Shown here: positions 1 through 64,000 of the stretch, in pieces
Numbering within the stretch: position 1 is the first letter of the stretch
Layout: each line of letters begins with the position of its first letter
Assembly (NCBI GenBank): GCA_000091205.1
Contig: AP006501.2
Reading direction: 5' to 3' (one strand)
DNA: 64,000 nt
From: Cyanidioschyzon merolae
Taxonomy: Eukaryota
Translations under genes and position numbers: made by a program
The notes under the pieces: generated by a model
What the model was told of the DNA's origin: nothing
The model's database searches: none
Seen by the model: only the letters and a program-made list of their open reading frames with translations

Positions 1-699
1 GGCGCCTCGTAGGGCACCAGGCTCCCGAAAACTGGTGTTCCTCTTCCAAGGCAAAGGTAGCTGCAATCGTTCGCTATGGAAAATCTCTCAAAGTCTTTGC
101 GGTGGAACAGGACTCGCAACCAGTTTCGAGACGATCACGCCCAGAGAACCGGTGATAGAGGCAGGTCCGCGAACCGCGCCTGATAGACCAAAACCTCCGA
201 ACGAGAGCCAAGGGGTTCCTAGTCTTGCCGTGACCTCCTTCAAGAAAGCGCTTTTGTACGCTTGCGTATTCACTTTTTATACAAAGGTATGTTGTTCATC
301 TCGAAAACGAAGAGAGAAGGGTCAGAGTGATAGGGCCAGAGGCCTTCTCACCGTCTACATCCATGTCAGATCATCATGGAAAACTGCACTAGTCGTTCTG
401 CTCGTGCCTTATGACTTTTTTGATTTTTCTGCAGTACAATCTGGGTATTCATAGTCCAGCGATAGAGGGTTACGGAAACAGAGGTAGGTCTTGGGTTTTC
501 GTCTGTCTTTTTTGGACGGCTCCTTGGGATTTTTGTCGCTGGACTTTGTTCCATCATCGGAAGCAACCTGATCCACGATGCACTCGTACAAGGGGTTCCT
601 CAACTGATCGAAATCAGCATCCTATGCATTGTTAGATGACTCCACACTTGTTCGATCTTTACGGTTAGCAGGTCCAAATAACGCGTTCTTTCAACTATT

Positions 700-1560
700 C
701 AATCTTTCTGGCCGAGGCAACTCCTGGGCGCAGCAATTCGCTCTGCGGGATTCACAAGCAAACACTCCATAATGTTGCTTGATGCGTCGTTCACACGCTC
801 ATGCCGAACGTTTACTGAACTTGTCACGCCAAATAATTGATTCTGTTCCGAGTACAAACCCTTCTATCTGTGCGTCCGTGTACAAAACGGCAATCCACAG
901 CAGCATGATTTGCCTCATGCGATATGCTCCCAGAGACTACCGTTTCTCCTGCTTGGATGCAAAAGGGTCACAGATTCGCACCTAATTCATCAGAGCGACG
1001 AATATCAGGGGCGTATGTGTCTTCGCTTTGCCCGAAGTGACCATGGAAGGATCAAAATTTTGGGACTTGATCTCGAGCCTAGATTCTCCTTCCGGTACTT
1101 GGTACATCGTGGACAACATCATGTTACAGAAATCCTGTTCTGAACAGAGCAGCGTGCGCTTTTGTGTGCGTCGGACAGCGTACATGCAGGGCGGATCGCC
1201 TGGCTGAAGCTCGTGATCCTTGGGTTAAGCAGCAGTTGTGGAAACCGAAGAACGCGTCGCGAGGAGCCTTCAATACCCATCAAGAGCATCTACGGAGCAA
1301 CAAGTGAGGCGGCCGTGTGGCACAGTTCGGTCTCCGGAGGAGGCGCAGAAGTTGTGGTGGACATACGGGACCACCTGACCATACGCAGGTGCGACAAATG
1401 CGAAGGGCGCACACAGACAGTATCCAAACGACAAGATGAAAGTGACATGCGCAACGTTGATCGAAACTACCGTCTATGCACGGAGTGTGTTGACTATGGC
1501 CAGCAACTACGAATTTCGGGTTGCAAACCTGCCAACAACATCCATCGATTGCAGACAGCG
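700..1560. repeat. Copy A of a diverged, collinear duplicated segment of at least 850 bp; partner at ~8720..9520
   Basis: Blocks shared in the same order and orientation: CAGCAATTCGC, CTCATGCCGAA, ATATGCTCCCAGAG, GGATCAAAATTT..GATCTCGAG, CACCTGACCA, TGCGAAGGGCGC, CCAACATCCATCGATTGC. Confidence 0.7.
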
Positions 1561-3593
1561 TAACCGATGGGAACGCAGCGCACTGGGTGTTTCAGGCACG
1601 GGATACGAAAGGGGACATGACATCAGTCACAGGAAAAGCCCTGGAAGGCCGCAGGCGATAGCAGCGGGAAACCCCCGAAACGTTAGCGTGCACGCTCGAG
1701 TCAGAGGACCCATTCCTATGCATCCTCGCAAATGCAGGGATGCTGCCTTACCGTACCCTCGCCGTCGACCTAGGGAAAAACGATTGCAAAATCCGTTCGA
1801 GAGTCATACCGAGACATATTGTTCACTCGTGGAGGCTCGTGTCGCGTCAGCCACAGCTCAAAAAGCCACGTATTGGGTTCATCGTCTATGCTCACTCGAT
1901 GGAAGCGCCGTCGACCGACGACTAGTTCGACTTCACCTGCAGCCGCTACGTACCATTGAATTCCGCTCCAGACTGGGCCCGCACAAAACTCGCTCACATA
2001 TTTGACCAGATAAAAAAGCGTGCTTGAAACCCTGCCTCGAAGCTTCTCAGGCGTCCATCGTTACCAGCGGCACTTGTTTCGAACGCCCACGCCTGCATTT
2101 CTATTGTTCAGAGCATCGCAACGAGAGCGTGTTTGTCTATACACCGACGTGCAGACGCCTCCCAGCCTTTTCGACCGGCCCCCTGCTATCAGCCTCAGCT
2201 TCTCCTTGCACACTTCGGAATGAAGAGGTTGTCCCACAAAATTCACTTGCGTCAGCACCGCGGATCTCGTCTACAGCATCGCACATTGTCTGATATTAAG
2301 AGCGGCGTTAACGTCTCGGTTCACGAACTCACTGCGTTTCTTGCCGCCGCTTGTACTCAGGATCGCGAGGATTCCTAGTACTCGTGCCCAGTGTGCCACA
2401 ACAGTGTCGTCATCGGCCCGCCGGGCGAGCGCTTTTTCTCTTCTATTTTCCCTGTTCTTCTTCGTCATTTGCTCTATTTCGATTGATGGTCGGCGAATAT
2501 GGTATTGATCGTTCACTCCCGGCAGCGGGTACTGGCGGCCCCGAAGGATACCCGACTTGAATGTCCATATCTTTATTTTTTTAAAATCGAACCCAGTTTG
2601 AGCGCGTATGCTATAAACCGCGAAAAATCGCCTGAATAGACTTCCGTGAGGGTTGAAATACGATTGAGACGAAAGACTATACTTTGCTATGACTTCAACG
2701 CAAATGGACCGCCTACGTTACAGCCACACGCTAATGATCAGGATCGCGTTTCCCTTCAACGGCGATAGACGCATCGTATCTCATGCCTCCCAGATATGGA
2801 GGCTGGCGTATCGACCGAACTATCTAGAACGAGGAACGGAGACTAGGCACTACATGGCAACTCGATAACAATTTCGATCCTCGCTACGATAAGCGCTAAA
2901 ACGGGAAATCGTTTCCGAAGTGTCGAAAGTCTACCTCACAGGCGGCAGGTCCCGCGAGCCGGACGTCTCTCCCGGGCTGGTGCTTCATGCTCCCCCAGTG
3001 CCCGGTGCTGTTGCGAGGCCTGAGCAAATCGCCCGCAATGCACTTGATCCTGGGACCAGGAGCGCGTAAACTGCATCTAGGCGTCGGCTTGGTCGCCGAA
3101 GTATCCCAGTATATCGCTGCGCGCTCCACAGGCGGGACGTCTGTCTGCGCAGCTTGCAGACTCCCCGAATGCTTGTGTTCTCCGATGCCGTGCGGAACGG
3201 ACCACGCCTCGAATCGATCCACTATGTAGTCTGGCAATGCCGTTCTGTCTCTATGCTGCATCTGCATCGCCGTTAAGGGTGCCAAGGCAAGTGCTCTAGG
3301 TACGCAAAGCCCCCGATAGAACGCACAAAACGACCGGTACATCCGAGAGGAACTCTATATGATGGTACATGGTAGTATTGCGCAGCATGATGGAAACTTG
3401 GTCGTTTACGGGTACCCATCGATCACGCAAGCTGGGACCCATGGTCAATATAAGCGACTTTTATCATCCGGAAATCGTCAAGCGTTGCGGTCGGTGCGCA
3501 GATGCGTTGCACTGCGACACGCCCAGAGGCCGGTGCGTTCCAGGCTCCGCCCGAGTGCTGCTGCTTGCTTGTCTGTTTCTTCTCTCGTACTTC

Positions 3594-4406
3594 ATGGATC
3601 AAGTGAATAGTTCTAACTCACTAACAATTGCAATAGTTGGTTTCGGCAACTTCGGACAGTTTTTGGCGAAAGCGTTTGTTCAGGCCGGTCACCGGGTGAT
3701 CGGACATTCGCGCACCAACTACGAAGCGATTGCGAGGCAGCTCGGTTGCGGTTTCGAAACCAGTGCGGATGCGCTGATGGACCTCCATAATCCTGACATT
3801 GTCGTGTTATCGACTTCGATACTCTCAACCGAAGAGGTCCTGCGCCGATTCCCGACAGCGAAGCTTCGGAGCTGCCTCGTTGTCGACGTGCTGAGCGTCA
3901 AGGTGTATGCACGGGAGCTCATGCTACGCTACGCACCTGAAGAGGCTGATATTTTGGCGACGCATCCCATGTTTGGTCCAGAGTCAGGACGTGGTTCATG
4001 GCGGGGCTTACCATTTGTCTTTGAGCGCACGCGAGTTCGTCAGCACGAGCGTTGCGAGGCCTTTCTATCTATCTTTCGGGAGCGTGGTTGCACGCTCATC
4101 GAGATGCCATGTCAAGAACATGATCACTATGCGGCGAGTACACAATTCATCACCCATACGACAGGTCGCATGTTGGCCGAGCTCAAAATTGCCTCCACAC
4201 CAATCAACACCCGCGGCTTTGAAGCACTGTTGGCGGTTGTAGAGACGACGGTGCGGGATTCTTTCGATCTCTATTACGGTTTGTACCGCTTTAATCCGAA
4301 TGCAAAGCAAGAGTTGGAGAAGATGCAGCGAGCACTCGAGCAAGTACGAGCCCAACTCGAAGCGTACGACCGCAAGTGTCGCGAGGCTGAAGCACGCTCA
4401 GCCTGA
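3594..4406 (+). CDS. Arogenate/prephenate dehydrogenase (TyrA-type, short plant/oomycete-like form); ORF track extends 5' to 3369, the ATG at 3594 gives a ~270-aa protein
   Basis: Rossmann motif IAIVGFGNFGQFLAKAF at the N-terminus of the catalytic part; HPMFGPESG and downstream TyrA dimerisation-domain pattern; size matches single-domain arogenate dehydrogenases. Confidence 0.75.
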   Translation: MDQVNSSNSLTIAIVGFGNFGQFLAKAFVQAGHRVIGHSRTNYEAIARQLGCGFETSADALMDLHNPDIVVLSTSILSTEEVLRRFPTAKLRSCLVVDVLSVKVYARELMLRYAPEEADILATHPMFGPESGRGSWRGLPFVFERTRVRQHERCEAFLSIFRERGCTLIEMPCQEHDHYAASTQFITHTTGRMLAELKIASTPINTRGFEALLAVVETTVRDSFDLYYGLYRFNPNAKQELEKMQRALEQVRAQLEAYDRKCREAEARSA

Positions 4407-4710
4407 AACCCCAGTGGACGCTATCTTTCACGAGGTGCGAGACATGGACGGGATATATGGCGCGCTGTGTTGGGAACGGCCGTGTAAGCTGGTCGGCTGC
4501 TACCGGGAGCATCGCATCGAGATGCCCGTGCCTGCTCTCGAGTCCGTGGGCTCGGAGACCGGACGCTCCGGCGCTGCCAAGACAAGATGTCGATATGGGC
4601 GATACGTACACGATTGATGAATTTTCTGCAGAATGCTGAGAGGTGCCACGGCATTACGCGACGGTACTGTGGCGTTGCAACGCCCATCTTGCCACGGAGC
4701 GCCCACAGGC

Positions 4711-4733
4711 GCGCGCGCACACACACACACACA
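4711..4733. repeat. (GC)4(AC)8 microsatellite in the TyrA/PDHB convergent intergenic region
   Basis: gcgcgcgcacacacacacacaca observed directly. Confidence 0.9.
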
Positions 4734-5374
4734 AAGGCCTTATTTTTCTGCTGACCCGATAGGCGCCGAGCTTCGCACAAACGCTTGCTACGGAGCTTGT
4801 CGGGTCAGCAGACAAATGAGGTCCTCGTGCTGCGACCTGTGGACGTCGGAGCGCAAGCCGGATCCGGCGATGACGACTCCCCGTCCGGATGCGAACGAGA
4901 ACATTCAGCTGCCGCGCAAGGTTCCGGAAATCGCGTTTTTCATGGCATTCGCCATCGGGATGTTGCACTCGTTCGCTGTGTGTTGTTATTCCGGACCAGA
5001 TCGCTGGTCATGCTGAGATTGTTCAACGTGTCACGCAATGGTGACGAATGGGCTCCTGCTGTGCGACATGAATCATTTTATACTCGTCATTGGGATTCTG
5101 GAGCCCAACGCATCTGCGAGCTAGGCACGTCGCCGTGATTCACCGGTTAAAGGTTTCACTTTTGCTCAAAGCGTAGTGTGCACTCAGTACAGCTTCAAAA
5201 AAATTGACAATGTGTCTGCGATACATTCGAGTCGATTCCAACGCTTGCGGCCTCTTAGGGACTGGATGCGTTACTCCAGCCGCAGCACATGTGCCTCGGA
5301 GGTAGCAGCTTGCGAAAGCATGGTCGTCGCTGGGAGCGCGCTGCGCGTTGAACCCCATGGCATCATCGCTGCGC

Positions 5375-6553
5375 TCACGATTGGCCAGCGAGGACAGCGG
5401 CTCTGTTGGCAGCCGCCTCCAGCCCTGGCCGTGAACACTGGCGTCGCACTGCCCGTTTCACATCATCTACAGACGGCAAGGCGCGCTCTTCCAGATTCTT
5501 TGCATAGGGCATGACAACATCTGCACCAGTGACGCGCTCACACGGGGCGTCCAGATAATCAAACGCTGGAGACTCTAGGATTCGCGCACAGATCTCTGCC
5601 CCGACACCGCTCTGGGGGAAGCCGCCCTCCACAGTCACACATCGGTGTGTGTGCATCACGGATTCAATGATTGTCTGGTCATCAATGGGTCGAATAGTTC
5701 GCAGATTAATAACCTCCACCTGGATGCCATCCTCGGCCTGCAATTCTTCAGCGGCCTGCAGCGCAAGCCCCACATACCGACCCAGTGCAACCACTGTGCA
5801 ATCACTGCCCGAACGCGCAACTTTTGCCTTCCCCAGTGGTACGACAAAATCCGGCTTCATGACTTGTTCCGAGACCTTAAAGCTCCGTCCATACATGATT
5901 TCATCTTCAAGCACACAAACGGGATTGTCGTCCAAAATCGCCGCTGTGAGAAGTCCCTTGGCGTCTTCTGCGTCGAAGGGCATCACGACCTTCAGGCCTG
6001 GTACGTGTCCGTACCAGGCAGCGTAGCACTGCGAGTGTTGACCTGCGACACCCGCAGCGGCACCGTTCGGCCCTCGAAACACGATCGGCACTTTAATGCG
6101 GCCTCCACTCATATAGTGTGTTTTCGCTGCTGAGTTCACAATCTGATCTATTGCTTGCATAGCAAAGTTCCAGGTCATAAACTCCACTACAGGGCGCAGC
6201 GCACCACCTCGCGGCTCTGAACCTCGCGTCGCAGTGAACGCGGCACCGACACCGAGACCCGCGAAACCCTGCTCCGTGATCGGCGTGTCGATCACACGTT
6301 CCGTACCGTACTTTTCGAGTAAACCTTTGGTGACTTTGTAAGCGCCCTGGTACTGCGCAACTTCTTCGCCAAGGATGACCACGCGCGGATCACGTTCCAT
6401 TGCCTGATCCAATGCCGTGTTTAACGCTTCCCGAACGGTGACTTCCACGTCACCTCCAGTTGATGCCCATCGCCGCACAGTTTGACCCAACGGTGACCTA
6501 TGAATCAAAGTGTTCGCCCGACCAAATCGCGTGATAAACTGTGTCGCCACCAT
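5375..6553 (-). CDS. PDHB: Pyruvate dehydrogenase E1 component beta subunit, mitochondrial type, with Arg-rich N-terminal presequence
   Basis: Full-length match to PDH E1-beta pattern ([25 protein letters not shown]..., [27 protein letters not shown], transketolase C-terminal domain); N-terminus [19 protein letters not shown]... is presequence-like. Confidence 0.9.
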
Positions 6554-7189
6554 GGTCGCGTCTCGAAACGCATAAAGCGTTGAAACGCCACAAGCACCAA
6601 CGATGCACCTATTGCTTCGAGTCGCTTGCGTGACGCCGGCGGCGATTCTTTTCCTTCATTGACAAAACGTGTACTGAGGCCAGCGTTCTCCGATGATGCG
6701 CTTTTTTCTATTCTTAGTTTTTTTGTGTTGTTTTCCAGTGCACGGTGAGGTATCTATCAAACCCCTACCTCCATGTTACATTACCGATACTTCATCTCGG
6801 ATATTCTGGTCGTTTCACCGCCGATGAGGATGATGATCGCCTTTGTCGATGCACGCTGCATTCGTCAACTGAAAACCGCACCGGCGATGGGCGCGCATCG
6901 AGTGCGGCAGCGGCAATCGGCGAACGACGTATCGGGAGGGTATCCATTTGGATCGTTGGGTGATATTCTCGGTGAACGTCAAGTCGGTGTAAAGCGTTTC
7001 GTTTCATTTCACTGAATGTACGTACTCGTTGGTTGGGTTGGTTCCATATCTTCGAAATCACGTACCAGACGCTTTCAAGGAGGTGGGTACGATTACCTAT
7101 GTTTTGAATTGCAGAGCCGATGCGTTGCCAGGAGCCGCGGGCGACAGCGTGCTCCTTGCCAGCGCGCGACCGCCAGGGCGCCGTGGTTG

Positions 7190-8014
7190 ATGACCGGTGG
7201 CACAGCCTCGTCGGGCAAACCAGAACCATCCGATGAGCGTGAAGGTAAATCGTCTAGTGAGCCCCCTGCTCCGAAATATCGCGCGGAAGAACTGTTGGCG
7301 TGGTTGGAGTCTGCGGACCCGACGACGCGCCTCCGCGCGGTGCTCGCGTGCCGCCACCTGACCGCTGTTGAGGCGGCGCCTGTCTTGGAGAAGGCAGTGC
7401 GAATAAACGAACCCGAGGTGCAGAACCGATCCTTTGCGGCTCTCGCGCTGGGTTACTTGCCGAATGAGCGCTCGTACGAGTTGCTGTCCGGGATACTGCG
7501 TAACGATATTTCGGGCGAGGTTCGCTCGAGCGCAGCAGCAGCACTGGGGTATCTGGGCGAACGACGCGCGGTTCCCGAGCTGCGTATTGCGCTCTTGGAG
7601 GATTTTCATTGGTCAACACGGATATCTGCGGCAGTCTCCCTGGGTTTGCTCCAGGATGAACGCGCGTTTGATGCTCTGGTCGATGGTCTTCGGCTGGCGC
7701 GACGTTATCGACGCGAAGAGGGAAACGCTTTGAAGAGAGCTTGCCTGGGATCGCTGGGCGAGCTCGGGATGCCCCAGGCGGTGTCGCATCTGGTTTTTTA
7801 TGCGCAGGAGCGCGACTTTTTGACGCGCCAAGTGCTAGCCGAAGCACTCGGGCGATTGCTTCATCGAACCCGTCGGCTGGAAGCTGATCGAATGACCCAG
7901 AGGCAACTGCAACTCGCACGAGAGTGTTTGGAGTATCTGGCCCGTGATGATCATGAAAATGTCCGCCGCGCCGCCCAGCTCGCTTTGGCAAATCTTTCCG
8001 TCGTTTCCGACTGA
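7190..8014 (+). CDS. PBS-lyase/HEAT-like repeat protein; ORF track begins at 7016 but the first 58 codons are low-complexity Arg-rich, so the ATG at 7190 is preferred
   Basis: Tandem HEAT-like repeats of the form E/DxxVRxxAAxALGxLG (VRSSAAAALGYLGERRAVPELRIALLEDFHWSTRISAAVSLGLL...). Confidence 0.55.
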   Translation: MTGGTASSGKPEPSDEREGKSSSEPPAPKYRAEELLAWLESADPTTRLRAVLACRHLTAVEAAPVLEKAVRINEPEVQNRSFAALALGYLPNERSYELLSGILRNDISGEVRSSAAAALGYLGERRAVPELRIALLEDFHWSTRISAAVSLGLLQDERAFDALVDGLRLARRYRREEGNALKRACLGSLGELGMPQAVSHLVFYAQERDFLTRQVLAEALGRLLHRTRRLEADRMTQRQLQLARECLEYLARDDHENVRRAAQLALANLSVVSD

Positions 8015-8719
8015 AAACCCTCTGACGCTGCACGCGCCGGTCTATGCCCAGAATCCGTATTGAGACTCTGACGACATGAACCAGATAAAATATCTTTTTT
8101 GGCTCTGAACTCGCTACTCACATGGACCTCTGCAAGTCCCGAGCCGTCTCCGCTTTACGCGTTCCCAGGGCATTGCCCAGCATCGTTCTGGAGCCAGCGC
8201 CGGTCACCCTGTACACGGAAGCATCCCAGAAGCTTCGCCGGAGGTGTGCAGCGTTTCCAGCGCAAACACGCGACCGGAGTGATGCAGATCGGAATGCAGC
8301 AGCGCAATCATTATCGTGTTATTGAAAGGTTGGTAACGGAGGCTTTTCTATCCTGACCTAGAATGCCGTTAAACCCGTATCAGATGAATATCGAGAACTG
8401 AACTGGTTGTTGTGGTGCTTTCGTGCGATATTTTTCCATGCTCTTTTCAGATGTACAGTCGGGATATGCAAAGTGCAGCAACATGAGCTACTGGATGCAT
8501 GTGTCGTGTTACGGCTTTCGATCGTTTGTTCGGTTGCGCTCTTTCGACGTTTTGCCGATGACAATCGTGACTTGATCGGAATCAAGCGGATTCTCAAAGC
8601 CTTCAACCAAAGCTTCGTAAAATAACCGATATCCTTATCTGATAACAACGCAGAGGCCCTTGCAACACTCCTTTCCATACTTGAAACATGCTCAACTCAT
8701 GCATTCTTCATGTTTGCAG

Positions 8720-9520
8720 TCTTTCGGTTTCAACGCACGTCGTGCGTGCAGCAATTCGCACCGCTGAATTGACGAGAAAATGGACGGGACGTCGTCCCGT
8801 GATTCCTTGTTCAACAGCTCATGCCGAAATCTGACGGGACTTTTTTTCTTTGATTCCTCACATAGGATATATGCTCCCAGAGGCTCCCGTCTTTTCTGAC
8901 CGCCTGGATAAGCGACTTGGACCTGGACTCGAGGCACCACAGCGATCGCTTCCGATCCCGAGCGCGTCAGTAATTTGCGCGAAGCGAGCGTAGGTGGATC
9001 CAAAAATTTCTCGACGTGATCTCGAGTGTGGATTTTCTTTCAGCTACTTGTTTCATCCTGAACAACATTGCGATCTACAAATCCTATATCGAATCAAACA
9101 ACATGCGTTTGCAGCGGAAAGAGTACTCGCGGAAGGGATGGCCCAATGAAAGCCCGTGATCGTAGGGCACGGCACCGGGTGCGGAAATGATGGGCGGCAT
9201 CGAGGCGAGCCTTCTGTTGAGGTACGGGTATGCAGGGTGGGATGAATCAGGCGTTCAAGCGGCACGGGTCGGCCCTCGGAAGAGGACAGGTTGGTAGACT
9301 TATAGGTGCACCTGACCACGACGAAGTGTCTCGGCTGCGAAGTGCGCTTCCAGGGATGAGTGCAAACAGGATGACAATTCCAAGCGACGTTTGTATTGCA
9401 ACAATCGCATGTGGATGAAATGGGTCAGCAACAGCTGAAGGGATCGAGAATGGGACTCGAACGCCACCACCAACATCCTTCGACTGCTGGCAACGAAACT
9501 CGAGGGGAGTGAGAGACCGG
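8720..9520. repeat. Copy B of the duplicated segment (partner of ~700..1560)
   Basis: Same conserved blocks as copy A (ATATATGCTCCCAGAG, GGATCCAAAAATTT..GATCTCGAG, CACCTGACCA, TGCGAAGTGCGC, CCAACATCCTTCGACTGC); estimated 60-70% identity. Confidence 0.7.
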
Positions 9521-9927
9521 CTCATTGAAAGCCGGGAATATGAAAGCGGACAAGGAAGCTGTCGGAGAAAAATCGCATCATAGCTGGTTTTGATGGCATT
9601 AGGAAAAGACGCAAACCTCAAACTGGACCCCCGAGTTAGCTGAGTGCACTCATCGCATTTTATTCTGATACGGCTGCTGTCTGCGATCAAGATACCCCTG
9701 TTGATTGTTTTGTTACCGTATGCGCCTGCTCGTTTGGATTCTGACCTGGCTCCCTTGCAACCGAGAAGCAGCCGGTGCTGGCGAAAACACAGATGCTGGC
9801 TCGCCGCGCACCGAATAACCTCGATACGCTGCAACTTTGGCAAACGTTTGACGCACGTCGCTAAACCGTTGAACCAGCTGCCGCGTATCCCGTCACTGTA
9901 CTGCGAACAGGTCGCGCCCATGCGTTC

Positions 9928-11175
9928 ATGGCACGAGGCACTCGCAAAGTGAACAGTTCATCGAAAACCGGCTCCAGTTCGGTTGGCAACGCCGGCCCCG
10001 GTACTCGAGTGGCGGTGGTTATCGGAGGCGCGGGCTTCACCGGCCAGTACCTCGTGCGTCGCCTACTTCAAGGTCTCGAGAAACCGTTTTGCGAGCCTTA
10101 TGGTGAAGTACGGATCGTGGACACCCTGCAACCTTCGGCGGACGTAGCAGGTGACGCTCGCGTTCACTACTTTCAGGGCGCTGTTGGCGCTGGTACCGAC
10201 GACTTCCTCCGCGAGGCGTTCGCTGGAGCCACCTCGTGCTTCTACGTCGCTTCGACGGACTCAAGAACGCTTTCCCGGTCTCGGGCGTGGCGGACAAACG
10301 TCTACGGCGCGATGCAGTGTCTCGAGTTCGCTCAGTGCTCGGGACTGAAAGCGTTTGTGTACACATCAAGTCACAACGTGGTGTGTGATTTTCGCACACC
10401 TATTCGTGGCGCCGACGAAGTCACGAGCCGCATTCCCTCACGACACTGCGACGTCTACTCGGCAAGCAAAGCGGCCGCAGAACAGCTCATACTCGCCAGA
10501 GACACACCCGGCCAGCTCCGCGTGTGTGCTATTCGACCGGTGGGTATATACGGACCAGGGGAACAGGTTCACTTCAATCGACTTTTTCAATTATCGCGGT
10601 ATCTGGGCATGCACTGGATAGAGACCGTACCTCACGATCCGTTCTGTATGGATTGGGTCCACGTCGAGTCGGTTGCGGACGCGTTGCTGCTGGGAGCAGC
10701 GGCTCTGATGGATCCCGAACGTCAGCCACTGGTTGCTGGCAAGGCCTTTTTTGTCACCGACGACGGCGGACCGACGAGTGTCCAACGAGTTTTCGATCCC
10801 GTCCTGGAAGCCGCAGGCATTCGCCTGCCAAAGCAACGCTTTCGCGTCCACTGGCGTCTTCTGTATGTGTTTGCGCTGATGTGTGAGCTCGTCGCATGGG
10901 TGCTGGACGATAAGCCGCTGTTGATGCGGATGGAGATCCGCAAAGCGCACATCGCCCACACCTTCCGAACAGACGCTGCTCGACAGGCGCTTGGCTATGC
11001 TCCACGGTATACAACCGCCGCCGGTATCCAAGCTTGGGCAGAACTTGTTCGCAAACAGTTGGCTGGTCGTGTGCTCGAGACAGATCCGATCGAGATTCGG
11101 CGTCTGTGTCGTCAAGTAGCCTCCATATCGAGTATATTTATCATCGTTACTGCTGTAGCAGCTTCGGTTGCTTAA
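9928..11175 (+). CDS. 3-beta-hydroxysteroid dehydrogenase/isomerase family (sterol-4-alpha-carboxylate 3-dehydrogenase, ERG26/NSDHL-like) with C-terminal membrane anchor
   Basis: NAD(P)-binding VAVVIGGAGFTGQYL, catalytic YSASKAAAEQ (YxxxK), overall 3beta-HSD family architecture, hydrophobic C-terminus SISSIFIIVTAVAASVA. Confidence 0.8.
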   Translation: MARGTRKVNSSSKTGSSSVGNAGPGTRVAVVIGGAGFTGQYLVRRLLQGLEKPFCEPYGEVRIVDTLQPSADVAGDARVHYFQGAVGAGTDDFLREAFAGATSCFYVASTDSRTLSRSRAWRTNVYGAMQCLEFAQCSGLKAFVYTSSHNVVCDFRTPIRGADEVTSRIPSRHCDVYSASKAAAEQLILARDTPGQLRVCAIRPVGIYGPGEQVHFNRLFQLSRYLGMHWIETVPHDPFCMDWVHVESVADALLLGAAALMDPERQPLVAGKAFFVTDDGGPTSVQRVFDPVLEAAGIRLPKQRFRVHWRLLYVFALMCELVAWVLDDKPLLMRMEIRKAHIAHTFRTDAARQALGYAPRYTTAAGIQAWAELVRKQLAGRVLETDPIEIRRLCRQVASISSIFIIVTAVAASVA

Positions 11176-11290
11176 TTGCGTTGCGTCGGTATGTAAATCT
11201 CGTGTGACTCGTGAACATGCGCTTTCACGTCGTCGTATGCGTTTGGAATCGAGGTGCGGCCAATACGTAGCGGAACGTTCATGCTGCGTG

Positions 11291-14044
11291 TCAGTCCATG
11301 AGCAGCCGCAAGCCGCTGAGGCCAACCAGCAGCGTACCCCCTTCGTGGAGCAGGACGGCGGCCCAGAGGGGCAGACCACCCGATACCGCCCCGATGGCGG
11401 TACTCACGATCAGAATGAGCGCAATGGCTACATTCTGGGTCATGACGCGCTGCGTCTGGCGGCTCTTCTGCAGATACCATGCGATGCGACGAATGCCTTC
11501 GGGGTAGCCATCGACAAGCACCACGTCGGCAGCGGAAACCGCTGTGGCACTGTGAAAGCCGATCGAAATGCCGGTAGTGGCGAGCGCAAGCGCCGGAGCA
11601 TCATTCATGCCGTCGCCAACCATGACCAGTCGATCTGGTTGTTGTTTCACAAACAGCATTTTGTCTTCGGGACGAAGGGCGTAGCGCACGCAGTCGGCGG
11701 GCACACCAACTGCCTCGGCAATCGCCAGTGCAGTTTCTTTCGAGTCGCCAGTCAGCAGCTGCACGGAATAGCCTTGGGTTCGGAGCTGTGCGATGCACGC
11801 CGGTGCCTCTTCCCGCATCTGGTCCCAGAAAACCAGCATGGCAACGGTGCCGTCTTCGCAGCAAAGCAGGGCCGTGGAACGCCCTAGCGCAGCCTGCTCG
11901 CGCTGATACGCTTCCAGCTTTTGATCAAGCTCCCGAGTAGTGGGCGTCGGGCTCTGGGGTGCGTTTTCGTGCTCCAAGAGCGTTGCGGCAAAGTCGAGAC
12001 GCCCCAAGCGGACGCGGTGACTGAGTGCGTCAGCGCTCGCCGCGTCTAGGTGCTGGTCGCTGCCCCCGCCGTTGCTAGTGACCTCGCTCTCGGAATGCGG
12101 GGCCTGGAAAATGCGTCCTTCCAGACCGGCGCCGGCGCATACCTTCACGTCGTGGACAAGGAGCGGCTCGATGCCAAGTTCAGCGACCGAGGCAGCCACT
12201 GCGCGTCCCAATGGGTGCACCACATGCGCTTCAAGGCCAGCTGCTAAAGCCAGTACCCGCGCTATAGCTGAGGCATGCTCCGCTGGCGGGTGCTCAGCTC
12301 GCAAATCCCAACGATACGGCAGATCCTCTGAAGCAGTAGAAGTATCTGTAGCAGCGTCGCCCGTTGCTGCCATAGACGCAACGGTTACTGCTGATTGCCT
12401 CGGCACCCGAAAGACCTGGATCTGGTGGAGTTCGGGTTCTCCCTTGGTCAGCGTACCGGTCTTATCGAATGCGACTTTGTCACAACGCGCGGAGGCTTCC
12501 AGGGTGCGCGCTCCGCCCTTCACGAGCACACCGCGACGGGCCAAAACGCCCAGCGCCGATGTATACGCAACTGGTGCCCCAATGATCAGCGCACAGGGTG
12601 ATGCCACGACCATAAAGCCAAGGGCGCGTTCGAATGCCTGCCGCTGAGCGCGCCATCGTACCGGTTGTTCCTGGGGCGCCACCGCTCTAACCCCGTGCCC
12701 AGAGTGTTTCGGTGTGCGTACCGGGGTCAGACCCGCTACGATAAAGACAAGCAAAGCACCAGTGACAACAAATCGAGAGTAGAGCTGCCCGAAGCGATCG
12801 ATCCATCGCTCCAGCGTCGGTTTGTTCTGCTGTGCGTTCGTCACCAGACGGGCAATACGCGCCACTGCTGACTCGTGCACTGGTCGCTGCACGCGGAGGT
12901 AAAGCGACCCGTCGACTGTTCGAGCGCCGGCTGCAATGAGTTCCCCGTCGCGAACACGCCGCGGAACGCTCTCTCCTGTGATTGGCTCTAAACTCACATA
13001 GGCATCACCACGAGCAATCTGGCAGTCACAGGGGACCACTTCTCCGGCCTTGACGAGGATCAGGTCGCCTGGAGTCAGCTCTGTTACCGGAACTTGATGA
13101 GCGTCGACGGTATTCAGAGTTCCATTCTCCGCAACTAGTTCGAGCGGGGTGTCCGTATCGCTGGCGCGACGCAGCCGCCACGCGTACTCGGGTACGCTGT
13201 CTCGGAGAGCGTCCAGGTCGCGACGCGCTCGAGCCCGGATGGCACCCTCTGCTGCTCGCGATACCGAGAACAGCACGAATAGAAGGGTTCCTTCCAATAA
13301 ATGACCCACGGCTAACAATAGTAAAGCGGCGAGGTTCATCAACACGTCCACCGATAGAGACGGCTTACTCAACAGCGTCCACAGCATCTCGAGTAGCGAC
13401 GGCAGTCCAGATAAGACAAGACAAGCAAGAACAAAGGCGCGTTGCATGAATATCCAGCTAAAGTAGATAGCAGCGCGCTGGGTTACTCGCGGAAGAGCGT
13501 GCTGAAGCAGGGTCAGTGTGCAAGCGGCGCACCAGAGACCAGCAGACAAGCCTTGCAGCTGGAGCGAGTCCCGCCAGCCAACAAGTCGCTCGAAAGTCGG
13601 CTGCAGCGGTCCAAGAACTCGGAGCAAGCCTGTCGTGCGTGAACCAGCACCAACTGCGTCCTGAGCGCCGCAGCATGGAGCAGCGTAGGCCTGCGCTTCA
13701 GACGAGCGTGGAGACGCGGTTGCGCTTCGCGTGCCACTGCTCTCGAGTGCGTGGCGTTTCTTTGTTGGCTCAGAATCATTGTGACACTGAACAGCGTACC
13801 GAATCGTAACAGCGCCGCGTCGTCTACTCAGCTTCGTGGCTGCGGTTGCGTGCTCGCCGTCAAGTCGCGTACGCCGCTGGTGAAACGGGTGACACCCACG
13901 GAACCTCCTTCGATCGAGTTCCCAGCCGCAATGAAGACGGGATATCGGAACCCATTTCACCTGAAAAGCCCAAGTTGACATACTCGATAAAGAGCGTGCC
14001 ACTCGGCAACACACACTCGTTGCCGGGCCCGTGAGGAACAGCAC
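11291..14044 (-). CDS. P1B-4-type heavy-metal (Zn/Co/Cd) transporting P-type ATPase (HMA1/CtpD-like); first ~150 codons lack a recognisable metal-binding domain and may include UTR or transit sequence
   Basis: DKTGTLT phosphorylation motif, TGES-like actuator region (ITGESVP), VGDGMNDAPALA hinge, membrane SPC motif (ASPCALIIGAP) and HEGGT motif (LLHEGGTLLVG), which together are diagnostic of the P1B-4 subgroup. Confidence 0.85.
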   Translation of the reverse strand: MLFLTGPATSVCCRVARSLSSMSTWAFQVKWVPISRLHCGWELDRRRFRGCHPFHQRRTRLDGEHATAATKLSRRRGAVTIRYAVQCHNDSEPTKKRHALESSGTRSATASPRSSEAQAYAAPCCGAQDAVGAGSRTTGLLRVLGPLQPTFERLVGWRDSLQLQGLSAGLWCAACTLTLLQHALPRVTQRAAIYFSWIFMQRAFVLACLVLSGLPSLLEMLWTLLSKPSLSVDVLMNLAALLLLAVGHLLEGTLLFVLFSVSRAAEGAIRARARRDLDALRDSVPEYAWRLRRASDTDTPLELVAENGTLNTVDAHQVPVTELTPGDLILVKAGEVVPCDCQIARGDAYVSLEPITGESVPRRVRDGELIAAGARTVDGSLYLRVQRPVHESAVARIARLVTNAQQNKPTLERWIDRFGQLYSRFVVTGALLVFIVAGLTPVRTPKHSGHGVRAVAPQEQPVRWRAQRQAFERALGFMVVASPCALIIGAPVAYTSALGVLARRGVLVKGGARTLEASARCDKVAFDKTGTLTKGEPELHQIQVFRVPRQSAVTVASMAATGDAATDTSTASEDLPYRWDLRAEHPPAEHASAIARVLALAAGLEAHVVHPLGRAVAASVAELGIEPLLVHDVKVCAGAGLEGRIFQAPHSESEVTSNGGGSDQHLDAASADALSHRVRLGRLDFAATLLEHENAPQSPTPTTRELDQKLEAYQREQAALGRSTALLCCEDGTVAMLVFWDQMREEAPACIAQLRTQGYSVQLLTGDSKETALAIAEAVGVPADCVRYALRPEDKMLFVKQQPDRLVMVGDGMNDAPALALATTGISIGFHSATAVSAADVVLVDGYPEGIRRIAWYLQKSRQTQRVMTQNVAIALILIVSTAIGAVSGGLPLWAAVLLHEGGTLLVGLSGLRLLMD

Positions 14045-14204
14045 CTTGCCGCACTGTCGCTAGGGATGCAGTTTCTAGATAACGTTTCCAGAGGGCAGCG
14101 ATGAGTCTCCGTGCGCGGATGCGCGTCCTCATCGCTTGAGCATCGTGATCGCCCGCCGTTGTACCACTGGCGATCATCCGCTGCGCGTACACGTATACCA
14201 GTGC

Positions 14205-15231
14205 GTGTCCATGGATGCTTTTCTACATGCATGCCTATACGTGTCCAATGGTATGTATCCATGTCCATGGGTGCTTTTCTACATGCACGCCTTTACGTGT
14301 CCAACGGTATGTGTCCGTGTCAATGGATGCTTTTCTACATGCATGCCTATACGTGTCCAATGGCATGTATCCGTGCCCATAGATGCTTTTCTACATGCAT
14401 GCCTATACGTGTCCAATGGCATGTATCCGTGCCCATGGATGCTTTTCTACATGCATGCCTATACGTGTCCAACGGTATGTGTCCGTGTCCATGGATGCTT
14501 TTCTACATGCATGCCTATACGTGTCCAATGGTATGTATCCGTGTCCATGGATGCTTTTCTACATGCACGCCTATATGTGTCTAATAATATGTGTCCGTGC
14601 CCATGGGTGCTTTTCTACATGCACGCCTATATGTGTCTAATAATATGTGTCCGTGCCCATGGGTGCTTTTCTACATGCATGCCTATACGTGTCCAATGGT
14701 ATGTATCCGTGTCCATGGGTGCTTTTCTACATGCACGCCTTTACGTGTCCAACGGTATGTGTCCGTGTCAATGGATGCTTTTCTACATGCACGCCTATAT
14801 GTGTCTAATAATATGTGTCCGTGCCCATGGGTGCTTTTCTACATGCACGCCTATATGTGTCTAATAATATGTGTCCGTGCCCATGGGTGCTTTTCTACAT
14901 GCATGCCTATACGTGTCCAATGGTATGTATCCGTGTCCATGGGTGCTTTTCTACATGCACGCCTTTACGTGTCCAACGGTATGTGTCCGTGTCAATGGAT
15001 GCTTTTCTACATGCACGCCTATATGTGTCTAATAATATGTGTCCGTGCCCATGGGTGCTTTTCTACATGCACGCCTTTACGTGTCCAATGGTATGTATCC
15101 GTGTCCATGGGTGCTTTTCTACATGCATGCCTATATGTGTCTAATAATATGTGTCCGTGCCCATGGGTGCTTTTCTACATGCATGCCTATACGTGTCTAA
15201 TAATATGTATCCGTGTCCATGGGTGCTTTTC
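14205..15231. repeat. 56-bp tandem minisatellite, ~18 copies, with a 4-unit (~224 bp) higher-order periodicity
   Basis: Direct observation: unit GTGTCCATGGATGCTTTTCTACATGCATGCCTATACGTGTCCAATGGTATGTATCC and variants recur with a 56-bp period (e.g. ATGGATGC at 14211, 14267, 14323). Confidence 0.95.
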
Positions 15232-16366
15232 GCTCTGGATATCAGAGTAATTTGGATGACAGGGCCGAGCGCTTCGCTCGAGTCCGTCGACGAGTTCCAG
15301 ACGTCCAGCGAGGGTGTGTTCGTTTTTTCAGTACAACGTGCATAAAAGATGAGCAACATGCCGTTTACATAGCGGACGTCCAAGCATCGCCTTCAACAAC
15401 GAGCAGGAAACGGACGAGGGTACCCGCCTTGCCATGCATCAACCGCGCCTGGGGCGATCGCGCGTCTAGTATTGTTACGTTTAGAGTCAACGCGTCGAGG
15501 CAACTCGTCAGTCGCCGCTGCGCATTGGAGTGCTCTCTGTGGCGAGCCCCCGGACTCGCGCAGAAAACCCAAGTTCAGGGCAACAACTCGATTTAGAGTA
15601 TGTAGTAGACCGATGATCGCAAACCTATCAATCTTCTTTGCAAAATCAAATCCGAACGGGAATGACAGAAAGCACCCAATTGGAATCACCCGAGCCATTT
15701 GCAGTACTTGGAGGCGGAAAAGCGCCAGCCGTCACCCATCCCGATGCGTAGCTACGTGTTGCTGGCGAGCTGCCCTGCGACGCAGCTCGCAACGCGTACC
15801 CTGAAACCTTGAACACCCCCGTTGCTTGATCGATGACATGCGGAAGCGTCCGTTCAGTAGATCGATCCGATTTTTCACCGCTTCATCGGCTGGGTTCGCG
15901 CAGCACTAGGGGTGCGCTTCCGTGTATCGATGGTATCCTAAAGAGACTCGGAGAGCAGCGCAACACCATCGCGGTCGATGCTGCCAATGCGATTCACGGG
16001 GATCGCCTGCGGATGCACGCGCCAGTCGGAGATCCCGCCTAGAGACGGAGCGCTGCACATCGCTTCCTCGTCCTGCTCCTCCGATTCAATGTGCGGCTGC
16101 AGGCGCGCCTGCCTTTGAGGTTGTCGCACCCAACGCCTGGCTACGCTAGGCAGAAGCCAAGGCGTCTGTACTATCGTGCAAATCGGCCGCATTCATCAAA
16201 AAAAGGAGGCTGCCTTAGCCGAACACGCAGTGCATGAAGCGCTTCTCCTAGCCGTCGTGCGGGGTACACCATTCGCGAGACTCGTATCGCCCCAGAATCC
16301 TGAGAATAAAGTACCGAAATTTGGTCGGGAGCTCAACATACTAGGTTCAAGACGAGATTTCCAGAT

Positions 16367-19300
16367 CTAGTGCATCGAGCGGCGCTCTGAAGAAAACAGG
16401 CTTGGCGATGCCCCTGGAGATGACGTCTCACGCAGCGTAGGGGCGTTTTCGCGGTCACTGTGCGCCGGACTCGTGGTATCCTGTTCCGCTGCGCTCGGAT
16501 GAAGCTGCCGTACCGCACTGGTGGCGCAGTGAGTTGATGCAACAGAACGCTGGTCGGGCTCATACTCGTAGCCAGCAATATTCCAGCCGAATGTCGCTGC
16601 CGGAGCGTTTGTGAAATTCGGTGCAGCAACACCATCACCAACGCCAACACAATCACCAGCAGCAGGAGTCTCCGTCACCAAATTGGCAGTGGCGCGTATC
16701 GCTGACTCGCGCGGGTAGCGTTCGACATGCTCAGCTGCGAACGCAGGTGGTGCTGCAGTAACCTCAGCAACAGAAGCGGCCTGGTCCACCGGCCGTCGCC
16801 TGGGTCGGCGCACCCGTAGCCACCATATACCAGGGCCGTAGCTCGCTGCAACCCACCAGTGTCGACGCCTGCTCGGGCGCTTACCGGGAGCACACGCTGC
16901 TGTTTGGGATGCGTACAAGTCCTTTGGCGTTTTTGAGAAGAACAATCCCGGGCCATAGGACGCCGCCACAGACCAAGACGGTCGTTCTGGCCTGATCGCA
17001 ACACTGCCATCGACGCGGTTCCTAGCTTCGGAGTCCTGGGGTGTGCGTACGCGCGTTTCACCGTCGCCAGTCGCTCGGGTGTCAAAACGAATAAGAATAC
17101 GAGGCTGTTGCTGTGAGTGAGGTCCCTCGGATACAAACGGCAGCGCCGGTGCCCAGGATGCAACGCGGTGCCTCTTCTGGGCGGCTCGTTGTTGAGAGCG
17201 CAGTTGCCGGGCACGCTCGCGCAGAGCGGCGGCCTCGGTCTCCCGTCGCAAGCGGCGCATAAAGGCATTGTCTCGCATTTCCGGACGACCTAGCATCTCC
17301 GCTTGATTCAGTAGGAAACGCGCCTCGGCGATGACCTCTTCGGGTGCGTAGCCTCTCATTTCCCCGTAAGGTAGCACGAGCAGCTTACTGAGATTCCGGA
17401 AACTGCACGCCTTAGAATTCGGAAAAGATGCACACAGGATACTCACGCGTATGGACAACTCGAATTTGCGTCTAGTGGTGGCGAAATACGGTTCATGGGA
17501 CGGATGCGGTGTAACAAGCTTGTACCACGCCCGTGCCGTTCGTATCCAAATGCATACTTCACCGTAATCGATGCACCATTCGAGAATACGACTAGTTCGA
17601 ATCATCGTTGGTCGGAGCTTGACACTTCCAGGACCAGCGCCCGGGATCAGCAGACCTTCGGCGACGAGCGAATTCGGCGTTTCCAGAGCTCCCGGGCCGC
17701 CGCCAGTGTTGCGTTTCGCGGACGTCTGCTCCAATTCCAGGGCATCCAGACAGGCGTGCTCTCCCGTACACTCGTCCAGGATGCGGAACCAGGTGAGAAG
17801 CCGCTGCGGGAGTGCGCTTTCTGTGTTCGTTGCATCAGCAGCGTTATGATGAGAGCTACTTGCATCAGTAGCCGGCAAGTTCATCTCAGGTGGAATATGC
17901 TCCTCTAGTACCATGGCATCGTCGTTAACGCTGCTCGATGACTTTGTTGCTGCCATGGTTTGCTCCTCTGCTACACCATTTTCACGTTCCTGAAGACGAG
18001 ACGATGTTCGTTCCCTTCGCTGCAGTTGCGCTTCAGCTTCGGCGCGCTCCCGTTCGGCTGCACGAAGCGCTCGTTCGATTTCCGCTCGTTGGCGCTTTGC
18101 CAGACGCTCTATTCGTTCCAGTTCGCGCCGACGTTCCAACTCCTCGCGTCTGCGTTGGCGTTCCAGTTCCTTTGCTTCCTCTTCACGCTGCTTCCGCAGC
18201 TCCTCTTCCCGCTGGCGAGCAAGTTCCAGTTCTTGGACCCGGGAGGATGTCCGTTTTGTGGCAAGCAGCCGCTCGAGACGTTCTCGACGGCGTTGCAAAC
18301 GCTCTAATTTGCGACTGTGCTCTTCCCAGACGGGAAGAAGTTCCTGCTTGAGCCATTGTCTCAAAGCGCGTTCTCTGGAACGGGGTCGAGCATCGTCCAG
18401 CGTCTCGATGAGGTCTCGCAGGGCATCCGGCCCCTGCGCAGCAACGCACCACTCGTAGTGCGGCGAAGGTTTTGCGCCCCTGCGTCGGCCTTTCGTGGAT
18501 TTCAAAGCGCTCGTTTCTGTGTCGTCAAGCAACTCCCTATACAAGCGGCAATTGTCGTCAAAGTACCAATATAGCGCTCCGTTCCTATCGATGCCCACTG
18601 GCAGGATTCGCAGGTCGTCATGGTGTAGTTGCCGCAAATCCTTCAAGTAGCGGTTATCTTCGTTCGGACTACAGAGTACGAACTCGCAGAGCGCGTACAA
18701 AATGAGCAGGCGTTGGCTTGCCCTCAGCTGCAGGAACGCTTCCCAGCCACCGGCCTCGAGCGCATCCATGATAGACGCTGCATCTGCAGACTCAGTGCTG
18801 GTGGAGCGCTCCTCCGGATACAGCCCAAGGTTGATCATTTCCGCCAGATGCTGTTGAAAGAAACGAACGAACTGCGGAAACCATAAAGCATCCGCTCGTT
18901 GGACCCAGTCCGCACGCTGCAGTGCTGCCACTGCGCGACTCCCGTCATGCTCTGTTCTGGTGCCACTGCCAGTGCGATACCCAGCCAGGCTTGCCATTAT
19001 TTCTGCCAAAATGGGCGCATATTGTGGCGTCTCCAGAGCGTGCTCGAGCTCCATGGGCGTCACGTCAGGAATGCCGAGGCGTTTGGAGAAGACTTGCAAT
19101 AGACGCCAGGTCGCCGGCAGCTGCCACATCGCCGAGGGTTCTAACCCTTCTAAACTTCGCTCGTCCAACTCGTGCATAGAAATGTTTTCCAACTTCCGCA
19201 ACCCTGAGGTGTAGATCAGACTCTGCCGCGGTTCTGTCGATATCGAAGCCGACTCTTTGACACGTTTCCGTCGCTGCCCCGGTGACCAGGTCGCTGCCTC

Positions 19301-19618
19301 TTCCGAGTCCTCCTCTGGAGTCGAGACCTCACTCTCTGTCGGTTCCGATGCTTCATCGGAACTTGACGAGCGAGACGTTGCTGGCAGGCGCCAGCGCGCC
19401 CTGCTGCTTACCACTGAACTATGCTCCGAGGAAGATTCCGAACTTGAAGAGGCAGCAGCCTCCTGGTTGGTGCGTCTGGTGCGAGCAGACCTCCGTAGCT
19501 GGCCGTCGACTTTTCGACTCCGCGAGCCATACTGCTCCTCCTGGATATTATCCCCACCTTTGAGCACGCCTGTGATGTTACGTTCGGCTTCTCGTGCCGC
19601 TTTACGGCGCGGACGCAT
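16367..19618 (-). CDS. DDT/WHIM-domain chromatin-associated protein with Ser/Glu-rich N-terminus and long ER-rich coiled coil
   Basis: DDT-like segment (WRLLQVFSKRLGIPDVTPMELEHALETPQYAPILAEIMASL); WHIM1-like motif (LRILPVGIDRNGALYWYFDD); WHIM2-like C-terminal segment (ILEWCIDYGEVCIWIRTARAWYKL); ~150-aa ELERRRELER coiled coil. Confidence 0.6.
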   Translation of the reverse strand: MRPRRKAAREAERNITGVLKGGDNIQEEQYGSRSRKVDGQLRRSARTRRTNQEAAASSSSESSSEHSSVVSSRARWRLPATSRSSSSDEASEPTESEVSTPEEDSEEAATWSPGQRRKRVKESASISTEPRQSLIYTSGLRKLENISMHELDERSLEGLEPSAMWQLPATWRLLQVFSKRLGIPDVTPMELEHALETPQYAPILAEIMASLAGYRTGSGTRTEHDGSRAVAALQRADWVQRADALWFPQFVRFFQQHLAEMINLGLYPEERSTSTESADAASIMDALEAGGWEAFLQLRASQRLLILYALCEFVLCSPNEDNRYLKDLRQLHHDDLRILPVGIDRNGALYWYFDDNCRLYRELLDDTETSALKSTKGRRRGAKPSPHYEWCVAAQGPDALRDLIETLDDARPRSRERALRQWLKQELLPVWEEHSRKLERLQRRRERLERLLATKRTSSRVQELELARQREEELRKQREEEAKELERQRRREELERRRELERIERLAKRQRAEIERALRAAERERAEAEAQLQRRERTSSRLQERENGVAEEQTMAATKSSSSVNDDAMVLEEHIPPEMNLPATDASSSHHNAADATNTESALPQRLLTWFRILDECTGEHACLDALELEQTSAKRNTGGGPGALETPNSLVAEGLLIPGAGPGSVKLRPTMIRTSRILEWCIDYGEVCIWIRTARAWYKLVTPHPSHEPYFATTRRKFELSIRVSILCASFPNSKACSFRNLSKLLVLPYGEMRGYAPEEVIAEARFLLNQAEMLGRPEMRDNAFMRRLRRETEAAALRERARQLRSQQRAAQKRHRVASWAPALPFVSEGPHSQQQPRILIRFDTRATGDGETRVRTPQDSEARNRVDGSVAIRPERPSWSVAASYGPGLFFSKTPKDLYASQTAACAPGKRPSRRRHWWVAASYGPGIWWLRVRRPRRRPVDQAASVAEVTAAPPAFAAEHVERYPRESAIRATANLVTETPAAGDCVGVGDGVAAPNFTNAPAATFGWNIAGYEYEPDQRSVASTHCATSAVRQLHPSAAEQDTTSPAHSDRENAPTLRETSSPGASPSLFSSERRSMH

Positions 19619-19744
19619 ATCCAGTTTAAAAGAAGCTGCGTTTGGCCCGTCTCCTAGCGTTGCGTTTCGCCAGCCCCGGTTGAAATGTTCGCGGCGGCGC
19701 GCAGCAGCTTTTGATCGTGTCGACCCTGCATCAGATTAGTCGTG

Positions 19745-20035
19745 AAGAGGAAGCAGAAGCAGAAGCAGCAGCAGGTTGAGCTAACGTTCATCAAGGCAAC
19801 TACACACTGATCTACCTTTGTTTGATGACTACGGCAGTAGAAATGTCGCCACTAGGAAGCAGTAGCAGGAGGTTGAGCTAACATTCAACAAGGCTACTAC
19901 AAACTGATCTATCTTTTTTAGATGACTACGGCGGCAGACAAGTCTCCACTAGGAAGCAGCAACAGGTCGAGCTAACGCCGATGAAAGCAACTACATGCAA
20001 TACCCTTGATAAGTGACGACTGCAACAGTTGTGCA
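19745..20035. repeat. ~96-bp tandem repeat, 3 copies
   Basis: GAGCTAAC anchor recurs at 19778, 19875 and 19969; each unit contains GTTGAGCTAAC...ACTGATCTA...GATGACTACGGC...CCACTAGGAAGCAG. Confidence 0.85.
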
Positions 20036-20400
20036 TTCAATGGCACAGCAGGCACCTCTACGCTCGATACCCACTGTATTGATCCAAGTCTCGATCAAAC
20101 CTCGACTCTAGTGAGGAACATGGGACAGGATCTGGTAAAGCGTCGCATTATCCTCAAAGAAGCGCCCTCATTCATTCCCTGGTCTACGATTGCCTTCGCA
20201 CCTCCGCGAACGTCTGACTCGATTCGTAAAAAGTGCAGAACGTGGAGCATGGTGCGCTGCGCGGGCTGTGCGCCAGCTGGACGTGGCCAACCGCACTGTA
20301 CGAGCGCTGCACTGCGCTGCGAAGCGAGTTCGGTAGAGCGCACGGCTGTTTAGAGCGCTGGAGCACCTGCAGGGCTACTCGCTTTGGAAGCAGCTGAGGC

Positions 20401-20988
20401 ATGCAGCCAAATGGAGCAGCACCTCTGAACTGTTTGTGGCGATGGGTTTTACCAGAGTGCTGGGGTCCTCTCGGAATCCTCTTTGAGCAGATATCGCCGT
20501 ACTGGTTTGCGTACGTTGGTGTGGCCCTCGCGATAGGACTCTCTGTGCTTGGGGCCGCGTGGGGTATATTCATCACGGGGTCTTCGCTCGTGGGGGCCTC
20601 GATTCAAGCTCCGCGCATCACTTCGAAGAACCTCGTTTCGGTCATTTTTTGCGAAGCGGTCGCCATATATGGAATAATTGCCGCTATAGTCATGGCGACT
20701 CGAATCGGCTACGCGTCTGTGGCTGAAAGCGACCCTGTCACCAAGTTCGGTGGATATGCGCTTTTCGCGGCGGGCCTGGTCGTCGGGCTGAGCAACCTGT
20801 TCTGTGGGTTAAGCGTTGGCGTCACGGGCAGTAGCTGTGCGCTGGCCGACGCCCAAGATGCAACAATCTTCGTGAAACTGCTTATCGTTGAGATATTTGC
20901 GTCAGCACTGGGTTTATTTGGGGTCATCGTCGGCATTATCATCAGTTCTAAAGCCACGCTCGGTGGCGATGCAAGCGCTGGTCGCTGA
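20401..20988 (+). CDS. ATP6V0B: V-type H+-ATPase proteolipid subunit c'' (V0 sector, 4-TM form)
   Basis: Strong match to the c'' subunit pattern: LSVLGAAWGIFITGSSLVGASIQAPRITSKNLVSVIFCEAVAIYGIIAAIV ... GLSVGVTGSSCALADAQDATIFVKLLIVEIFASALGLFGVIVGIIIS. Confidence 0.85.
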   Translation: MQPNGAAPLNCLWRWVLPECWGPLGILFEQISPYWFAYVGVALAIGLSVLGAAWGIFITGSSLVGASIQAPRITSKNLVSVIFCEAVAIYGIIAAIVMATRIGYASVAESDPVTKFGGYALFAAGLVVGLSNLFCGLSVGVTGSSCALADAQDATIFVKLLIVEIFASALGLFGVIVGIIISSKATLGGDASAGR

Positions 20989-22814
20989 CTAGTGCAAGGA
21001 AACTCGGGCCAATACGATTCTCAGAGCAGTGCGTTCTTGAACGCCTGCACCAGCAAACCTTTTCTGTTTTCTCGCAGGTATTCAATGAAAGGAATGTGGT
21101 CTATAGATTGGGGGAAGGTCGCAGCGGGACATGATGCTGTGAGCCCTACCTTACGAAGGAATAGTCATGCTCCTACGAGTCAGACATTCACTGGTCTGCA
21201 TGTAGATGAAGCACTCTCATCGTAGTCCGTTCTGAACCTTGTGCATCCAAAATGGAGCTTCTCAAATTTTGTATAAAAAACTATCTTCTCGTCAATCCGT
21301 CATACTCCATATTTTCTCTACGATACGCTATCAAAGAAACCACACGGTGTGAAGCTTCCGTGGCATTGATTCGGAAATTGATGGAAAGACTCGGGTGGAT
21401 AAAGAAACTGTCGCGTTTATACAGAAGACCATGGCGCGTTGGAAGACACACCACTGACTTTGCACTGAAAAATGGGCGCTTATCATACGAGGCACGGGTG
21501 CTCGCCCTATTCGATAAGGCTGAATTCGGGGGAAACGGTAGACCTGTACATGGATACACAAACAGGGGAAACCGCCCTTCCCAAGGAAGAAACAAGCGAG
21601 AATGACGACAACACAAGCCCTAGCGGCGTTTTGAATACGGTTTTCGCCTACAAAGCCCCGGACGGCAGAATCGTTGAAGGACTCATGCTTCGTGGATGCA
21701 CTTTTTGGATCCTCCATTCCACATGCCTCTGTCATTTTTATAGAGAACGTCAATTTCTATCACTTGACAGCGGCCGAAGAGTACGCAAAATGAGATTGAC
21801 ATCCAGCTACTCATCATGCGAGCGAATTCTCCCTCGCTCAGTCCAATCGAAGGCGTCTTTTCTATTCTCAAACGTCATTTTAGTGCTCAGAGATCAGTAG
21901 ACGAGTTGTTCGCATCGATATGACAAAAAGATGCAGGGTGTCATTCCGGATCGCGCAATTCCCGACTCGAGAAACGCTCGCCTAGCTTCCGTCACCTCGA
22001 CGCACCGGGCCTGGCAACTCTCACCAGAAATTCCGGACGCATGATTTCAAACGGTCCATCTCAATCCGAAAATTTTCGATCAAATATTCGTACAATAACG
22101 GAACTGATATTCGGGACAGAATGTGCAATACGACCTGATCGCGTGGTCAGAGACACGCCTCCGCGCTTCCATGAATATGTCGAGCGAACTTTCGAGGGAA
22201 CCTTTCGCGTTCTGCGTAGGCATTCTGTTGGAATGCTAGAGAGTTGCCATGAAAAAGAATCAGTGGCCAGAGGATAGAGAGACACTGTAATTTCGCCTGA
22301 TTCAAAGCACTAGTCTAGCGCGGTTCAGCAATCCAGAAAGACCGGAGTGCAGTATGGATTTACGGGAGGATGGCTTTCTCCAGAATATTCGTACAGCATA
22401 ATCGCGTTCCATTATTCAACATGACTGAGTATAGCGCGGTGATTCCGGGTTCGCAACGCGACACCTGTGAACGCCTACTGCATTTTTCAGACACACGTCG
22501 CATCCATACGACTCCTTGGGACGCTACACGTCAGCCTCCTGGGCGTATTCGATAGCAAACATCGATTTGTTTACAAGCAGATTGCATTTTTGCCGGTCGA
22601 TGCGACGGTGCATCTGAGGATCATATGTAGAGCGCGAGAACCTCAATCAGTCCACGAGGTCACGTTTCCTCACGAATCCTCGACGGGTACATGAATCTGT
22701 CCATACGCTGAACGGCGCTGAACGCAGACGTCCGGCGCGGCGATCATCCGGCGGATTCCAGCGCACCCTTACGCACACACACTCGGTGCTTCTGTTGTGC
22801 GCGATGATGCACAA

Positions 22815-24482
22815 TTAAGCATTGCTTGGGGGTGCCTCCGACGCACCGCGATGAAATGCCGAAAACGTCTCAAAGACCAGACACGGCAGCGCCTCTTGCC
22901 AAAGCAGAAGAACCGCGCTACGAAAAGGCACCACGACCTCGGCTTCCCCAAGGAGAACGCGTGAGATTCCGTAGCGCGCAAGCTTCGCGACAACTGCCCG
23001 CAGTGGCGCATCCAGCGCTGCATTCGGGGGCGCATCAGCAATGGCGGTCGATACAGGCTCAGACTTCGGTGACGTGTCCATCATCGAGCGTGTATACGTG
23101 TCCGCAAGCGCTCCGTGACGATCCAGCACGTACGCCGCAGGCGCCGTGATCACCGCCACTCGCCCGGAGACAGCGCGATCGAACCTGCGTGCGTCACGCG
23201 CATGCATGCGAGCAGCGTTCCATGCGTGCTCGATCCACACATCAGATTCTGAAGCGGTGCCGAATCGTTTCGTTGTTCCAGTAATGTAGATGATCTGGCC
23301 GTTTGTGTTGATGAGATCTGTCGCGATGGATCCAGCGAGGACAACTCGTCGGTAACAGAGCTCCGTGGCCGTGCAGATGGTGTCCAATCGGGAACCACGC
23401 TCGAGGCGAGGCTGCTCGTCGAGTTTTCCCAGAGTCGAGAAGCTCGTCATCGCGGATGCACCAGTCATACTGGATAATGCTGGTGCGATGACGACCAGAT
23501 CGAAGGTGCCCAGCTCTTCTCGCAGGGCGAGCACTGCATGACGAGTACCGCTGCTCTGCATGTCTAGATCCGTGAGGTGGAGCAAGCGAAAGTGCAGCCC
23601 AGGGGCCACCTCCGTACAGACGGCACGCGCCTCTTCAAGCGCTGCGAGGTGACAATCCACCCAGCTGATGCAGATATTCGAATGCTGCGGTTTGCTTTCG
23701 TTGGACTGTTCTGAGCGTTCACGCATAGCCTCCATGCAGATCACTCGAGCCATTTCCTGGAGAAATGGCGACGCGGCTCCGCCGAGAAAGCACACGCGGC
23801 GCGGCCAGTGTGGCTCTGTCCAGAGCACACCCGCCTTGTATCGCGGGAACAGACGCACCCATACGTAGATGATTGGAGACAAGAGCGCTGTCATCATGAG
23901 CACCAACAGGCGCACACCAAGAACCAGCATGAACCAGGCATATTCCGCAAAATATCGCCGCAAAATTGGGCCTCGTAGGGTCACCAGTACACACAACGCT
24001 GTCCAGAGCCGGAGCGCCATCTGCCGAAGTTGGTGCATGACTACCGCGATCGAACTGAAGAAGCCTCTGGCCTGTTGGCTTACGGATCTATCGATGCCGT
24101 CCAGAGAAGCTGCAGGCTGCGCAAACGACGCCGCTCCGGCCGATGGCTCTGAAGACTGTCGCTCCGAGGTATTGTCGGCAGCGTCCTTGCCAGCGCTGGC
24201 AAACCATCGAAAACGGCAAGTGCTTTTTCGTTTGAGTACACGAACAAACCTTGGCACACGTCTTACGCGCTGTTGTAGCTTCAAGTCGTTCAAATCAGTT
24301 TGACGTCGCCTAAGTAGCGCCCGAGCCGGTAACCAAGCCTCGACACCACCAGAATGCAACGCGTGGCCGTGAAAGAAACCCTGCTGAAACGACGCTCTCC
24401 GACATGAACGCCATGCTAAAGTCACTTGAGTGAATCCACACCGCAAGTTATTCTGATTGGATCTGGGTGCACGCACTGACAT
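22815..24482 (-). CDS. Hypothetical polytopic membrane protein; C-terminal half weakly resembles a fused Alg14-Alg13-like (GT-B) UDP-GlcNAc transferase with divergent motifs
   Basis: Long ORF with two hydrophobic helices, then RRVCFLGGAASPFLQEMARVI (compare Alg14 GSGGHTxEML) and IIYITGTTKRFGTA (compare Alg13 VFVTVGTTSFDDL); assignment is tentative. Confidence 0.4.
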   Translation of the reverse strand: MSVRAPRSNQNNLRCGFTQVTLAWRSCRRASFQQGFFHGHALHSGGVEAWLPARALLRRRQTDLNDLKLQQRVRRVPRFVRVLKRKSTCRFRWFASAGKDAADNTSERQSSEPSAGAASFAQPAASLDGIDRSVSQQARGFFSSIAVVMHQLRQMALRLWTALCVLVTLRGPILRRYFAEYAWFMLVLGVRLLVLMMTALLSPIIYVWVRLFPRYKAGVLWTEPHWPRRVCFLGGAASPFLQEMARVICMEAMRERSEQSNESKPQHSNICISWVDCHLAALEEARAVCTEVAPGLHFRLLHLTDLDMQSSGTRHAVLALREELGTFDLVVIAPALSSMTGASAMTSFSTLGKLDEQPRLERGSRLDTICTATELCYRRVVLAGSIATDLINTNGQIIYITGTTKRFGTASESDVWIEHAWNAARMHARDARRFDRAVSGRVAVITAPAAYVLDRHGALADTYTRSMMDTSPKSEPVSTAIADAPPNAALDAPLRAVVAKLARYGISRVLLGEAEVVVPFRSAVLLLWQEALPCLVFETFSAFHRGASEAPPSNA

Positions 24483-24616
24483 GAACGGTGTCCAGTAAAG
24501 TTCTCGCTAATAACCGCTGCGCTGTTTCACTGCGTATATGCCACTCGACGAAGCGCCTGCCTATCGGCGAATCCGCACCAAAAGCGCGCTGCTTACACGT
24601 CTTGCTCTTCTGAACG

Positions 24617-27600
24617 ATGCCGCAGGGTTCGCTGTTGTCATCGTCATCGGCAGCATCTGCAGGTACTTCAGTCACTGCACATAGGGAACCGACTAGATGG
24701 CGACGACGATGGCAGCGGCAAGCATCAGACAACGAAACAGAACACCACGTGAACTTGGAGCTCCAGTTACCCGAACCGCCAAGCCCCGAGGCAGCAGAGG
24801 CGCAGCTGGTTGCAACGCTGCTGCAGTCCTGGGAGCGGTCCTTGCAGCGCCCGGTTCCCGAGTCGAGCGATGATGAACCTGCCTGGGTGCAAACTGACTT
24901 TGCGTGCGTGCATCACTACCGCGAGTACTGGATACGCCGCATAGAAAACGAGTGGGTTGCAGCAGTCGCAGAAAGCGCTGCGCTGAGGGTTGAAGTGAAC
25001 GCTTGGGCAGTGACCATTGCCTCTGTAGAGCCGACCTGCACGGACTACGCTGATCGCGCTGTTCTTCAGTGGGCAGCCGGCGTCGATCCGCCACCAGACC
25101 TGGATTCACAAGACGTATACTTCCTGCAAGTCGAACGCGGGCGCAACGCTGCGTCTGGCGCTGGGCCCATCGTTCCTGCTTTACGGTTGACTCGATTGGG
25201 CTTTGCGAGCTGTTCAGGGAACGTTCATGAGTTTAGCGTTTGGATTCCGCGAAACTGCCTCCATATGCAGCAACGCACTGGTACAGTTGCCCGACTATGG
25301 CGAGCGTTCTCCGATGAGCGCGAATGGCGAACTGGGCTTGTACCTTTTGTGCGACAGCTCCAAGCGGTAACCCGGCTAGGCCAGATCCATCGACCGCTCT
25401 TGTATGCGCTGATCAGGCCCCAGGAGCATTTCAGTAGCGGGCGTAATGTGCCGCCGAACGCCTTGCCAGGTTTCCAAACACGGAAGCAGCAGCAGCAGCA
25501 GCAGCAGCAGCAAGAGCGCTATGCGAACATCCGGGAGATGAATAGTGGCGGGAGCGTCAAACCTGATTTTTCTCTTGGTTTGTTGAATGATGGACAGATG
25601 CGAGCGATTACAAGAATTGTAGAGGCTCGCCCCGGCTCTGTGACGTTGATCGTTGGCCCGCCAGGAACGGGAAAGTCGCGGACCATCATCGGGGCGCTGA
25701 GACGTCTCACGGGAGAAACACCAGCGCCGCGTCTTCTTGTATGCGCACCGTCAAATCATGCGGTGAGGCTGCTCTACGAACAGTTCCGGTCGCAGTCCGA
25801 TACTACGCGGCCGGTTGGTATTGCGTGGTTACAGGCGCAATCCCAGCGACAGGAACATGCCAATAATGCCCCAAACTCCAATAACGATGGCCAAATAGGA
25901 ATCGAGTGGAACGCTCTTGTTCATGACGTTCCCATACGGAACGCGGACGTTGTCTTCGCGACTCTGAATAGTGCAGCTGGGCTAGGGTTTCAGGGTACGG
26001 GGAGGATGCGAGAGCGACCCTTCCAGTACGTGATTGTGGATGAAGCGTCTCAAGCTGTTGAGCCGGATACGCTGATACCGCTCATCCTCGAGTCTTTTTG
26101 CCCGACGAATTTCCCGCATGGTGATCGGATGGAACCCGAAACCATCGCTCCAAGCAGACTTGTGCTTGTAGGCGATGCTCGACAACTACCCGCCACAGTG
26201 CGATCGCGCTTGAATCAGGCTAGTGGATATGACAAGTCGCTTTTCGAGCGACTTTCCGAGGCTGCAGAACGCGTCCACGGAGCTGCGCTGTGTTGGCTAG
26301 ACGAGCAGTATCGCATGCATCCGTCGATCGCCGCGTTTCCGTCACATTTTTTCTACGGGGATCGTTTGCGTACAGCTTGCCAAGTTTGTGAGCGTCTGAG
26401 AGGCGTCGACTCTCCGATAGAGCTTTTGGACATGTCAGGCGACGCCGAACATCGAGAAATTCGAGTGGCCACTAGCCTGGCAAATCCGTACGAGGCAGCT
26501 CGACTTGTACGATGGTTAGCTGAGAATCAACCGAAACTTGTCGGAAGTAGGAAAGATCCGCTGACTGTTTTGTTGATCACGCCGTACCGGGCTCAGGTTC
26601 GTTTTCTGGAAGAAGCGCTTCAGGAGTTCCATCTTTGGACGCCAGCAGCTGCAGCATCGTCGCAACCAACACGAAGCCGTCAGGAATATCGAGTTGCCAC
26701 CGTGGATGCCGCCCAGGGTGCAGAGGCTGACCTCGTGATTTTCAGCCCTGTTCGGAGTGCCCGACACGGAGTGAGCGCATGTACAACGCCCCGAGCGCTG
26801 AGCATCGGTTTTGTGGCGGATACCCGGCGACTCAATGTAGCGCTCACAAGGGCACGATCGCAGCTCGTTGTTGGCGGCGACCTGCTTACGTTGGTTCGAG
26901 CCTCACCAGTTTTTGCCGCATGGATAACGTTTCTGTGTGAGCGCAAGCTCGTTCCGAACCCGGAGGCACTCTGGGAACGTCTCTGTGAGGGACTCGAACA
27001 CCCGCCAAACGAGCGGACAACGCTGGTGGATACATCGGATCCTGTGGCGTCCGGCTTCGCGGATGCATCCGAGGCTGCAAAGGCGCGCAAGCCCGATGTC
27101 GTCGCTAGGCAGAACCGTCGTAACGAGGCGGCCTGCGCGCCCATCTACCCATGCAAGATCTGCCGGCAGGCGTCAACCCGGATCTCTGCCGCAGTAGCTC
27201 GGAAACAGACACTGGGGTCCTTGCAGGAGCCGCGGTCTACGCGACACAGTCCTACCGCTGGCTTGCCACCAGCAGTGGCATCGATTTCCTGCGCAAAAAT
27301 GAAACGCACACAGAAGGATGCGCGGATAGCTGCAGCGCGTGCCGAGGCCGCCACTGCACGCATCATTCACTCCGATGACGACGCATCATCCGACGCGGGC
27401 TCGCTGCCGACCAGAGGCGGGAGAGCAGCGCAGCTGTTGCGAAGGCATCGCACCAACGGCGGCGGGTATGCTACAACGCGACCGCAGCCAGTGCACAAGG
27501 GTGTCGACCGGCGCTGGCGCTCCTCGAGCGATGCTATTGCCGGCACCAATGCGGATCACTTTACGAAGCGGATACGGGCAGCGAGACCAGCGCCATCGTC

Positions 27601-27943
27601 AGTTCCAGGACTGACTGGGGGATCGGCACCGTCGGCCGCCGCGTTGGCGACTGTTTTTGAATCACCATGGCCCCGTGAACGCGTTTCTGCCGAGCAGCAA
27701 CGCCAACTCGATCGCGTCTCCTCTGTGCAGAGGTTCGCTCTCGGTGGAGCCACGACGACACCAGTAACGCTGGCAGTTGGAGATCGTTTTCGCGAGCCCT
27801 CGCTGCACACTGGATCCGTCGCACGAAACTCCACGGCAGTGCAACGCATCGCGAGCCGACTTGCCGAAAGAGCAAAAGACACATTGGAGAATGTCCGCCG
27901 TTCAGCGATATTCGACAAGGAAGGCTCTGGTGATGCGCGCTGA
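24617..27943 (+). CDS. Superfamily-1B Upf1-like RNA/DNA helicase (DNA2/NAM7 family; Sen1/SMUBP2-related) with polyQ tract and long disordered C-terminal tail
   Basis: Walker A VTLIVGPPGTGKSRTI, motif II FQYVIVDEASQAVEPDTLIPL, motif III LVLVGDARQLPATV, LDEQYRMHPSIAAFPSHFFYGDRL, motif V TVDAAQGAEADLVIFSPVRS, motif VI VADTRRLNVALTRARSQLVVGGD. Confidence 0.85.
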   Translation: MPQGSLLSSSSAASAGTSVTAHREPTRWRRRWQRQASDNETEHHVNLELQLPEPPSPEAAEAQLVATLLQSWERSLQRPVPESSDDEPAWVQTDFACVHHYREYWIRRIENEWVAAVAESAALRVEVNAWAVTIASVEPTCTDYADRAVLQWAAGVDPPPDLDSQDVYFLQVERGRNAASGAGPIVPALRLTRLGFASCSGNVHEFSVWIPRNCLHMQQRTGTVARLWRAFSDEREWRTGLVPFVRQLQAVTRLGQIHRPLLYALIRPQEHFSSGRNVPPNALPGFQTRKQQQQQQQQQERYANIREMNSGGSVKPDFSLGLLNDGQMRAITRIVEARPGSVTLIVGPPGTGKSRTIIGALRRLTGETPAPRLLVCAPSNHAVRLLYEQFRSQSDTTRPVGIAWLQAQSQRQEHANNAPNSNNDGQIGIEWNALVHDVPIRNADVVFATLNSAAGLGFQGTGRMRERPFQYVIVDEASQAVEPDTLIPLILESFCPTNFPHGDRMEPETIAPSRLVLVGDARQLPATVRSRLNQASGYDKSLFERLSEAAERVHGAALCWLDEQYRMHPSIAAFPSHFFYGDRLRTACQVCERLRGVDSPIELLDMSGDAEHREIRVATSLANPYEAARLVRWLAENQPKLVGSRKDPLTVLLITPYRAQVRFLEEALQEFHLWTPAAAASSQPTRSRQEYRVATVDAAQGAEADLVIFSPVRSARHGVSACTTPRALSIGFVADTRRLNVALTRARSQLVVGGDLLTLVRASPVFAAWITFLCERKLVPNPEALWERLCEGLEHPPNERTTLVDTSDPVASGFADASEAAKARKPDVVARQNRRNEAACAPIYPCKICRQASTRISAAVARKQTLGSLQEPRSTRHSPTAGLPPAVASISCAKMKRTQKDARIAAARAEAATARIIHSDDDASSDAGSLPTRGGRAAQLLRRHRTNGGGYATTRPQPVHKGVDRRWRSSSDAIAGTNADHFTKRIRAARPAPSSVPGLTGGSAPSAAALATVFESPWPRERVSAEQQRQLDRVSSVQRFALGGATTTPVTLAVGDRFREPSLHTGSVARNSTAVQRIASRLAERAKDTLENVRRSAIFDKEGSGDAR
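25487..25513 (+). repeat. (CAG)8CAA microsatellite encoding a QQQQQQQQQ tract inside the helicase CDS
   Basis: Direct observation of cagcagcag... run; in-frame polyglutamine in ORF 24617..27943. Confidence 0.9.
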
Positions 27944-28699
27944 GCGGTAAACGTTCGTATGTGTGTGTGCATCGACGACGCGTGCACGCATGCACAGACT
28001 GCCGTGCGGACACGCATGCTATGCGTGCACATGGTGATGCACGCACACGCATACGTGTCCGGACACGTGTCCGTGTTGCAGACACTTCGAGGCTGGCATT
28101 TCCACGTTTCATTTGCGTTGTTTCAAGTCGTCGTTGGTGCATCGCGCACAACGAGTGTCACTGAATGGCATCGCAGGCGGTGTGGCGCGGCCTCTTCCTG
28201 TTGGCGGCTACGGAGCCGCGTGTATGGTGCGCGCCCTGGCACGCTCCACGCAACCACATGGTGCCGTTGTAATCTAGGTCTTCCCGCTAGCCATTGTTCC
28301 TGTTAGCTGCCAGAATCTCTTCCCGGCTGACGCCGAGAGCATAGTGCTCACGTCGCGGCGCGCGCAGCCGTGCGACTCGGTTGCGTGCGTCTGCCGTGGC
28401 GCCGTCCGAGATCGATTCCAGGCTGCTTCCAGAGGTATGCCACGTGCACCGAGCCCGGACTGGTGCAGACGTTGCCGATGCTCCGCGTCTGGAGACGGTA
28501 GCTCGTTCGGTGTATCCGTTTCGAGTGCTGGTAACGAAAAAATGAATCTTTATCTCCGAAACGCGTTTGGCTGCACAGTTGGATCTATGGCTGCAGCGAT
28601 ACGTATCCATGACTGGAAGCAGAGCGATCTCGGTTGCAGCGTATTCTGTTGCAGGACGACTCTTGTCATGGGATCTGCATGCACGAACGTTGAAGCGAC

Positions 28700-31396
28700 T
28701 CAGCGAGCAGGTACCAGCGGCACTGTGAAGCGGGCGTCGAGGTCGCTGCTGCTGCTGTCGTCGTCGCAGATTCGACGCCATAGCTGCGCGTTCCAAAGTG
28801 CCATGCGGGCTCGTTCACGAACATCAGGCGCTGCGTCATGTTCCGCAACCTGACGCAGCAGTACTAGCACCTCCAGTTGGGCGAGATGGTTCCGAATCGT
28901 CCTCATGACTTGCTTCGTGGTCTGATCGGGTTCCTGCGGGGGCTCCGCTGCACCAGCCGGGGGCAACGGGGCCGCTGTGGTTTTGCGGTGGAATCCCTGA
29001 ACGCTCAGCGTGTCTAGGCGATGCGGCATATACCGCAACAAGTTGGTAAAACACCAGGAAGCAAGGAAGCGTTCCAGTACCTCGGACGATTTGAGAAAGC
29101 TTGCCAAACGTTGTAAGAGCTCCCGACGCGCCAGAACTTGCGCTCGCAGTGGAATCGCATCCGCAGCCGCCACAACCGTGAGAAAATTCAATGCATGGAC
29201 GCGTACGTCTACGTGCGTGTCCGGGTGCAACGCAGCGTCCAGGCGTTCGGACAGCCCCATTGGGCTCTGCAGGACCAGAAACAAGCATGCTTCGTGCTCG
29301 CTCTGATCGCCGTTGGAGTAGACGATGTTGTGAAGCAGCGCCCACGATTGCGCACAGACGTCCGCGGCTTGCCTTACGTCCGTGAGCATGTCGAGCGATC
29401 GCCATGTTAAAAGGTCCATCAGCGATTTTTTCTCGGAACTCGATGCTGCAAGCGCCAATATTCGGATGATTTTGATAATTTTCGCCACAAGGTGTTGTTC
29501 GGTACGTGCAACCGTCTGATGTCTTGCATTAGGACCGGATTGCTTGCTCTCGGCGATGCCGTGTCCGACCGCGCTGCCTAACGCAGGAGAGCAGCCACGC
29601 CAGACATCGGCAGCATTGAGCGCTTCGGGATTCGCAGCTCGCGCGCCGGAGTCATGCGAAAGGTCCCAGCGATGCAGGTAGTCATGGACAAGGGAGACTA
29701 AATTCTGGAGAGCGCGCTCTTGATTCATCAGCGCTGTTCCCAATGGACACGGTGGCATCGCACACTGCGCAAGCGCATCACATGCCGCGCACCGCACGAC
29801 ATACGGCGCCGAACTTGTCAGAATCATGTCGAGAAGGCGCTCACTGAGGCTCGGATGCAGACCCTGACGCTGTCGGTTCGGGATCAATGCCATGAGCGAA
29901 GCCAGCGCCTGGGCGGTTGCCTCAGCCACGCCGAACGATAGCTCTGGGGGCGCCCGCCGTACCCATTCCAGTAATTTCAATAGCAACGCCATAAGTTTGT
30001 CGTCTACAAGAATAGGCTGAGTATGCTCTCCATTTGAGGCGATCAGAGCCAACGCTCGGAGCGCTGACGTGCTTTCACGCTCGCTCTGGGCGCCCGGGTT
30101 GGCTGATGGCAGCGAGGCAGCCGCAGATGTGCGTCCACATCGCGTGGGACTTGCGAGTTCCAGCCTAGAGCGCTTGCTCTCCTGGGAACGCACGGATTCC
30201 GGTAGCGATGCCAATCGATCACAGCTCTGCTCGATAACATTCACAATTACCGGAATGGCGCCAACATCAAGGGCAACTCGCCGGAAATGCGAAGAGCTGG
30301 CCAGGAGCTTTTCCACAAGCTCTACGACTTCTGCTTGCCGCAGCTGCTGAGCGGGCACCTTGGGATCGAAATAGATGCCGAATTGCGTCCAGGATTTGCC
30401 GGGCTGCGGCTGGCTCGGTGACGCTAACAGCGCGAGCAATACCGGCAGTGCGGTGGCGGCGAGTTTCGATGCGTCATTCAGCATCCCGGCAATGTACAGG
30501 TGCGCCAGAATCTTGACACTGAAGAACCTCCGCAGCGGTACCGGATCGTACAAACCCCGCCAGAAGCGTTTTGCACTGCGAGAGTTTCGCGCAAAGGTCT
30601 CCGCAAGCAACGCTGCGGCGGCGGGGGCGTCCTCGATAAACGTCGATATCAACTCTAGCATGGTCGTACTGAGCGATCCTGGGTCATCCGCATCCTCTTC
30701 AGAGCCATCAGAGTCCACGGTACGCACGTCTGCGTCATTTTCGGTGTTCAGGTTGGAATCTGGCATCCGTTTGAGATCCGCGACGATGACATCCATCGCT
30801 CCCGCCTGTAGCAGCTGTGTGCGCCCTTCGTGGTGCCGTGCCCATACCGCAATGGTTTTCAGTGCTTCCAATCTGACCAAGCCCTGATCCTGTTGGACAC
30901 AACGGAGCAGTGCCTCCGCGTCAGCACTCCGCCAGGCAAACCGCGCTCGATCGCAACCAACGCGTAACCTAGCGGCCGTGAACTGCCGCATGGTGCGCAA
31001 CGCGGCGACTTTAAGAGCATTAGGCGACGACTGCTGCAACGAGTCGGCAATAAAGCGCGGGAGACGCTGTTGTTGTGAAATCTCGGCCTCTGCAGGTGGA
31101 CAGTCGCCGTAACACAGCGTTCCCAGGAGCGCCAGCAACGCTTCCTTCACGGAACTGTCCATTCGAACAGCATCTTCAGCGCAGTACGCAAGCAGCTTCG
31201 CGAGCGCACCACTTTCCACGACCCAAGCTTTCCGTTCGGTATTTCCGATGAGGAGATTTTTCAACGTGTTGAGCACTGGGCCTTTACCACGGAGGGTACG
31301 CGTTTCCCCAAGCTCCCGGAGAGTTTTCTGCAACGTGTAGCTGAAAACATCCGAAACTGAAGCGAGTTCCATCGTTCCCACTGCTCCAGTGTGCAT
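28700..31396 (-). CDS. Armadillo/HEAT-repeat protein, function unknown
   Basis: 898-aa ORF with helical-repeat character throughout (recurrent LLxxL / ALxxL hairpin-like segments); no catalytic motif recognised. Confidence 0.5.
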   Translation of the reverse strand: MHTGAVGTMELASVSDVFSYTLQKTLRELGETRTLRGKGPVLNTLKNLLIGNTERKAWVVESGALAKLLAYCAEDAVRMDSSVKEALLALLGTLCYGDCPPAEAEISQQQRLPRFIADSLQQSSPNALKVAALRTMRQFTAARLRVGCDRARFAWRSADAEALLRCVQQDQGLVRLEALKTIAVWARHHEGRTQLLQAGAMDVIVADLKRMPDSNLNTENDADVRTVDSDGSEEDADDPGSLSTTMLELISTFIEDAPAAAALLAETFARNSRSAKRFWRGLYDPVPLRRFFSVKILAHLYIAGMLNDASKLAATALPVLLALLASPSQPQPGKSWTQFGIYFDPKVPAQQLRQAEVVELVEKLLASSSHFRRVALDVGAIPVIVNVIEQSCDRLASLPESVRSQESKRSRLELASPTRCGRTSAAASLPSANPGAQSERESTSALRALALIASNGEHTQPILVDDKLMALLLKLLEWVRRAPPELSFGVAEATAQALASLMALIPNRQRQGLHPSLSERLLDMILTSSAPYVVRCAACDALAQCAMPPCPLGTALMNQERALQNLVSLVHDYLHRWDLSHDSGARAANPEALNAADVWRGCSPALGSAVGHGIAESKQSGPNARHQTVARTEQHLVAKIIKIIRILALAASSSEKKSLMDLLTWRSLDMLTDVRQAADVCAQSWALLHNIVYSNGDQSEHEACLFLVLQSPMGLSERLDAALHPDTHVDVRVHALNFLTVVAAADAIPLRAQVLARRELLQRLASFLKSSEVLERFLASWCFTNLLRYMPHRLDTLSVQGFHRKTTAAPLPPAGAAEPPQEPDQTTKQVMRTIRNHLAQLEVLVLLRQVAEHDAAPDVRERARMALWNAQLWRRICDDDSSSSDLDARFTVPLVPAR

Positions 31397-32704
31397 TTCG
31401 CTTCGCCCGAGGTGCTCGGTCCTCGGTTATGTGAACACTGGAATACCTGCAGAAGTGCAGCAAGCAAAACGCAGTGACGCCTCGTTTCCGAGCGCACGAC
31501 GCCGACCGCAAACTCCGTTGCCTCTCGAGATGCCGGGCCCAGATTTCGCATATGTTGTGATTGTTTCGATGACAAAACATCCATTTACCATATATCCCCG
31601 GTTTCGGGATGGATGGATAATGGCTTTCGGGAAAGTTTCTATTATGATGCAACCTACCTTCAAGTGCCATTAGTCAGACTTCCTTCCGGATATACTGGTC
31701 GTTTCGTATGCTCTATTGAGCGTCGAGCGCCTGCCGTGAGCGCCTGCCGTAGCGCTCATACCGCTGAAGCAGATGCACCGCAGCAGCGAAACAGCTTTGC
31801 CATACCACTGAGGGCGTCCGCTCGAGGCGTAGTTCACTCGACACGGGGTCGGCGTACATCAGCATTCTGGGAGCCTGCGAGCTGCGCAGACAGACGTACT
31901 GCCTGTGGCAGCGCGAAGCGATATACCAGGATACTTCGGCGACCAAGGCGATGCCCAAACGCAGCATACCTGTTCCTAGTCCAAGAATAAATTGCGCTGC
32001 AGACAAGTTGCTCAGGTCTCGCAACAGCACCCACCACTTTCGAGGCACACTGAGCACCAGCTTAGCAGACCCGTCCGCCTCGCCGGACCTTCCGCCTAGA
32101 AGGTAAACTTTCGACAGTAAGGAAACCTTTTGTCCGTTTTAAAGTTTATCGTAGAGAGGGAACGAGATTTTTATTTCGTTGCCTGTGCATCGCTAGTCTC
32201 TGTTCAAAAATATCAACGAATCCCTGATCAATGCCTCGTGTTCCTGGACGGATTTCGCAGCCACGACGCACAACATGATCAAACTGCACGTGTTCCGAGT
32301 CATGTTTCGGATGTTTACAATTCAAACGAGGAACTAGTACATCTTCGTTGCGGCTGGAGGCGAGTGTTGTCGCATGCAGTGCGCAGGTTTTCGTCCAAGT
32401 TGTGCTGTGCAGCGTGTAACGCTAGTTGAGGGCCCGCACGTTGCTGGCGCCTATCGGAGTGCCGCATGGTGCGCAGCGACAGCTCGTTGCCTCCGCAGGC
32501 TATCGAGCGTCTCACGCTCGCATCTGTCAATAACCGACGCTGACCCTTGGTCATGTTCTTGGTTAGACAGCCCGCACCATCGATGCCATCGCGTGCTGTA
32601 GCGATCGCTCGGATGTTCTATCGCGGGGCTTGCTTGCTGTACCCGTCATCGATAGACGCGGCTGCTTGGTACGAAGTCTACGCGTCTTCGCCATCAGGCA
32701 CTGC

Positions 32705-33709
32705 TTACGGTGTCAAGCTGGCCTGCTCCTTGCACTGGGTGCGTTTCACCTTTCGTTTTTCTTCGGGGGCGAACATGTTCTCCATTTCGTAGAAGCGGTG
32801 CAGGAGGGCGATGGATTCTTGAGCAAAATGACCCCCGCTAACACGCAGCGGTTTGCGGTTAGACGGCAATCCGCAGCTCCCGTCGTGAACTCGGAGCACA
32901 GTACCACAGCCGCCAAATCGTTCGTTTCTACAACCAAAGTAGACGTAGCCACCAACGCCGTGCGCAATCAGAGCAGCCGTGCACATAATACACGGCTCGC
33001 AGGTCACGTAGACATCGGATTTCGCTAGCAACGCTTCTCGACGTTCCATATGAGGGTAACGGTGCAGCACATCAACCAAACCTACCAATTCGGCGTGTTT
33101 GGTTGCATTTCGGAGCTCGTTGCAGCGGTTCGCTCCGTAACCGATAATCTCGCCGGAATATCGCTGAACCAGCAGGCATCCGACGGGAACTTCCGCGTGC
33201 CTTTCCATTGCACGCTTTCCTATCTCTAGAGCAATGAGCATGAATTTGGGATTAAACGTGGTATCCGTTGGATCAGCCGCAGTCAAGTTCCGGGCCAGCT
33301 GTGCTGTTCTCTGTGCACACTGGGCAGGTCGCACCGCACCATCCGACAGTGGAGGTCCCAGCGCTTCGCCGTACTTGGCCGCCGCTGTCGCATCCGATGA
33401 TGAAGAAGCTACCAGTACTGGTGACGTGTCAGTTCTAGAGTCTTTGTGTTCTGGAACTTCGGTGAGACGTCCCCGGCCGCTGTAACTCGGGACGTCGACG
33501 CTAACTTGAGCACACTGCAGCCGCTGCGATTGTTCAGGAAGAATTGGTCGCGAGAGGACCAACTCACTGATCCCGTTAGCAGCTGCGTCTTCGCAGCAGT
33601 GACCGTCCGCAACAGAGCACCGCGTAGACGGAGGACTCAGTCGGTGCAGCGACTCCATTTCACTGAAGCGGTAGTCCGAGCGACCTCCAGACCGGATCAC
33701 TACCCACAC
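32705..33709 (-). CDS. tRNA-specific adenosine deaminase (TadA/ADAT2-type CDA-fold zinc deaminase) with ~156-aa N-terminal extension; an internal ATG at 33241 would give a canonical ~184-aa enzyme
   Basis: HAEVPVGCLL (HAE zinc ligand) and VYVTCEPCIMCTAALIAHGV (PCxxC zinc ligands) with the spacing typical of TadA/ADAT2. Confidence 0.75.
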   Translation of the reverse strand: MWVVIRSGGRSDYRFSEMESLHRLSPPSTRCSVADGHCCEDAAANGISELVLSRPILPEQSQRLQCAQVSVDVPSYSGRGRLTEVPEHKDSRTDTSPVLVASSSSDATAAAKYGEALGPPLSDGAVRPAQCAQRTAQLARNLTAADPTDTTFNPKFMLIALEIGKRAMERHAEVPVGCLLVQRYSGEIIGYGANRCNELRNATKHAELVGLVDVLHRYPHMERREALLAKSDVYVTCEPCIMCTAALIAHGVGGYVYFGCRNERFGGCGTVLRVHDGSCGLPSNRKPLRVSGGHFAQESIALLHRFYEMENMFAPEEKRKVKRTQCKEQASLTP

Positions 33710-34151
33710 TGGACGCGGCCTCGAACGGCTCCAAGTCTAGAGTCGACTCACTATCTTTCGGTTACAGCACGCCGAAAGGAAACCGTATGCGTTGCGTTGT
33801 CTCGTTTTGACACTACAGCACCGTTGACTTGCCGTTTTTCCAAAACCCAGCAGGAAAGCGTCATCCTGATCGCCGTCGAGCCGCGGCGCAGACGAGCCCA
33901 CCGACTGTTGCTATTCTCGTACACAGCTGCTTTTGCCGTCTACTTCTGCCTGTCTCGTCTGTTTTCATATTACTCAATTGCCTCTGCCTTTCTTGTTTGC
34001 CACGAATTTTGCCTGTCGCTGTGATACGACCGGAGAAACGCTACGACTCTTCTGTATACACGAACGACTCGGACTCGTTTCCAAGTCTACACCGAGGGCG
34101 GCAGCAGCAGCCAATGAGCATACCTTTAAACTTTAGCACCTACTCAGCGCC

Positions 34152-36080
34152 ATGGCCGAGTCATCTGTGCACTCAAAAGCCACTGTTGGGAGGAGCCACT
34201 CTGGTTCCGCCTTGAACGAGCGACAAGAGGAACTACAGGCGGACGTACCTCGTCTGGAGCGCTTGCTGGAACTAGGTGTTTGTACCAGACTCCCTGCCGC
34301 ACGACAGGAGGCGTTCGAGCGTTTGCGTCGCTGGATAAACGGCAGTGCGAACCAAGATGCTGCAGTAATCGCTGCCTGTGCTGTCATTTTCCGTCAGATG
34401 CAACGTTGTTTGAGGTGCGAACTTACTCCGAATTCGAAACGAAGGCGAACTTGTCATTCAGGTGCGTTCACTTCCGATCCAGATAGCAGGACGCTGGTCC
34501 ACTTGCTCACGTTCCTCGCTCGTATCGTAGGCTTGTACGCACGTCGACAAGGGACACCGACAAGCGATGCCCTCAGCGCTGCATCGACAGTCGAGTCAAG
34601 GCCGGCACTGTTGCGATGGCTCGCTGCTCGACTTTTCCACCTCATCGACGCCATTATCGTTAGTGGTGTTGAGCGAACGGCGCTTGCGTCCCTGCCCGGC
34701 CCGTTAGCGTTTGCCAAGGCTGCTCGAGACCGAGTCATCGCGTTGGTTTGCCGGTGGCGTGATCTTTTTGCCGATGTAGATGAATCATTTCAGCAAGCGT
34801 ATCTCTACACGTTTGAGATCTTACGCGTGCCGCAGCTGCAGTGTACAGAGGCTATTCTGCGACCACGCTTCTTTCGAAATCAACAGGAACTAGAAGCCTC
34901 GTTGCGGGTACAGATTCCGGCGCTGATCGAACGCCTAACTCGAGAGCACCTCCACTACAACGATGAAAACTTTCTGGGAACTCTGGAGAGGGAGTTCGGC
35001 ATGCGCACGAGCGGATATCTCGGTATAGATGACGCTTCTGATCCAGGAGCCATGCAGCGCCTCGTTCCGAATCAGCAGCTGTCCGCAAATCAAGAGCTGT
35101 TGAAATTGTGGTCCAGGCATCGTGATCGTCTTCGAGACACACTCAAGTGGGTGAAAAGCGCTCGAACAGACCTAGAGCAGCGTCAACAGCTGTGGACGGG
35201 TCTTGCGACGCCTCATATCACCGCTGATGAAGTCTCCGTACACACATCACTGCGTGGGCTGGACGCTCGACTGTCTGCGTTCGAGACCCGGGTCCAGCTG
35301 TTGTGGTCACAAGCGGAGACGCTTGGCATCGAGCATCCAGCTGCTACCAGCGCCGATGACAATCCAACCGAGAATAGAGTACCCTCAGGGTATGCTTTCG
35401 ATGATCACATGGCGATCAGCGAGCAAGAACTTGATGCGAACAACGATTTCGCCGACATCGATTTTATCGCTATACAAGAAACGTTCACTGGGACCGAGAC
35501 ATCCGAAAATGCGCTTACCTTTTCTCCGATTCATTCTGAAGGGGCTCGGGAAAACACAATAACCGACTCAACAGAGATATATGATGAGCGTCTGCCGCAA
35601 GATGCGCCATCATTACCTACTGATGCCTACGCGACCAGCACAGCGTCGAATCAGCATGCCCTGCAACATGCTGTAGATTTCACGCTTCCCGAGCAGATCA
35701 ATCAACGAGGCTTCAGCGAAATCGAGCGTTTACTCCAGCGCCGAATCAGCAGCAACAGCGAGAACGTGAATGAAGAGGTCTTGCAGGCGTTTGAGGCTGC
35801 AGAGCTACACTTACTACGAGCCCAGACTACAAGTGACGCCACGACTACTGTCGCTGTCGCCGCGGACCCCCTTGAGGGATTCTTGCCCGCAGACCTGCGA
35901 CCCAACCGCCGACGGTCGACCGTATCGTCGAAAGTTTCCGCTCAAGCGCGCACTGCTTTGCGTGCGTCTCGACATCGCTTAGAAACGCATCTTCGGCGCG
36001 TGCTTCCCCGTGCCCAACGTCAACGCATGCAGCAAGCAGAGTCGATATTCGAACACCGCCAACGAGATCGTCGCGCGTGA
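34152..36080 (+). CDS. Hypothetical protein (642 aa), no recognisable domain
   Basis: Long ATG-initiated ORF in a gene-dense region, flanked by convergent/divergent neighbours; coding assignment rests on length and context only. Confidence 0.4.
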   Translation: MAESSVHSKATVGRSHSGSALNERQEELQADVPRLERLLELGVCTRLPAARQEAFERLRRWINGSANQDAAVIAACAVIFRQMQRCLRCELTPNSKRRRTCHSGAFTSDPDSRTLVHLLTFLARIVGLYARRQGTPTSDALSAASTVESRPALLRWLAARLFHLIDAIIVSGVERTALASLPGPLAFAKAARDRVIALVCRWRDLFADVDESFQQAYLYTFEILRVPQLQCTEAILRPRFFRNQQELEASLRVQIPALIERLTREHLHYNDENFLGTLEREFGMRTSGYLGIDDASDPGAMQRLVPNQQLSANQELLKLWSRHRDRLRDTLKWVKSARTDLEQRQQLWTGLATPHITADEVSVHTSLRGLDARLSAFETRVQLLWSQAETLGIEHPAATSADDNPTENRVPSGYAFDDHMAISEQELDANNDFADIDFIAIQETFTGTETSENALTFSPIHSEGARENTITDSTEIYDERLPQDAPSLPTDAYATSTASNQHALQHAVDFTLPEQINQRGFSEIERLLQRRISSNSENVNEEVLQAFEAAELHLLRAQTTSDATTTVAVAADPLEGFLPADLRPNRRRSTVSSKVSAQARTALRASRHRLETHLRRVLPRAQRQRMQQAESIFEHRQRDRRA

Positions 36081-36181
36081 GCTTCCCTGGATAGCTGGAA
36101 AGTTTCTTGACGGCGATGAAACAGCTTCAGGGCCGCCATCATCTGTAATTGTTGAAAACGTCGTGCACTATATGAAGTCTA

Positions 36182-37105
36182 TCACGTGAGGGATTGCTCG
36201 CAATCATTCGATTCCCGGTCCGGTTCCGGTCTCATGTCTGAGACTTGACACACCAGTTTGGGTTCCAAAATGTCCTTCGCTGATTGGATCAGTGCGAGTT
36301 CCGGTGGGACCCCTGCTTCAACAATCTCTCCCTCATCCAGGGTTCGCCGCAGCACATGGTACACTGTTGAGAACGCGTATTCCACAGCTTGTTGGAGATT
36401 TGGTACCCGAGCGCTCCACGCTAGCAGAAGCGCTGCAGACAGATCGCCGGTGCCGGTGAATGATCCGGGCAACCGTGACGGAAGCTGGAACCACTTGCTT
36501 TGTTTCCGAAGCGCTTCCGAGAGGTACACGCAGGGACGTTGGTGCTCGTCTGCCTCTGCACCGGTGACCACAATGACAGGCACCTGGTAATGCGTATGCA
36601 GCCAATGGCAGGCACGTTCGATGTCGGTCTCATGCGGTACGAGAAGTTGAAGCTCGTACGCGTTCGGAATAATTAAGTGCGCCCTTGGAATTAGAATATC
36701 TCGATAGGCCTCGACCATTTCGGGAGGCACGTAGAGCCGTCCGTTGTCGCCTAGAACCGGATCGCAGAGGTACCAAACCGGCTCCTGACCGGCTCTCTCC
36801 GAGTTAAGAAGGTCAATAAGCTCGCGAACGACCTCCAGGAGCTCGCGAGACCTAATATACCCTGTTAACAGGTGCGTTACGCTTTTTAAAAGCCCATTCG
36901 GTAGGAGGCCGTTCCAAACGATTCGTCGCAGCTGCTCGGCGGTGAGACTCTCCCCGGCTTTGTGGCGATATCCCGTGTGGTTCGCAAAGTGCACCGTGTT
37001 GACAGGATCCACGTCCCAGCCGAGCAATTGTAGAGGAAACGTAGCTGCTTTCTGACCCACATAGCCGTGCACCACGTGCGACTGCACGCTGAGTACCCGG
37101 GGCAT
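36182..37105 (-). CDS. PDXK: Pyridoxal kinase (PdxK, ribokinase superfamily); ORF track extends 5' to 37318 but homology begins at the ATG at 37105
   Basis: N-terminal signature MPRVLSVQSHVVHGYVGQKAATFPLQLLGWDVDPVNTVHFANHTGY matches pyridoxal kinases; C-terminal GTGDLSAALLLAW ATP-binding region. Confidence 0.85.
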   Translation of the reverse strand: MPRVLSVQSHVVHGYVGQKAATFPLQLLGWDVDPVNTVHFANHTGYRHKAGESLTAEQLRRIVWNGLLPNGLLKSVTHLLTGYIRSRELLEVVRELIDLLNSERAGQEPVWYLCDPVLGDNGRLYVPPEMVEAYRDILIPRAHLIIPNAYELQLLVPHETDIERACHWLHTHYQVPVIVVTGAEADEHQRPCVYLSEALRKQSKWFQLPSRLPGSFTGTGDLSAALLLAWSARVPNLQQAVEYAFSTVYHVLRRTLDEGEIVEAGVPPELALIQSAKDILEPKLVCQVSDMRPEPDRESNDCEQSLT

Positions 37106-37450
37106 GAAGAGCGTACACCAGGAAGCGCGAGAAGTTGCCACGCGAGCGCCTTGGTGGCCGTGCGCGAACGCAGAAGCAAAGCAGCGTATAGATAGGAGGC
37201 GTGGTGAGTGCTCGCGGCAGGCTATATACCCGGAATAACGTACGAGCAAACTGCCAGATCCGGAGGAAAGTATGGTTGGTGGTGTTGCTTGTTGGAACTT
37301 GGTGGTATGGCGCAGCATGACGGTCGCGGATCACGGTCGCGCAACTGCGTATTCCAGGTTTATGTATCAGCAATCCTACGCTCTAAGAAAACGTTCAGTC
37401 GATGGACTCGAAACAGACGGCTAACTACGACGCCGAATATACTCGCCGGG

Positions 37451-37886
37451 TCGTCGATGGTATTCACTGCATTATCCCCATCGACGGAACGTTGATACAG
37501 CGCTGTACTAGTCTTCTGCACGATGCATATCGGTCGTCGATCATATTCACTGCATTATCCCCATCGACGGAACGTTGATACAGCGCTGGACTAGTCTTCT
37601 GCACGATGCATATCGGTCGTCGATCATATTCACTGCATTATCCCCATCGACGGAACGTTGATACAGCGCTGGACTAGTCTTCTGCACGATGCATATCAGT
37701 CTTCGATGGTATTCACTGCATTATCCCCATCGACGGAACGTTGATACAGCGCTGGACTAGTCTTCTGCACGATGCATATCGGTCGTCGATCATATTCACT
37801 GCATTATCCCCATCGACGGAACGTTGATACAGCGCTGGACTAGTCTTCTGCACGATGCATATCAGTCTTCGATCATATTCACTGCG
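37451..37886. repeat. 83-bp tandem repeat, ~5.25 copies
   Basis: CATTATCCCCATCGACGGAACGTTGATACAGCGCTGGACTAGTCTTCTGCACGATGCATATCGGTCGTCGATCATATTCACTG recurs with an 83-bp period (CATTATCC at 37470, 37553, 37636, 37719, 37802). Confidence 0.9.
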
Positions 37887-38071
37887 ATAACACGTTTGCA
37901 GGTCACGGTATCGAGATCCACACTGGTACCGAGCAGATATCTTCTTTTTTTCAGCAAGATTCGTTGGGGTCAGCGCTGCAGCGCCAATGGGTGATTGCTC
38001 GTCTCAAGGTAGTCGGTTTGTGCCTGAATCACGGAACTTGCCGCTTTTTGTTTCACTTTGTTCTCAGTACC

Positions 38072-40837
38072 ATGGTAGAACGTCAACTCTTACCGAAAAC
38101 GGTTCGACCGCTTTTATATGATATCACTCTCGAGCCGGGACTGGAGCCTCGTCTACACGAGTCGGTGGCGACTTCTGACGGCGTTACGAGCGAGACGAGC
38201 GCTCCAGCGGGGCCACCAGCTGGATCGCCACAACACCCAGGTGATACTGAAGACGAAGATGCAGCGTTTACTTTCCAGGGACAGGAGACTGTTGAACTCG
38301 AGGTGCTCGAGGACACGAGCTCCATCGTTCTCAACGCACTTGAGCTAAAAATTCACAGTGCGCGCCTCAACGGCGTGGAAGCACACAGCATCACCAGTGA
38401 CCCTGACGCTCAGACAGCTCGCCTGGAGTTTGGCCAAAAGTTTGCAGCTGGAACACGGGTGCGGTTGGAGCTGACCTTCCAGGGTATTCTGAACTCGAAA
38501 ATGGTCGGATTCTATCGAGCAAAATATCAGGATCCAGAGAGCGGCACTGTCAAGTATATGGCTGTGACGCAGTTTGAACCGACCGATGCGCGGCAAGCTT
38601 TCCCCTGTTGGGACGAGCCCGCGCTCAAGAGCCGGTTCCGGATAACTCTCGTGATTCCATCGGATCGGCAGGCGATCTCGAATATGCCAGTGGAGCAGGA
38701 GACCGTTCGGACCTCGGATGGGCGGAAGGTTGTTCGCTTTGAAGAGACACCTCTCATGTCGACGTATCTCGTAGCGTTTGTCGTGGGAGAGTTCGATTAT
38801 GTCGAAGGGCGCACCGCTGAAGGTGTACAAGTCCGAGTTTACACGCAGAAAGGAGTAGCTCATCAGGGCGCTTTCGCGCTCGATTGTGCCGTCAAAGTGC
38901 TTTCGTATTTCACCGAGTTTTTCGGTACACCGTATCCGCTCCCGAAAGAGGATCTAATCGCTGTTCCGGATTTCGCGGCTGGTGCTATGGAGAACTGGGG
39001 TTGCATCACATTCCGAGAGACCGCGTTACTATTGGACCCGGAGCGGAGCGCTGCAAGCGCTCGTTCCCGCGTTGCCGAGGTCGTCGCACATGAGCTTGCA
39101 CATCAATGGTTTGGGAATCTGGTGACGATGGAATGGTGGACGCATTTGTGGCTGAACGAGGGCTTTGCAACCTGGGCCGCAGAACTTGCCGTCGATCATC
39201 TCTTTCCCAGCTGGCAGCAATGGATGCAGTTTGTTTCAACGACGTTTGCAGCGGCGCTGCGATTGGATGCGCTACGCTCGTCGCACCCGATCGAAGTGGA
39301 GGTCGCTCGTGCTCAGCAAGTCAATGAAATTTTTGATGCAATCTCGTACTGTAAGGGAGCTTCCGTTATCCGCATGTTGGCAAACTATCTGGGTCTCGAA
39401 GTTTTCCGCAATGGCCTCTGTCGTTATCTCAACAAGTTTACGTACGGGAATGCGAGCACGGATGATCTGTGGCAGGCGCTCGAAGAGGAGTCTGGCAAAC
39501 CGATATCCCATATGATGCGTTCGTGGACGCGTCAGACTGGCTATCCTGTGATTTATTTTGATGATGCAAACATGATCGTTCGGCAAGAGCGTTTTCTGGC
39601 GGATGGCGGAAGCGTTTCCCATACATCTCGAGTGAATACGAACGCGGACAGCGACTCGAATACAGCACCGACGCACTGGGTCGTGCCCCTGGGCATGATG
39701 GATAGCAGTCAACCAGCAGTGCCGCGCTACTTCCTGCTCGATGCGAAGCAGGCAGAGCTTCAGTCGATATTGGGAACGGCGTCGAATGCTTCGGAGCAGC
39801 GCTGGATCAAGATGAATCCGCACCAGACTGGTACGTATCGCGTGAATTACACCCCAGAAATGTGGCAACGCCTAGTGGAGCCCATCCAGACCAAGGTGCT
39901 CGGCGCAACCGATCGACTTGGACTCGCCATGGACGCATTCGCCTTGACGAAGGCTGGCATTCTGCCGGCGTCTGTTGCTCTCCAAATGCTCGCAGCGTTT
40001 TCGAAAGAAGACGATTATGCATGCTGGCTCGACGTGGTTGGCTCTCTCGGAGAGCTCGGAGCGGTTTTCGCGTCCGACGAGCCCTCGCTACGGTCGCAGT
40101 TTGACCGCTTTGCCTGTGATCTCATGCGCTACACTGCTGAACGCATCGGATGGAAACCGGAACCCAACGAGGAACACGTTACCGCGTTACTGCGGTCGCT
40201 TCTGCTTGGGGCACTCGTGAAGCACGCCGATTCGAGCACTGTGAACGAAGCTCGCCGGAGCTGGAAGGCCGAACAGGACGGAACGGATCGTGTCCCGGCA
40301 GATCTTCGACTCGCAGTCATGTCTGCGGTCGTCCAGTACGGTACAGATGCGGATTTTGATGCAGTACTGCAAGCGTACGCCCAAGCGGTTATGGATGAGG
40401 AGCGGGTGCGCTGTATTCGTGCCCTCGGTTGTACGCGCGACCCGGCCAAAATCCGTTGGTTGCTCGACTGGGGTCTTGATCGTTCTCAGGTCAAGTCTCA
40501 GGATGCGATTTACGTCTATTCGACGCTGGCTGCGAACACGGACTCTGGACGTCGAGCCACCTGGCAATACCTGCGTGAGCATTGGTCGACCTTTTATCAG
40601 CGGTTTGGGAAAGGCAACTTTCTCTTGTCGAGCTTCGTTTCCTCGATACTCAGAGACTTTTCTTCTGAAGAAGCAGCTGAGGAAGCTGAAGCGTTTTTTG
40701 CCTCCATCCCAGACAAGGAGCGGGAGAGTATCCAGCGCACCATCCAGCAGAGCACTGAGCGCATTCGCGCGAATGCGGCGTGGCGCCAGCGGGACATGCA
40801 CGCCGTTCGGGCGTGGCTTGCAGAACGCTGCGGCTGA
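38072..40837 (+). CDS. M1-family zinc aminopeptidase (aminopeptidase N / puromycin-sensitive aminopeptidase-like); ORF track begins at 37964, the ATG at 38072 is preferred
   Basis: GAMENWG exopeptidase motif, HELAHQWFGNLVTMEWWTHLWLNEGFATW (HExxH-x18-E zinc site), ERAP1-like C-terminal domain. Confidence 0.9.
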   Translation: MVERQLLPKTVRPLLYDITLEPGLEPRLHESVATSDGVTSETSAPAGPPAGSPQHPGDTEDEDAAFTFQGQETVELEVLEDTSSIVLNALELKIHSARLNGVEAHSITSDPDAQTARLEFGQKFAAGTRVRLELTFQGILNSKMVGFYRAKYQDPESGTVKYMAVTQFEPTDARQAFPCWDEPALKSRFRITLVIPSDRQAISNMPVEQETVRTSDGRKVVRFEETPLMSTYLVAFVVGEFDYVEGRTAEGVQVRVYTQKGVAHQGAFALDCAVKVLSYFTEFFGTPYPLPKEDLIAVPDFAAGAMENWGCITFRETALLLDPERSAASARSRVAEVVAHELAHQWFGNLVTMEWWTHLWLNEGFATWAAELAVDHLFPSWQQWMQFVSTTFAAALRLDALRSSHPIEVEVARAQQVNEIFDAISYCKGASVIRMLANYLGLEVFRNGLCRYLNKFTYGNASTDDLWQALEEESGKPISHMMRSWTRQTGYPVIYFDDANMIVRQERFLADGGSVSHTSRVNTNADSDSNTAPTHWVVPLGMMDSSQPAVPRYFLLDAKQAELQSILGTASNASEQRWIKMNPHQTGTYRVNYTPEMWQRLVEPIQTKVLGATDRLGLAMDAFALTKAGILPASVALQMLAAFSKEDDYACWLDVVGSLGELGAVFASDEPSLRSQFDRFACDLMRYTAERIGWKPEPNEEHVTALLRSLLLGALVKHADSSTVNEARRSWKAEQDGTDRVPADLRLAVMSAVVQYGTDADFDAVLQAYAQAVMDEERVRCIRALGCTRDPAKIRWLLDWGLDRSQVKSQDAIYVYSTLAANTDSGRRATWQYLREHWSTFYQRFGKGNFLLSSFVSSILRDFSSEEAAEEAEAFFASIPDKERESIQRTIQQSTERIRANAAWRQRDMHAVRAWLAERCG

Positions 40838-42913
40838 GGCGAGCGTCCGACAACTCCCGGTACTGCTCTGTAGGTGTGTGCTGAGCGGGTGTGCGGAGCA
40901 GAAGCTGCACGGCGGCTGCCTATGGATCGACGACATCGGTAGTTGACGTCATTCGCATGGTGGACAGGTATTGCCCGGTGTTGGTAGCGACCGTGTTTGC
41001 AGCGACGAACAGGAGCATCTGACGTCGTTCCGTTGGCATCACTCGGATCTTTCAACAGTAAAGAAGGCTTGGACTGTACGCACCGACCAGAGTGTTCATC
41101 GACTCTGTGGACATTCCACGATACACTGCGCTGCGTTGCTCGCATTCGCTTTCCTCGCAAAGCGACGTTGGCGTTGCGCCCACAAGCGATCGCTGCAGCG
41201 CACGCTGGACAGTGATCCATGCATCGTGCACTGCCGCAGCACAGCTGACACCACACTCCCTCGCTACGCATCTATTATGGACCGTGAAAACACGCTTGAA
41301 CGGTGCCGGCGACGATATGCATACTGGCGACGGTGAACCTAGTGATGTCGATTCCGATACGACGAAGGAGCAGAGTGTGCAGTGCCTCCCGTCACATATC
41401 TTGAAAAACACATGACTTGTGGGTGTTCATTCCCAAATCATTTCCCCGTCCGATGATTTCGCATCCATACAAGTAACATGCGTATTTAGAAGCCCGCTGA
41501 ACACCGCCCCGAACGGGAAAGCAGCGCGTGCGTCTGCAGTCTGTGCTGCTCAGTTCGTAGGGTGCACCACGCAGCCGCGATCAGACGTGCGTCGATGGAC
41601 GCTCTCCCGTTTGCCAATGAACATCATACAATGAGCGATGCTCGACTCTTGTCTACACGATCTTACGCCTCAAGAAACAAGTCAAGTGCGCGTCACCGTA
41701 CGTGCTGGTCTGGTGAAGCGCGTCCGGGTCCGTTCGACGGCGAGCACCTGCAGCGGACTCGGCACCCTCAGTGTCTCCAGAGCGGAGCGCTGCGCTGCGG
41801 AGCGATGTCTCTGCGTAACTTCGGTGCCAGGTTCAACCGAGTCAGTGCAAAGCAGGAGAATCCAACACAAGGTCTTCGAGAAGCGGCACGGGTGATCCAT
41901 GTGAATCAAAAAAGCACGACACATGCTGTATCGATGTTGGCATGCTTCTGGATACACGGTGGCATGTAAGATGCAGGCGCTGGGAAATGCATGAGAGCAA
42001 CCATAAGGCACGGACGGGTGCGTCTGAACAAGACCGATACCAGCGTTTCGGCGCTCTTGTTTTCGCAGCAGATCCGAATGGTCCAGTACCTTGTCCTTGC
42101 GTTTACGTGCTTGACCAGTCATGTATACCAGAAAACAATGTGACAGGTGGAATATGGAGCACGACGACTGCAGCGAACGCAAAGTCCATCGTTCTTGCGC
42201 CAGGATTCTCGTCGATACCCCAAACGCTGTCTACGTTCGGGTGTACACATCAGCCTCTTCGTCGATGTTGCTTGGCCGAGGGCGTGCTGCGGCACCTCGG
42301 TGCTCCACAACAACGGGCCATGCATCGACGGTTGCGTTCTCAGGCGCACGAAGGATCCTCGGAACATACACGCCAAACGCGCCTAGCTCCGGTGCTTCGC
42401 GTCCACCACCGAGTGCTTTCTCTGGTGTTATCGTTCTAGACCGGCAACCGGGCGTGCTCGTGCAACCTATCGGAGCCCAGATCCAAAGCGACTCCCGAAC
42501 CAGAACGAGGTCATGTACGCGCAAGGAGCCAACGTCCACAAGAACAACAAATTGCCGTCCGCTCTCCGTACCACCTTGGTGTTTGAGTTGGCAACCTGCG
42601 TTTCGCCAGACCTCTCCGTGCTGTACCCGTTACCCAAGAGTTTGCTGCTGCTCGCAAATCTCAAAAGTATTGCTGAGGGAGCTAGTACATATTCCTCAGT
42701 CGCCATCACTTTACATGCTTTGAGTTGATGCTGAATCGCTTCAACAATCCAGTACCTGAACCTGTAGCAGACATCCTTGTGGGGTATGTGCTGCGTTGGA
42801 CGGTACCTGCGCTGCTCACAGCGCCTTGGGCTGTGCACGTCGCCTCCGCTCGCCGAGCGCGCGTTCTACGCACTGGGCTCTAGTCCAGGCTCAGGACGCT
42901 TCTCTCAGACGAT

Positions 42914-44127
42914 ATGGTTGCCACCGACAAAGCCCGAGGCGTTGTACAGGCGGTTTCAGGCCCCGTAGTGGTTGCTCGCGACTGCCCAGCGTCCATGTAC
43001 GAACTGGTTCGCGTCGGACACGAACGCATCGTCGGTGAAGTGATTCGGCTCGAGGGCTCCTCGGTTACGATACAGTGCTATGAAGCCACCGACGCTTTGG
43101 CGGTAGGGGATCCCGTCGAGCGGACTGGTATGCCGCTGACAGTGGAACTCGGTCCTGGTTTAATGTCGAGCATATTTGATGGGATATCGCGGCCTCTGGA
43201 GAAGATTGCCACCCTCTCGGGGAGCGTGTTCATTCCCAGGGGCGTCGATGTGCCCTCTCTGGACCGGGAACGTCAATGGTACTTCGAACCGGACCCAGCG
43301 CTCTCTGTTGGTAGACTCGTCACCGGTGGTGACTGGATCGGAAGCGTCCAGGAGACCCCGCTTATCTTGCACCGGATCATGGTACCTCCGGGTACAATGG
43401 GCACCGTCGAATGGATCGCACCCAGTGGTTGGTATACCATCACAGACACGGTGCTGAAAGTGAGTCACCAGGGTGTCAGCAAGGCGCTGTCTATGATGCA
43501 GCGGTGGCCTGTGCGACAACCGCGACCCATCGCGGAGAAACTCGTCGCGAATACACCGCTGATCACAGGGCAGCGCGTTTTGGATACCCTGTTCCCGTGT
43601 GTTCAGGGCGGTACCTGTGCTGTGCCGGGTGCTTTTGGTGTTGGAAAAACCGTTATTAGTCAGGCACTGTCCAAATACTCGAACTCGGATGGAATCGTCT
43701 ACGTGGGATGCGGTGAGCGCGGTAACGAAATGGCAGAGGTTTTACGTGATTTCCCTGAGCTAACCATGTCGCTCGCGGACGGCGAGCAAGTGTCCATCAT
43801 GAACCGGACCCTGCTGGTAGCCAATACGTCGAACATGCCGGTAGCGGCCCGCGAGGCATCCATCTACACCGGTATAACAATTGCCGAGTACTATCGGGAC
43901 ATGGGACATGATATGTCCATGATGGCGGACAGCACGAGCCGCTGGGCAGAGGCGCTCAGGGAAATCAGTGGACGCCTAGCGGAGATGCCAGCGGATTCGG
44001 GGTTTCCGGCGTACCTGGCGGCACGTCTGGCTTCCTTCTATGAGCGCGCTGGGCGCGTCAAGTGTTTGGGCTCCCCTGAACGCACTGGTTCGGTGACCGT
44101 AGTGGGAGCTGTCTCGCCTCCTGGGGG
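42914..44127 (+). CDS. ATP6V1A: V-type H+-ATPase catalytic subunit A, exon 1 (phase-2 boundary; joins exon 2 at 44373)
   Basis: [21 protein letters not shown]...[30 protein letters not shown], Walker [13 protein letters not shown]; ORF ends at a stop that lies inside a GTAAGT donor. Confidence 0.9.
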
Positions 44128-44372
44128 GTAAGTTTCTTCAACAAACAGGCATCGGGTATCTCCCGGTGGCGTGTATGCGATATGTCAGCCATCGGGTCGT
44201 CATTATTGGCGTTCGAGACGAGCGCTTGATGCCAGAGCAATCCGCCGTGGATTGTAGCGTGTCCCGGGCGGAGCGTCCGCAGCGGGGATCACCCGCTGCC
44301 CCAAATGCCGTCGGGGCGAAAGCCACCACGAGCAACATTCTTTATCAATGACAGAAACTAACCTGTGAATAG
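44128..44372 (+). other. ATP6V1A: Spliceosomal intron (245 nt) of the V-ATPase A gene
   Basis: GTAAGT at 44128-44133; CTAAC branch-point-like motif at ~44358; AG at 44371-44372; splicing restores ...VSPPGG/G/DFSDPVTTATL..., the conserved V-ATPase A sequence. Confidence 0.85.
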
Positions 44373-45009
44373 TGACTTTTCCGATCCTGTGACCACTGCG
44401 ACACTATCGACAGTTAGTGTGTTTTGGGGCCTCGACAAACGCCTGGCCAGCCGCAAGTTCTTCCCCGCAGTGAACACAAACATTTCGTGGAGCAAAAATA
44501 TTCAAGCGCTGGAACCATGGTACGATGCGCACTATCCGGAATTCCCATCGATTCGCCAGACCGTACGTCAGATTCTCCAAATGGAAGAGGATCTAAGCGA
44601 AATCGTCGCCCTCGTTGGCCGCGATGCCCTCGCCGAGAGCGACAAGGTCGTTCTCGCGGCAGCCACCATGATTCGGGAGGACTGCCTCCAACAGAACAGC
44701 TACACCTCCTACGACGCCTACTGCCCGTTCCTGAAAAGCATGCTCATGCTTCGAAATATCGTGCTGTGGTACGAGCTTGCCCAGAAGGCAGTCGCCGAAG
44801 TGGATCGCGACGCGGGCGCCACGAGCGCATCGAATCGTCTTACGTTTGCGGGGTTGCGCGATGTGCAAATGGACCTCCTTAATCGACTTTCGCGAATGAA
44901 ATTCCTTGAACCCAGCATGGGAGATGATGCGCTGCGTCGCCATTTAGACGCGCTGCGGGATGATATCGTCAAAAGCTTCCGCGAACGCGACTGGGCGCTG
45001 ACGGCATGA
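44373..45009 (+). CDS. ATP6V1A: V-type H+-ATPase catalytic subunit A, exon 2 (C-terminal 212 aa)
   Basis: DFSDPVTTATLSTVSVFWGLDKRLASRKFFPAVNTNISWSK... is colinear with the C-terminal third of V-ATPase A; ORF-track start at 44365 is a GTG inside the intron/acceptor. Confidence 0.9.
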
Positions 45010-45574
45010 CGCATCCTCGCCCTGCGACAGTGCAGCATCGTCGAGGCGCACAGCAAGCGGTCGACGTCCGCGAGACCAGGTCGCCAGCACGACACTAGGC
45101 CGCATTCAGTTCGCGAAAAGCGCGTCCACTCGAGGCAACCAGGGATACGCACGTTCATCGGAACGCGTCGATTGATCCAACGACGACGACGACGACACAA
45201 GCCGTGCATAAAGCGCTTTACCTTCAGTGACGACCTGACGAACCGTAGCTTTGACTTTCCGAAAATACTTGCAGCGTCCGAACCCAAGCTAGCAGCAAAC
45301 GAGAGAGATATCATCTTCGGGTGTTCTTGGATTGCAGCAGCTATCCGAGTTGTCCACAACACTGCACTGTGCACGCATGGCGATCACGCATCCGAGCGAC
45401 ACGTGTCCCGATGCGTGCGCGGATGCTTGTTCAATGACGGCAGCGTTGATCGTGGTGTTGATGGTGGCATATATTGCCAGTGCGTCCCTACAGAGCACAT
45501 GCTGCGCTCTCGCCAGAGCTATTGCCACCGACAAGAGTTTCTTGTCCAGAGGTATTCTTGGGGGAATGCGCATT

Positions 45575-48298
45575 TCAGGGATTAGGAGGTGCGTCGGGCT
45601 TATAGTCTTGCTCCATGGGTTCCGCGGTCTGTGCGGCAGTCTCGGTTGAGCCGGGTTCAGAGGCCGATGCTGTGTCCGCCTGTTCTGTGTTTGGCGACGA
45701 TGATGTCGAGGTTTTTGCCCCTGGGCCAGAGGCTGTGTTTGGGGCACTTCCCGATTCGCCTGCGGCGGTGCGGGACGGGACAGGTCGGTCGAGCAGCTGT
45801 CGTCCGCGCTGTACGAGCTCGTTTCGGCGCTTCTCAATGTCGGCTGCTTTGAGCGGCGGGTCCTTGTGCTTCGGGGCTTTCTCGACTTTGTGGAGCGCTC
45901 CCTCCAACCAGGCCATGGATGAAGCGATTTCCCGCTCCAGTTTCTGGATGTCCTCTACGGATATGTGCGGCTTTTCGGTGGCCGCTGAGGCGCATTCTGC
46001 CTGCAGTGATGCCGCCGCACGTCGGAACACGTGCGCCGCATCTGCAATGTTCTCGTATTCAAGGGCGCGCGCCTTGACAGCCGCCCCGTACCGCCGCTCC
46101 AGCATCTGCTGCCGTTCGATCAACGTCGATTTGGGTGCGGTTTCGGAGCCCTCCTCGGAGTAGATCCAATCCTCGGTTTCATCGAGTAAGCGGAGGAATG
46201 CGCTCTGAGATGCGTCATCCATGTAGATCGCCCACGGTCCATCGGTGGAAACGCGCGACCGCATATCGTACACGTAGGTTTCGAGTGCGTTGAGCGCTTC
46301 GGCGCGCTCCACGCGATACCGATCAGCCGCTTGCATTTGTTGCTCGATCTCGATGAGCGCATTCAGGGCGTAATGCTGGAGTCGAGTTCCTCGTAGTTGG
46401 CGAATCGGGAGCTCCGTGCGAATGACCTTGCGCGCAGGTGCGGTTCCTTGGCCATTCGCATGGGCGTCGGTGCCAGACCTTGCCGAGTCGTCCGCCGCAG
46501 CGCCATCGCTTGCTATCTCTTGGTCCATCCTTGTAGCAGCGGTATCTGGAGCCTCTCCTCCGTGCTGATTCGTGGCGCCAGCGTCCTGAGAAGCTTCTTG
46601 GGCTTCTGCTGCGGCACTCTCAGCAACAGACACTTCCTCTACGAGTTGCGCACCGACGATGCTGACCATGCCGTTGGCATCCAGACGCACTTTCACGTGA
46701 ACCCTTCCACAATTTGGGCTCTTGTTCGGTAAGACACCGATTTCAACCAGTGCGATGTCCCGGACACAGCCCTGAGGTAGCGAACATGCTCCTCCTTGTT
46801 GCTTAGCCGCACCCGCGTCATCGCCGTAGAACAGGCGGAGCTCGAAAGGCTGTCCAGTGTACGAGTACGTGACTCGCTTCAGCGATGGCATCGCGCTCTT
46901 CGGGGCAAATACCAATGTCTCTTTCGTGCCCGTCGCTCCAGATTTCGCGATGCAAATGGGGAAAACAGTAAAGTCAACCGCCTCATACTCGCGAACTCGA
47001 TACCCAGGTGCCAAAATGGCGGCTTGGAGCGCGCATCCCCGTGCAATGCACTCGTCAGTGTTCAGGGTTCTGCGCACAGTCAGGCCGGTTGTCTGTTCAA
47101 TCAGGCTCTGGATCAATGGAACTCGAGAACCTCCACCAATAAGCTCAATCGACTGAATCGCTTTCGGTTCAGGAGTGGAAGCGACCACTTGCTGCACAAC
47201 CCGGACAATGCGCTCAGCGAGCGGCCGCACCAGCGTTTCAAACTCAGCGCGTTGAATCATGGCCTCAACATCGATATCGTCCACGAAGCAGTCGAGGTTC
47301 AGGTGCGCTAGTGCGTTTGCTGAGAGAATTTTCTTCACTTTCTCGCATTGCTGACGAAGTCGTGCAATCGCTTTTTTGTGATTGCCAACCGAAATGCGAT
47401 ATCGTTCCGCAAACAGCTTCGCAAAGTGGTGAAAGAGCATCTCGTCGAAATCACGGCCCCCGAGATTCCGATCGAATGCGACTGCTCGGACTTCGAGTCG
47501 CGAGCGCCAGAATGCGACGCACGCTGCGGTCGTCTGGGAGTGGCCCACATCCGCAATGATAACCTGCACGGGCTCTTTGTCATTTTCCGGTAACTCAGTG
47601 GCCCGATACAGACCGTACGCAAGCGCAGCAGCCAGATGCTCATGCACCATTCGGAGGACGCGCACATCCGCGATCGCTGCTGCGTCCAAGAGCGCCGCTC
47701 TTTGGGCATCGGTGTACCATACCGGCACAGACAGCACAACATCCCTGGCCTGGATACCGTGGTTCGACGCTGCCACGATCTCGTTCAGTTTCTGCAGAAT
47801 CATTGCTGTAACGGACTCGACAGGCAGAACGTGCAGATCGCTGGCCTTGCCGTTGACGCTGTGTTTCGGAATGCGCGCACGCTCCTCTGGCGGAAGGTGC
47901 CACAGCTCCAAGGCGTCAGTGCCTAGCTGTTCAGCCGAGTAGTGGATCTGAACGGCTGCTCGCCGCACGCGGTAGTCTGTTGGCGCCTCCGCACTACCAC
48001 CTTGAGCATACTCTTCCGTAATAGAATAGAGCGCGCGCGCTGCCTCGATGTGCTGCACCTCATCCTCGAGCAAAGAGCGTCCCAGAATTCGTTTTGATTC
48101 AGTGATACTCCGTTGTACGTTCTGTAGGTAACGCGTCGCCGCTGCTTCGCCAACGTAACGCTCGTTTCCTCCACAAAAAGTAACCACAGCTGGCGTCTGC
48201 CGCTGCGTTACCTCGTTCGTGAGTACTTCGATACCCCCTCCCCTCGCCTGCGCGATCACGCAGTTCACGTTTCCGAGGTCGATACCCACGACCGACAT
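45575..48298 (-). CDS. Hsp110/Sse1-type Hsp70-superfamily nucleotide-exchange chaperone (cytosolic; no signal peptide), with extended acidic/low-complexity C-terminus
   Basis: MSVVGIDLGNVNCVIAQARGGGIEVLTNEVTQRQTPAVVTF... actin-like ATPase domain of the Hsp110 type; long substrate-binding/lid region; 907 aa. Confidence 0.85.
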   Translation of the reverse strand: MSVVGIDLGNVNCVIAQARGGGIEVLTNEVTQRQTPAVVTFCGGNERYVGEAAATRYLQNVQRSITESKRILGRSLLEDEVQHIEAARALYSITEEYAQGGSAEAPTDYRVRRAAVQIHYSAEQLGTDALELWHLPPEERARIPKHSVNGKASDLHVLPVESVTAMILQKLNEIVAASNHGIQARDVVLSVPVWYTDAQRAALLDAAAIADVRVLRMVHEHLAAALAYGLYRATELPENDKEPVQVIIADVGHSQTTAACVAFWRSRLEVRAVAFDRNLGGRDFDEMLFHHFAKLFAERYRISVGNHKKAIARLRQQCEKVKKILSANALAHLNLDCFVDDIDVEAMIQRAEFETLVRPLAERIVRVVQQVVASTPEPKAIQSIELIGGGSRVPLIQSLIEQTTGLTVRRTLNTDECIARGCALQAAILAPGYRVREYEAVDFTVFPICIAKSGATGTKETLVFAPKSAMPSLKRVTYSYTGQPFELRLFYGDDAGAAKQQGGACSLPQGCVRDIALVEIGVLPNKSPNCGRVHVKVRLDANGMVSIVGAQLVEEVSVAESAAAEAQEASQDAGATNQHGGEAPDTAATRMDQEIASDGAAADDSARSGTDAHANGQGTAPARKVIRTELPIRQLRGTRLQHYALNALIEIEQQMQAADRYRVERAEALNALETYVYDMRSRVSTDGPWAIYMDDASQSAFLRLLDETEDWIYSEEGSETAPKSTLIERQQMLERRYGAAVKARALEYENIADAAHVFRRAAASLQAECASAATEKPHISVEDIQKLEREIASSMAWLEGALHKVEKAPKHKDPPLKAADIEKRRNELVQRGRQLLDRPVPSRTAAGESGSAPNTASGPGAKTSTSSSPNTEQADTASASEPGSTETAAQTAEPMEQDYKPDAPPNP

Positions 48299-49969
48299 CG
48301 ACGAACAAGTTTTGCGCCCAGTGAGAAACCAAGTGCACGATTTTTGAGAAACGTGTTCACTTCAAACCAACCAGTCTATGCAACGAATGACAGCGGCCTT
48401 GGTGTATGCTGGCAGGCAAGCCGTCTGTGCGCGTTACGCCACGGACACGTTCAGACGCACCGCGAAGGCAATCGACGATGGCGACGCCGCCGCTTGATGT
48501 TGCAGGCACGCCACACATCGCGTCGGTGGGCATCGATCCGCCAATCGAAGCCGCTCGATGCGACGCGCAGCTTCGCGTTGCATCTGTCACGCGGCGCGCA
48601 CCTGCGGATCGCCTGTACACGATGAGGATCGTGCACCATGGAGTCGTAGCGATTTGCAGCCCGAGCGCGTAGAGTCGTTTTGGATGCGGCATGCACCTGG
48701 AGCGAAATCCCTTTAAGTAGCTGGGGAAGCGAGATCAACGGTTCGCTAGGCTGCTCCAATTTCTACTAATCTCTGAGCAGCTTCGTGCAGGAAAGGAGGC
48801 ACTGATGGACGCTGCGTGTATTCTGGGTGCTGAGCGTTCTATGGGCGCCTGCTGCGGCCTTGGAAGCGCCGCAGCTGCCGACGCGGATACCCACCGGGGA
48901 TAGAGCGGGATCGCGGAGTCGTAATCGACGTATTCTCGAAGACCAGCGCATTCGTCGATGACAATCATACGGGTGCGCGGAAATGCAATCGGGCGACGCG
49001 TGCGCTGACGTGCATTGCAGACTTGCCTGCGACCGTAGAGGCCATGGGGAGGCACAATCCAGAGTGTACTGGGAAAAAGCGCCCGTATGGAACTGCGCGT
49101 ATCCAGACAGCAAGCGCGGTGTGCCCTGAGGGATCCGGCTGAGCAGTGCGGGAGTCGCCAGCATCTGCACGCACGATCGCTCAACAGCTTCCGCACACGC
49201 CGCTCCAGAGCAACGTCGCAATCGACCCGATTCGCCCGCCGTCGGTAATCCGCAGCATTGCGATTCACCGTGTGCACGCAAAGCGCGTCGCGATGGACCT
49301 CACAGAGCTCGTACGTCGGGCTCCAGACGGCAGGCTTGATCACCTGATCGGCCAGTATTCAAGCAGTGTAGAAATCTTCCGAGGTATTCCTTTGGTCGCA
49401 TACATGATATGACACACGTAACGAATCGAGAACGCGCTTGCTTCGATGCAGGACAAGGATTACTCGTTTATGAAGAGGTGCGATCCCCAGACGCCATATG
49501 CATGCGTGTCCGCGTCTAGCCGGCAAATGCACGGATCATGCACCCGCGCGGATGCAATCACGCATGAACGCACCTTGATGGTGGTGCTTTAGTGGTGTAG
49601 ACTCGATCGTTGAATTTACGCTGGGATCCGCGTGTGTGCGACTCTTACGCGCATCAAGGCAGGCAAGCAGCTTTGTAAACCGGATTCTCGAAGTTCCACC
49701 ATCAACTCCAGAGGCTTCCGTACAGGGATCGTGATTCGTGCCAATGATTCCCCGGGTTCCGATCCCGCCGCGAGCGTCTGTTGCGGTGCCTCAGGCGGGC
49801 AGATGTAGGTGTCGTCATTCTCGCCACTGTGTATACTATGAGCGAAAGACGAGGTTTATGGTTGAGTGCGTTTCGTACGCTAACGAGCTATGCTGACGAG
49901 CTGACCGCACAGAAAAGAGTCACACGAGCCGCCCACGCGCAGAACTCGCCTTCGAAGAAAATACAGTGC

Positions 49970-51697
49970 CTATGCACAGAGCCGCTGCTCCAGCTTGTCC
50001 ATGGCTAGTCGACGGCCAATGGGCCATCGAGCGACCACTTCGATCTGGTCAATATCGGGCTCACCGGCTGCATCGCCAAGTCGGAGTAATCGTTCAACCC
50101 CTGCCCAGGCTACCATGACGCCGTTATCCGTGCAGTAACGGAGTGGTGGAAAGATAATCGCCTGCTTCAGATCGCATGCAGGCGCTCCTGGATCGGTGCT
50201 CCAGGCCGCCGTGCGCTCCACCTCTTCATCATGTAAACGCCATCCAATCTCAGATGCTAGCTGTTGGAACCGTGCCCGCAACACGGAATTCGCTGCAACG
50301 CCGCCCGAAACCAGGAGCGACTGTACATCGGGCTCGTGCGTTCGACACCACAAAAGCGCCCGCCGCGTCTTTTCAAACAGGTGCTCCAGTGCTACGCGTT
50401 GGAAACTCGCCGCAATGTCGGCAGCTGCCTGTCGATTCACTTGCAGCAGTGTTGCGGTTTCGTCCCTGGATCCGTAGCGCTCCAGTTCGCGCTCAATCGC
50501 TACACGAACCGCAGTCTTGAGGCCAGCGAAAGAAAAATTACAATCCGGACGCTTACGGAGCGGAATCGGGAAATCAAAAGCGTTTGGGTTCCCCTCACGC
50601 GCCAGCCGTTCTAGTGCGGGTCCACCGCCTCCACCAACGTCCAGACCCAACAAGCGTGCGATTTTGTCGAAAGCCTCTCCGACAGAGTCATCCAGCGTAC
50701 CGCCAAGGACTTCAAAATTCCCGAGGTCACGAGCCAGAAGCAACATGCAGTGACCGCCGCTGACTAGCAGAACCAGAAACGGGAACGAAGGCCGGTAGCC
50801 TCCGAAAAGACGTGGCACCAAGCAGTGCGACTCGAGATGATGTGTTGAGATAAATACAGGGCCAGGCGCGCTCGATGCCTCCTTGAGTCGGCCCAGAAGG
50901 CGTTGGGCAGCGCGGAACCCCACTCGAAGGCAGATCTCGAGACCGGGTCCCATGGTCACCGCGACTGCGTCCAAGCCGTTGGCGCTGCGAGCCCACACCT
51001 CGTTTTGTGAGCATGTAAAAGCCTCGCACAATACGCGCTCAATAAGTTCATCGATCACCTGCTCATGGGCTTGACGTGCCAGCCCCGGCACAACGCCCCC
51101 GTAACGAGCATGGATACTGTCCTGCTTCACGACCGCTTCGGATAGGATACATCCTTTGCTGTTCACAACAGCGACCGCTGTATCATCGCAGGAGGTCTCA
51201 ATGCCTAGTACGAGGTGCGGGCGCGCACCGCCGCCCGTGAGTCGCAGCACAGTCAACCGTTCATCGGTGACTGGGGCGGCGTCTGCGGGGAGTACCAGAG
51301 AGAGCCCGCGCTGGGACGGTAAAGGCATTTTTAAAAGCCGTTCTTTCTGTGTGTCCGTGAACCCTAACGGGGCACTCCCGGTAGTGGTCTGTTGTACACG
51401 CAACGCTTGCTCGCTGCGGTCAAACTCGCCATAGTCGGTGCCCTTCGGCTGCCCGACGCGGGATCTATCGTGCCGAAAAGATTCCGCGCCAGATGCCATT
51501 GAAACTAAGGTTCCGAGACTCCTCGATGGCGCGGGCGTACGCCAGTACGTTCCTGTGCTGTGATGAAAAGGTGCAGTCGGACTCGTAACCAATCGAGGAG
51601 AAACTGCTGTGCGCACAAAGCGCGAGTGCCCCCTACACGGCTGTAATAGGGCAAACGCAAACACACGCGACTCTGCCGGTTTCTCGAGAAAAGGCAT
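49970..51697 (-). CDS. tRNA N6-adenosine threonylcarbamoyltransferase, TsaD/Qri7/OSGEPL1 type (organellar), with long N-terminal extension
   Basis: GIETSCDDTAVAVV (TsaD/Qri7-type rather than Kae1-type), metal-binding HxxH region (HHLESHCL / VSGGHCMLL), VSGGVAANSVLRARF and FPPLRYCTDNGVMVAWAG C-terminal motifs. Confidence 0.85.
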   Translation of the reverse strand: MPFLEKPAESRVFAFALLQPCRGHSRFVRTAVSPRLVTSPTAPFHHSTGTYWRTPAPSRSLGTLVSMASGAESFRHDRSRVGQPKGTDYGEFDRSEQALRVQQTTTGSAPLGFTDTQKERLLKMPLPSQRGLSLVLPADAAPVTDERLTVLRLTGGGARPHLVLGIETSCDDTAVAVVNSKGCILSEAVVKQDSIHARYGGVVPGLARQAHEQVIDELIERVLCEAFTCSQNEVWARSANGLDAVAVTMGPGLEICLRVGFRAAQRLLGRLKEASSAPGPVFISTHHLESHCLVPRLFGGYRPSFPFLVLLVSGGHCMLLLARDLGNFEVLGGTLDDSVGEAFDKIARLLGLDVGGGGGPALERLAREGNPNAFDFPIPLRKRPDCNFSFAGLKTAVRVAIERELERYGSRDETATLLQVNRQAAADIAASFQRVALEHLFEKTRRALLWCRTHEPDVQSLLVSGGVAANSVLRARFQQLASEIGWRLHDEEVERTAAWSTDPGAPACDLKQAIIFPPLRYCTDNGVMVAWAGVERLLRLGDAAGEPDIDQIEVVARWPIGRRLAMDKLEQRLCA

Positions 51698-52437
51698 TCA
51701 GCCGCTCACTCAAGGTCGCTTGCAGAGTTCAAGCGTCTTAGTTCCCTGAGACGGTCGCTTTGCACTGAGAACACAGCGGCTAGCGCGTTCCGCGACAAGT
51801 GCCCAAAAGGAAACAGGTAGTAGAACGGCATCTGTGGGTCACGGCAGGCTAGCGACGCACGCATCGGTGCCGCTGCCGCTCTATTTTGTGGGTTCAGTGA
51901 GTCTGCAGTCGATTGGCAGTTAGACGGATGCCGCGACTGAATTAGGAATGATTAGATTATGTGTGCGAGCAAGAATAGCATAACGACGACATCAGGACTA
52001 GTGCTTGTCACCCTGTAGTTGGAGTCCTCGGTTCCAACAAGTCACCACAAGTGCATAGCGCGTGCGCTGTTGTGCTGATTAAACGGCACATCCGGTGGTA
52101 AAGCATTGGTAGAGGCGGATGCTGCCTTGCGAATGTCATCGTTAAGACCAAAGCGGTAAGATGGCAAGGCGTGCCTCGTGCATCATGAGGCTGTGCATCA
52201 GCGCATCCGCTGCTGTTGCTCAGTCACCGACGTGTCCGTATGAATGCTCGATGCATCGTGCGTAGCTTGCTCGAGCGAGCGCTTGAGTTACTATAAATGC
52301 AGGGAAGCGCTCCGTGCCTTGAGATGGGCGGCAGCTCATGTTTGCGTTTGGACGCGCTGCGGTTCTTAGCGACAGCATCAAACAAAATAGCGAGCGGTGG
52401 AGTCTGTTTCCCGCCAGTTCCCATTCCGTCGACACGA

Positions 52438-52625
52438 ATCTGTGCAGGCTCCATTGTCATCCGCGCAACACATAAACTGCACCTCGGGTAGCCAGTCAGG
52501 TATCCGCGTCGGCGGTCGATAGCGCATGTAGCTAACAAGCATCTGTGCAGGCTCCATTGTCATCCGCGCAACACATAAACTGCACCTCGGGTAGCCAGTC
52601 AGGTATCCACGTCGGCGTTCGATCG
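52438..52625. repeat. ~103-bp direct repeat, 2 copies
   Basis: ATCTGTGCAGGCTCCATTGTCATCCGCGCAACACATAAACTGCACCTCGGGTAGCCAGTCAGGTATCC... occurs at 52438 and again at 52541. Confidence 0.8.
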
Positions 52626-52909
52626 CGTCCAGAGGTGCTGCCTGTTCCACGCCTATACCCCAGCTGTCATACAGAGACAACGCCCAGCAGCAGCATACCG
52701 CAGATTCGCCAGCAGCTCGAGTGCTGCGCCACGTGGCTGGCGCTGCTGCGCGGAGAACGCGCCTGCGTCTCCAGAACGCTAGATCTTCGGCACCAATCGC
52801 TCCCAACAGGCGGCAGGGTATCGCTGGCACGTGTGGGGTTCCCCCCCAGAGCCAGTTACTTGTCCGTACGCAGTCAGTTGTCGCGATCGACGAAAACAGT
52901 GACGTGTCG

Positions 52910-54565
52910 ATGAGCTTCGCGGCAACGGCAACGATGACGAGTGCGGGTCGAGCAACGCCGGCGACCTTCGACGGGAACCCAGCACCGGACCGAAAGCTCC
53001 TCGTGGAACCAGGGGACGCTGCCGCCCTTTCAAGAGTGGAGGCGGATCCTCGTGTTCGGTACAATCCCCTTGCACCCATAGGGGAGGGCGCTTTTGGTAT
53101 GGTCTATCGCGCTCTGGACACTGAAACGCAAACCGTTGTCGCTGTGAAAGTCATCAACCTGGACGAGTGTCACGACGAGATCGAGGGAATTCAGCAGGAA
53201 GTTACCGTCATGGCTCAGTTGAACACGGCACACGTTGCAAAGTACTATAGATCTTTTCTCGTGGGGCCTGAGCTCTACATCGTGATGGAGTACGTGGATG
53301 GTGGCTCTGTTCGGGAGCTGATGGAGTTTCTCGGCGGGAGGCTCTCTGAAGACATCATCGCAGTGATCGCCCGCGGTCTCGTGGAGGCGCTCGTTCACTT
53401 GCACGCTCAGAACAAACTGCATCGCGACGTGAAAGCCGCCAACGTCCTCTTGACCACGACAGGCGACGTTAAGCTGGCAGACTTTGGGGTAAGCGGGACG
53501 CTCACCTCGACTTTTCGGAAGCGGAACACCATGGTTGGGACGCCCTACTGGATGGCCCCCGAAGTCATACGTGAAAGCGCTTATGATGAGAAAGCAGATA
53601 TCTGGTCGCTGGGCATTGCGTGCTACGAAATGGCTACCGGCTTGCCACCGTATGCCGATTTGCACCCGATGCGCGCGCTCTTCCTGATTCCGAAGAGCGA
53701 GCCGCCGCGACTGCCCGAAAACGATGATGGATCCTCGCCGTGGTCTGCAACTTTTCAAAATTTCCTCTCATGTTGTCTTCAAAAGTCACCGACTGAACGC
53801 GCTACCGCTGCAGCGCTGCTTGAACATCCGTTCTTGCGCTGCGGTCCAGAAGCAAAATCGCAACTCAGCGAACTCGTGCAGCGAAAAGTGCGAAACCAGC
53901 AGATCCTGACGATGCCTTTAGCAGCGGGCAAGACGGGTACCGAGCCTGTCCCATCAAAATCATCGTCTTCGAGTGCATCGGTGTCTTATCATCCACCGAC
54001 GTCACATTCATCATCAGGGGAGCCTCATCCCTCGGCTTCGGTGGGCGGCAGCCTGTCCCGCTGGGACGACTCGCTCGGTCTCGACGAATATCTGGCTGCC
54101 TCGCAGCGCGCTCTGGATCGAACGCAGTGGCGCTACATGAGCATTCCACGTCCCAACACGATCGTTGCGGGTCGTACAGCGTCATTGATGGCGACGAATT
54201 CGCGACAAACAGGTCCGCCGCATGAAATCCAGTCATGGACCTTCGACTCGAACGAGAGTGGCAGCGTCTTGATCACGAACGCTCCGGGATGCACCTGGAC
54301 TGGGGAAAATTCCCAACTGACGCCTTCACCGTCGCATCCGATGTTCTGCTATTTGCTGGAACCCGCGATCCGGCGTCTTGTTGCGAAGTACGCCAATGAG
54401 GGGACCGATGCGAATGGTCCCGAGCTTGCACGCCTCCTCCATAGTATTTTGGCGCAGTTTCAGCGAATGGAGTGCATTCGGCCCGGTGCGAGTTGTGCAT
54501 TCATCAAAGAGCTCATGGCTGCCGTACAGCAAACACGCCTTCCAGAGGGTGATCATGCGCAATGA
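52910..54565 (+). CDS. STE20-family (GCK/MST-like) serine/threonine protein kinase; ORF track begins at a GTG at 52721, the ATG at 52910 is preferred
   Basis: GEGAFGMVYRA (Gly loop), VAVKVI (VAIK), HRDVKAANVLL, DFGVSG, and the STE20 signature GTPYWMAPEV; non-catalytic C-terminal region. Confidence 0.85.
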   Translation: MSFAATATMTSAGRATPATFDGNPAPDRKLLVEPGDAAALSRVEADPRVRYNPLAPIGEGAFGMVYRALDTETQTVVAVKVINLDECHDEIEGIQQEVTVMAQLNTAHVAKYYRSFLVGPELYIVMEYVDGGSVRELMEFLGGRLSEDIIAVIARGLVEALVHLHAQNKLHRDVKAANVLLTTTGDVKLADFGVSGTLTSTFRKRNTMVGTPYWMAPEVIRESAYDEKADIWSLGIACYEMATGLPPYADLHPMRALFLIPKSEPPRLPENDDGSSPWSATFQNFLSCCLQKSPTERATAAALLEHPFLRCGPEAKSQLSELVQRKVRNQQILTMPLAAGKTGTEPVPSKSSSSSASVSYHPPTSHSSSGEPHPSASVGGSLSRWDDSLGLDEYLAASQRALDRTQWRYMSIPRPNTIVAGRTASLMATNSRQTGPPHEIQSWTFDSNESGSVLITNAPGCTWTGENSQLTPSPSHPMFCYLLEPAIRRLVAKYANEGTDANGPELARLLHSILAQFQRMECIRPGASCAFIKELMAAVQQTRLPEGDHAQ

Positions 54566-54736
54566 CCTCTCGGGTCGTGCTCGCAACCGCTGATGGTCAC
54601 TGGCATCGGGCGTGCTCTCCATATTCCTTTACGTACAAGCGTTCGCAGCAGTTTGATGCTCGCGAGTCCCAACAACGACGCATCATGTGTATTCGCCGGT
54701 TGTTCGCGCAACTCTTGGTTCGCTTCATAGAAAAGC

Positions 54737-55492
<756 letters not shown>

Positions 55493-58246
55493 CTAGCACG
55501 TGACTCGCGCGATGAAACCACAAGCTTCTCCAGGCTCCGTGCAGAGCTGTCGTACCGAGATCCCAGGTCAGCTGGTTTTGCGGGTATTATTGACTTGGGG
55601 AAAGCGTTTTCGTTACGCTTGACGTTGCAAGCGAGACCCCGGACGTGGAGCTTGCGACAAACGGCGAGTCTGCCACCTGTGCTGCGGACTGTAGAATTGG
55701 TACGCAATTTGCGTCGGCAATTGTCAGATTCGAAGCTTTCAATTCAGCTGTGCTCCGGATCTAGGTTCATGCCATCAAATGCTTATTCGCGATGTATAAC
55801 TGATATGTTTGAAGTGCGTTGATTTTGAAGAAATCAAAAACCTAGGGGAACAGTACGGATATGCAAGTCGGGGATTCTGGAGGGCTCTCATCGCCGGGTA
55901 CTGGAAAAAAAACGAAAAAAGCTCTTCTGGTCGAGAATGGAGCGGAGAAGAGAAAGTGACGAAGACGAATAACAATAGGGCATATATGCGGGAAAATGTG
56001 TTTGTCCGACGAGACAATGACGGCACTGTAGTAGCACAGAGGGCCCGTGTTCGAGGAATCTATGCATTGGTGAGTTCGGCCAGAGACAACAAACGCATGG
56101 GGTACGTGAACCGAGACTCCAACAACGCCGTCATCAATTTCAGACGATATGAGACGCTGAAGACGAGACCCGAGGAGCTCAGGCGAACTCAGTTTCATGG
56201 TGTGGCCTCTCAGGCGCGACGTATAAGGCGAGAAACAAAAGCCAATAGCGGGCGGCCAGTCTAAAAAGGGTGGGAGGCGTCTGTGATTGAGTAGATATAT
56301 TTACTCTCCATGATCGCGGAACGTTTTGCTCCTTTGAACATGGAATTTAACAGTGAACTCTTCAGACTGTTCCTTTCTTTCGATTTCGTGTCGGAGTCTT
56401 TTTAGAAGTGCACCCTCGACAACCGCAACGCAGCAATGAGGGTTCTGACGATTCATACTTGTTTATGATTCTTGGTCGTCTTCTCCAAGTGACTGATTCG
56501 ACCATTTGCTGCTTGAATTCCTTACGGCACAGGGGTAAAGATGCTCTGTGACGCCCTCGAGCAAAGCTTCGAATCATAATCGATATTATCGCCCTTTGCA
56601 TATGTTCAAGTCTGTACGCTTCTCCTTTCTTAGCGTATGGCATGCGAAAGTCGTGCATTCCTCATTTCCTCAACCTTTCTGTTTGAAGCCGACCTGTGCA
56701 CACTGCAATTCGCACGCTTCCATGAACGTGGAAATTACTCGACGTCGAGCCTTGACGACCGGTTCACAAGCACATGCCCAACGCTCACTGAACTCGACGT
56801 ACGATTCTAGAATCGATTCAATTTGGGAGGCAAATCAGCCGCGCGCTGTGGCTATCGACGAACCGACATGGAGCAACTGGTCGACACCTCTCACGGTACG
56901 TGCTGCAAGAGGCTTCCGTCTCTTCTGTTTGCACGAAAACTGGTCTCGGACATCCACTTCAGTTATCACAGCGATCGCTTCCAGCGCAGCGTGCAGCAAC
57001 GCTTGACAAGAAGCGAGCCTAGCCGGATCGAATTTTCTCGATTTGTTCCCCAAAATGGATATAACTTTCCGTGCTTGCTGCATCAACGACAGCACCCGAT
57101 GCCGCATATCACCCATCGAATGGAACAGAGTGCACTTGTGTGCGCACTGGAAAGAGCTCTCTCCTGGCGAATCGCCCAGCGGATGCCCGTATTCGTGGGG
57201 TACGTACGGCACTGGGTGCTACGCATCCAGACTTGGCTTGTGCAGCCATCAAGGGCAACTACCAAACGATAAATCAAGCCTTCATGTACCAAAGGGCAGC
57301 ACTCGGAGCAGGCGTTTTTGATGAGATACCGAACCACCTGACCACAGCCAAGTGTCACCGCTTCGACGGGCGCATCGAGGGTGTCGACGGACACCATAGA
57401 AATGACAAGCAAAGTGCAGATCTCAGCTTCCGTCTCTGCACGAAATGCAGCGACAATCGTCCACAGCGGCGAAATCGGAACTCGAACGTCGCCATCAGCA
57501 TCCTTCCACTGCTGGTAACAGATCTGCAGCACGAATAGAGATCCGCATATTCAAAGCCTATGGTATGCGAGAAGCAGACCGAGTTTTCGCACAAGTCCAG
57601 ATTGACTCATGTTCATGACACCATGAACAGACTGTACGCCAACGCTCGCAACGAAGACTCGTTTTCCTGCCGTCTCACACGGGTGTCGTTCCGTGCACCT
57701 ACCATCCAGCTTCCACGAGGGCGCCGCAGGGCCCTGGCGTCTGATCCGCGCCCGATGCCGCTGCGTGCGTGCAGCTGGCGGGAAAGAGGCAACGCGCAGC
57801 CGTTTCGATTGGCGACGTCCCGCCAGCAGCTTGCCGGTGCTAGCGCGCGCGACTCAGCTGCCGCAACCGCTTCGCACAAGCGTCCGAAGGTGAAGTCGTG
57901 TAGAGGGTTCTCGTGGACCAAAAGTTCACCTGCACTGGAACGTAACCGCTTTGCTGTTCCCGAACAAAAGTCGAGCCAGATTTCGGTTGTTTTATTTTGT
58001 CGTTTGGACGTCAACTGGCTGCAGCGCAGAACCCCGAGGCAAGGCCTTCTGAACGCCGTCGGGCGGCAGGTGCCAGCCTCACTGAAGAACCGAACAGCGC
58101 TGCGAGAGTTGCACAGTTTGGGCTGGCGCGTTTACTTGGGTGTGCGACCCAAGTTTGGCTAAATATCGCTCACTGACACACTTGTTAGATTCCCGAGCAA
58201 GACAACGCGTTCGAACAGAAGTCTGTTTTGCTCCTTCTACACCAAA

Positions 58247-58942
58247 ATGGCGACTGCAGGCTCTGAACAAGCCCCGATCTCATTACGTGGTAGCACGGAT
58301 ACGGTCATTGAGTTTCTGCGGTGCGCGATCTACTCTATTCTATACCAGAGGGGCATTTATCCACCAGAGATGTTTCGTCGTGCCTCGAAATTCGGCACGA
58401 GCGTCCTCGTCGCACAAGAAGCCCAGCTCGACTCCTACATAGAGCGCATCCTGCAACGTCATCTGCGCCTGTGGGTCCTGCGAGGGTCTGTGCACCGTGT
58501 CGTGCTCGCATTCGCTGCCACTGCCGATCCAGGTCGTATTCTAGAACGATGGCACTTCGATCTCCATATGGAGCAGCGGGCTACTGAGGATTCAAGCGTC
58601 CCTCGGGACGAATCTGTAGTCATGAGGGAAATCCAGGCAATCATTCGGCAGATTACTGCATCGGTAACGTTCCTGCCGCTGCTCGATGAGCCTTGCTCCT
58701 TCGATCTGTTGGTTTACACCGATCCTGCCCTTGAGGCAGATGCCAATGAGTGGGAGGAAAGCGACGCGAAGCTCATTACCGCTCCCCGCTGCGAACAAGT
58801 GAAGCTGCGTTCCTTCACGACGAATGTGCATCGAGTCGAAACCGGTGTTGCGTATGCCTGTAAAGAGCTCACCGATACTTCGTATCCATTTCGAAAGCCA
58901 ATACTGCCGCAAACATTCCACGTGGCGACCGCGCTCGCCTGA
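58247..58942 (+). CDS. MAD2: Mitotic spindle-assembly checkpoint protein MAD2 (HORMA domain)
   Basis: [45 protein letters not shown]...LERWHFDL closely parallels MAD2 ([33 protein letters not shown]...LERWQFDI). Confidence 0.85.
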   Translation: [231 protein letters not shown]

Positions 58943-60012
58943 TCAGAGGACTGCAGTCGAAGAGACGCGTGGTCGCCTGCTCGCGCATGCGCTCTACAAA
59001 AACATATCAGGTTGCGAAGCGTCGTCGCAATCGCTCCTTTTCAAGCCCGTGCGCATGCAACACCTGAACGACTTCAACTTGCTGCTCGCTGGACGCGGTC
59101 CGCATGAGGCTGCTGATTGAAGAACGAACATTCTCCACCGGGTTCCCGGTAAGCGCACTCGGTGAAAATATTTCACAACGCATGAGATGGAGATTGCCCA
59201 GGTTTGGTCGCTAGCATAAAGACTTCAGCGTAGCCAGCGTCAGTTTGGGCGAAGACGTCGGGCCGCAACAGACCCGCTCACGCTAGAGCCTTTTGCGCAA
59301 TGCGAGAACGCACCTCTACGCACTCTCACTTTATCAAAACGTAGATACGCAGGTGTTATCACGGTGGCGAGAAGCCCAACGAGTTAACCGTTCGGTTCCG
59401 CAAGCTGCAATGCACCATTCCAGCTGCATGCTTCCACGAGACCTCACCAGATTTTAACCTTCAAGCTGCGGATTCCACACCAGTTTCAACTGTTAAAACT
59501 GACCTGCTGAGTAGAATTTCGGAATCTCCAACCAAAAATACACATGGATGCTTTTCTCGAGCTCTCCATGATACCGCTAGAAGCCTCAGGTCACAGAAAG
59601 CCCTGTCTGAGTGCATCCATCGCAATGATCGTGCAAGACAGGTATCCGACCTGTGTTTGGGTCACGCTCGTAAGAACCGCCGCTGCAGTAACGAGACCCA
59701 CGTGAACGAAAGCAACACACGACTCAGCATGAGCATGTTCCGGACTTGGATACTCAAGCAGAGATGCATCTTGATCCATGCCGCAGCTAGCCGGAAGACG
59801 CGGATCATCATCGACGCAGTGCTCATCTCTCGATGTCTACCTATCCATCAGATGATGCGTCGTCGTTCCGGACTCTTCATGGATGACCGGATACGTGAAG
59901 GCGCATGTTCGGAAACCGCAACCGCCTTGCGTTGCCAAGCTGCCTAGAAAGCGCCGTGCTGTCGATTGCGAATTGAGCTAGTTTTCAATTCTAGATCACG
60001 ACCCTAGCTCCC

Positions 60013-61341
60013 TTACAAGTCGGGTAACTCTATTACTGGGCCCGACTGACCAAAGCGCCACGTTAAGAGCGCAAGAATTCCGATAAGGACGACCATCAGC
60101 GCTATCCAATTCTGGGAGTACGGCAGTACAAGTTCGGCCCGTACGCGATTCTGCATTCGCGCTGAGAGTCGACCTTGTTCTTGGCGCAGCTTACGTCGAA
60201 GTCGCCGATCCCGCAGCTCTAAGACTCTTGCTGAAATACGCGGAACGTAACGGCGGATTACGAGCACTGAACTCGATCCCCGTCGCTCTACGCTCGTTGT
60301 AATACGAGAAAAAACAGGTTCCAGCTCCTTGAGCTGAAACAGCATCGCCAAATCTAGTTCGTCGGAATCATTCGCCGCCGATGGAGATCGCACCACAGCC
60401 TGGTCGCTTGCGAGGCGACTTCTGCTAAGTGCCTCCTCGACGCTCTCGCCTGGTAACATGGGCACCTCCTCCGTCAGCTCTTGGAACTGCATCGAAACTC
60501 GATCGGATCGTTTTAACTCCTGCAAGAGTCGCCGCCACTCGAGTTCCTCCTCCATAACGGACATTTGATTGTTCGCATTGTTTTTCTGGCCGAGTGTTCG
60601 CCATCGGCCAGCCAAAATTTCACTCAGAAGCGCAAGTCGTGGACGCTCATGCATGCGGATTTCGCCCGGTTGCCGAGTCAACTCGCTTAAATCCAGCCAG
60701 TAGTCTTCGCCGCGTTCACGTCCACTCAGAGACTCACGAACAAGTGGAACAGACTCGAGTTGCTCGACATTAATGTCGGGCGGCAGGCCCTGTTCCGTTT
60801 CGAATGCTTCCCGGAGCGCCCGCTGTTCCTCCGTGGTAGCGCGTCTTCGCTGCGTCTCTCGCCATAACCGCCGCCGTTCGGCAATCGTCCGAACAGGCTG
60901 GTTTCGACGCCGTTCAAGTTCCGTTCGCAGAAACGACGGATCGTCCGGACGCACGAGACCGTCGTCTAATTCACTTGAGGTCGAGTCTGTCACTTGGTCA
61001 GAGTCGTTGTGGGCACTAACGTTTGTGGAAAACGCCCTATCAGCTGTGCGTTCCAAGTTCTCGAACGACCTGGCCGTCCCTCTTTGAACCGGTTGCGGCT
61101 CATTCTCAGGCGGCGGTTCGCTGCCTTTCGCACGAGCTGCACCGGATGCAGGCGCTCGTCCAGGGCCAGCCCCTGCGGGCAGGTCGCGCTGCTCGGCCCA
61201 GAGGCGCACTCGTGGCACCTGGACGCGCCCGCAAGCCGAACGGGAGACTATGTGGTGTCGTTGACACCTATTTGTCGACCGAGACTGGCAAAAACTACTG
61301 GTTCCACAAAGAATAAACGAGGTCTGGTGCGTCTCTACCAT
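60013..61341 (-). CDS. Hypothetical coiled-coil protein with single C-terminal transmembrane helix (tail-anchored topology)
   Basis: 442-aa ORF; Arg/Glu-rich helical segments; C-terminal hydrophobic stretch NWIALMVVLIGILALLTWRF followed by a short tail. Confidence 0.4.
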   Translation of the reverse strand: MVETHQTSFILCGTSSFCQSRSTNRCQRHHIVSRSACGRVQVPRVRLWAEQRDLPAGAGPGRAPASGAARAKGSEPPPENEPQPVQRGTARSFENLERTADRAFSTNVSAHNDSDQVTDSTSSELDDGLVRPDDPSFLRTELERRRNQPVRTIAERRRLWRETQRRRATTEEQRALREAFETEQGLPPDINVEQLESVPLVRESLSGRERGEDYWLDLSELTRQPGEIRMHERPRLALLSEILAGRWRTLGQKNNANNQMSVMEEELEWRRLLQELKRSDRVSMQFQELTEEVPMLPGESVEEALSRSRLASDQAVVRSPSAANDSDELDLAMLFQLKELEPVFSRITTSVERRGSSSVLVIRRYVPRISARVLELRDRRLRRKLRQEQGRLSARMQNRVRAELVLPYSQNWIALMVVLIGILALLTWRFGQSGPVIELPDL

Positions 61342-62804
61342 GTCTGAGGTCGAACGGCTCTGTCACACGGCCACACGTTCCAAAGCTTTTGCCGTCGGGA
61401 GTTGTCTCTATCCTCGAGCGCACAAAGAGGTGGTTCTCGAACCGCGAAAACTTTTGCTCGAATACCCGGAAGCGCAAGAACTTGAGAGCAAAACTCGCGG
61501 ACTACCGGAAAGCTACCGCGTTCGCACAGCAACGCAGCAGGTATAGCGCTGCTGCAGAGGGAGCGGTCGCGTGAGCTTAGACGCCACGACCGAGATGCGC
61601 GACCCAATCATGCAGCTTCTGAGAAACGATACTAAACTGTATATTTCTATACCCTATCATTTCTGCATAATACTCTATTATACGGACAGTGATCTTGAGC
61701 CTCCCTGGGAGTCGCCGATTTCTTTCGTTCGTATTGAGCCAATGAGCAGAGAGCCGCCAACTTCAAAGACTTTCAAGGGGAAACGACCTACAAGATGTTT
61801 GGTTTTTGCCCATAGAGCTCGACGTGCATTCGCGCGCAATGACTAAACTCCCGCTCGTTCGACAAAAGCGTCCAACGAGTGCCGGAAACCATTCAGGGCG
61901 ATACACATGCACTAGAAGCACCAATGCGCGCCGCAACTGCTACAGAAGAAGCGGTCTCGACAGAGGCAAATGCACGAAATGGTTTACGGTGCTTTGGTCG
62001 ACCGTCGGATGGCGAGGCAATCCCAACGCAGAGGCTCGTTGCGGTGGGATTCCACCGGCAACCACGCGCGCAAACACTTTCTGCATCGAGTCCTGAATGT
62101 TTTGGTTAGCATCCGGAAATGCCTCATACTTCGGGAGCGTCGAGCTGCTTTTGTTGACCGAACTTGCAAGGAAATTCCCGGTGACTCAATATGGGCAGTG
62201 TGCTCGAATGCTGAAGAATTTGCGTGAAAAAATCAATGTCCAGGATACAGGGGCTTTGGATGCTGCCATGGAACAAGGCACTGGCATCGTTCGTTCCACG
62301 ATTCAGTTGTGCTAAAGCGCCGCAAACATACTCCAGCAACGCTTCTCCTCGGCAAATCGTAAACAATAATCGTGTTCCACGATTCGATGTCGCCGCGTAC
62401 GTCCCCAGGGAGTGCTCATGTGTCGTGATTATCCGCGCTCGTTGACCAGATGAGGCGCATCTCGCGTCACCTTTAACGCATACCTGCGATCCAATATCTG
62501 GTCTAGAATTGCACAACCTCTCGTCTGAATGGAACTCGCCCTGTGCCAAATCAGGAAACACTATATTTAGTTGCCAGCCTCGTGTGCACTACCCGAATAG
62601 ACGCTGCGCCAAAAGCCGATCAAAGCGAACTGGAGCGAGCGGTGCCCAGCTGCCAAAATTGGCACCAAAGGCGCAACGATTCCGGTGACGATCACCTGGG
62701 GACGGAGCGCCACGAGCGCGCCGCATTCTGGCTAGGCAATATTTGGTGGTTTGTGTCGTTGCTCGCAAAACTGCGCGTGCTTTTTCCTTCTAATTGCTTC
62801 ATTG

Positions 62805-63527
62805 ATGCGTCGTTTTCATCTACCTTACGCTATTCTTCTATTACTAAGTATTTTCTTCTTCGCGCCATGTATGCAAGCTGCGCCTTTGATCGAGATCGAC
62901 TCGGATACCTTGCTACGGATAACGACACCTGCGCCGTCGCTTCCTCCGCTCCCGCCGAGTGTGCTCGCACAAGTCGAGGCTGCCGAGCACCGCGGCCGTA
63001 ATGTGACTGGTCCACATATCAACGCCACTGTTGCTGCTGCTTTGAACTATACACAGTTCGAGTACACTTTAGTCAACGCACTGTACGAAATCGATCAGAG
63101 TCTATGTCTGAACGAGGCGCTCACAATGGGTGCGGCCGATGTCGCTGCAATGCTGAGCGAGTGCACTGTCGACCAGGTGAACAATGGCAGCTGCAGCTAC
63201 GCGACCAAGTCGGCGGTGGAGTCTATGTTTCAAACGGTCGGCTGGAGCAGCCCTGATTTTGCAGGCGTCGCACTAGCGAGAAAGTTTCCCGCGGCGTTCT
63301 TCAACTGGTCTGGTCCGGCCGGAGAGGGAGGCGACGGTCTGCGCGGCATCCGCGCCTATGCTGCTGCCCTCGAGGTTACGGATATCGTGACGCGGGAACT
63401 TGGACCGGCGGTACGCAGCGGCCTGTACAAGCTTGCAGCAGCTGGAGCCGTTGAATTGCTAAACGATGAGGTTTATGCGTACGTTGTGATTGGGAAGGCG
63501 GCGGGTCAGACTTGCTATGAGCCCTGA
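62805..63527 (+). CDS. Hypothetical secreted glycoprotein (signal peptide plus several N-x-S/T sites); ORF track begins at a TTG at 62751
   Basis: MRRFHLPYAILLLLSIFFFAPCMQAAP signal-peptide-like N-terminus; NVT, NAT, NYT, NGS, NWS sequons; no known domain. Confidence 0.4.
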   Translation: MRRFHLPYAILLLLSIFFFAPCMQAAPLIEIDSDTLLRITTPAPSLPPLPPSVLAQVEAAEHRGRNVTGPHINATVAAALNYTQFEYTLVNALYEIDQSLCLNEALTMGAADVAAMLSECTVDQVNNGSCSYATKSAVESMFQTVGWSSPDFAGVALARKFPAAFFNWSGPAGEGGDGLRGIRAYAAALEVTDIVTRELGPAVRSGLYKLAAAGAVELLNDEVYAYVVIGKAAGQTCYEP

Positions 63528-64000
63528 GTTTCGCGGAAGCGTCGCTTCGACGCCGCAATGGAGCTCTGAGAGTCAGAAAGTGCTGCGTAAAGGGACTGTG
63601 AGTTTATTTGGGAACGCGGTTTCATATCACATGAGAATGTTCAGTGCACACAGCTGAAATGAGCTGTCGAGCATCGTTCACCTGGTCGGAGTCGATAGTC
63701 ATGCTCCAAAGGTTTTCTTCCGGCTTCCGCACTTGCGTTCACATAGAGGACCCAGAGAGGCAGCTAGAGGCTTACCCTGATATCCAAAGTTCTGACGCAA
63801 ATACAGCGACGTTGCTTTCGTCACCAAATGCGGCAAGAGGTAAAGTTTCCACAAAATTGAGGATGCTCCCAAAGGAAACATACCCTGACGCCATCCCTTC
63901 TCCCTGAAAGACACGAAATAGCTGAGCGATTCGCTGCACCTGTTTCTTCGCAACATCTCCTGGCTGGAGACACGCACCTGCTCTGTCATTATCATCAGGT

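Follow-up and report, generated by a model that had tools for sequence, protein, structure and literature searches.

A copy-number-variable 56-bp minisatellite in the spacer upstream of an HMA1-like metal ATPase gene of Cyanidioschyzon merolae

Vinces and colleagues reportedly found in 2009 that unstable tandem repeats in promoters modulate gene expression in yeast. The closest described counterparts of the tandem array that we analyze here, which lies on chromosome 19 of Cyanidioschyzon merolae 10D, are the classical hypervariable minisatellites or VNTRs of the Jeffreys type. Like these, the array has a unit within the 10-100 bp range that is repeated head-to-tail and in register, interspersed unit variants that give allele-specific 'maps', a copy number that differs among close genomes with near-identical flanks, and a single location at which it appears to change by the gain or loss of whole units or blocks. 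Unlike the classical examples, it is found in a unicellular red alga with a genome of 16.5 Mb, its unit is not GC-rich and is devoid of a chi-like core, and its allele sizes are read from assemblies, not from genotyping. A second set of comparable elements is furnished by the unstable promoter tandem repeats that modulate expression, as reviewed for yeast (PMC3899988) and as documented in the form of eQTLs of human promoter tandem repeats (PMC4857002). The array resembles them in lying within about 1 kb upstream of an environment-facing gene with a copy number that varies between strains; the resemblance is thus one of position and copy-number variation, and not of a link between copy number and expression. 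Moreover, the yeast repeats are mostly short, AT-rich and nucleosome-excluding, whereas the unit of the array is 56 bp long, mixed in composition and free of poly(dA:dT). Furthermore, Cho et al. report that the intergenic regions of C. merolae are enlarged by repeats, at 12.7% of the genome versus 0.59% in the sister lineage Cyanidiococcus (PMC9812998). Taken alone, the array adds a further minisatellite to a genome whose intergenic regions were already known to be expanded by repeats, and it belongs to a well-known class as an ordinary, probably promoter-proximal minisatellite. We propose that it is probably a locus-specific, hypervariable and near-neutral VNTR in a repeat-prone spacer, that the transcription-factor-site names that can be attached to its unit are by-products, and that any effect that it has on the HMA1-like gene would be indirect.

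The array is embedded in a 2,385-bp spacer between two minus-strand genes (Table 1) of the 64,000-nucleotide stretch of DNA that was analyzed as a whole (hereafter the window). Three of the proteins that the window encodes match the C. merolae 10D proteins BAM82911, BAM82912 and BAM82915 exactly, and the genome is compact, nearly intron-free and of about 55% GC. The gene downstream of the spacer, BAM82913, is annotated as a 'probable metal-transporting ATPase' and contains the Pfam E1-E2_ATPase and Hydrolase domains. It displays the P-type core motifs (DKTGT at 506 and GDGMND at 789) together with SPC at 461 and HEGGT at 879, near the C-terminus, a combination that marks it as a P1B-4 (HMA1-like) pump; its matches in the PDB include ZntA and the P1B-4 pump sCoaT (7qbz). 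Hanikenne and Baurain had likewise placed the SPC-type protein of C. merolae in subgroup IB-4, along with Arabidopsis HMA1 (PMC3922081). Thus, the P1B-4 metal ATPase label given to this gene by the first-pass annotation, and the placement of the array in its 5' flank, are both borne out. The ATPase open reading frame (11291-14044, minus strand) runs 21 codons upstream of the annotated ATG as a GTG-initiated frame, and metagenome gene callers vary in the start that they choose (718, 752, 896 or 905+ aa), such that the true N-terminus and the transit peptide of the ATPase are uncertain. The upstream neighbor, BAM82914, combines a DNMT1-RFD domain (Pfam E 1.8e-11) with weak DDT/WSD-type helical domains and is syntenic in all four genera examined; its annotation as 'similar to inner centromere protein' looks doubtful. 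The two genes bear consecutive accessions and hence no gene is annotated between them. An RNA gene or structured element was rejected as an account of the array, as the spacer and the array contain no Rfam family at E <= 1 and no tRNA, and the single-strand DNA fold of the array has a z-score of -1.5, which is not significant. Relative to the ATPase start codon the array spans roughly -222 to -1250, and its gene-sense strand contains 46 ATG triplets. As all of these would be added upstream in the transcript, the array is unlikely to be a part of the 5'UTR, and we infer from the sequence that transcription of the ATPase gene probably starts within the unique 222-bp segment, leaving the array upstream of the transcription start site.

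Table 1. Positions of the array and of the features that surround it in the window
Feature	Position	Strand	Basis or remark
HMA1-like P1B-4 metal ATPase BAM82913, 896 aa	11291..13981	-	Annotated CDS; motifs; PMC3922081
Unique 222-bp region, from the array to the ATPase start codon	13982..14203	-	Likely core promoter and 5'UTR
56-bp minisatellite	14204..15231	.	18 full units and a 20-bp partial unit; TRF, unit table, composition
Recent exact block duplication within the array	14547..15076	.	14547-14852 = 14771-15076; lag 224 bp
Non-repetitive rest of the 2.4-kb spacer, as far as the upstream gene's stop codon	15232..16366	.	No RNA family, tRNA or repeat found
Upstream neighbor BAM82914, 1083 aa	16367..19618	-	3' end bounds the spacer

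Tandem Repeats Finder (TRF) recovers the array as 18.4 copies of a 56-bp unit with 90% matches, 0% indels and a score of 1531, and every unit contains one copy of a 21-nt core, TGCTTTTCTACATGCAYGCCT (18 occurrences in all), which is found nowhere else in the window and of which none is expected from shuffling. Hence, the 56-bp, approximately 18-copy array that had been claimed at these coordinates is real. It extends for about 1 kb in a head-to-tail fashion, maintaining perfect register over 18 units without indels, and its GC content is 46% as against about 55% for the window. No degenerate units were detected past the TRF boundaries, with only 21 of 56 positions matching in the left flank and no match past the 20-bp partial unit in the right flank. 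When cut in register, the array of 10D resolves into 13 unit types in the order ABCDEAFGHIJGHIJKLM. Transitions account for 12 of the 14 variable columns, several of them being CpG<->TpG changes, and the observed/expected ratio of CpG is 0.80 in the array versus 1.19 in the window, with an enrichment of TpG in the array. The plus strand of the array has a bias of T over A (362 T versus 194 A), and the array resembles a degenerate CATG/CGTG/TG-rich tract, with a pure (GT)n being seen at a comparable position in Cyanidium. A literature search on C. merolae tandem repeats found nothing specific to the 56-bp array.

We then examined the internal variation of the array, for which a higher-order repeat of four units (about 224 bp) had been suggested. 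The sequence of units 8-11 recurs without change in units 12-15, resulting in an exact match at a lag of 224 bp over 306 bp; outside the duplicated block the identity at lag 224 (0.902) is the same as that at lag 56 (0.903). This exact block duplication is therefore the sole source of the apparent 224-bp period. The array does share with higher-order-repeat satellites, such as the alpha satellite, the presence of a repeated multi-unit (4 x 56 bp) block. Unlike in these, the block is present only twice and in exactly identical form, pointing to a single recent event, no 224-bp or other multi-unit periodicity extends across the array, and the whole amounts to 1 kb at one locus, not a genome-wide family.

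The first-pass annotation had further described the array as packed with E-box/ABRE-like, CCAAT and RY motifs, and each unit as containing ACGTGTC, CCAAT and CATGCATG, which would make it an enhancer-like cluster of ABRE/CCAAT/RY triplets. Strings identical to those of the seed-plant ABRE, RY and CCAAT modules do occur in some units. However, ACGTGTC is present in 12 of the 18 units, CATGCATG in nine, CCAAT in seven and CCATGG in 14; the first three coincide in only six units, and neither the CANNTG E-box nor the canonical CACGTG G-box is found anywhere in the array. The most polymorphic columns of the unit (29, 37, 43 and 46-48) are precisely the ones that make or break the named motifs; the stretch of the unit that is invariant is GCTTTTCTACATGCA. 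The repeats that sister genera have in the orthologous spacer, described below, are likewise devoid of these motifs. Red algae in general do have members of the bZIP and NF-Y families (PMC4827209); as to genes of the RY-binding B3 factors, Romanel et al., in a dedicated search that included C. merolae, report them only from Chlamydomonas and Volvox and none from C. merolae (PMC2688026). Given that the motifs are not conserved within the array, are absent from the orthologous repeats, and bear names borrowed from seed-plant biology, the ABRE/RY/CCAAT reading is unsupported.

In order to be called a VNTR, a minisatellite has to differ in copy number between alleles with conserved flanks. Environmental contigs of up to 133 kb, about 99% identical to 10D and carrying the same genes, are present in several collections (JGI 3300005573 and 33000503xx; ENA ERZ272472xx; Logan SRR31784488; designated L001-L018 and L021). 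The array is a systematic point of breakage or collapse in short-read contigs, many of which stop just before it or inside it. The contigs that span it, with flanks about 99% identical, contain 7.4 (L007, the 133-kb contig), 8.4 (L008) and 12.4 (L018) copies versus 18.4 in 10D, and a further contig (L009) has at least 10.6 copies before it ends; as the environmental alleles come from short-read metagenome assemblies, array collapse may have led to some under-counting. The corresponding allele lengths are 412, 468, 692 and 1028 bp. All alleles start at the same first base and end in the same terminal 20-bp partial unit, and 10D, L007 and L008 have their last two full units in common, without any difference. 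In the interior, the order of the units and some of the unit types differ between alleles, and artefacts of assembly cannot account for such differences in unit sequence. Thus, the suspected copy-number variability of the array is supported, subject to the above caveat on assemblies, with the differing order of unit variants and the restriction to one locus in the scanned contigs and the window completing its resemblance to a VNTR. The gene-distal end of the array is common to three alleles and the gene-proximal end occurs in two haplogroups, which in alleles derived from assemblies is too weak a pattern to claim polarity.

In light of these observations, we posit that the array changes by in-register slippage or by unequal exchange between units, whereby whole 56-bp units or multi-unit blocks would be gained or lost, the exact four-unit duplication perhaps being an instance of the latter. 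Both routes are available in view of the efficient homologous recombination of C. merolae and of the meiotic recombination that has been shown in the group (PMC13353863). Point changes, which are mostly transitions and include several CpG<->TpG exchanges, would spread or vanish by the same turnover, thereby keeping the units homogenized. The plant-style motifs could then be understood as by-products of a CATG/CGTG-rich founder unit and not as selected binding sites. The array as a whole would form part of the intergenic repeat expansion characteristic of C. merolae, in a spacer that might, throughout the Cyanidiales, have an unusual tendency to duplicate in tandem, and any consequence for the HMA1-like gene would be likely to arise via promoter spacing or local chromatin.

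The principal rival to this proposal is that the array is a copy-number-tunable promoter element, the array itself or the repeat-proneness of its spacer being maintained since changes in repeat number adjust the expression of the HMA1-like gene to the local metal conditions, a possibility that we consider unlikely on present comparisons. It would fit with the location of the array, which reaches no further than about 1.25 kb upstream of the ATG of a transporter gene that faces the environment, with the variation in copy number among environmental alleles, and with the precedents for promoter tandem repeats as modifiers of expression cited above. However, the bases that make up the named motifs are the least conserved of the unit. 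Furthermore, in a compact genome an intergenic tandem repeat will often lie upstream of some gene, and hence the association with a metal pump is not informative in itself. The evidence that does favor tuning over neutrality comes from a single source, namely the recurrence of tandem repeats at the same position in related algae.

The order of genes around the pump (V-ATPase c, the RFD protein, the HMA1-like ATPase, a 3-beta-HSD-like protein, a HEAT protein and a transketolase-like protein) is conserved in Cyanidiococcus yangmingshanensis (L023), in another species resembling Cyanidiococcus (L024, with coding DNA 72-79% identical to that of L023) and in Cyanidium caldarium (L025). The orthologous spacers were compared in these three and in a fourth relative that is 91% identical to C. 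caldarium (L029). The spacers of the first three (1086, 918 and 802 bp, respectively) show no blastn similarity to the C. merolae spacer and contain no 56-bp unit. Each nevertheless contains a young tandem duplication of its own: 105 bp x 2.0 with 95% matches in C. yangmingshanensis (7427-7633), 72 bp x 2.0 with 98% in the second Cyanidiococcus-like species (7401-7543), and 118 bp x 2.3 with 100% in C. caldarium, accompanied by a (GT)22 tract (7298-7565 and 7707-7750). In L023 and L024 this duplication is the only TRF match in 18 kb. The orthologues, in Cyanidiococcus and Cyanidium, of a control spacer, the one that carries an 83-bp array in C. merolae (37449-37885), yielded no tandem repeat with a score of 100 or more in 68 kb. 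The result was not repeated in the pre-specified test on L029, in which the 118-bp element is single and the only minisatellite lies elsewhere; its spacer does contain a degenerate (AC)~30 tract (9274-9332) and a (TG)n run. Thus, tandem duplications are found at the orthologous spacer in three of the four relatives, and they are unrelated in sequence to each other and to the 56-bp unit.

Under random placement of the single minisatellite of each lineage within the non-coding DNA that was sampled, the length-weighted probability of all three falling into the pump spacer would be about 6.5e-4, and by a hand calculation that of at least three out of four relatives about 0.004, both being post hoc figures from a small sample of four relatives. 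These recurrent, unrelated duplications in sister genera are the only unexpected element of the locus. They suggest, within the limits of a post hoc statistic and a small sample, that the spacer upstream of the HMA1-like gene is repeat-prone with a high turnover; they could also reflect selection on the promoter and not mutational bias alone, and in this respect they count against the near-neutral VNTR that we favor. Set against tuning, the repeat units of the four lineages share no motif beyond the shuffled expectation, and the relatives have only about two copies, with L029 having but a single copy of the element. No 8-mer is common to all four spacers, which also lack G4 motifs, and a 'CCCATCGAC'-like similarity among the units of the different lineages, which had been noticed by eye, proved to be no better than that seen in shuffled sequences.

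A stronger form of the same idea would regard the spacer as a conserved tandem-duplication hotspot across the Cyanidiales, the instability of which has been used by selection to tune the expression of the metal pump to the metal load of each hot spring. It would bring together the 56 bp x 7-18 arrays of Cyanidioschyzon, the 105-, 72- and 118-bp duplications of about two copies in Cyanidiococcus and Cyanidium, and the (CA)n/(GT)n tracts, as the 'tuning knob' of a promoter in an extremophilic alga whose transcription factors are very few. We hold this to be improbable, more so than the plain tuning reading. The recurrence of repeats in the spacer would matter if it stems from a conserved site that is fragile or recombinogenic, or from selection that favors an adjustable HMA1 promoter, a question that can be put to a direct test, as the genome of C. 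merolae can be manipulated by homologous recombination.

A chromatin role may be envisaged in several forms, such as the positioning of nucleosomes (three units amounting to 168 bp), the nucleation of H3K27me3, or an insulator between the terminator of the upstream gene and the HMA1 promoter. It is possible in principle, given that about half of the repetitive elements annotated in C. merolae lie under H3K27me3, a mark that correlates with repression (PMC5405695), and the array also stands apart from its surroundings in its lower GC content and in a raised purine-pyrimidine alternation (0.67 versus 0.52 for the window). However, the published H3K27me3 targets are annotated transposon and WSV-like repeats and not minisatellites. 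A strict 56-bp period yields harmonics of 11.2 or 9.3 bp only, not a rotational signal of about 10.3 bp, and offers three equivalent translational phases. Furthermore, none of the alleles of 7.4, 8.4 and 12.4 units amounts to a whole number of three-unit blocks, and the array contains neither poly(dA:dT) tracts nor G4 motifs. The equation of 168 bp with the nucleosome repeat is numerology, and we accordingly assign the chromatin readings as a group a very low probability.

The first-pass annotation had also raised the possibility of a satellite relic and recommended a search for the unit elsewhere. An exact-pattern scan of JGI metagenome contigs returned six matching contigs: the three algal ones all represent the array locus, and the other three are chance matches in unrelated contigs, with a single match each and no other similarity to the window. 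No second copy of the unit is present elsewhere in the 64-kb window. Accordingly, within the contig collection and the window the unit is specific to one locus of about 1 kb, and no abundant, multi-locus family with long arrays was seen; the genome-wide abundance that the first-pass annotation had named as a refuting outcome is thus not borne out by this collection. That the array is nonetheless a dispersed or centromeric satellite, or the relic of one, would be in keeping with its tandem organization over about 1 kb and with a GC content below that of its flanks; it is made highly improbable by the confinement of every algal contig with the unit to one locus, together with the lack of an array-wide higher-order period, the absence of a marked AT-rich dip in the window, and the conservation and synteny of the flanking genes in four genera.

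The least credible reading, to which we give almost no weight, is that the array encodes a Cys/His/Met-rich repeat protein on the plus strand, divergent from the metal ATPase (ORFs of 215-242 aa): the consensus unit is indeed free of stop triplets on that strand, as had been noted of the array, with ORFs of up to 242 aa, and Cys, His and Met abound in the translated repeats, beside a metal transporter, but 5.8% of composition-matched shuffled units are equally stop-free (P ~0.06), the real array contains 15 plus-strand stops (2, 6 and 7 in the three frames), every one of them contributed by unit variants of the TAATAA type, 56 bp is not divisible by 3 and the alleles of different length end up in different frames, and the ORFs are unannotated, absent from a collection of 15 billion proteins and matched in Pfam by sub-threshold noise alone. 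These ORFs were therefore rejected as coding.

The array also has a practical use in marking strains or populations of C. merolae-like algae in metagenomes from hot springs, and it explains the breaks of short-read contigs at its position. The window contains four minisatellites in all, with units of 56, 97, 83 and 103 bp, every one of them in 5' intergenic DNA. The 97-bp repeat is an older one (2.5 copies, 79% matches, 19762-19995) in the divergent spacer between BAM82914 and the gene for the V-ATPase c subunit; it lies 4.5 kb from the array and, unlike the latter, is stable at 2.1-2.5 copies in four environmental alleles. The 83-bp repeat (5.3 copies, 96% matches) is well preserved and occupies the spacer from which a minus-strand gene (36182-37318) and a gene for an M1 aminopeptidase (38072-40837) diverge, and the 103-bp one is a tandem duplication of 1.8 copies with 96% matches (52438-52627) that lies upstream of a plus-strand ORF (52910-54565).

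Follow-up and report, generated by a model that had tools for sequence, protein, structure and literature searches.

Why do all of the long tandem repeats in a stretch of a compact algal genome lie upstream of genes? A preliminary description of 64,000 nucleotides of Cyanidioschyzon merolae 10D chromosome 19 (hereafter, the window) reported four tandem-repeat arrays, all in 5'-flanking DNA, and took their placement to suggest that minisatellites are a recurring promoter or insulator building block. The C. merolae genome is otherwise repeat-poor, with transposable elements at 0.7% (PMC1955436), and Ensembl TRF gives 3335 rows for its 16.5 Mb (PMC11050394); by this standard the tandem-repeat density of the window is not unusual. 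A literature search found no work on minisatellite placement in C. merolae.

Results

As assessed by TRF, and confirmed by a repeat search and a self-blastn screen that revealed none further, the 64-kb window contains exactly four long-period arrays.

14204-15231: array 1, 56-bp unit, 18.4 copies, ~90% identity (TRF)
19762-19995: array 2, 97-bp unit, 2.4-2.5 copies, 79-86% identity (TRF and repeat search)
37449-37885: array 3, 83-bp unit, 5.3 copies, 96% identity (TRF and repeat search)
52438-52627: array 4, 103-bp unit, 1.8 copies, 95-96% identity (TRF and repeat search)

All three methods show head-to-tail tandem arrays with units of the size typical of minisatellites (roughly 10-100+ bp). 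The arrays lie where the preliminary description placed them, except that array 2, given there as ~96 bp x3 at 19745-20035, is real but slightly shorter. Their GC content (46-57%) is ordinary and matches that of other spacers. The four units are unrelated: they have no common 9-mer on either strand, blastn-short comparisons gave E-values of ~1 or higher, and no additional copy of any unit was found elsewhere within the window. Array 1 is organized in higher-order blocks of four units (224 bp), with the highest identity between units (0.93) at lag 4 in the unit table, and units 13-15 exactly repeat units 9-11. Transitions alone are seen in 12 of its 14 variable columns, the 56-mer contains a weak 14/28-bp sub-repeat, and plus-strand ORFs run across the array only because the 56-bp unit has no stop codons. 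Array 2 is the oldest-looking of the four.

The array-bearing spacers are delimited by the following genes, whose orientations, as first described, were borne out by Pfam.

11291-13981, minus strand: P1B-type heavy-metal P-type ATPase (Pfam E1-E2_ATPase and Hydrolase)
16367-19618, minus strand: RFTS (DNMT1-RFD)/WSD-motif protein (Pfam; the solid match is DNMT1-RFD)
20401-20988, plus strand: V-ATPase proteolipid subunit (c''), two ATP-synt_C repeats (Pfam)
36182-37105/37318, minus strand: pyridoxal kinase (Pfam)
38072-40837, plus strand: M1 aminopeptidase (Pfam; tblastx conservation from 38072)
49970-51697, minus strand: TsaD/Qri7-type tRNA t6A synthase (Pfam)
52910-54565, plus strand: Ser/Thr protein kinase (Pfam)

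Array 1 occupies a tandem spacer, between the 3' end of the RFTS/WSD gene (16367) and the ATG of the ATPase gene downstream of it (13981), and begins 223 bp upstream of that ATG. The other three spacers are divergent: array 2 lies in 782 bp between the ATG of the RFTS/WSD gene (19618, minus) and that of V-ATPase c'' (20401, plus), array 3 between pyridoxal kinase (minus) and the M1 aminopeptidase ATG (38072, plus), and array 4 in 1212 bp between the TsaD ATG (51697, minus) and the protein kinase ATG (52910, plus). All four arrays are thus in 5'-containing spacers, 131-344 bp upstream of the nearest ATG. About 1/3 of the 5'-containing spacers of the window bear an array, and the four that do rank among its longer spacers.

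The gene starts that frame these spacers were compared with orthologues. The N terminus of the P1B ATPase, whose closest relatives of solved structure are ZntA, CadA, and CopA, aligns with its orthologues from MSTWAFQVKW on, and the protein kinase alignment begins at residue 1 of the model starting at 52910. The 378-aa pyridoxal kinase ORF (to 37318) matches C. merolae 10D XP_005538957.1 with 100% identity, and similarity to relatives begins near the ATG at 37105. The RFTS/WSD protein, whose homologues in a homologue search were confined to Cyanidiophyceae, had been labeled DDT/WHIM; its WSD match falls below the cut-off (24.8 versus 25.4 bits), which leaves that label weak and the DNMT1-RFD match solid. 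The P1B ATPase is a plastid-type enzyme.

None of the four arrays lies in a convergent spacer (n = 8 in the window), as first reported. Non-random placement cannot, however, be deduced from the window alone: random placement in non-coding DNA gives P = 0.27 for zero of four arrays being convergent and P = 0.086 for at least three of four being divergent. Such values (0.27 and 0.09) arise because the window is 62% coding and convergent spacers hold just 28% of its non-coding DNA (with arrays removed, 5572 bp convergent, 6029 bp divergent, and 8325 bp tandem). Short-period repeats are present in convergent spacers, at 4718, 22180, 22706, 45180, and 45445 (TRF). The sole non-random aspect within the window is the absence of arrays from coding DNA (P = 0.016), which is trivial because no unit length (56, 97, 83, or 103 bp) is divisible by 3. 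Since coding DNA is barred and most of the remaining DNA is in promoter-containing spacers, the 5' placement needs no further cause in the window and matches chance expectation for a genome this compact. Nothing in the pattern inside the window conflicts with pure chance plus permissiveness, in which arrays originate uniformly and persist wherever DNA is non-coding, and the greater length of the array spacers fits the same explanation.

Several specific identities were considered and rejected. No inverted repeats of at least 16 nt surround any array and no dispersed copies occur in the 64-kb window, which argues against a transposon or MITE origin. ARAGORN found 0 genes and Rfam 0 matches in the window, leaving no hidden RNA gene or tDNA insulator. 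A coding repeat is discounted by the unit lengths, none divisible by 3, and by the lack of tblastx conservation in any array spacer. Array 1, at 1 kb, was considered as a centromere. The C. merolae centromere is an AT-rich, single CENH3-bound region per chromosome; the window has no AT-rich island, the lowest GC of any 500-bp segment being 45.6% and that of the arrays 46-57%. The condensin/CENH3 paper gives no coordinates for chromosome 19. Finally, the arrays resemble insulator/boundary elements (tDNA, TFIIIC, CTCF-type) in lying between neighboring transcription units, but differ from them in that the window has no tRNA or known RNA gene and the arrays have no binding motif in common.

We then compared syntenic loci (~64 kb per species, one chromosomal region) in three other Cyanidiophyceae, namely a relative designated species A, Cyanidiococcus, and Cyanidium, using a uniform self-blastn screen whose thresholds were set during the analysis, after looking. 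Gene order and orientation are preserved in the sister species. The sequence of the array spacers is not: local alignment of the C. merolae spacers to those of the three relatives equaled shuffled controls, and the search for a single-copy progenitor in the relatives' spacers failed for the same reason, these being unalignable with scores equal to shuffles. Because copies within arrays are 90-100% identical (79-86% in array 2) and the spacers are unalignable, the arrays must have arisen long after the species separated, or else be continuously homogenized. A shared cis-regulatory module is rejected, as the arrays have no common motif and position alone, not sequence, recurs at orthologous promoters. 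Lacking common sequence, dispersed copies, flanking inverted repeats, RNA genes, and conservation, the arrays therefore represent no shared building block, and in its literal sense this part of the preliminary description does not hold.

Although sequence is not conserved, position recurs. Of the six non-coding tandem duplications in the three relatives, five are in the orthologues of the four C. merolae array spacers (P = 0.003, length-proportional Poisson-binomial; 0.012 with 5'-containing spacers only; 0.002, count-based), and TRF default matches alone give three of three (P about 0.015). The exception is a species A array upstream of V-ATPase A; the species A arrays recur in three assemblies. 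Each of the 10 non-coding arrays of the four species lies in a spacer that contains a 5' end, with its start 130-560 bp away from the closest ATG, and none lies in a convergent spacer (P about 0.044; this test and the first are not independent). This co-location of unrelated duplications in orthologous spacers is the one mildly surprising result (P about 0.003-0.012; 4 + 6 arrays), and through it the relatives lend some support to a non-random tie to particular promoter-containing spacers. Under pure chance it would be, like the 5' pattern, a sampling accident. The test consists of six events with thresholds fixed after looking, and one of these, the V-ATPase A array of species A, is not in any of the four spacers, both of which speak for chance; the length-proportional, count-based, and TRF probabilities above speak against it, and we regard it as improbable.

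Could the arrays instead be homologous by descent, i.e. ancient arrays in which concerted evolution (unequal exchange, conversion) homogenized copies within species and erased similarity between them? The occurrence of arrays in one and the same spacer in as many as three species, the high identity within arrays alongside saturated divergence between species, and the block duplications of array 1, a sign of ongoing exchange, are what this would produce. The unit lengths, however, bear no simple relation to each other: upstream of the ATPase they are 56 bp in C. merolae, 72 bp in species A, and 118 bp in Cyanidium, and in the spacers of arrays 2, 3, and 4 they are 97, 83, and 103 bp versus 90, 129, and 82 bp in a relative. 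No internal sub-periods link these lengths between species beyond the weak sub-repeat in the 56-mer. Moreover, most of the relatives' arrays have <2.5 copies, too few for sustained homogenization, and three of four are missing in Cyanidiococcus. Common descent is therefore very hard to credit.

Selection is a more serious competitor. Functional tandem repeats in promoters could multiply transcription-factor sites or exclude nucleosomes, with copy number tuning flanking expression; selection would then keep a repeat in these promoters while its sequence turns over. The confinement of all 10 arrays to 5'-containing spacers and the five of six orthologous placements fit this explanation, as does the array that three of the four species have upstream of the orthologous heavy-metal ATPase, a gene whose tunable expression is plausible in metal-rich acid springs. 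A shared-motif search across arrays and orthologous pairs returned chance-level 7-8-mers, bar one 12-mer, CGATCGATGAAT, common to the ATPase-upstream units of species A and Cyanidium. However, this 12-mer is in opposite orientation in the two and absent from the spacers of C. merolae and Cyanidiococcus, and no motif is common to the arrays or to most orthologous pairs. In addition, Cyanidiococcus has no array in three of the four orthologous spacers despite retaining the same genes and orientation, and arrays of merely 1.5-2.5 copies offer little multiplicity. We consider functional repeats unlikely on this evidence, although selection for a repeated promoter architecture would predict cross-species recurrence equally well.

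Copy number was also compared with C. merolae-like metagenome contigs, which are short-read assemblies in which repeats may collapse. Array 1 has 7.4 copies in 99.5%-identical contigs versus 18.4 in the window, and array 3 has 1.3 or 2.3 copies, or a contig break inside the array, versus 5.3; Logan contig L006 stops exactly 30 bp inside it. These differences could be true polymorphism or assembly collapse. Array 2 is unchanged in copy number, its spacer likewise measuring 782 bp in a 99.5%-identical contig (L097), and array 4 is identical in contigs L017 and L018.

Discussion

We favor, as the probable explanation, that the arrays are independent, young, local minisatellites in promoter spacers that are prone to duplication and/or tolerant of it. 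Each would have started when a piece of ordinary spacer DNA was duplicated locally in tandem, and have grown by slippage or unequal exchange, as the multi-unit block duplications of array 1 suggest. Survival would be limited to harmless sites, coding DNA being barred to units whose length is not divisible by 3. Unrelated duplications appear to arise repeatedly in the same orthologous spacers across Cyanidiophyceae, and the central part of certain promoter-containing spacers may be unusually liable to duplication (through open chromatin, or sites of breakage or replication stress) and/or unusually tolerant of it. The arrays themselves would have no required function. More tentatively, certain promoter-containing spacers of Cyanidiophyceae might be repeat-bearing sites conserved in position but not in sequence, in which lineages with saturated intergenic divergence duplicate DNA independently of each other, as upstream of the heavy-metal ATPase, whether driven by conserved break or recombination hotspots or by selection for a repeated promoter architecture tunable through copy number.

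Known systems offer partial parallels. Like eukaryotic minisatellites/VNTR, the arrays are head-to-tail with 56-103-bp units in 2-18 copies that are 79-96% identical, their loci are single rather than dispersed, and array 1 has duplicated blocks of several units, as unequal exchange typically produces. A VNTR proper is defined by copy numbers that differ between individuals; here such polymorphism is suggested by short-read metagenome contigs only. In Saccharomyces cerevisiae, ~25% of promoters hold tandem repeats affecting nucleosomes and expression, according to a review (PMC3899988) of Vinces et al. 2009, a precedent for functional repeats. The likeness extends to location, between genes in DNA that contains promoters, to a compact genome with few introns, and to frequency (~1/3 of 5'-containing spacers versus ~25% of promoters). 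However, the yeast repeats are mostly short-unit and AT-rich, occupy nucleosome-free regions, and have been experimentally shown to alter expression, whereas those of C. merolae and its relatives have 56-129-bp units and a GC of 46-57% and are known from sequence alone. Promoter-associated recombination hotspots, evolutionarily stable in yeasts, plants, and birds (summarized in PMC11703093), likewise combine promoter-like location with conservation of position, not sequence, across species. Stable hotspots of this kind would account for duplications that recur in orthologous spacers, if arrays mark sites of breakage.

The finding as first stated is ordinary: with ~62% of the genome coding and introns nearly absent, long-unit repeats are confined to spacers, most of whose DNA adjoins the 5' end of a gene. 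The part that deserves attention is that, in four red algae of deep divergence, orthologous spacers harbor tandem duplications unrelated to one another. Follow-up is practicable in C. merolae, for which homologous recombination is available, the genome is finished, and a sexual cycle has recently been described. If true genome-wide, such co-location would provide a cheap, sequence-only marker of conserved break/recombination hotspots or of repeat-based promoter tuning.

Position and structure of the arrays

The window (~55% GC) is gene-dense and nearly free of introns. Its pyridoxal-kinase ORF (36182-37318, minus strand) encodes 378 aa with 100% identity to XP_005538957.1 of Cyanidioschyzon merolae 10D, and because the window comes from the finished 10D genome, the copy numbers of its arrays can be trusted. 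Pfam, a solved-structure search and tblastx comparison with three related species yielded a conservative 21-gene map, in which coding DNA makes up 62% of the mapped span. Spacers were classed as divergent or tandem, both of which contain a 5' end, or as convergent, in which 3' ends face each other. As assessed by TRF, self-blastn and the Pfam/tblastx gene map, the preliminary description was correct in placing four arrays upstream of genes, three in divergent spacers and one in a tandem spacer, with none (0 of 4) in the eight convergent spacers.

Long-period tandem-repeat arrays of the window (TRF)
Array 1: 14204-15231, 56 bp x18.4, 90% matches; tandem spacer, upstream of a P1B heavy-metal ATPase (ATG 223 bp away) and 1.1 kb downstream of the RFTS/WSD stop
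Array 2: 19762-19995, 97 bp x2.5, 79% matches; divergent spacer, RFTS/WSD with V-ATPase c''
Array 3: 37449-37885, 83 bp x5.3, 96% matches; divergent spacer, pyridoxal kinase with M1 aminopeptidase
Array 4: 52438-52627, 103 bp x1.8, 96% matches; divergent spacer, TsaD with protein kinase

Array 2 does exist in its divergent spacer, with 2.4-2.5 copies rather than the three first described, and the earlier name "DDT/WHIM" for the RFTS/WSD gene is weak, its WSD score being just under the Pfam cut-off. A repeat search and a uniform self-blastn screen both confirmed the four arrays and detected no further tandem duplications with a period of 10-600 bp in the window.

Comparison of the four consensus units on both strands gave no common 9-mer, with 7-8-mers matching only at chance level, and no other copy of any unit was found within the window. 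Judged by sequence, each array is a minisatellite that arose locally and independently of the others, rather than a copy of a single module. No inverted repeats were found flanking them, and no tRNA, Rfam RNA or AT-rich island was found in the window. Array 1 is organized in higher-order blocks of 4 units (224 bp): units 9-11 exactly equal units 13-15, and lag 4 gives the highest identity, a pattern characteristic of multi-unit unequal exchange. Its inter-copy variation consists almost entirely of transitions (12/14 variable columns), several of which are C/T or G/A changes within CG dinucleotides, and every unit carries CCATGG and CCAATGG sub-repeats.

Several other features of the gene map were recorded. 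The V-ATPase A gene consists of two ORFs (42914-44131 and 44365-45009) interrupted by a stretch (44129-44372) that resembles a canonical intron (GTAAGT ... ACTAAC ... AG) and would be one of very few introns in the genome. The N-termini of the heavy-metal ATPase (13900-13981) and its orthologues open with a Phe-containing, 'AFQVKW'-like segment, after which come an Arg-rich stretch and a CCG motif. Such an arrangement is reminiscent of the plastid transit peptides of red algae together with a metal-binding site, suggesting a putative plastid heavy-metal pump. Three ORFs in long spacers (9247-9921, minus strand; 21472-21900, plus strand; 41682-42723), of 140-224 aa, have no Pfam match and lack conservation in relatives, and could be genes specific to this species or no genes at all.

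Chance expectation within the window

With arrays removed, non-coding DNA comprises 5572 bp of convergent spacer, a share of about 28%, along with 6029 bp of divergent and 8325 bp of tandem spacer. When arrays are dropped at random in non-coding DNA, the probability that 0/4 are convergent is 0.27, and that at least 3/4 are divergent is 0.086, using the conservative gene set. The doubtful long-spacer ORFs alter spacer classification only slightly, and with a less strict gene set the two probabilities become 0.24 and 0.12, respectively. The sole significant departure in the window is the exclusion of arrays from coding DNA (P = 0.016), which is expected because no unit length is divisible by 3. 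Short-period repeats are present in convergent spacers (TRF, at 4718, 22180, 22706, 45180 and 45445), and compared with the TRF count for the whole genome (3335 rows in 16.5 Mb; PMC11050394) the window is not rich in repeats. The window alone therefore gives no support to the non-random placement previously proposed, which in its original form reads too much into four events.

Arrays in natural C. merolae-like strains

Hot-spring metagenome contigs 99.5-99.7% identical to the window contain all four arrays. Arrays 2 and 4 have the same length as in the window. In these short-read contigs array 1 has 7.4 copies, and array 3 has 1.3 or 2.3 copies or coincides with a contig break, reflecting either polymorphism or assembly collapse. 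A 13-bp x2.5 repeat (31725-31755), 330 bp upstream of an 898-aa gene, is kept in all of them. The in-frame (AGC)n microsatellite of the helicase gene, with 9 copies in the window (25485-25512) versus 12 in a 99.5%-identical metagenome contig (L097 4097-4133), is a between-strain coding length polymorphism. A 1387-bp Logan contig (L006) over the pyridoxal-kinase gene, aligned to window 36092-37478, ends 90 bp past the stop codon on one side and exactly 30 bp into array 3 on the other, a k-1 break. Should this contig derive from RNA-seq, transcription of the kinase would begin at the edge of array 3 or past it.

Orthologous spacers in other Cyanidiophyceae

The question of array conservation at orthologous positions had been posed before the data were seen. 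We compared the syntenic loci of species A (62-70% protein identity; contigs L001, L098 and L100), Cyanidiococcus yangmingshanensis (L099, L101 and L005) and Cyanidium caldarium (L102), across which gene order and orientation are kept. The Cyanidium block is far more compact (spacers 4-826 bp) and, though otherwise syntenic, lacks the large AAA_11/AAA_12 helicase gene (window 24617-27943). Spacers could not be aligned with those of relatives, local alignment scores equaling those of shuffled sequence, and no C. merolae units are present in the relatives' loci. The same self-blastn screen revealed six non-coding tandem duplications in the three species.

Tandem duplications in relatives
Species A: 72 bp x2, upstream of ATPase (array 1 spacer)
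Species A: 129 bp x1.6, aminopeptidase-pyridoxal kinase (array 3 spacer)
Species A: 82 bp x2.5, kinase-TsaD (array 4 spacer)
Species A: 83 bp x1.8, upstream of V-ATPase A (no C. merolae counterpart)
Cyanidiococcus: L099 9683-9813, 90 bp x1.5, V-ATPase c''-RFTS/WSD (array 2 spacer)
Cyanidium: L102 13004-13340, 118 bp x2.3-2.9, upstream of ATPase (array 1 spacer)
Coordinates in species A: L098 13235-13380; L001 9403-9610 and 4406-4558; L100 9230-9443

In species A, three separate assemblies give identical arrays. The duplications of the relatives have unrelated units, and 5/6 of them lie in spacers orthologous to the four of C. merolae, which make up only 20-37% of each species' non-coding DNA (Poisson-binomial P = 0.003 for all non-coding DNA, 0.012 when confined to 5'-containing spacers, and 0.002 by spacer number; numbers are small and thresholds were fixed during analysis). 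TRF default matches alone place 3/3 in orthologous spacers (P about 0.015). All ten arrays of the four species avoid convergent spacers (P about 0.044, shares multiplied), a value that is not independent of the co-location result. We consider pure chance quite unlikely. The proposal that minisatellites are a literal building block of promoters or insulators is refuted, since units are unrelated and not conserved; that the arrays are ancient and maintained by concerted evolution is highly improbable.

An exact 12-mer, CGATCGATGAAT, occurs in the ATPase-upstream units of both species A and Cyanidium, with opposite orientations relative to the gene (L098 13286 and 13358, plus strand; L102 13173 and 13291, minus strand). 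It is absent from C. merolae and Cyanidiococcus spacers and not common across the loci compared, and may either be coincidental or mark a small conserved site. The Cyanidium spacer with the 118-bp array also contains a (GT)22 microsatellite (L102 13482-13525), another sign of a repeat-prone spacer upstream of the ATPase.

Discussion

The recurrence of duplications in orthologous spacers across species suggests that some spacers containing promoters are either prone to duplication or require it. In yeast, about 25% of promoters contain repeats affecting nucleosomes and expression (PMC3899988), and by that precedent the arrays could be functional promoter repeats, the best argument being that the heavy-metal ATPase has an upstream array in 3/4 species. 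We regard this as unlikely, however, because the arrays have no common motif, those of relatives have very low copy numbers, and Cyanidiococcus has no arrays in 3/4 spacers.

We favor a mutational and permissive origin as the probable explanation. The arrays lie in the middle portion of their spacers, at distances of 130-560 bp from the nearest ATG. This would be the DNA left free by core promoters and UTRs, where open chromatin would favor breaks and slippage. In several lineages, promoter-like recombination hotspots are stable in position across species (PMC11703093).

Minisatellites close to promoters are already a known type of feature, and the four arrays belong to a published, TRF-annotated genome; we found no paper on the placement of these C. 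merolae arrays. Their positional recurrence across the Cyanidiophyceae is a modest new lead.
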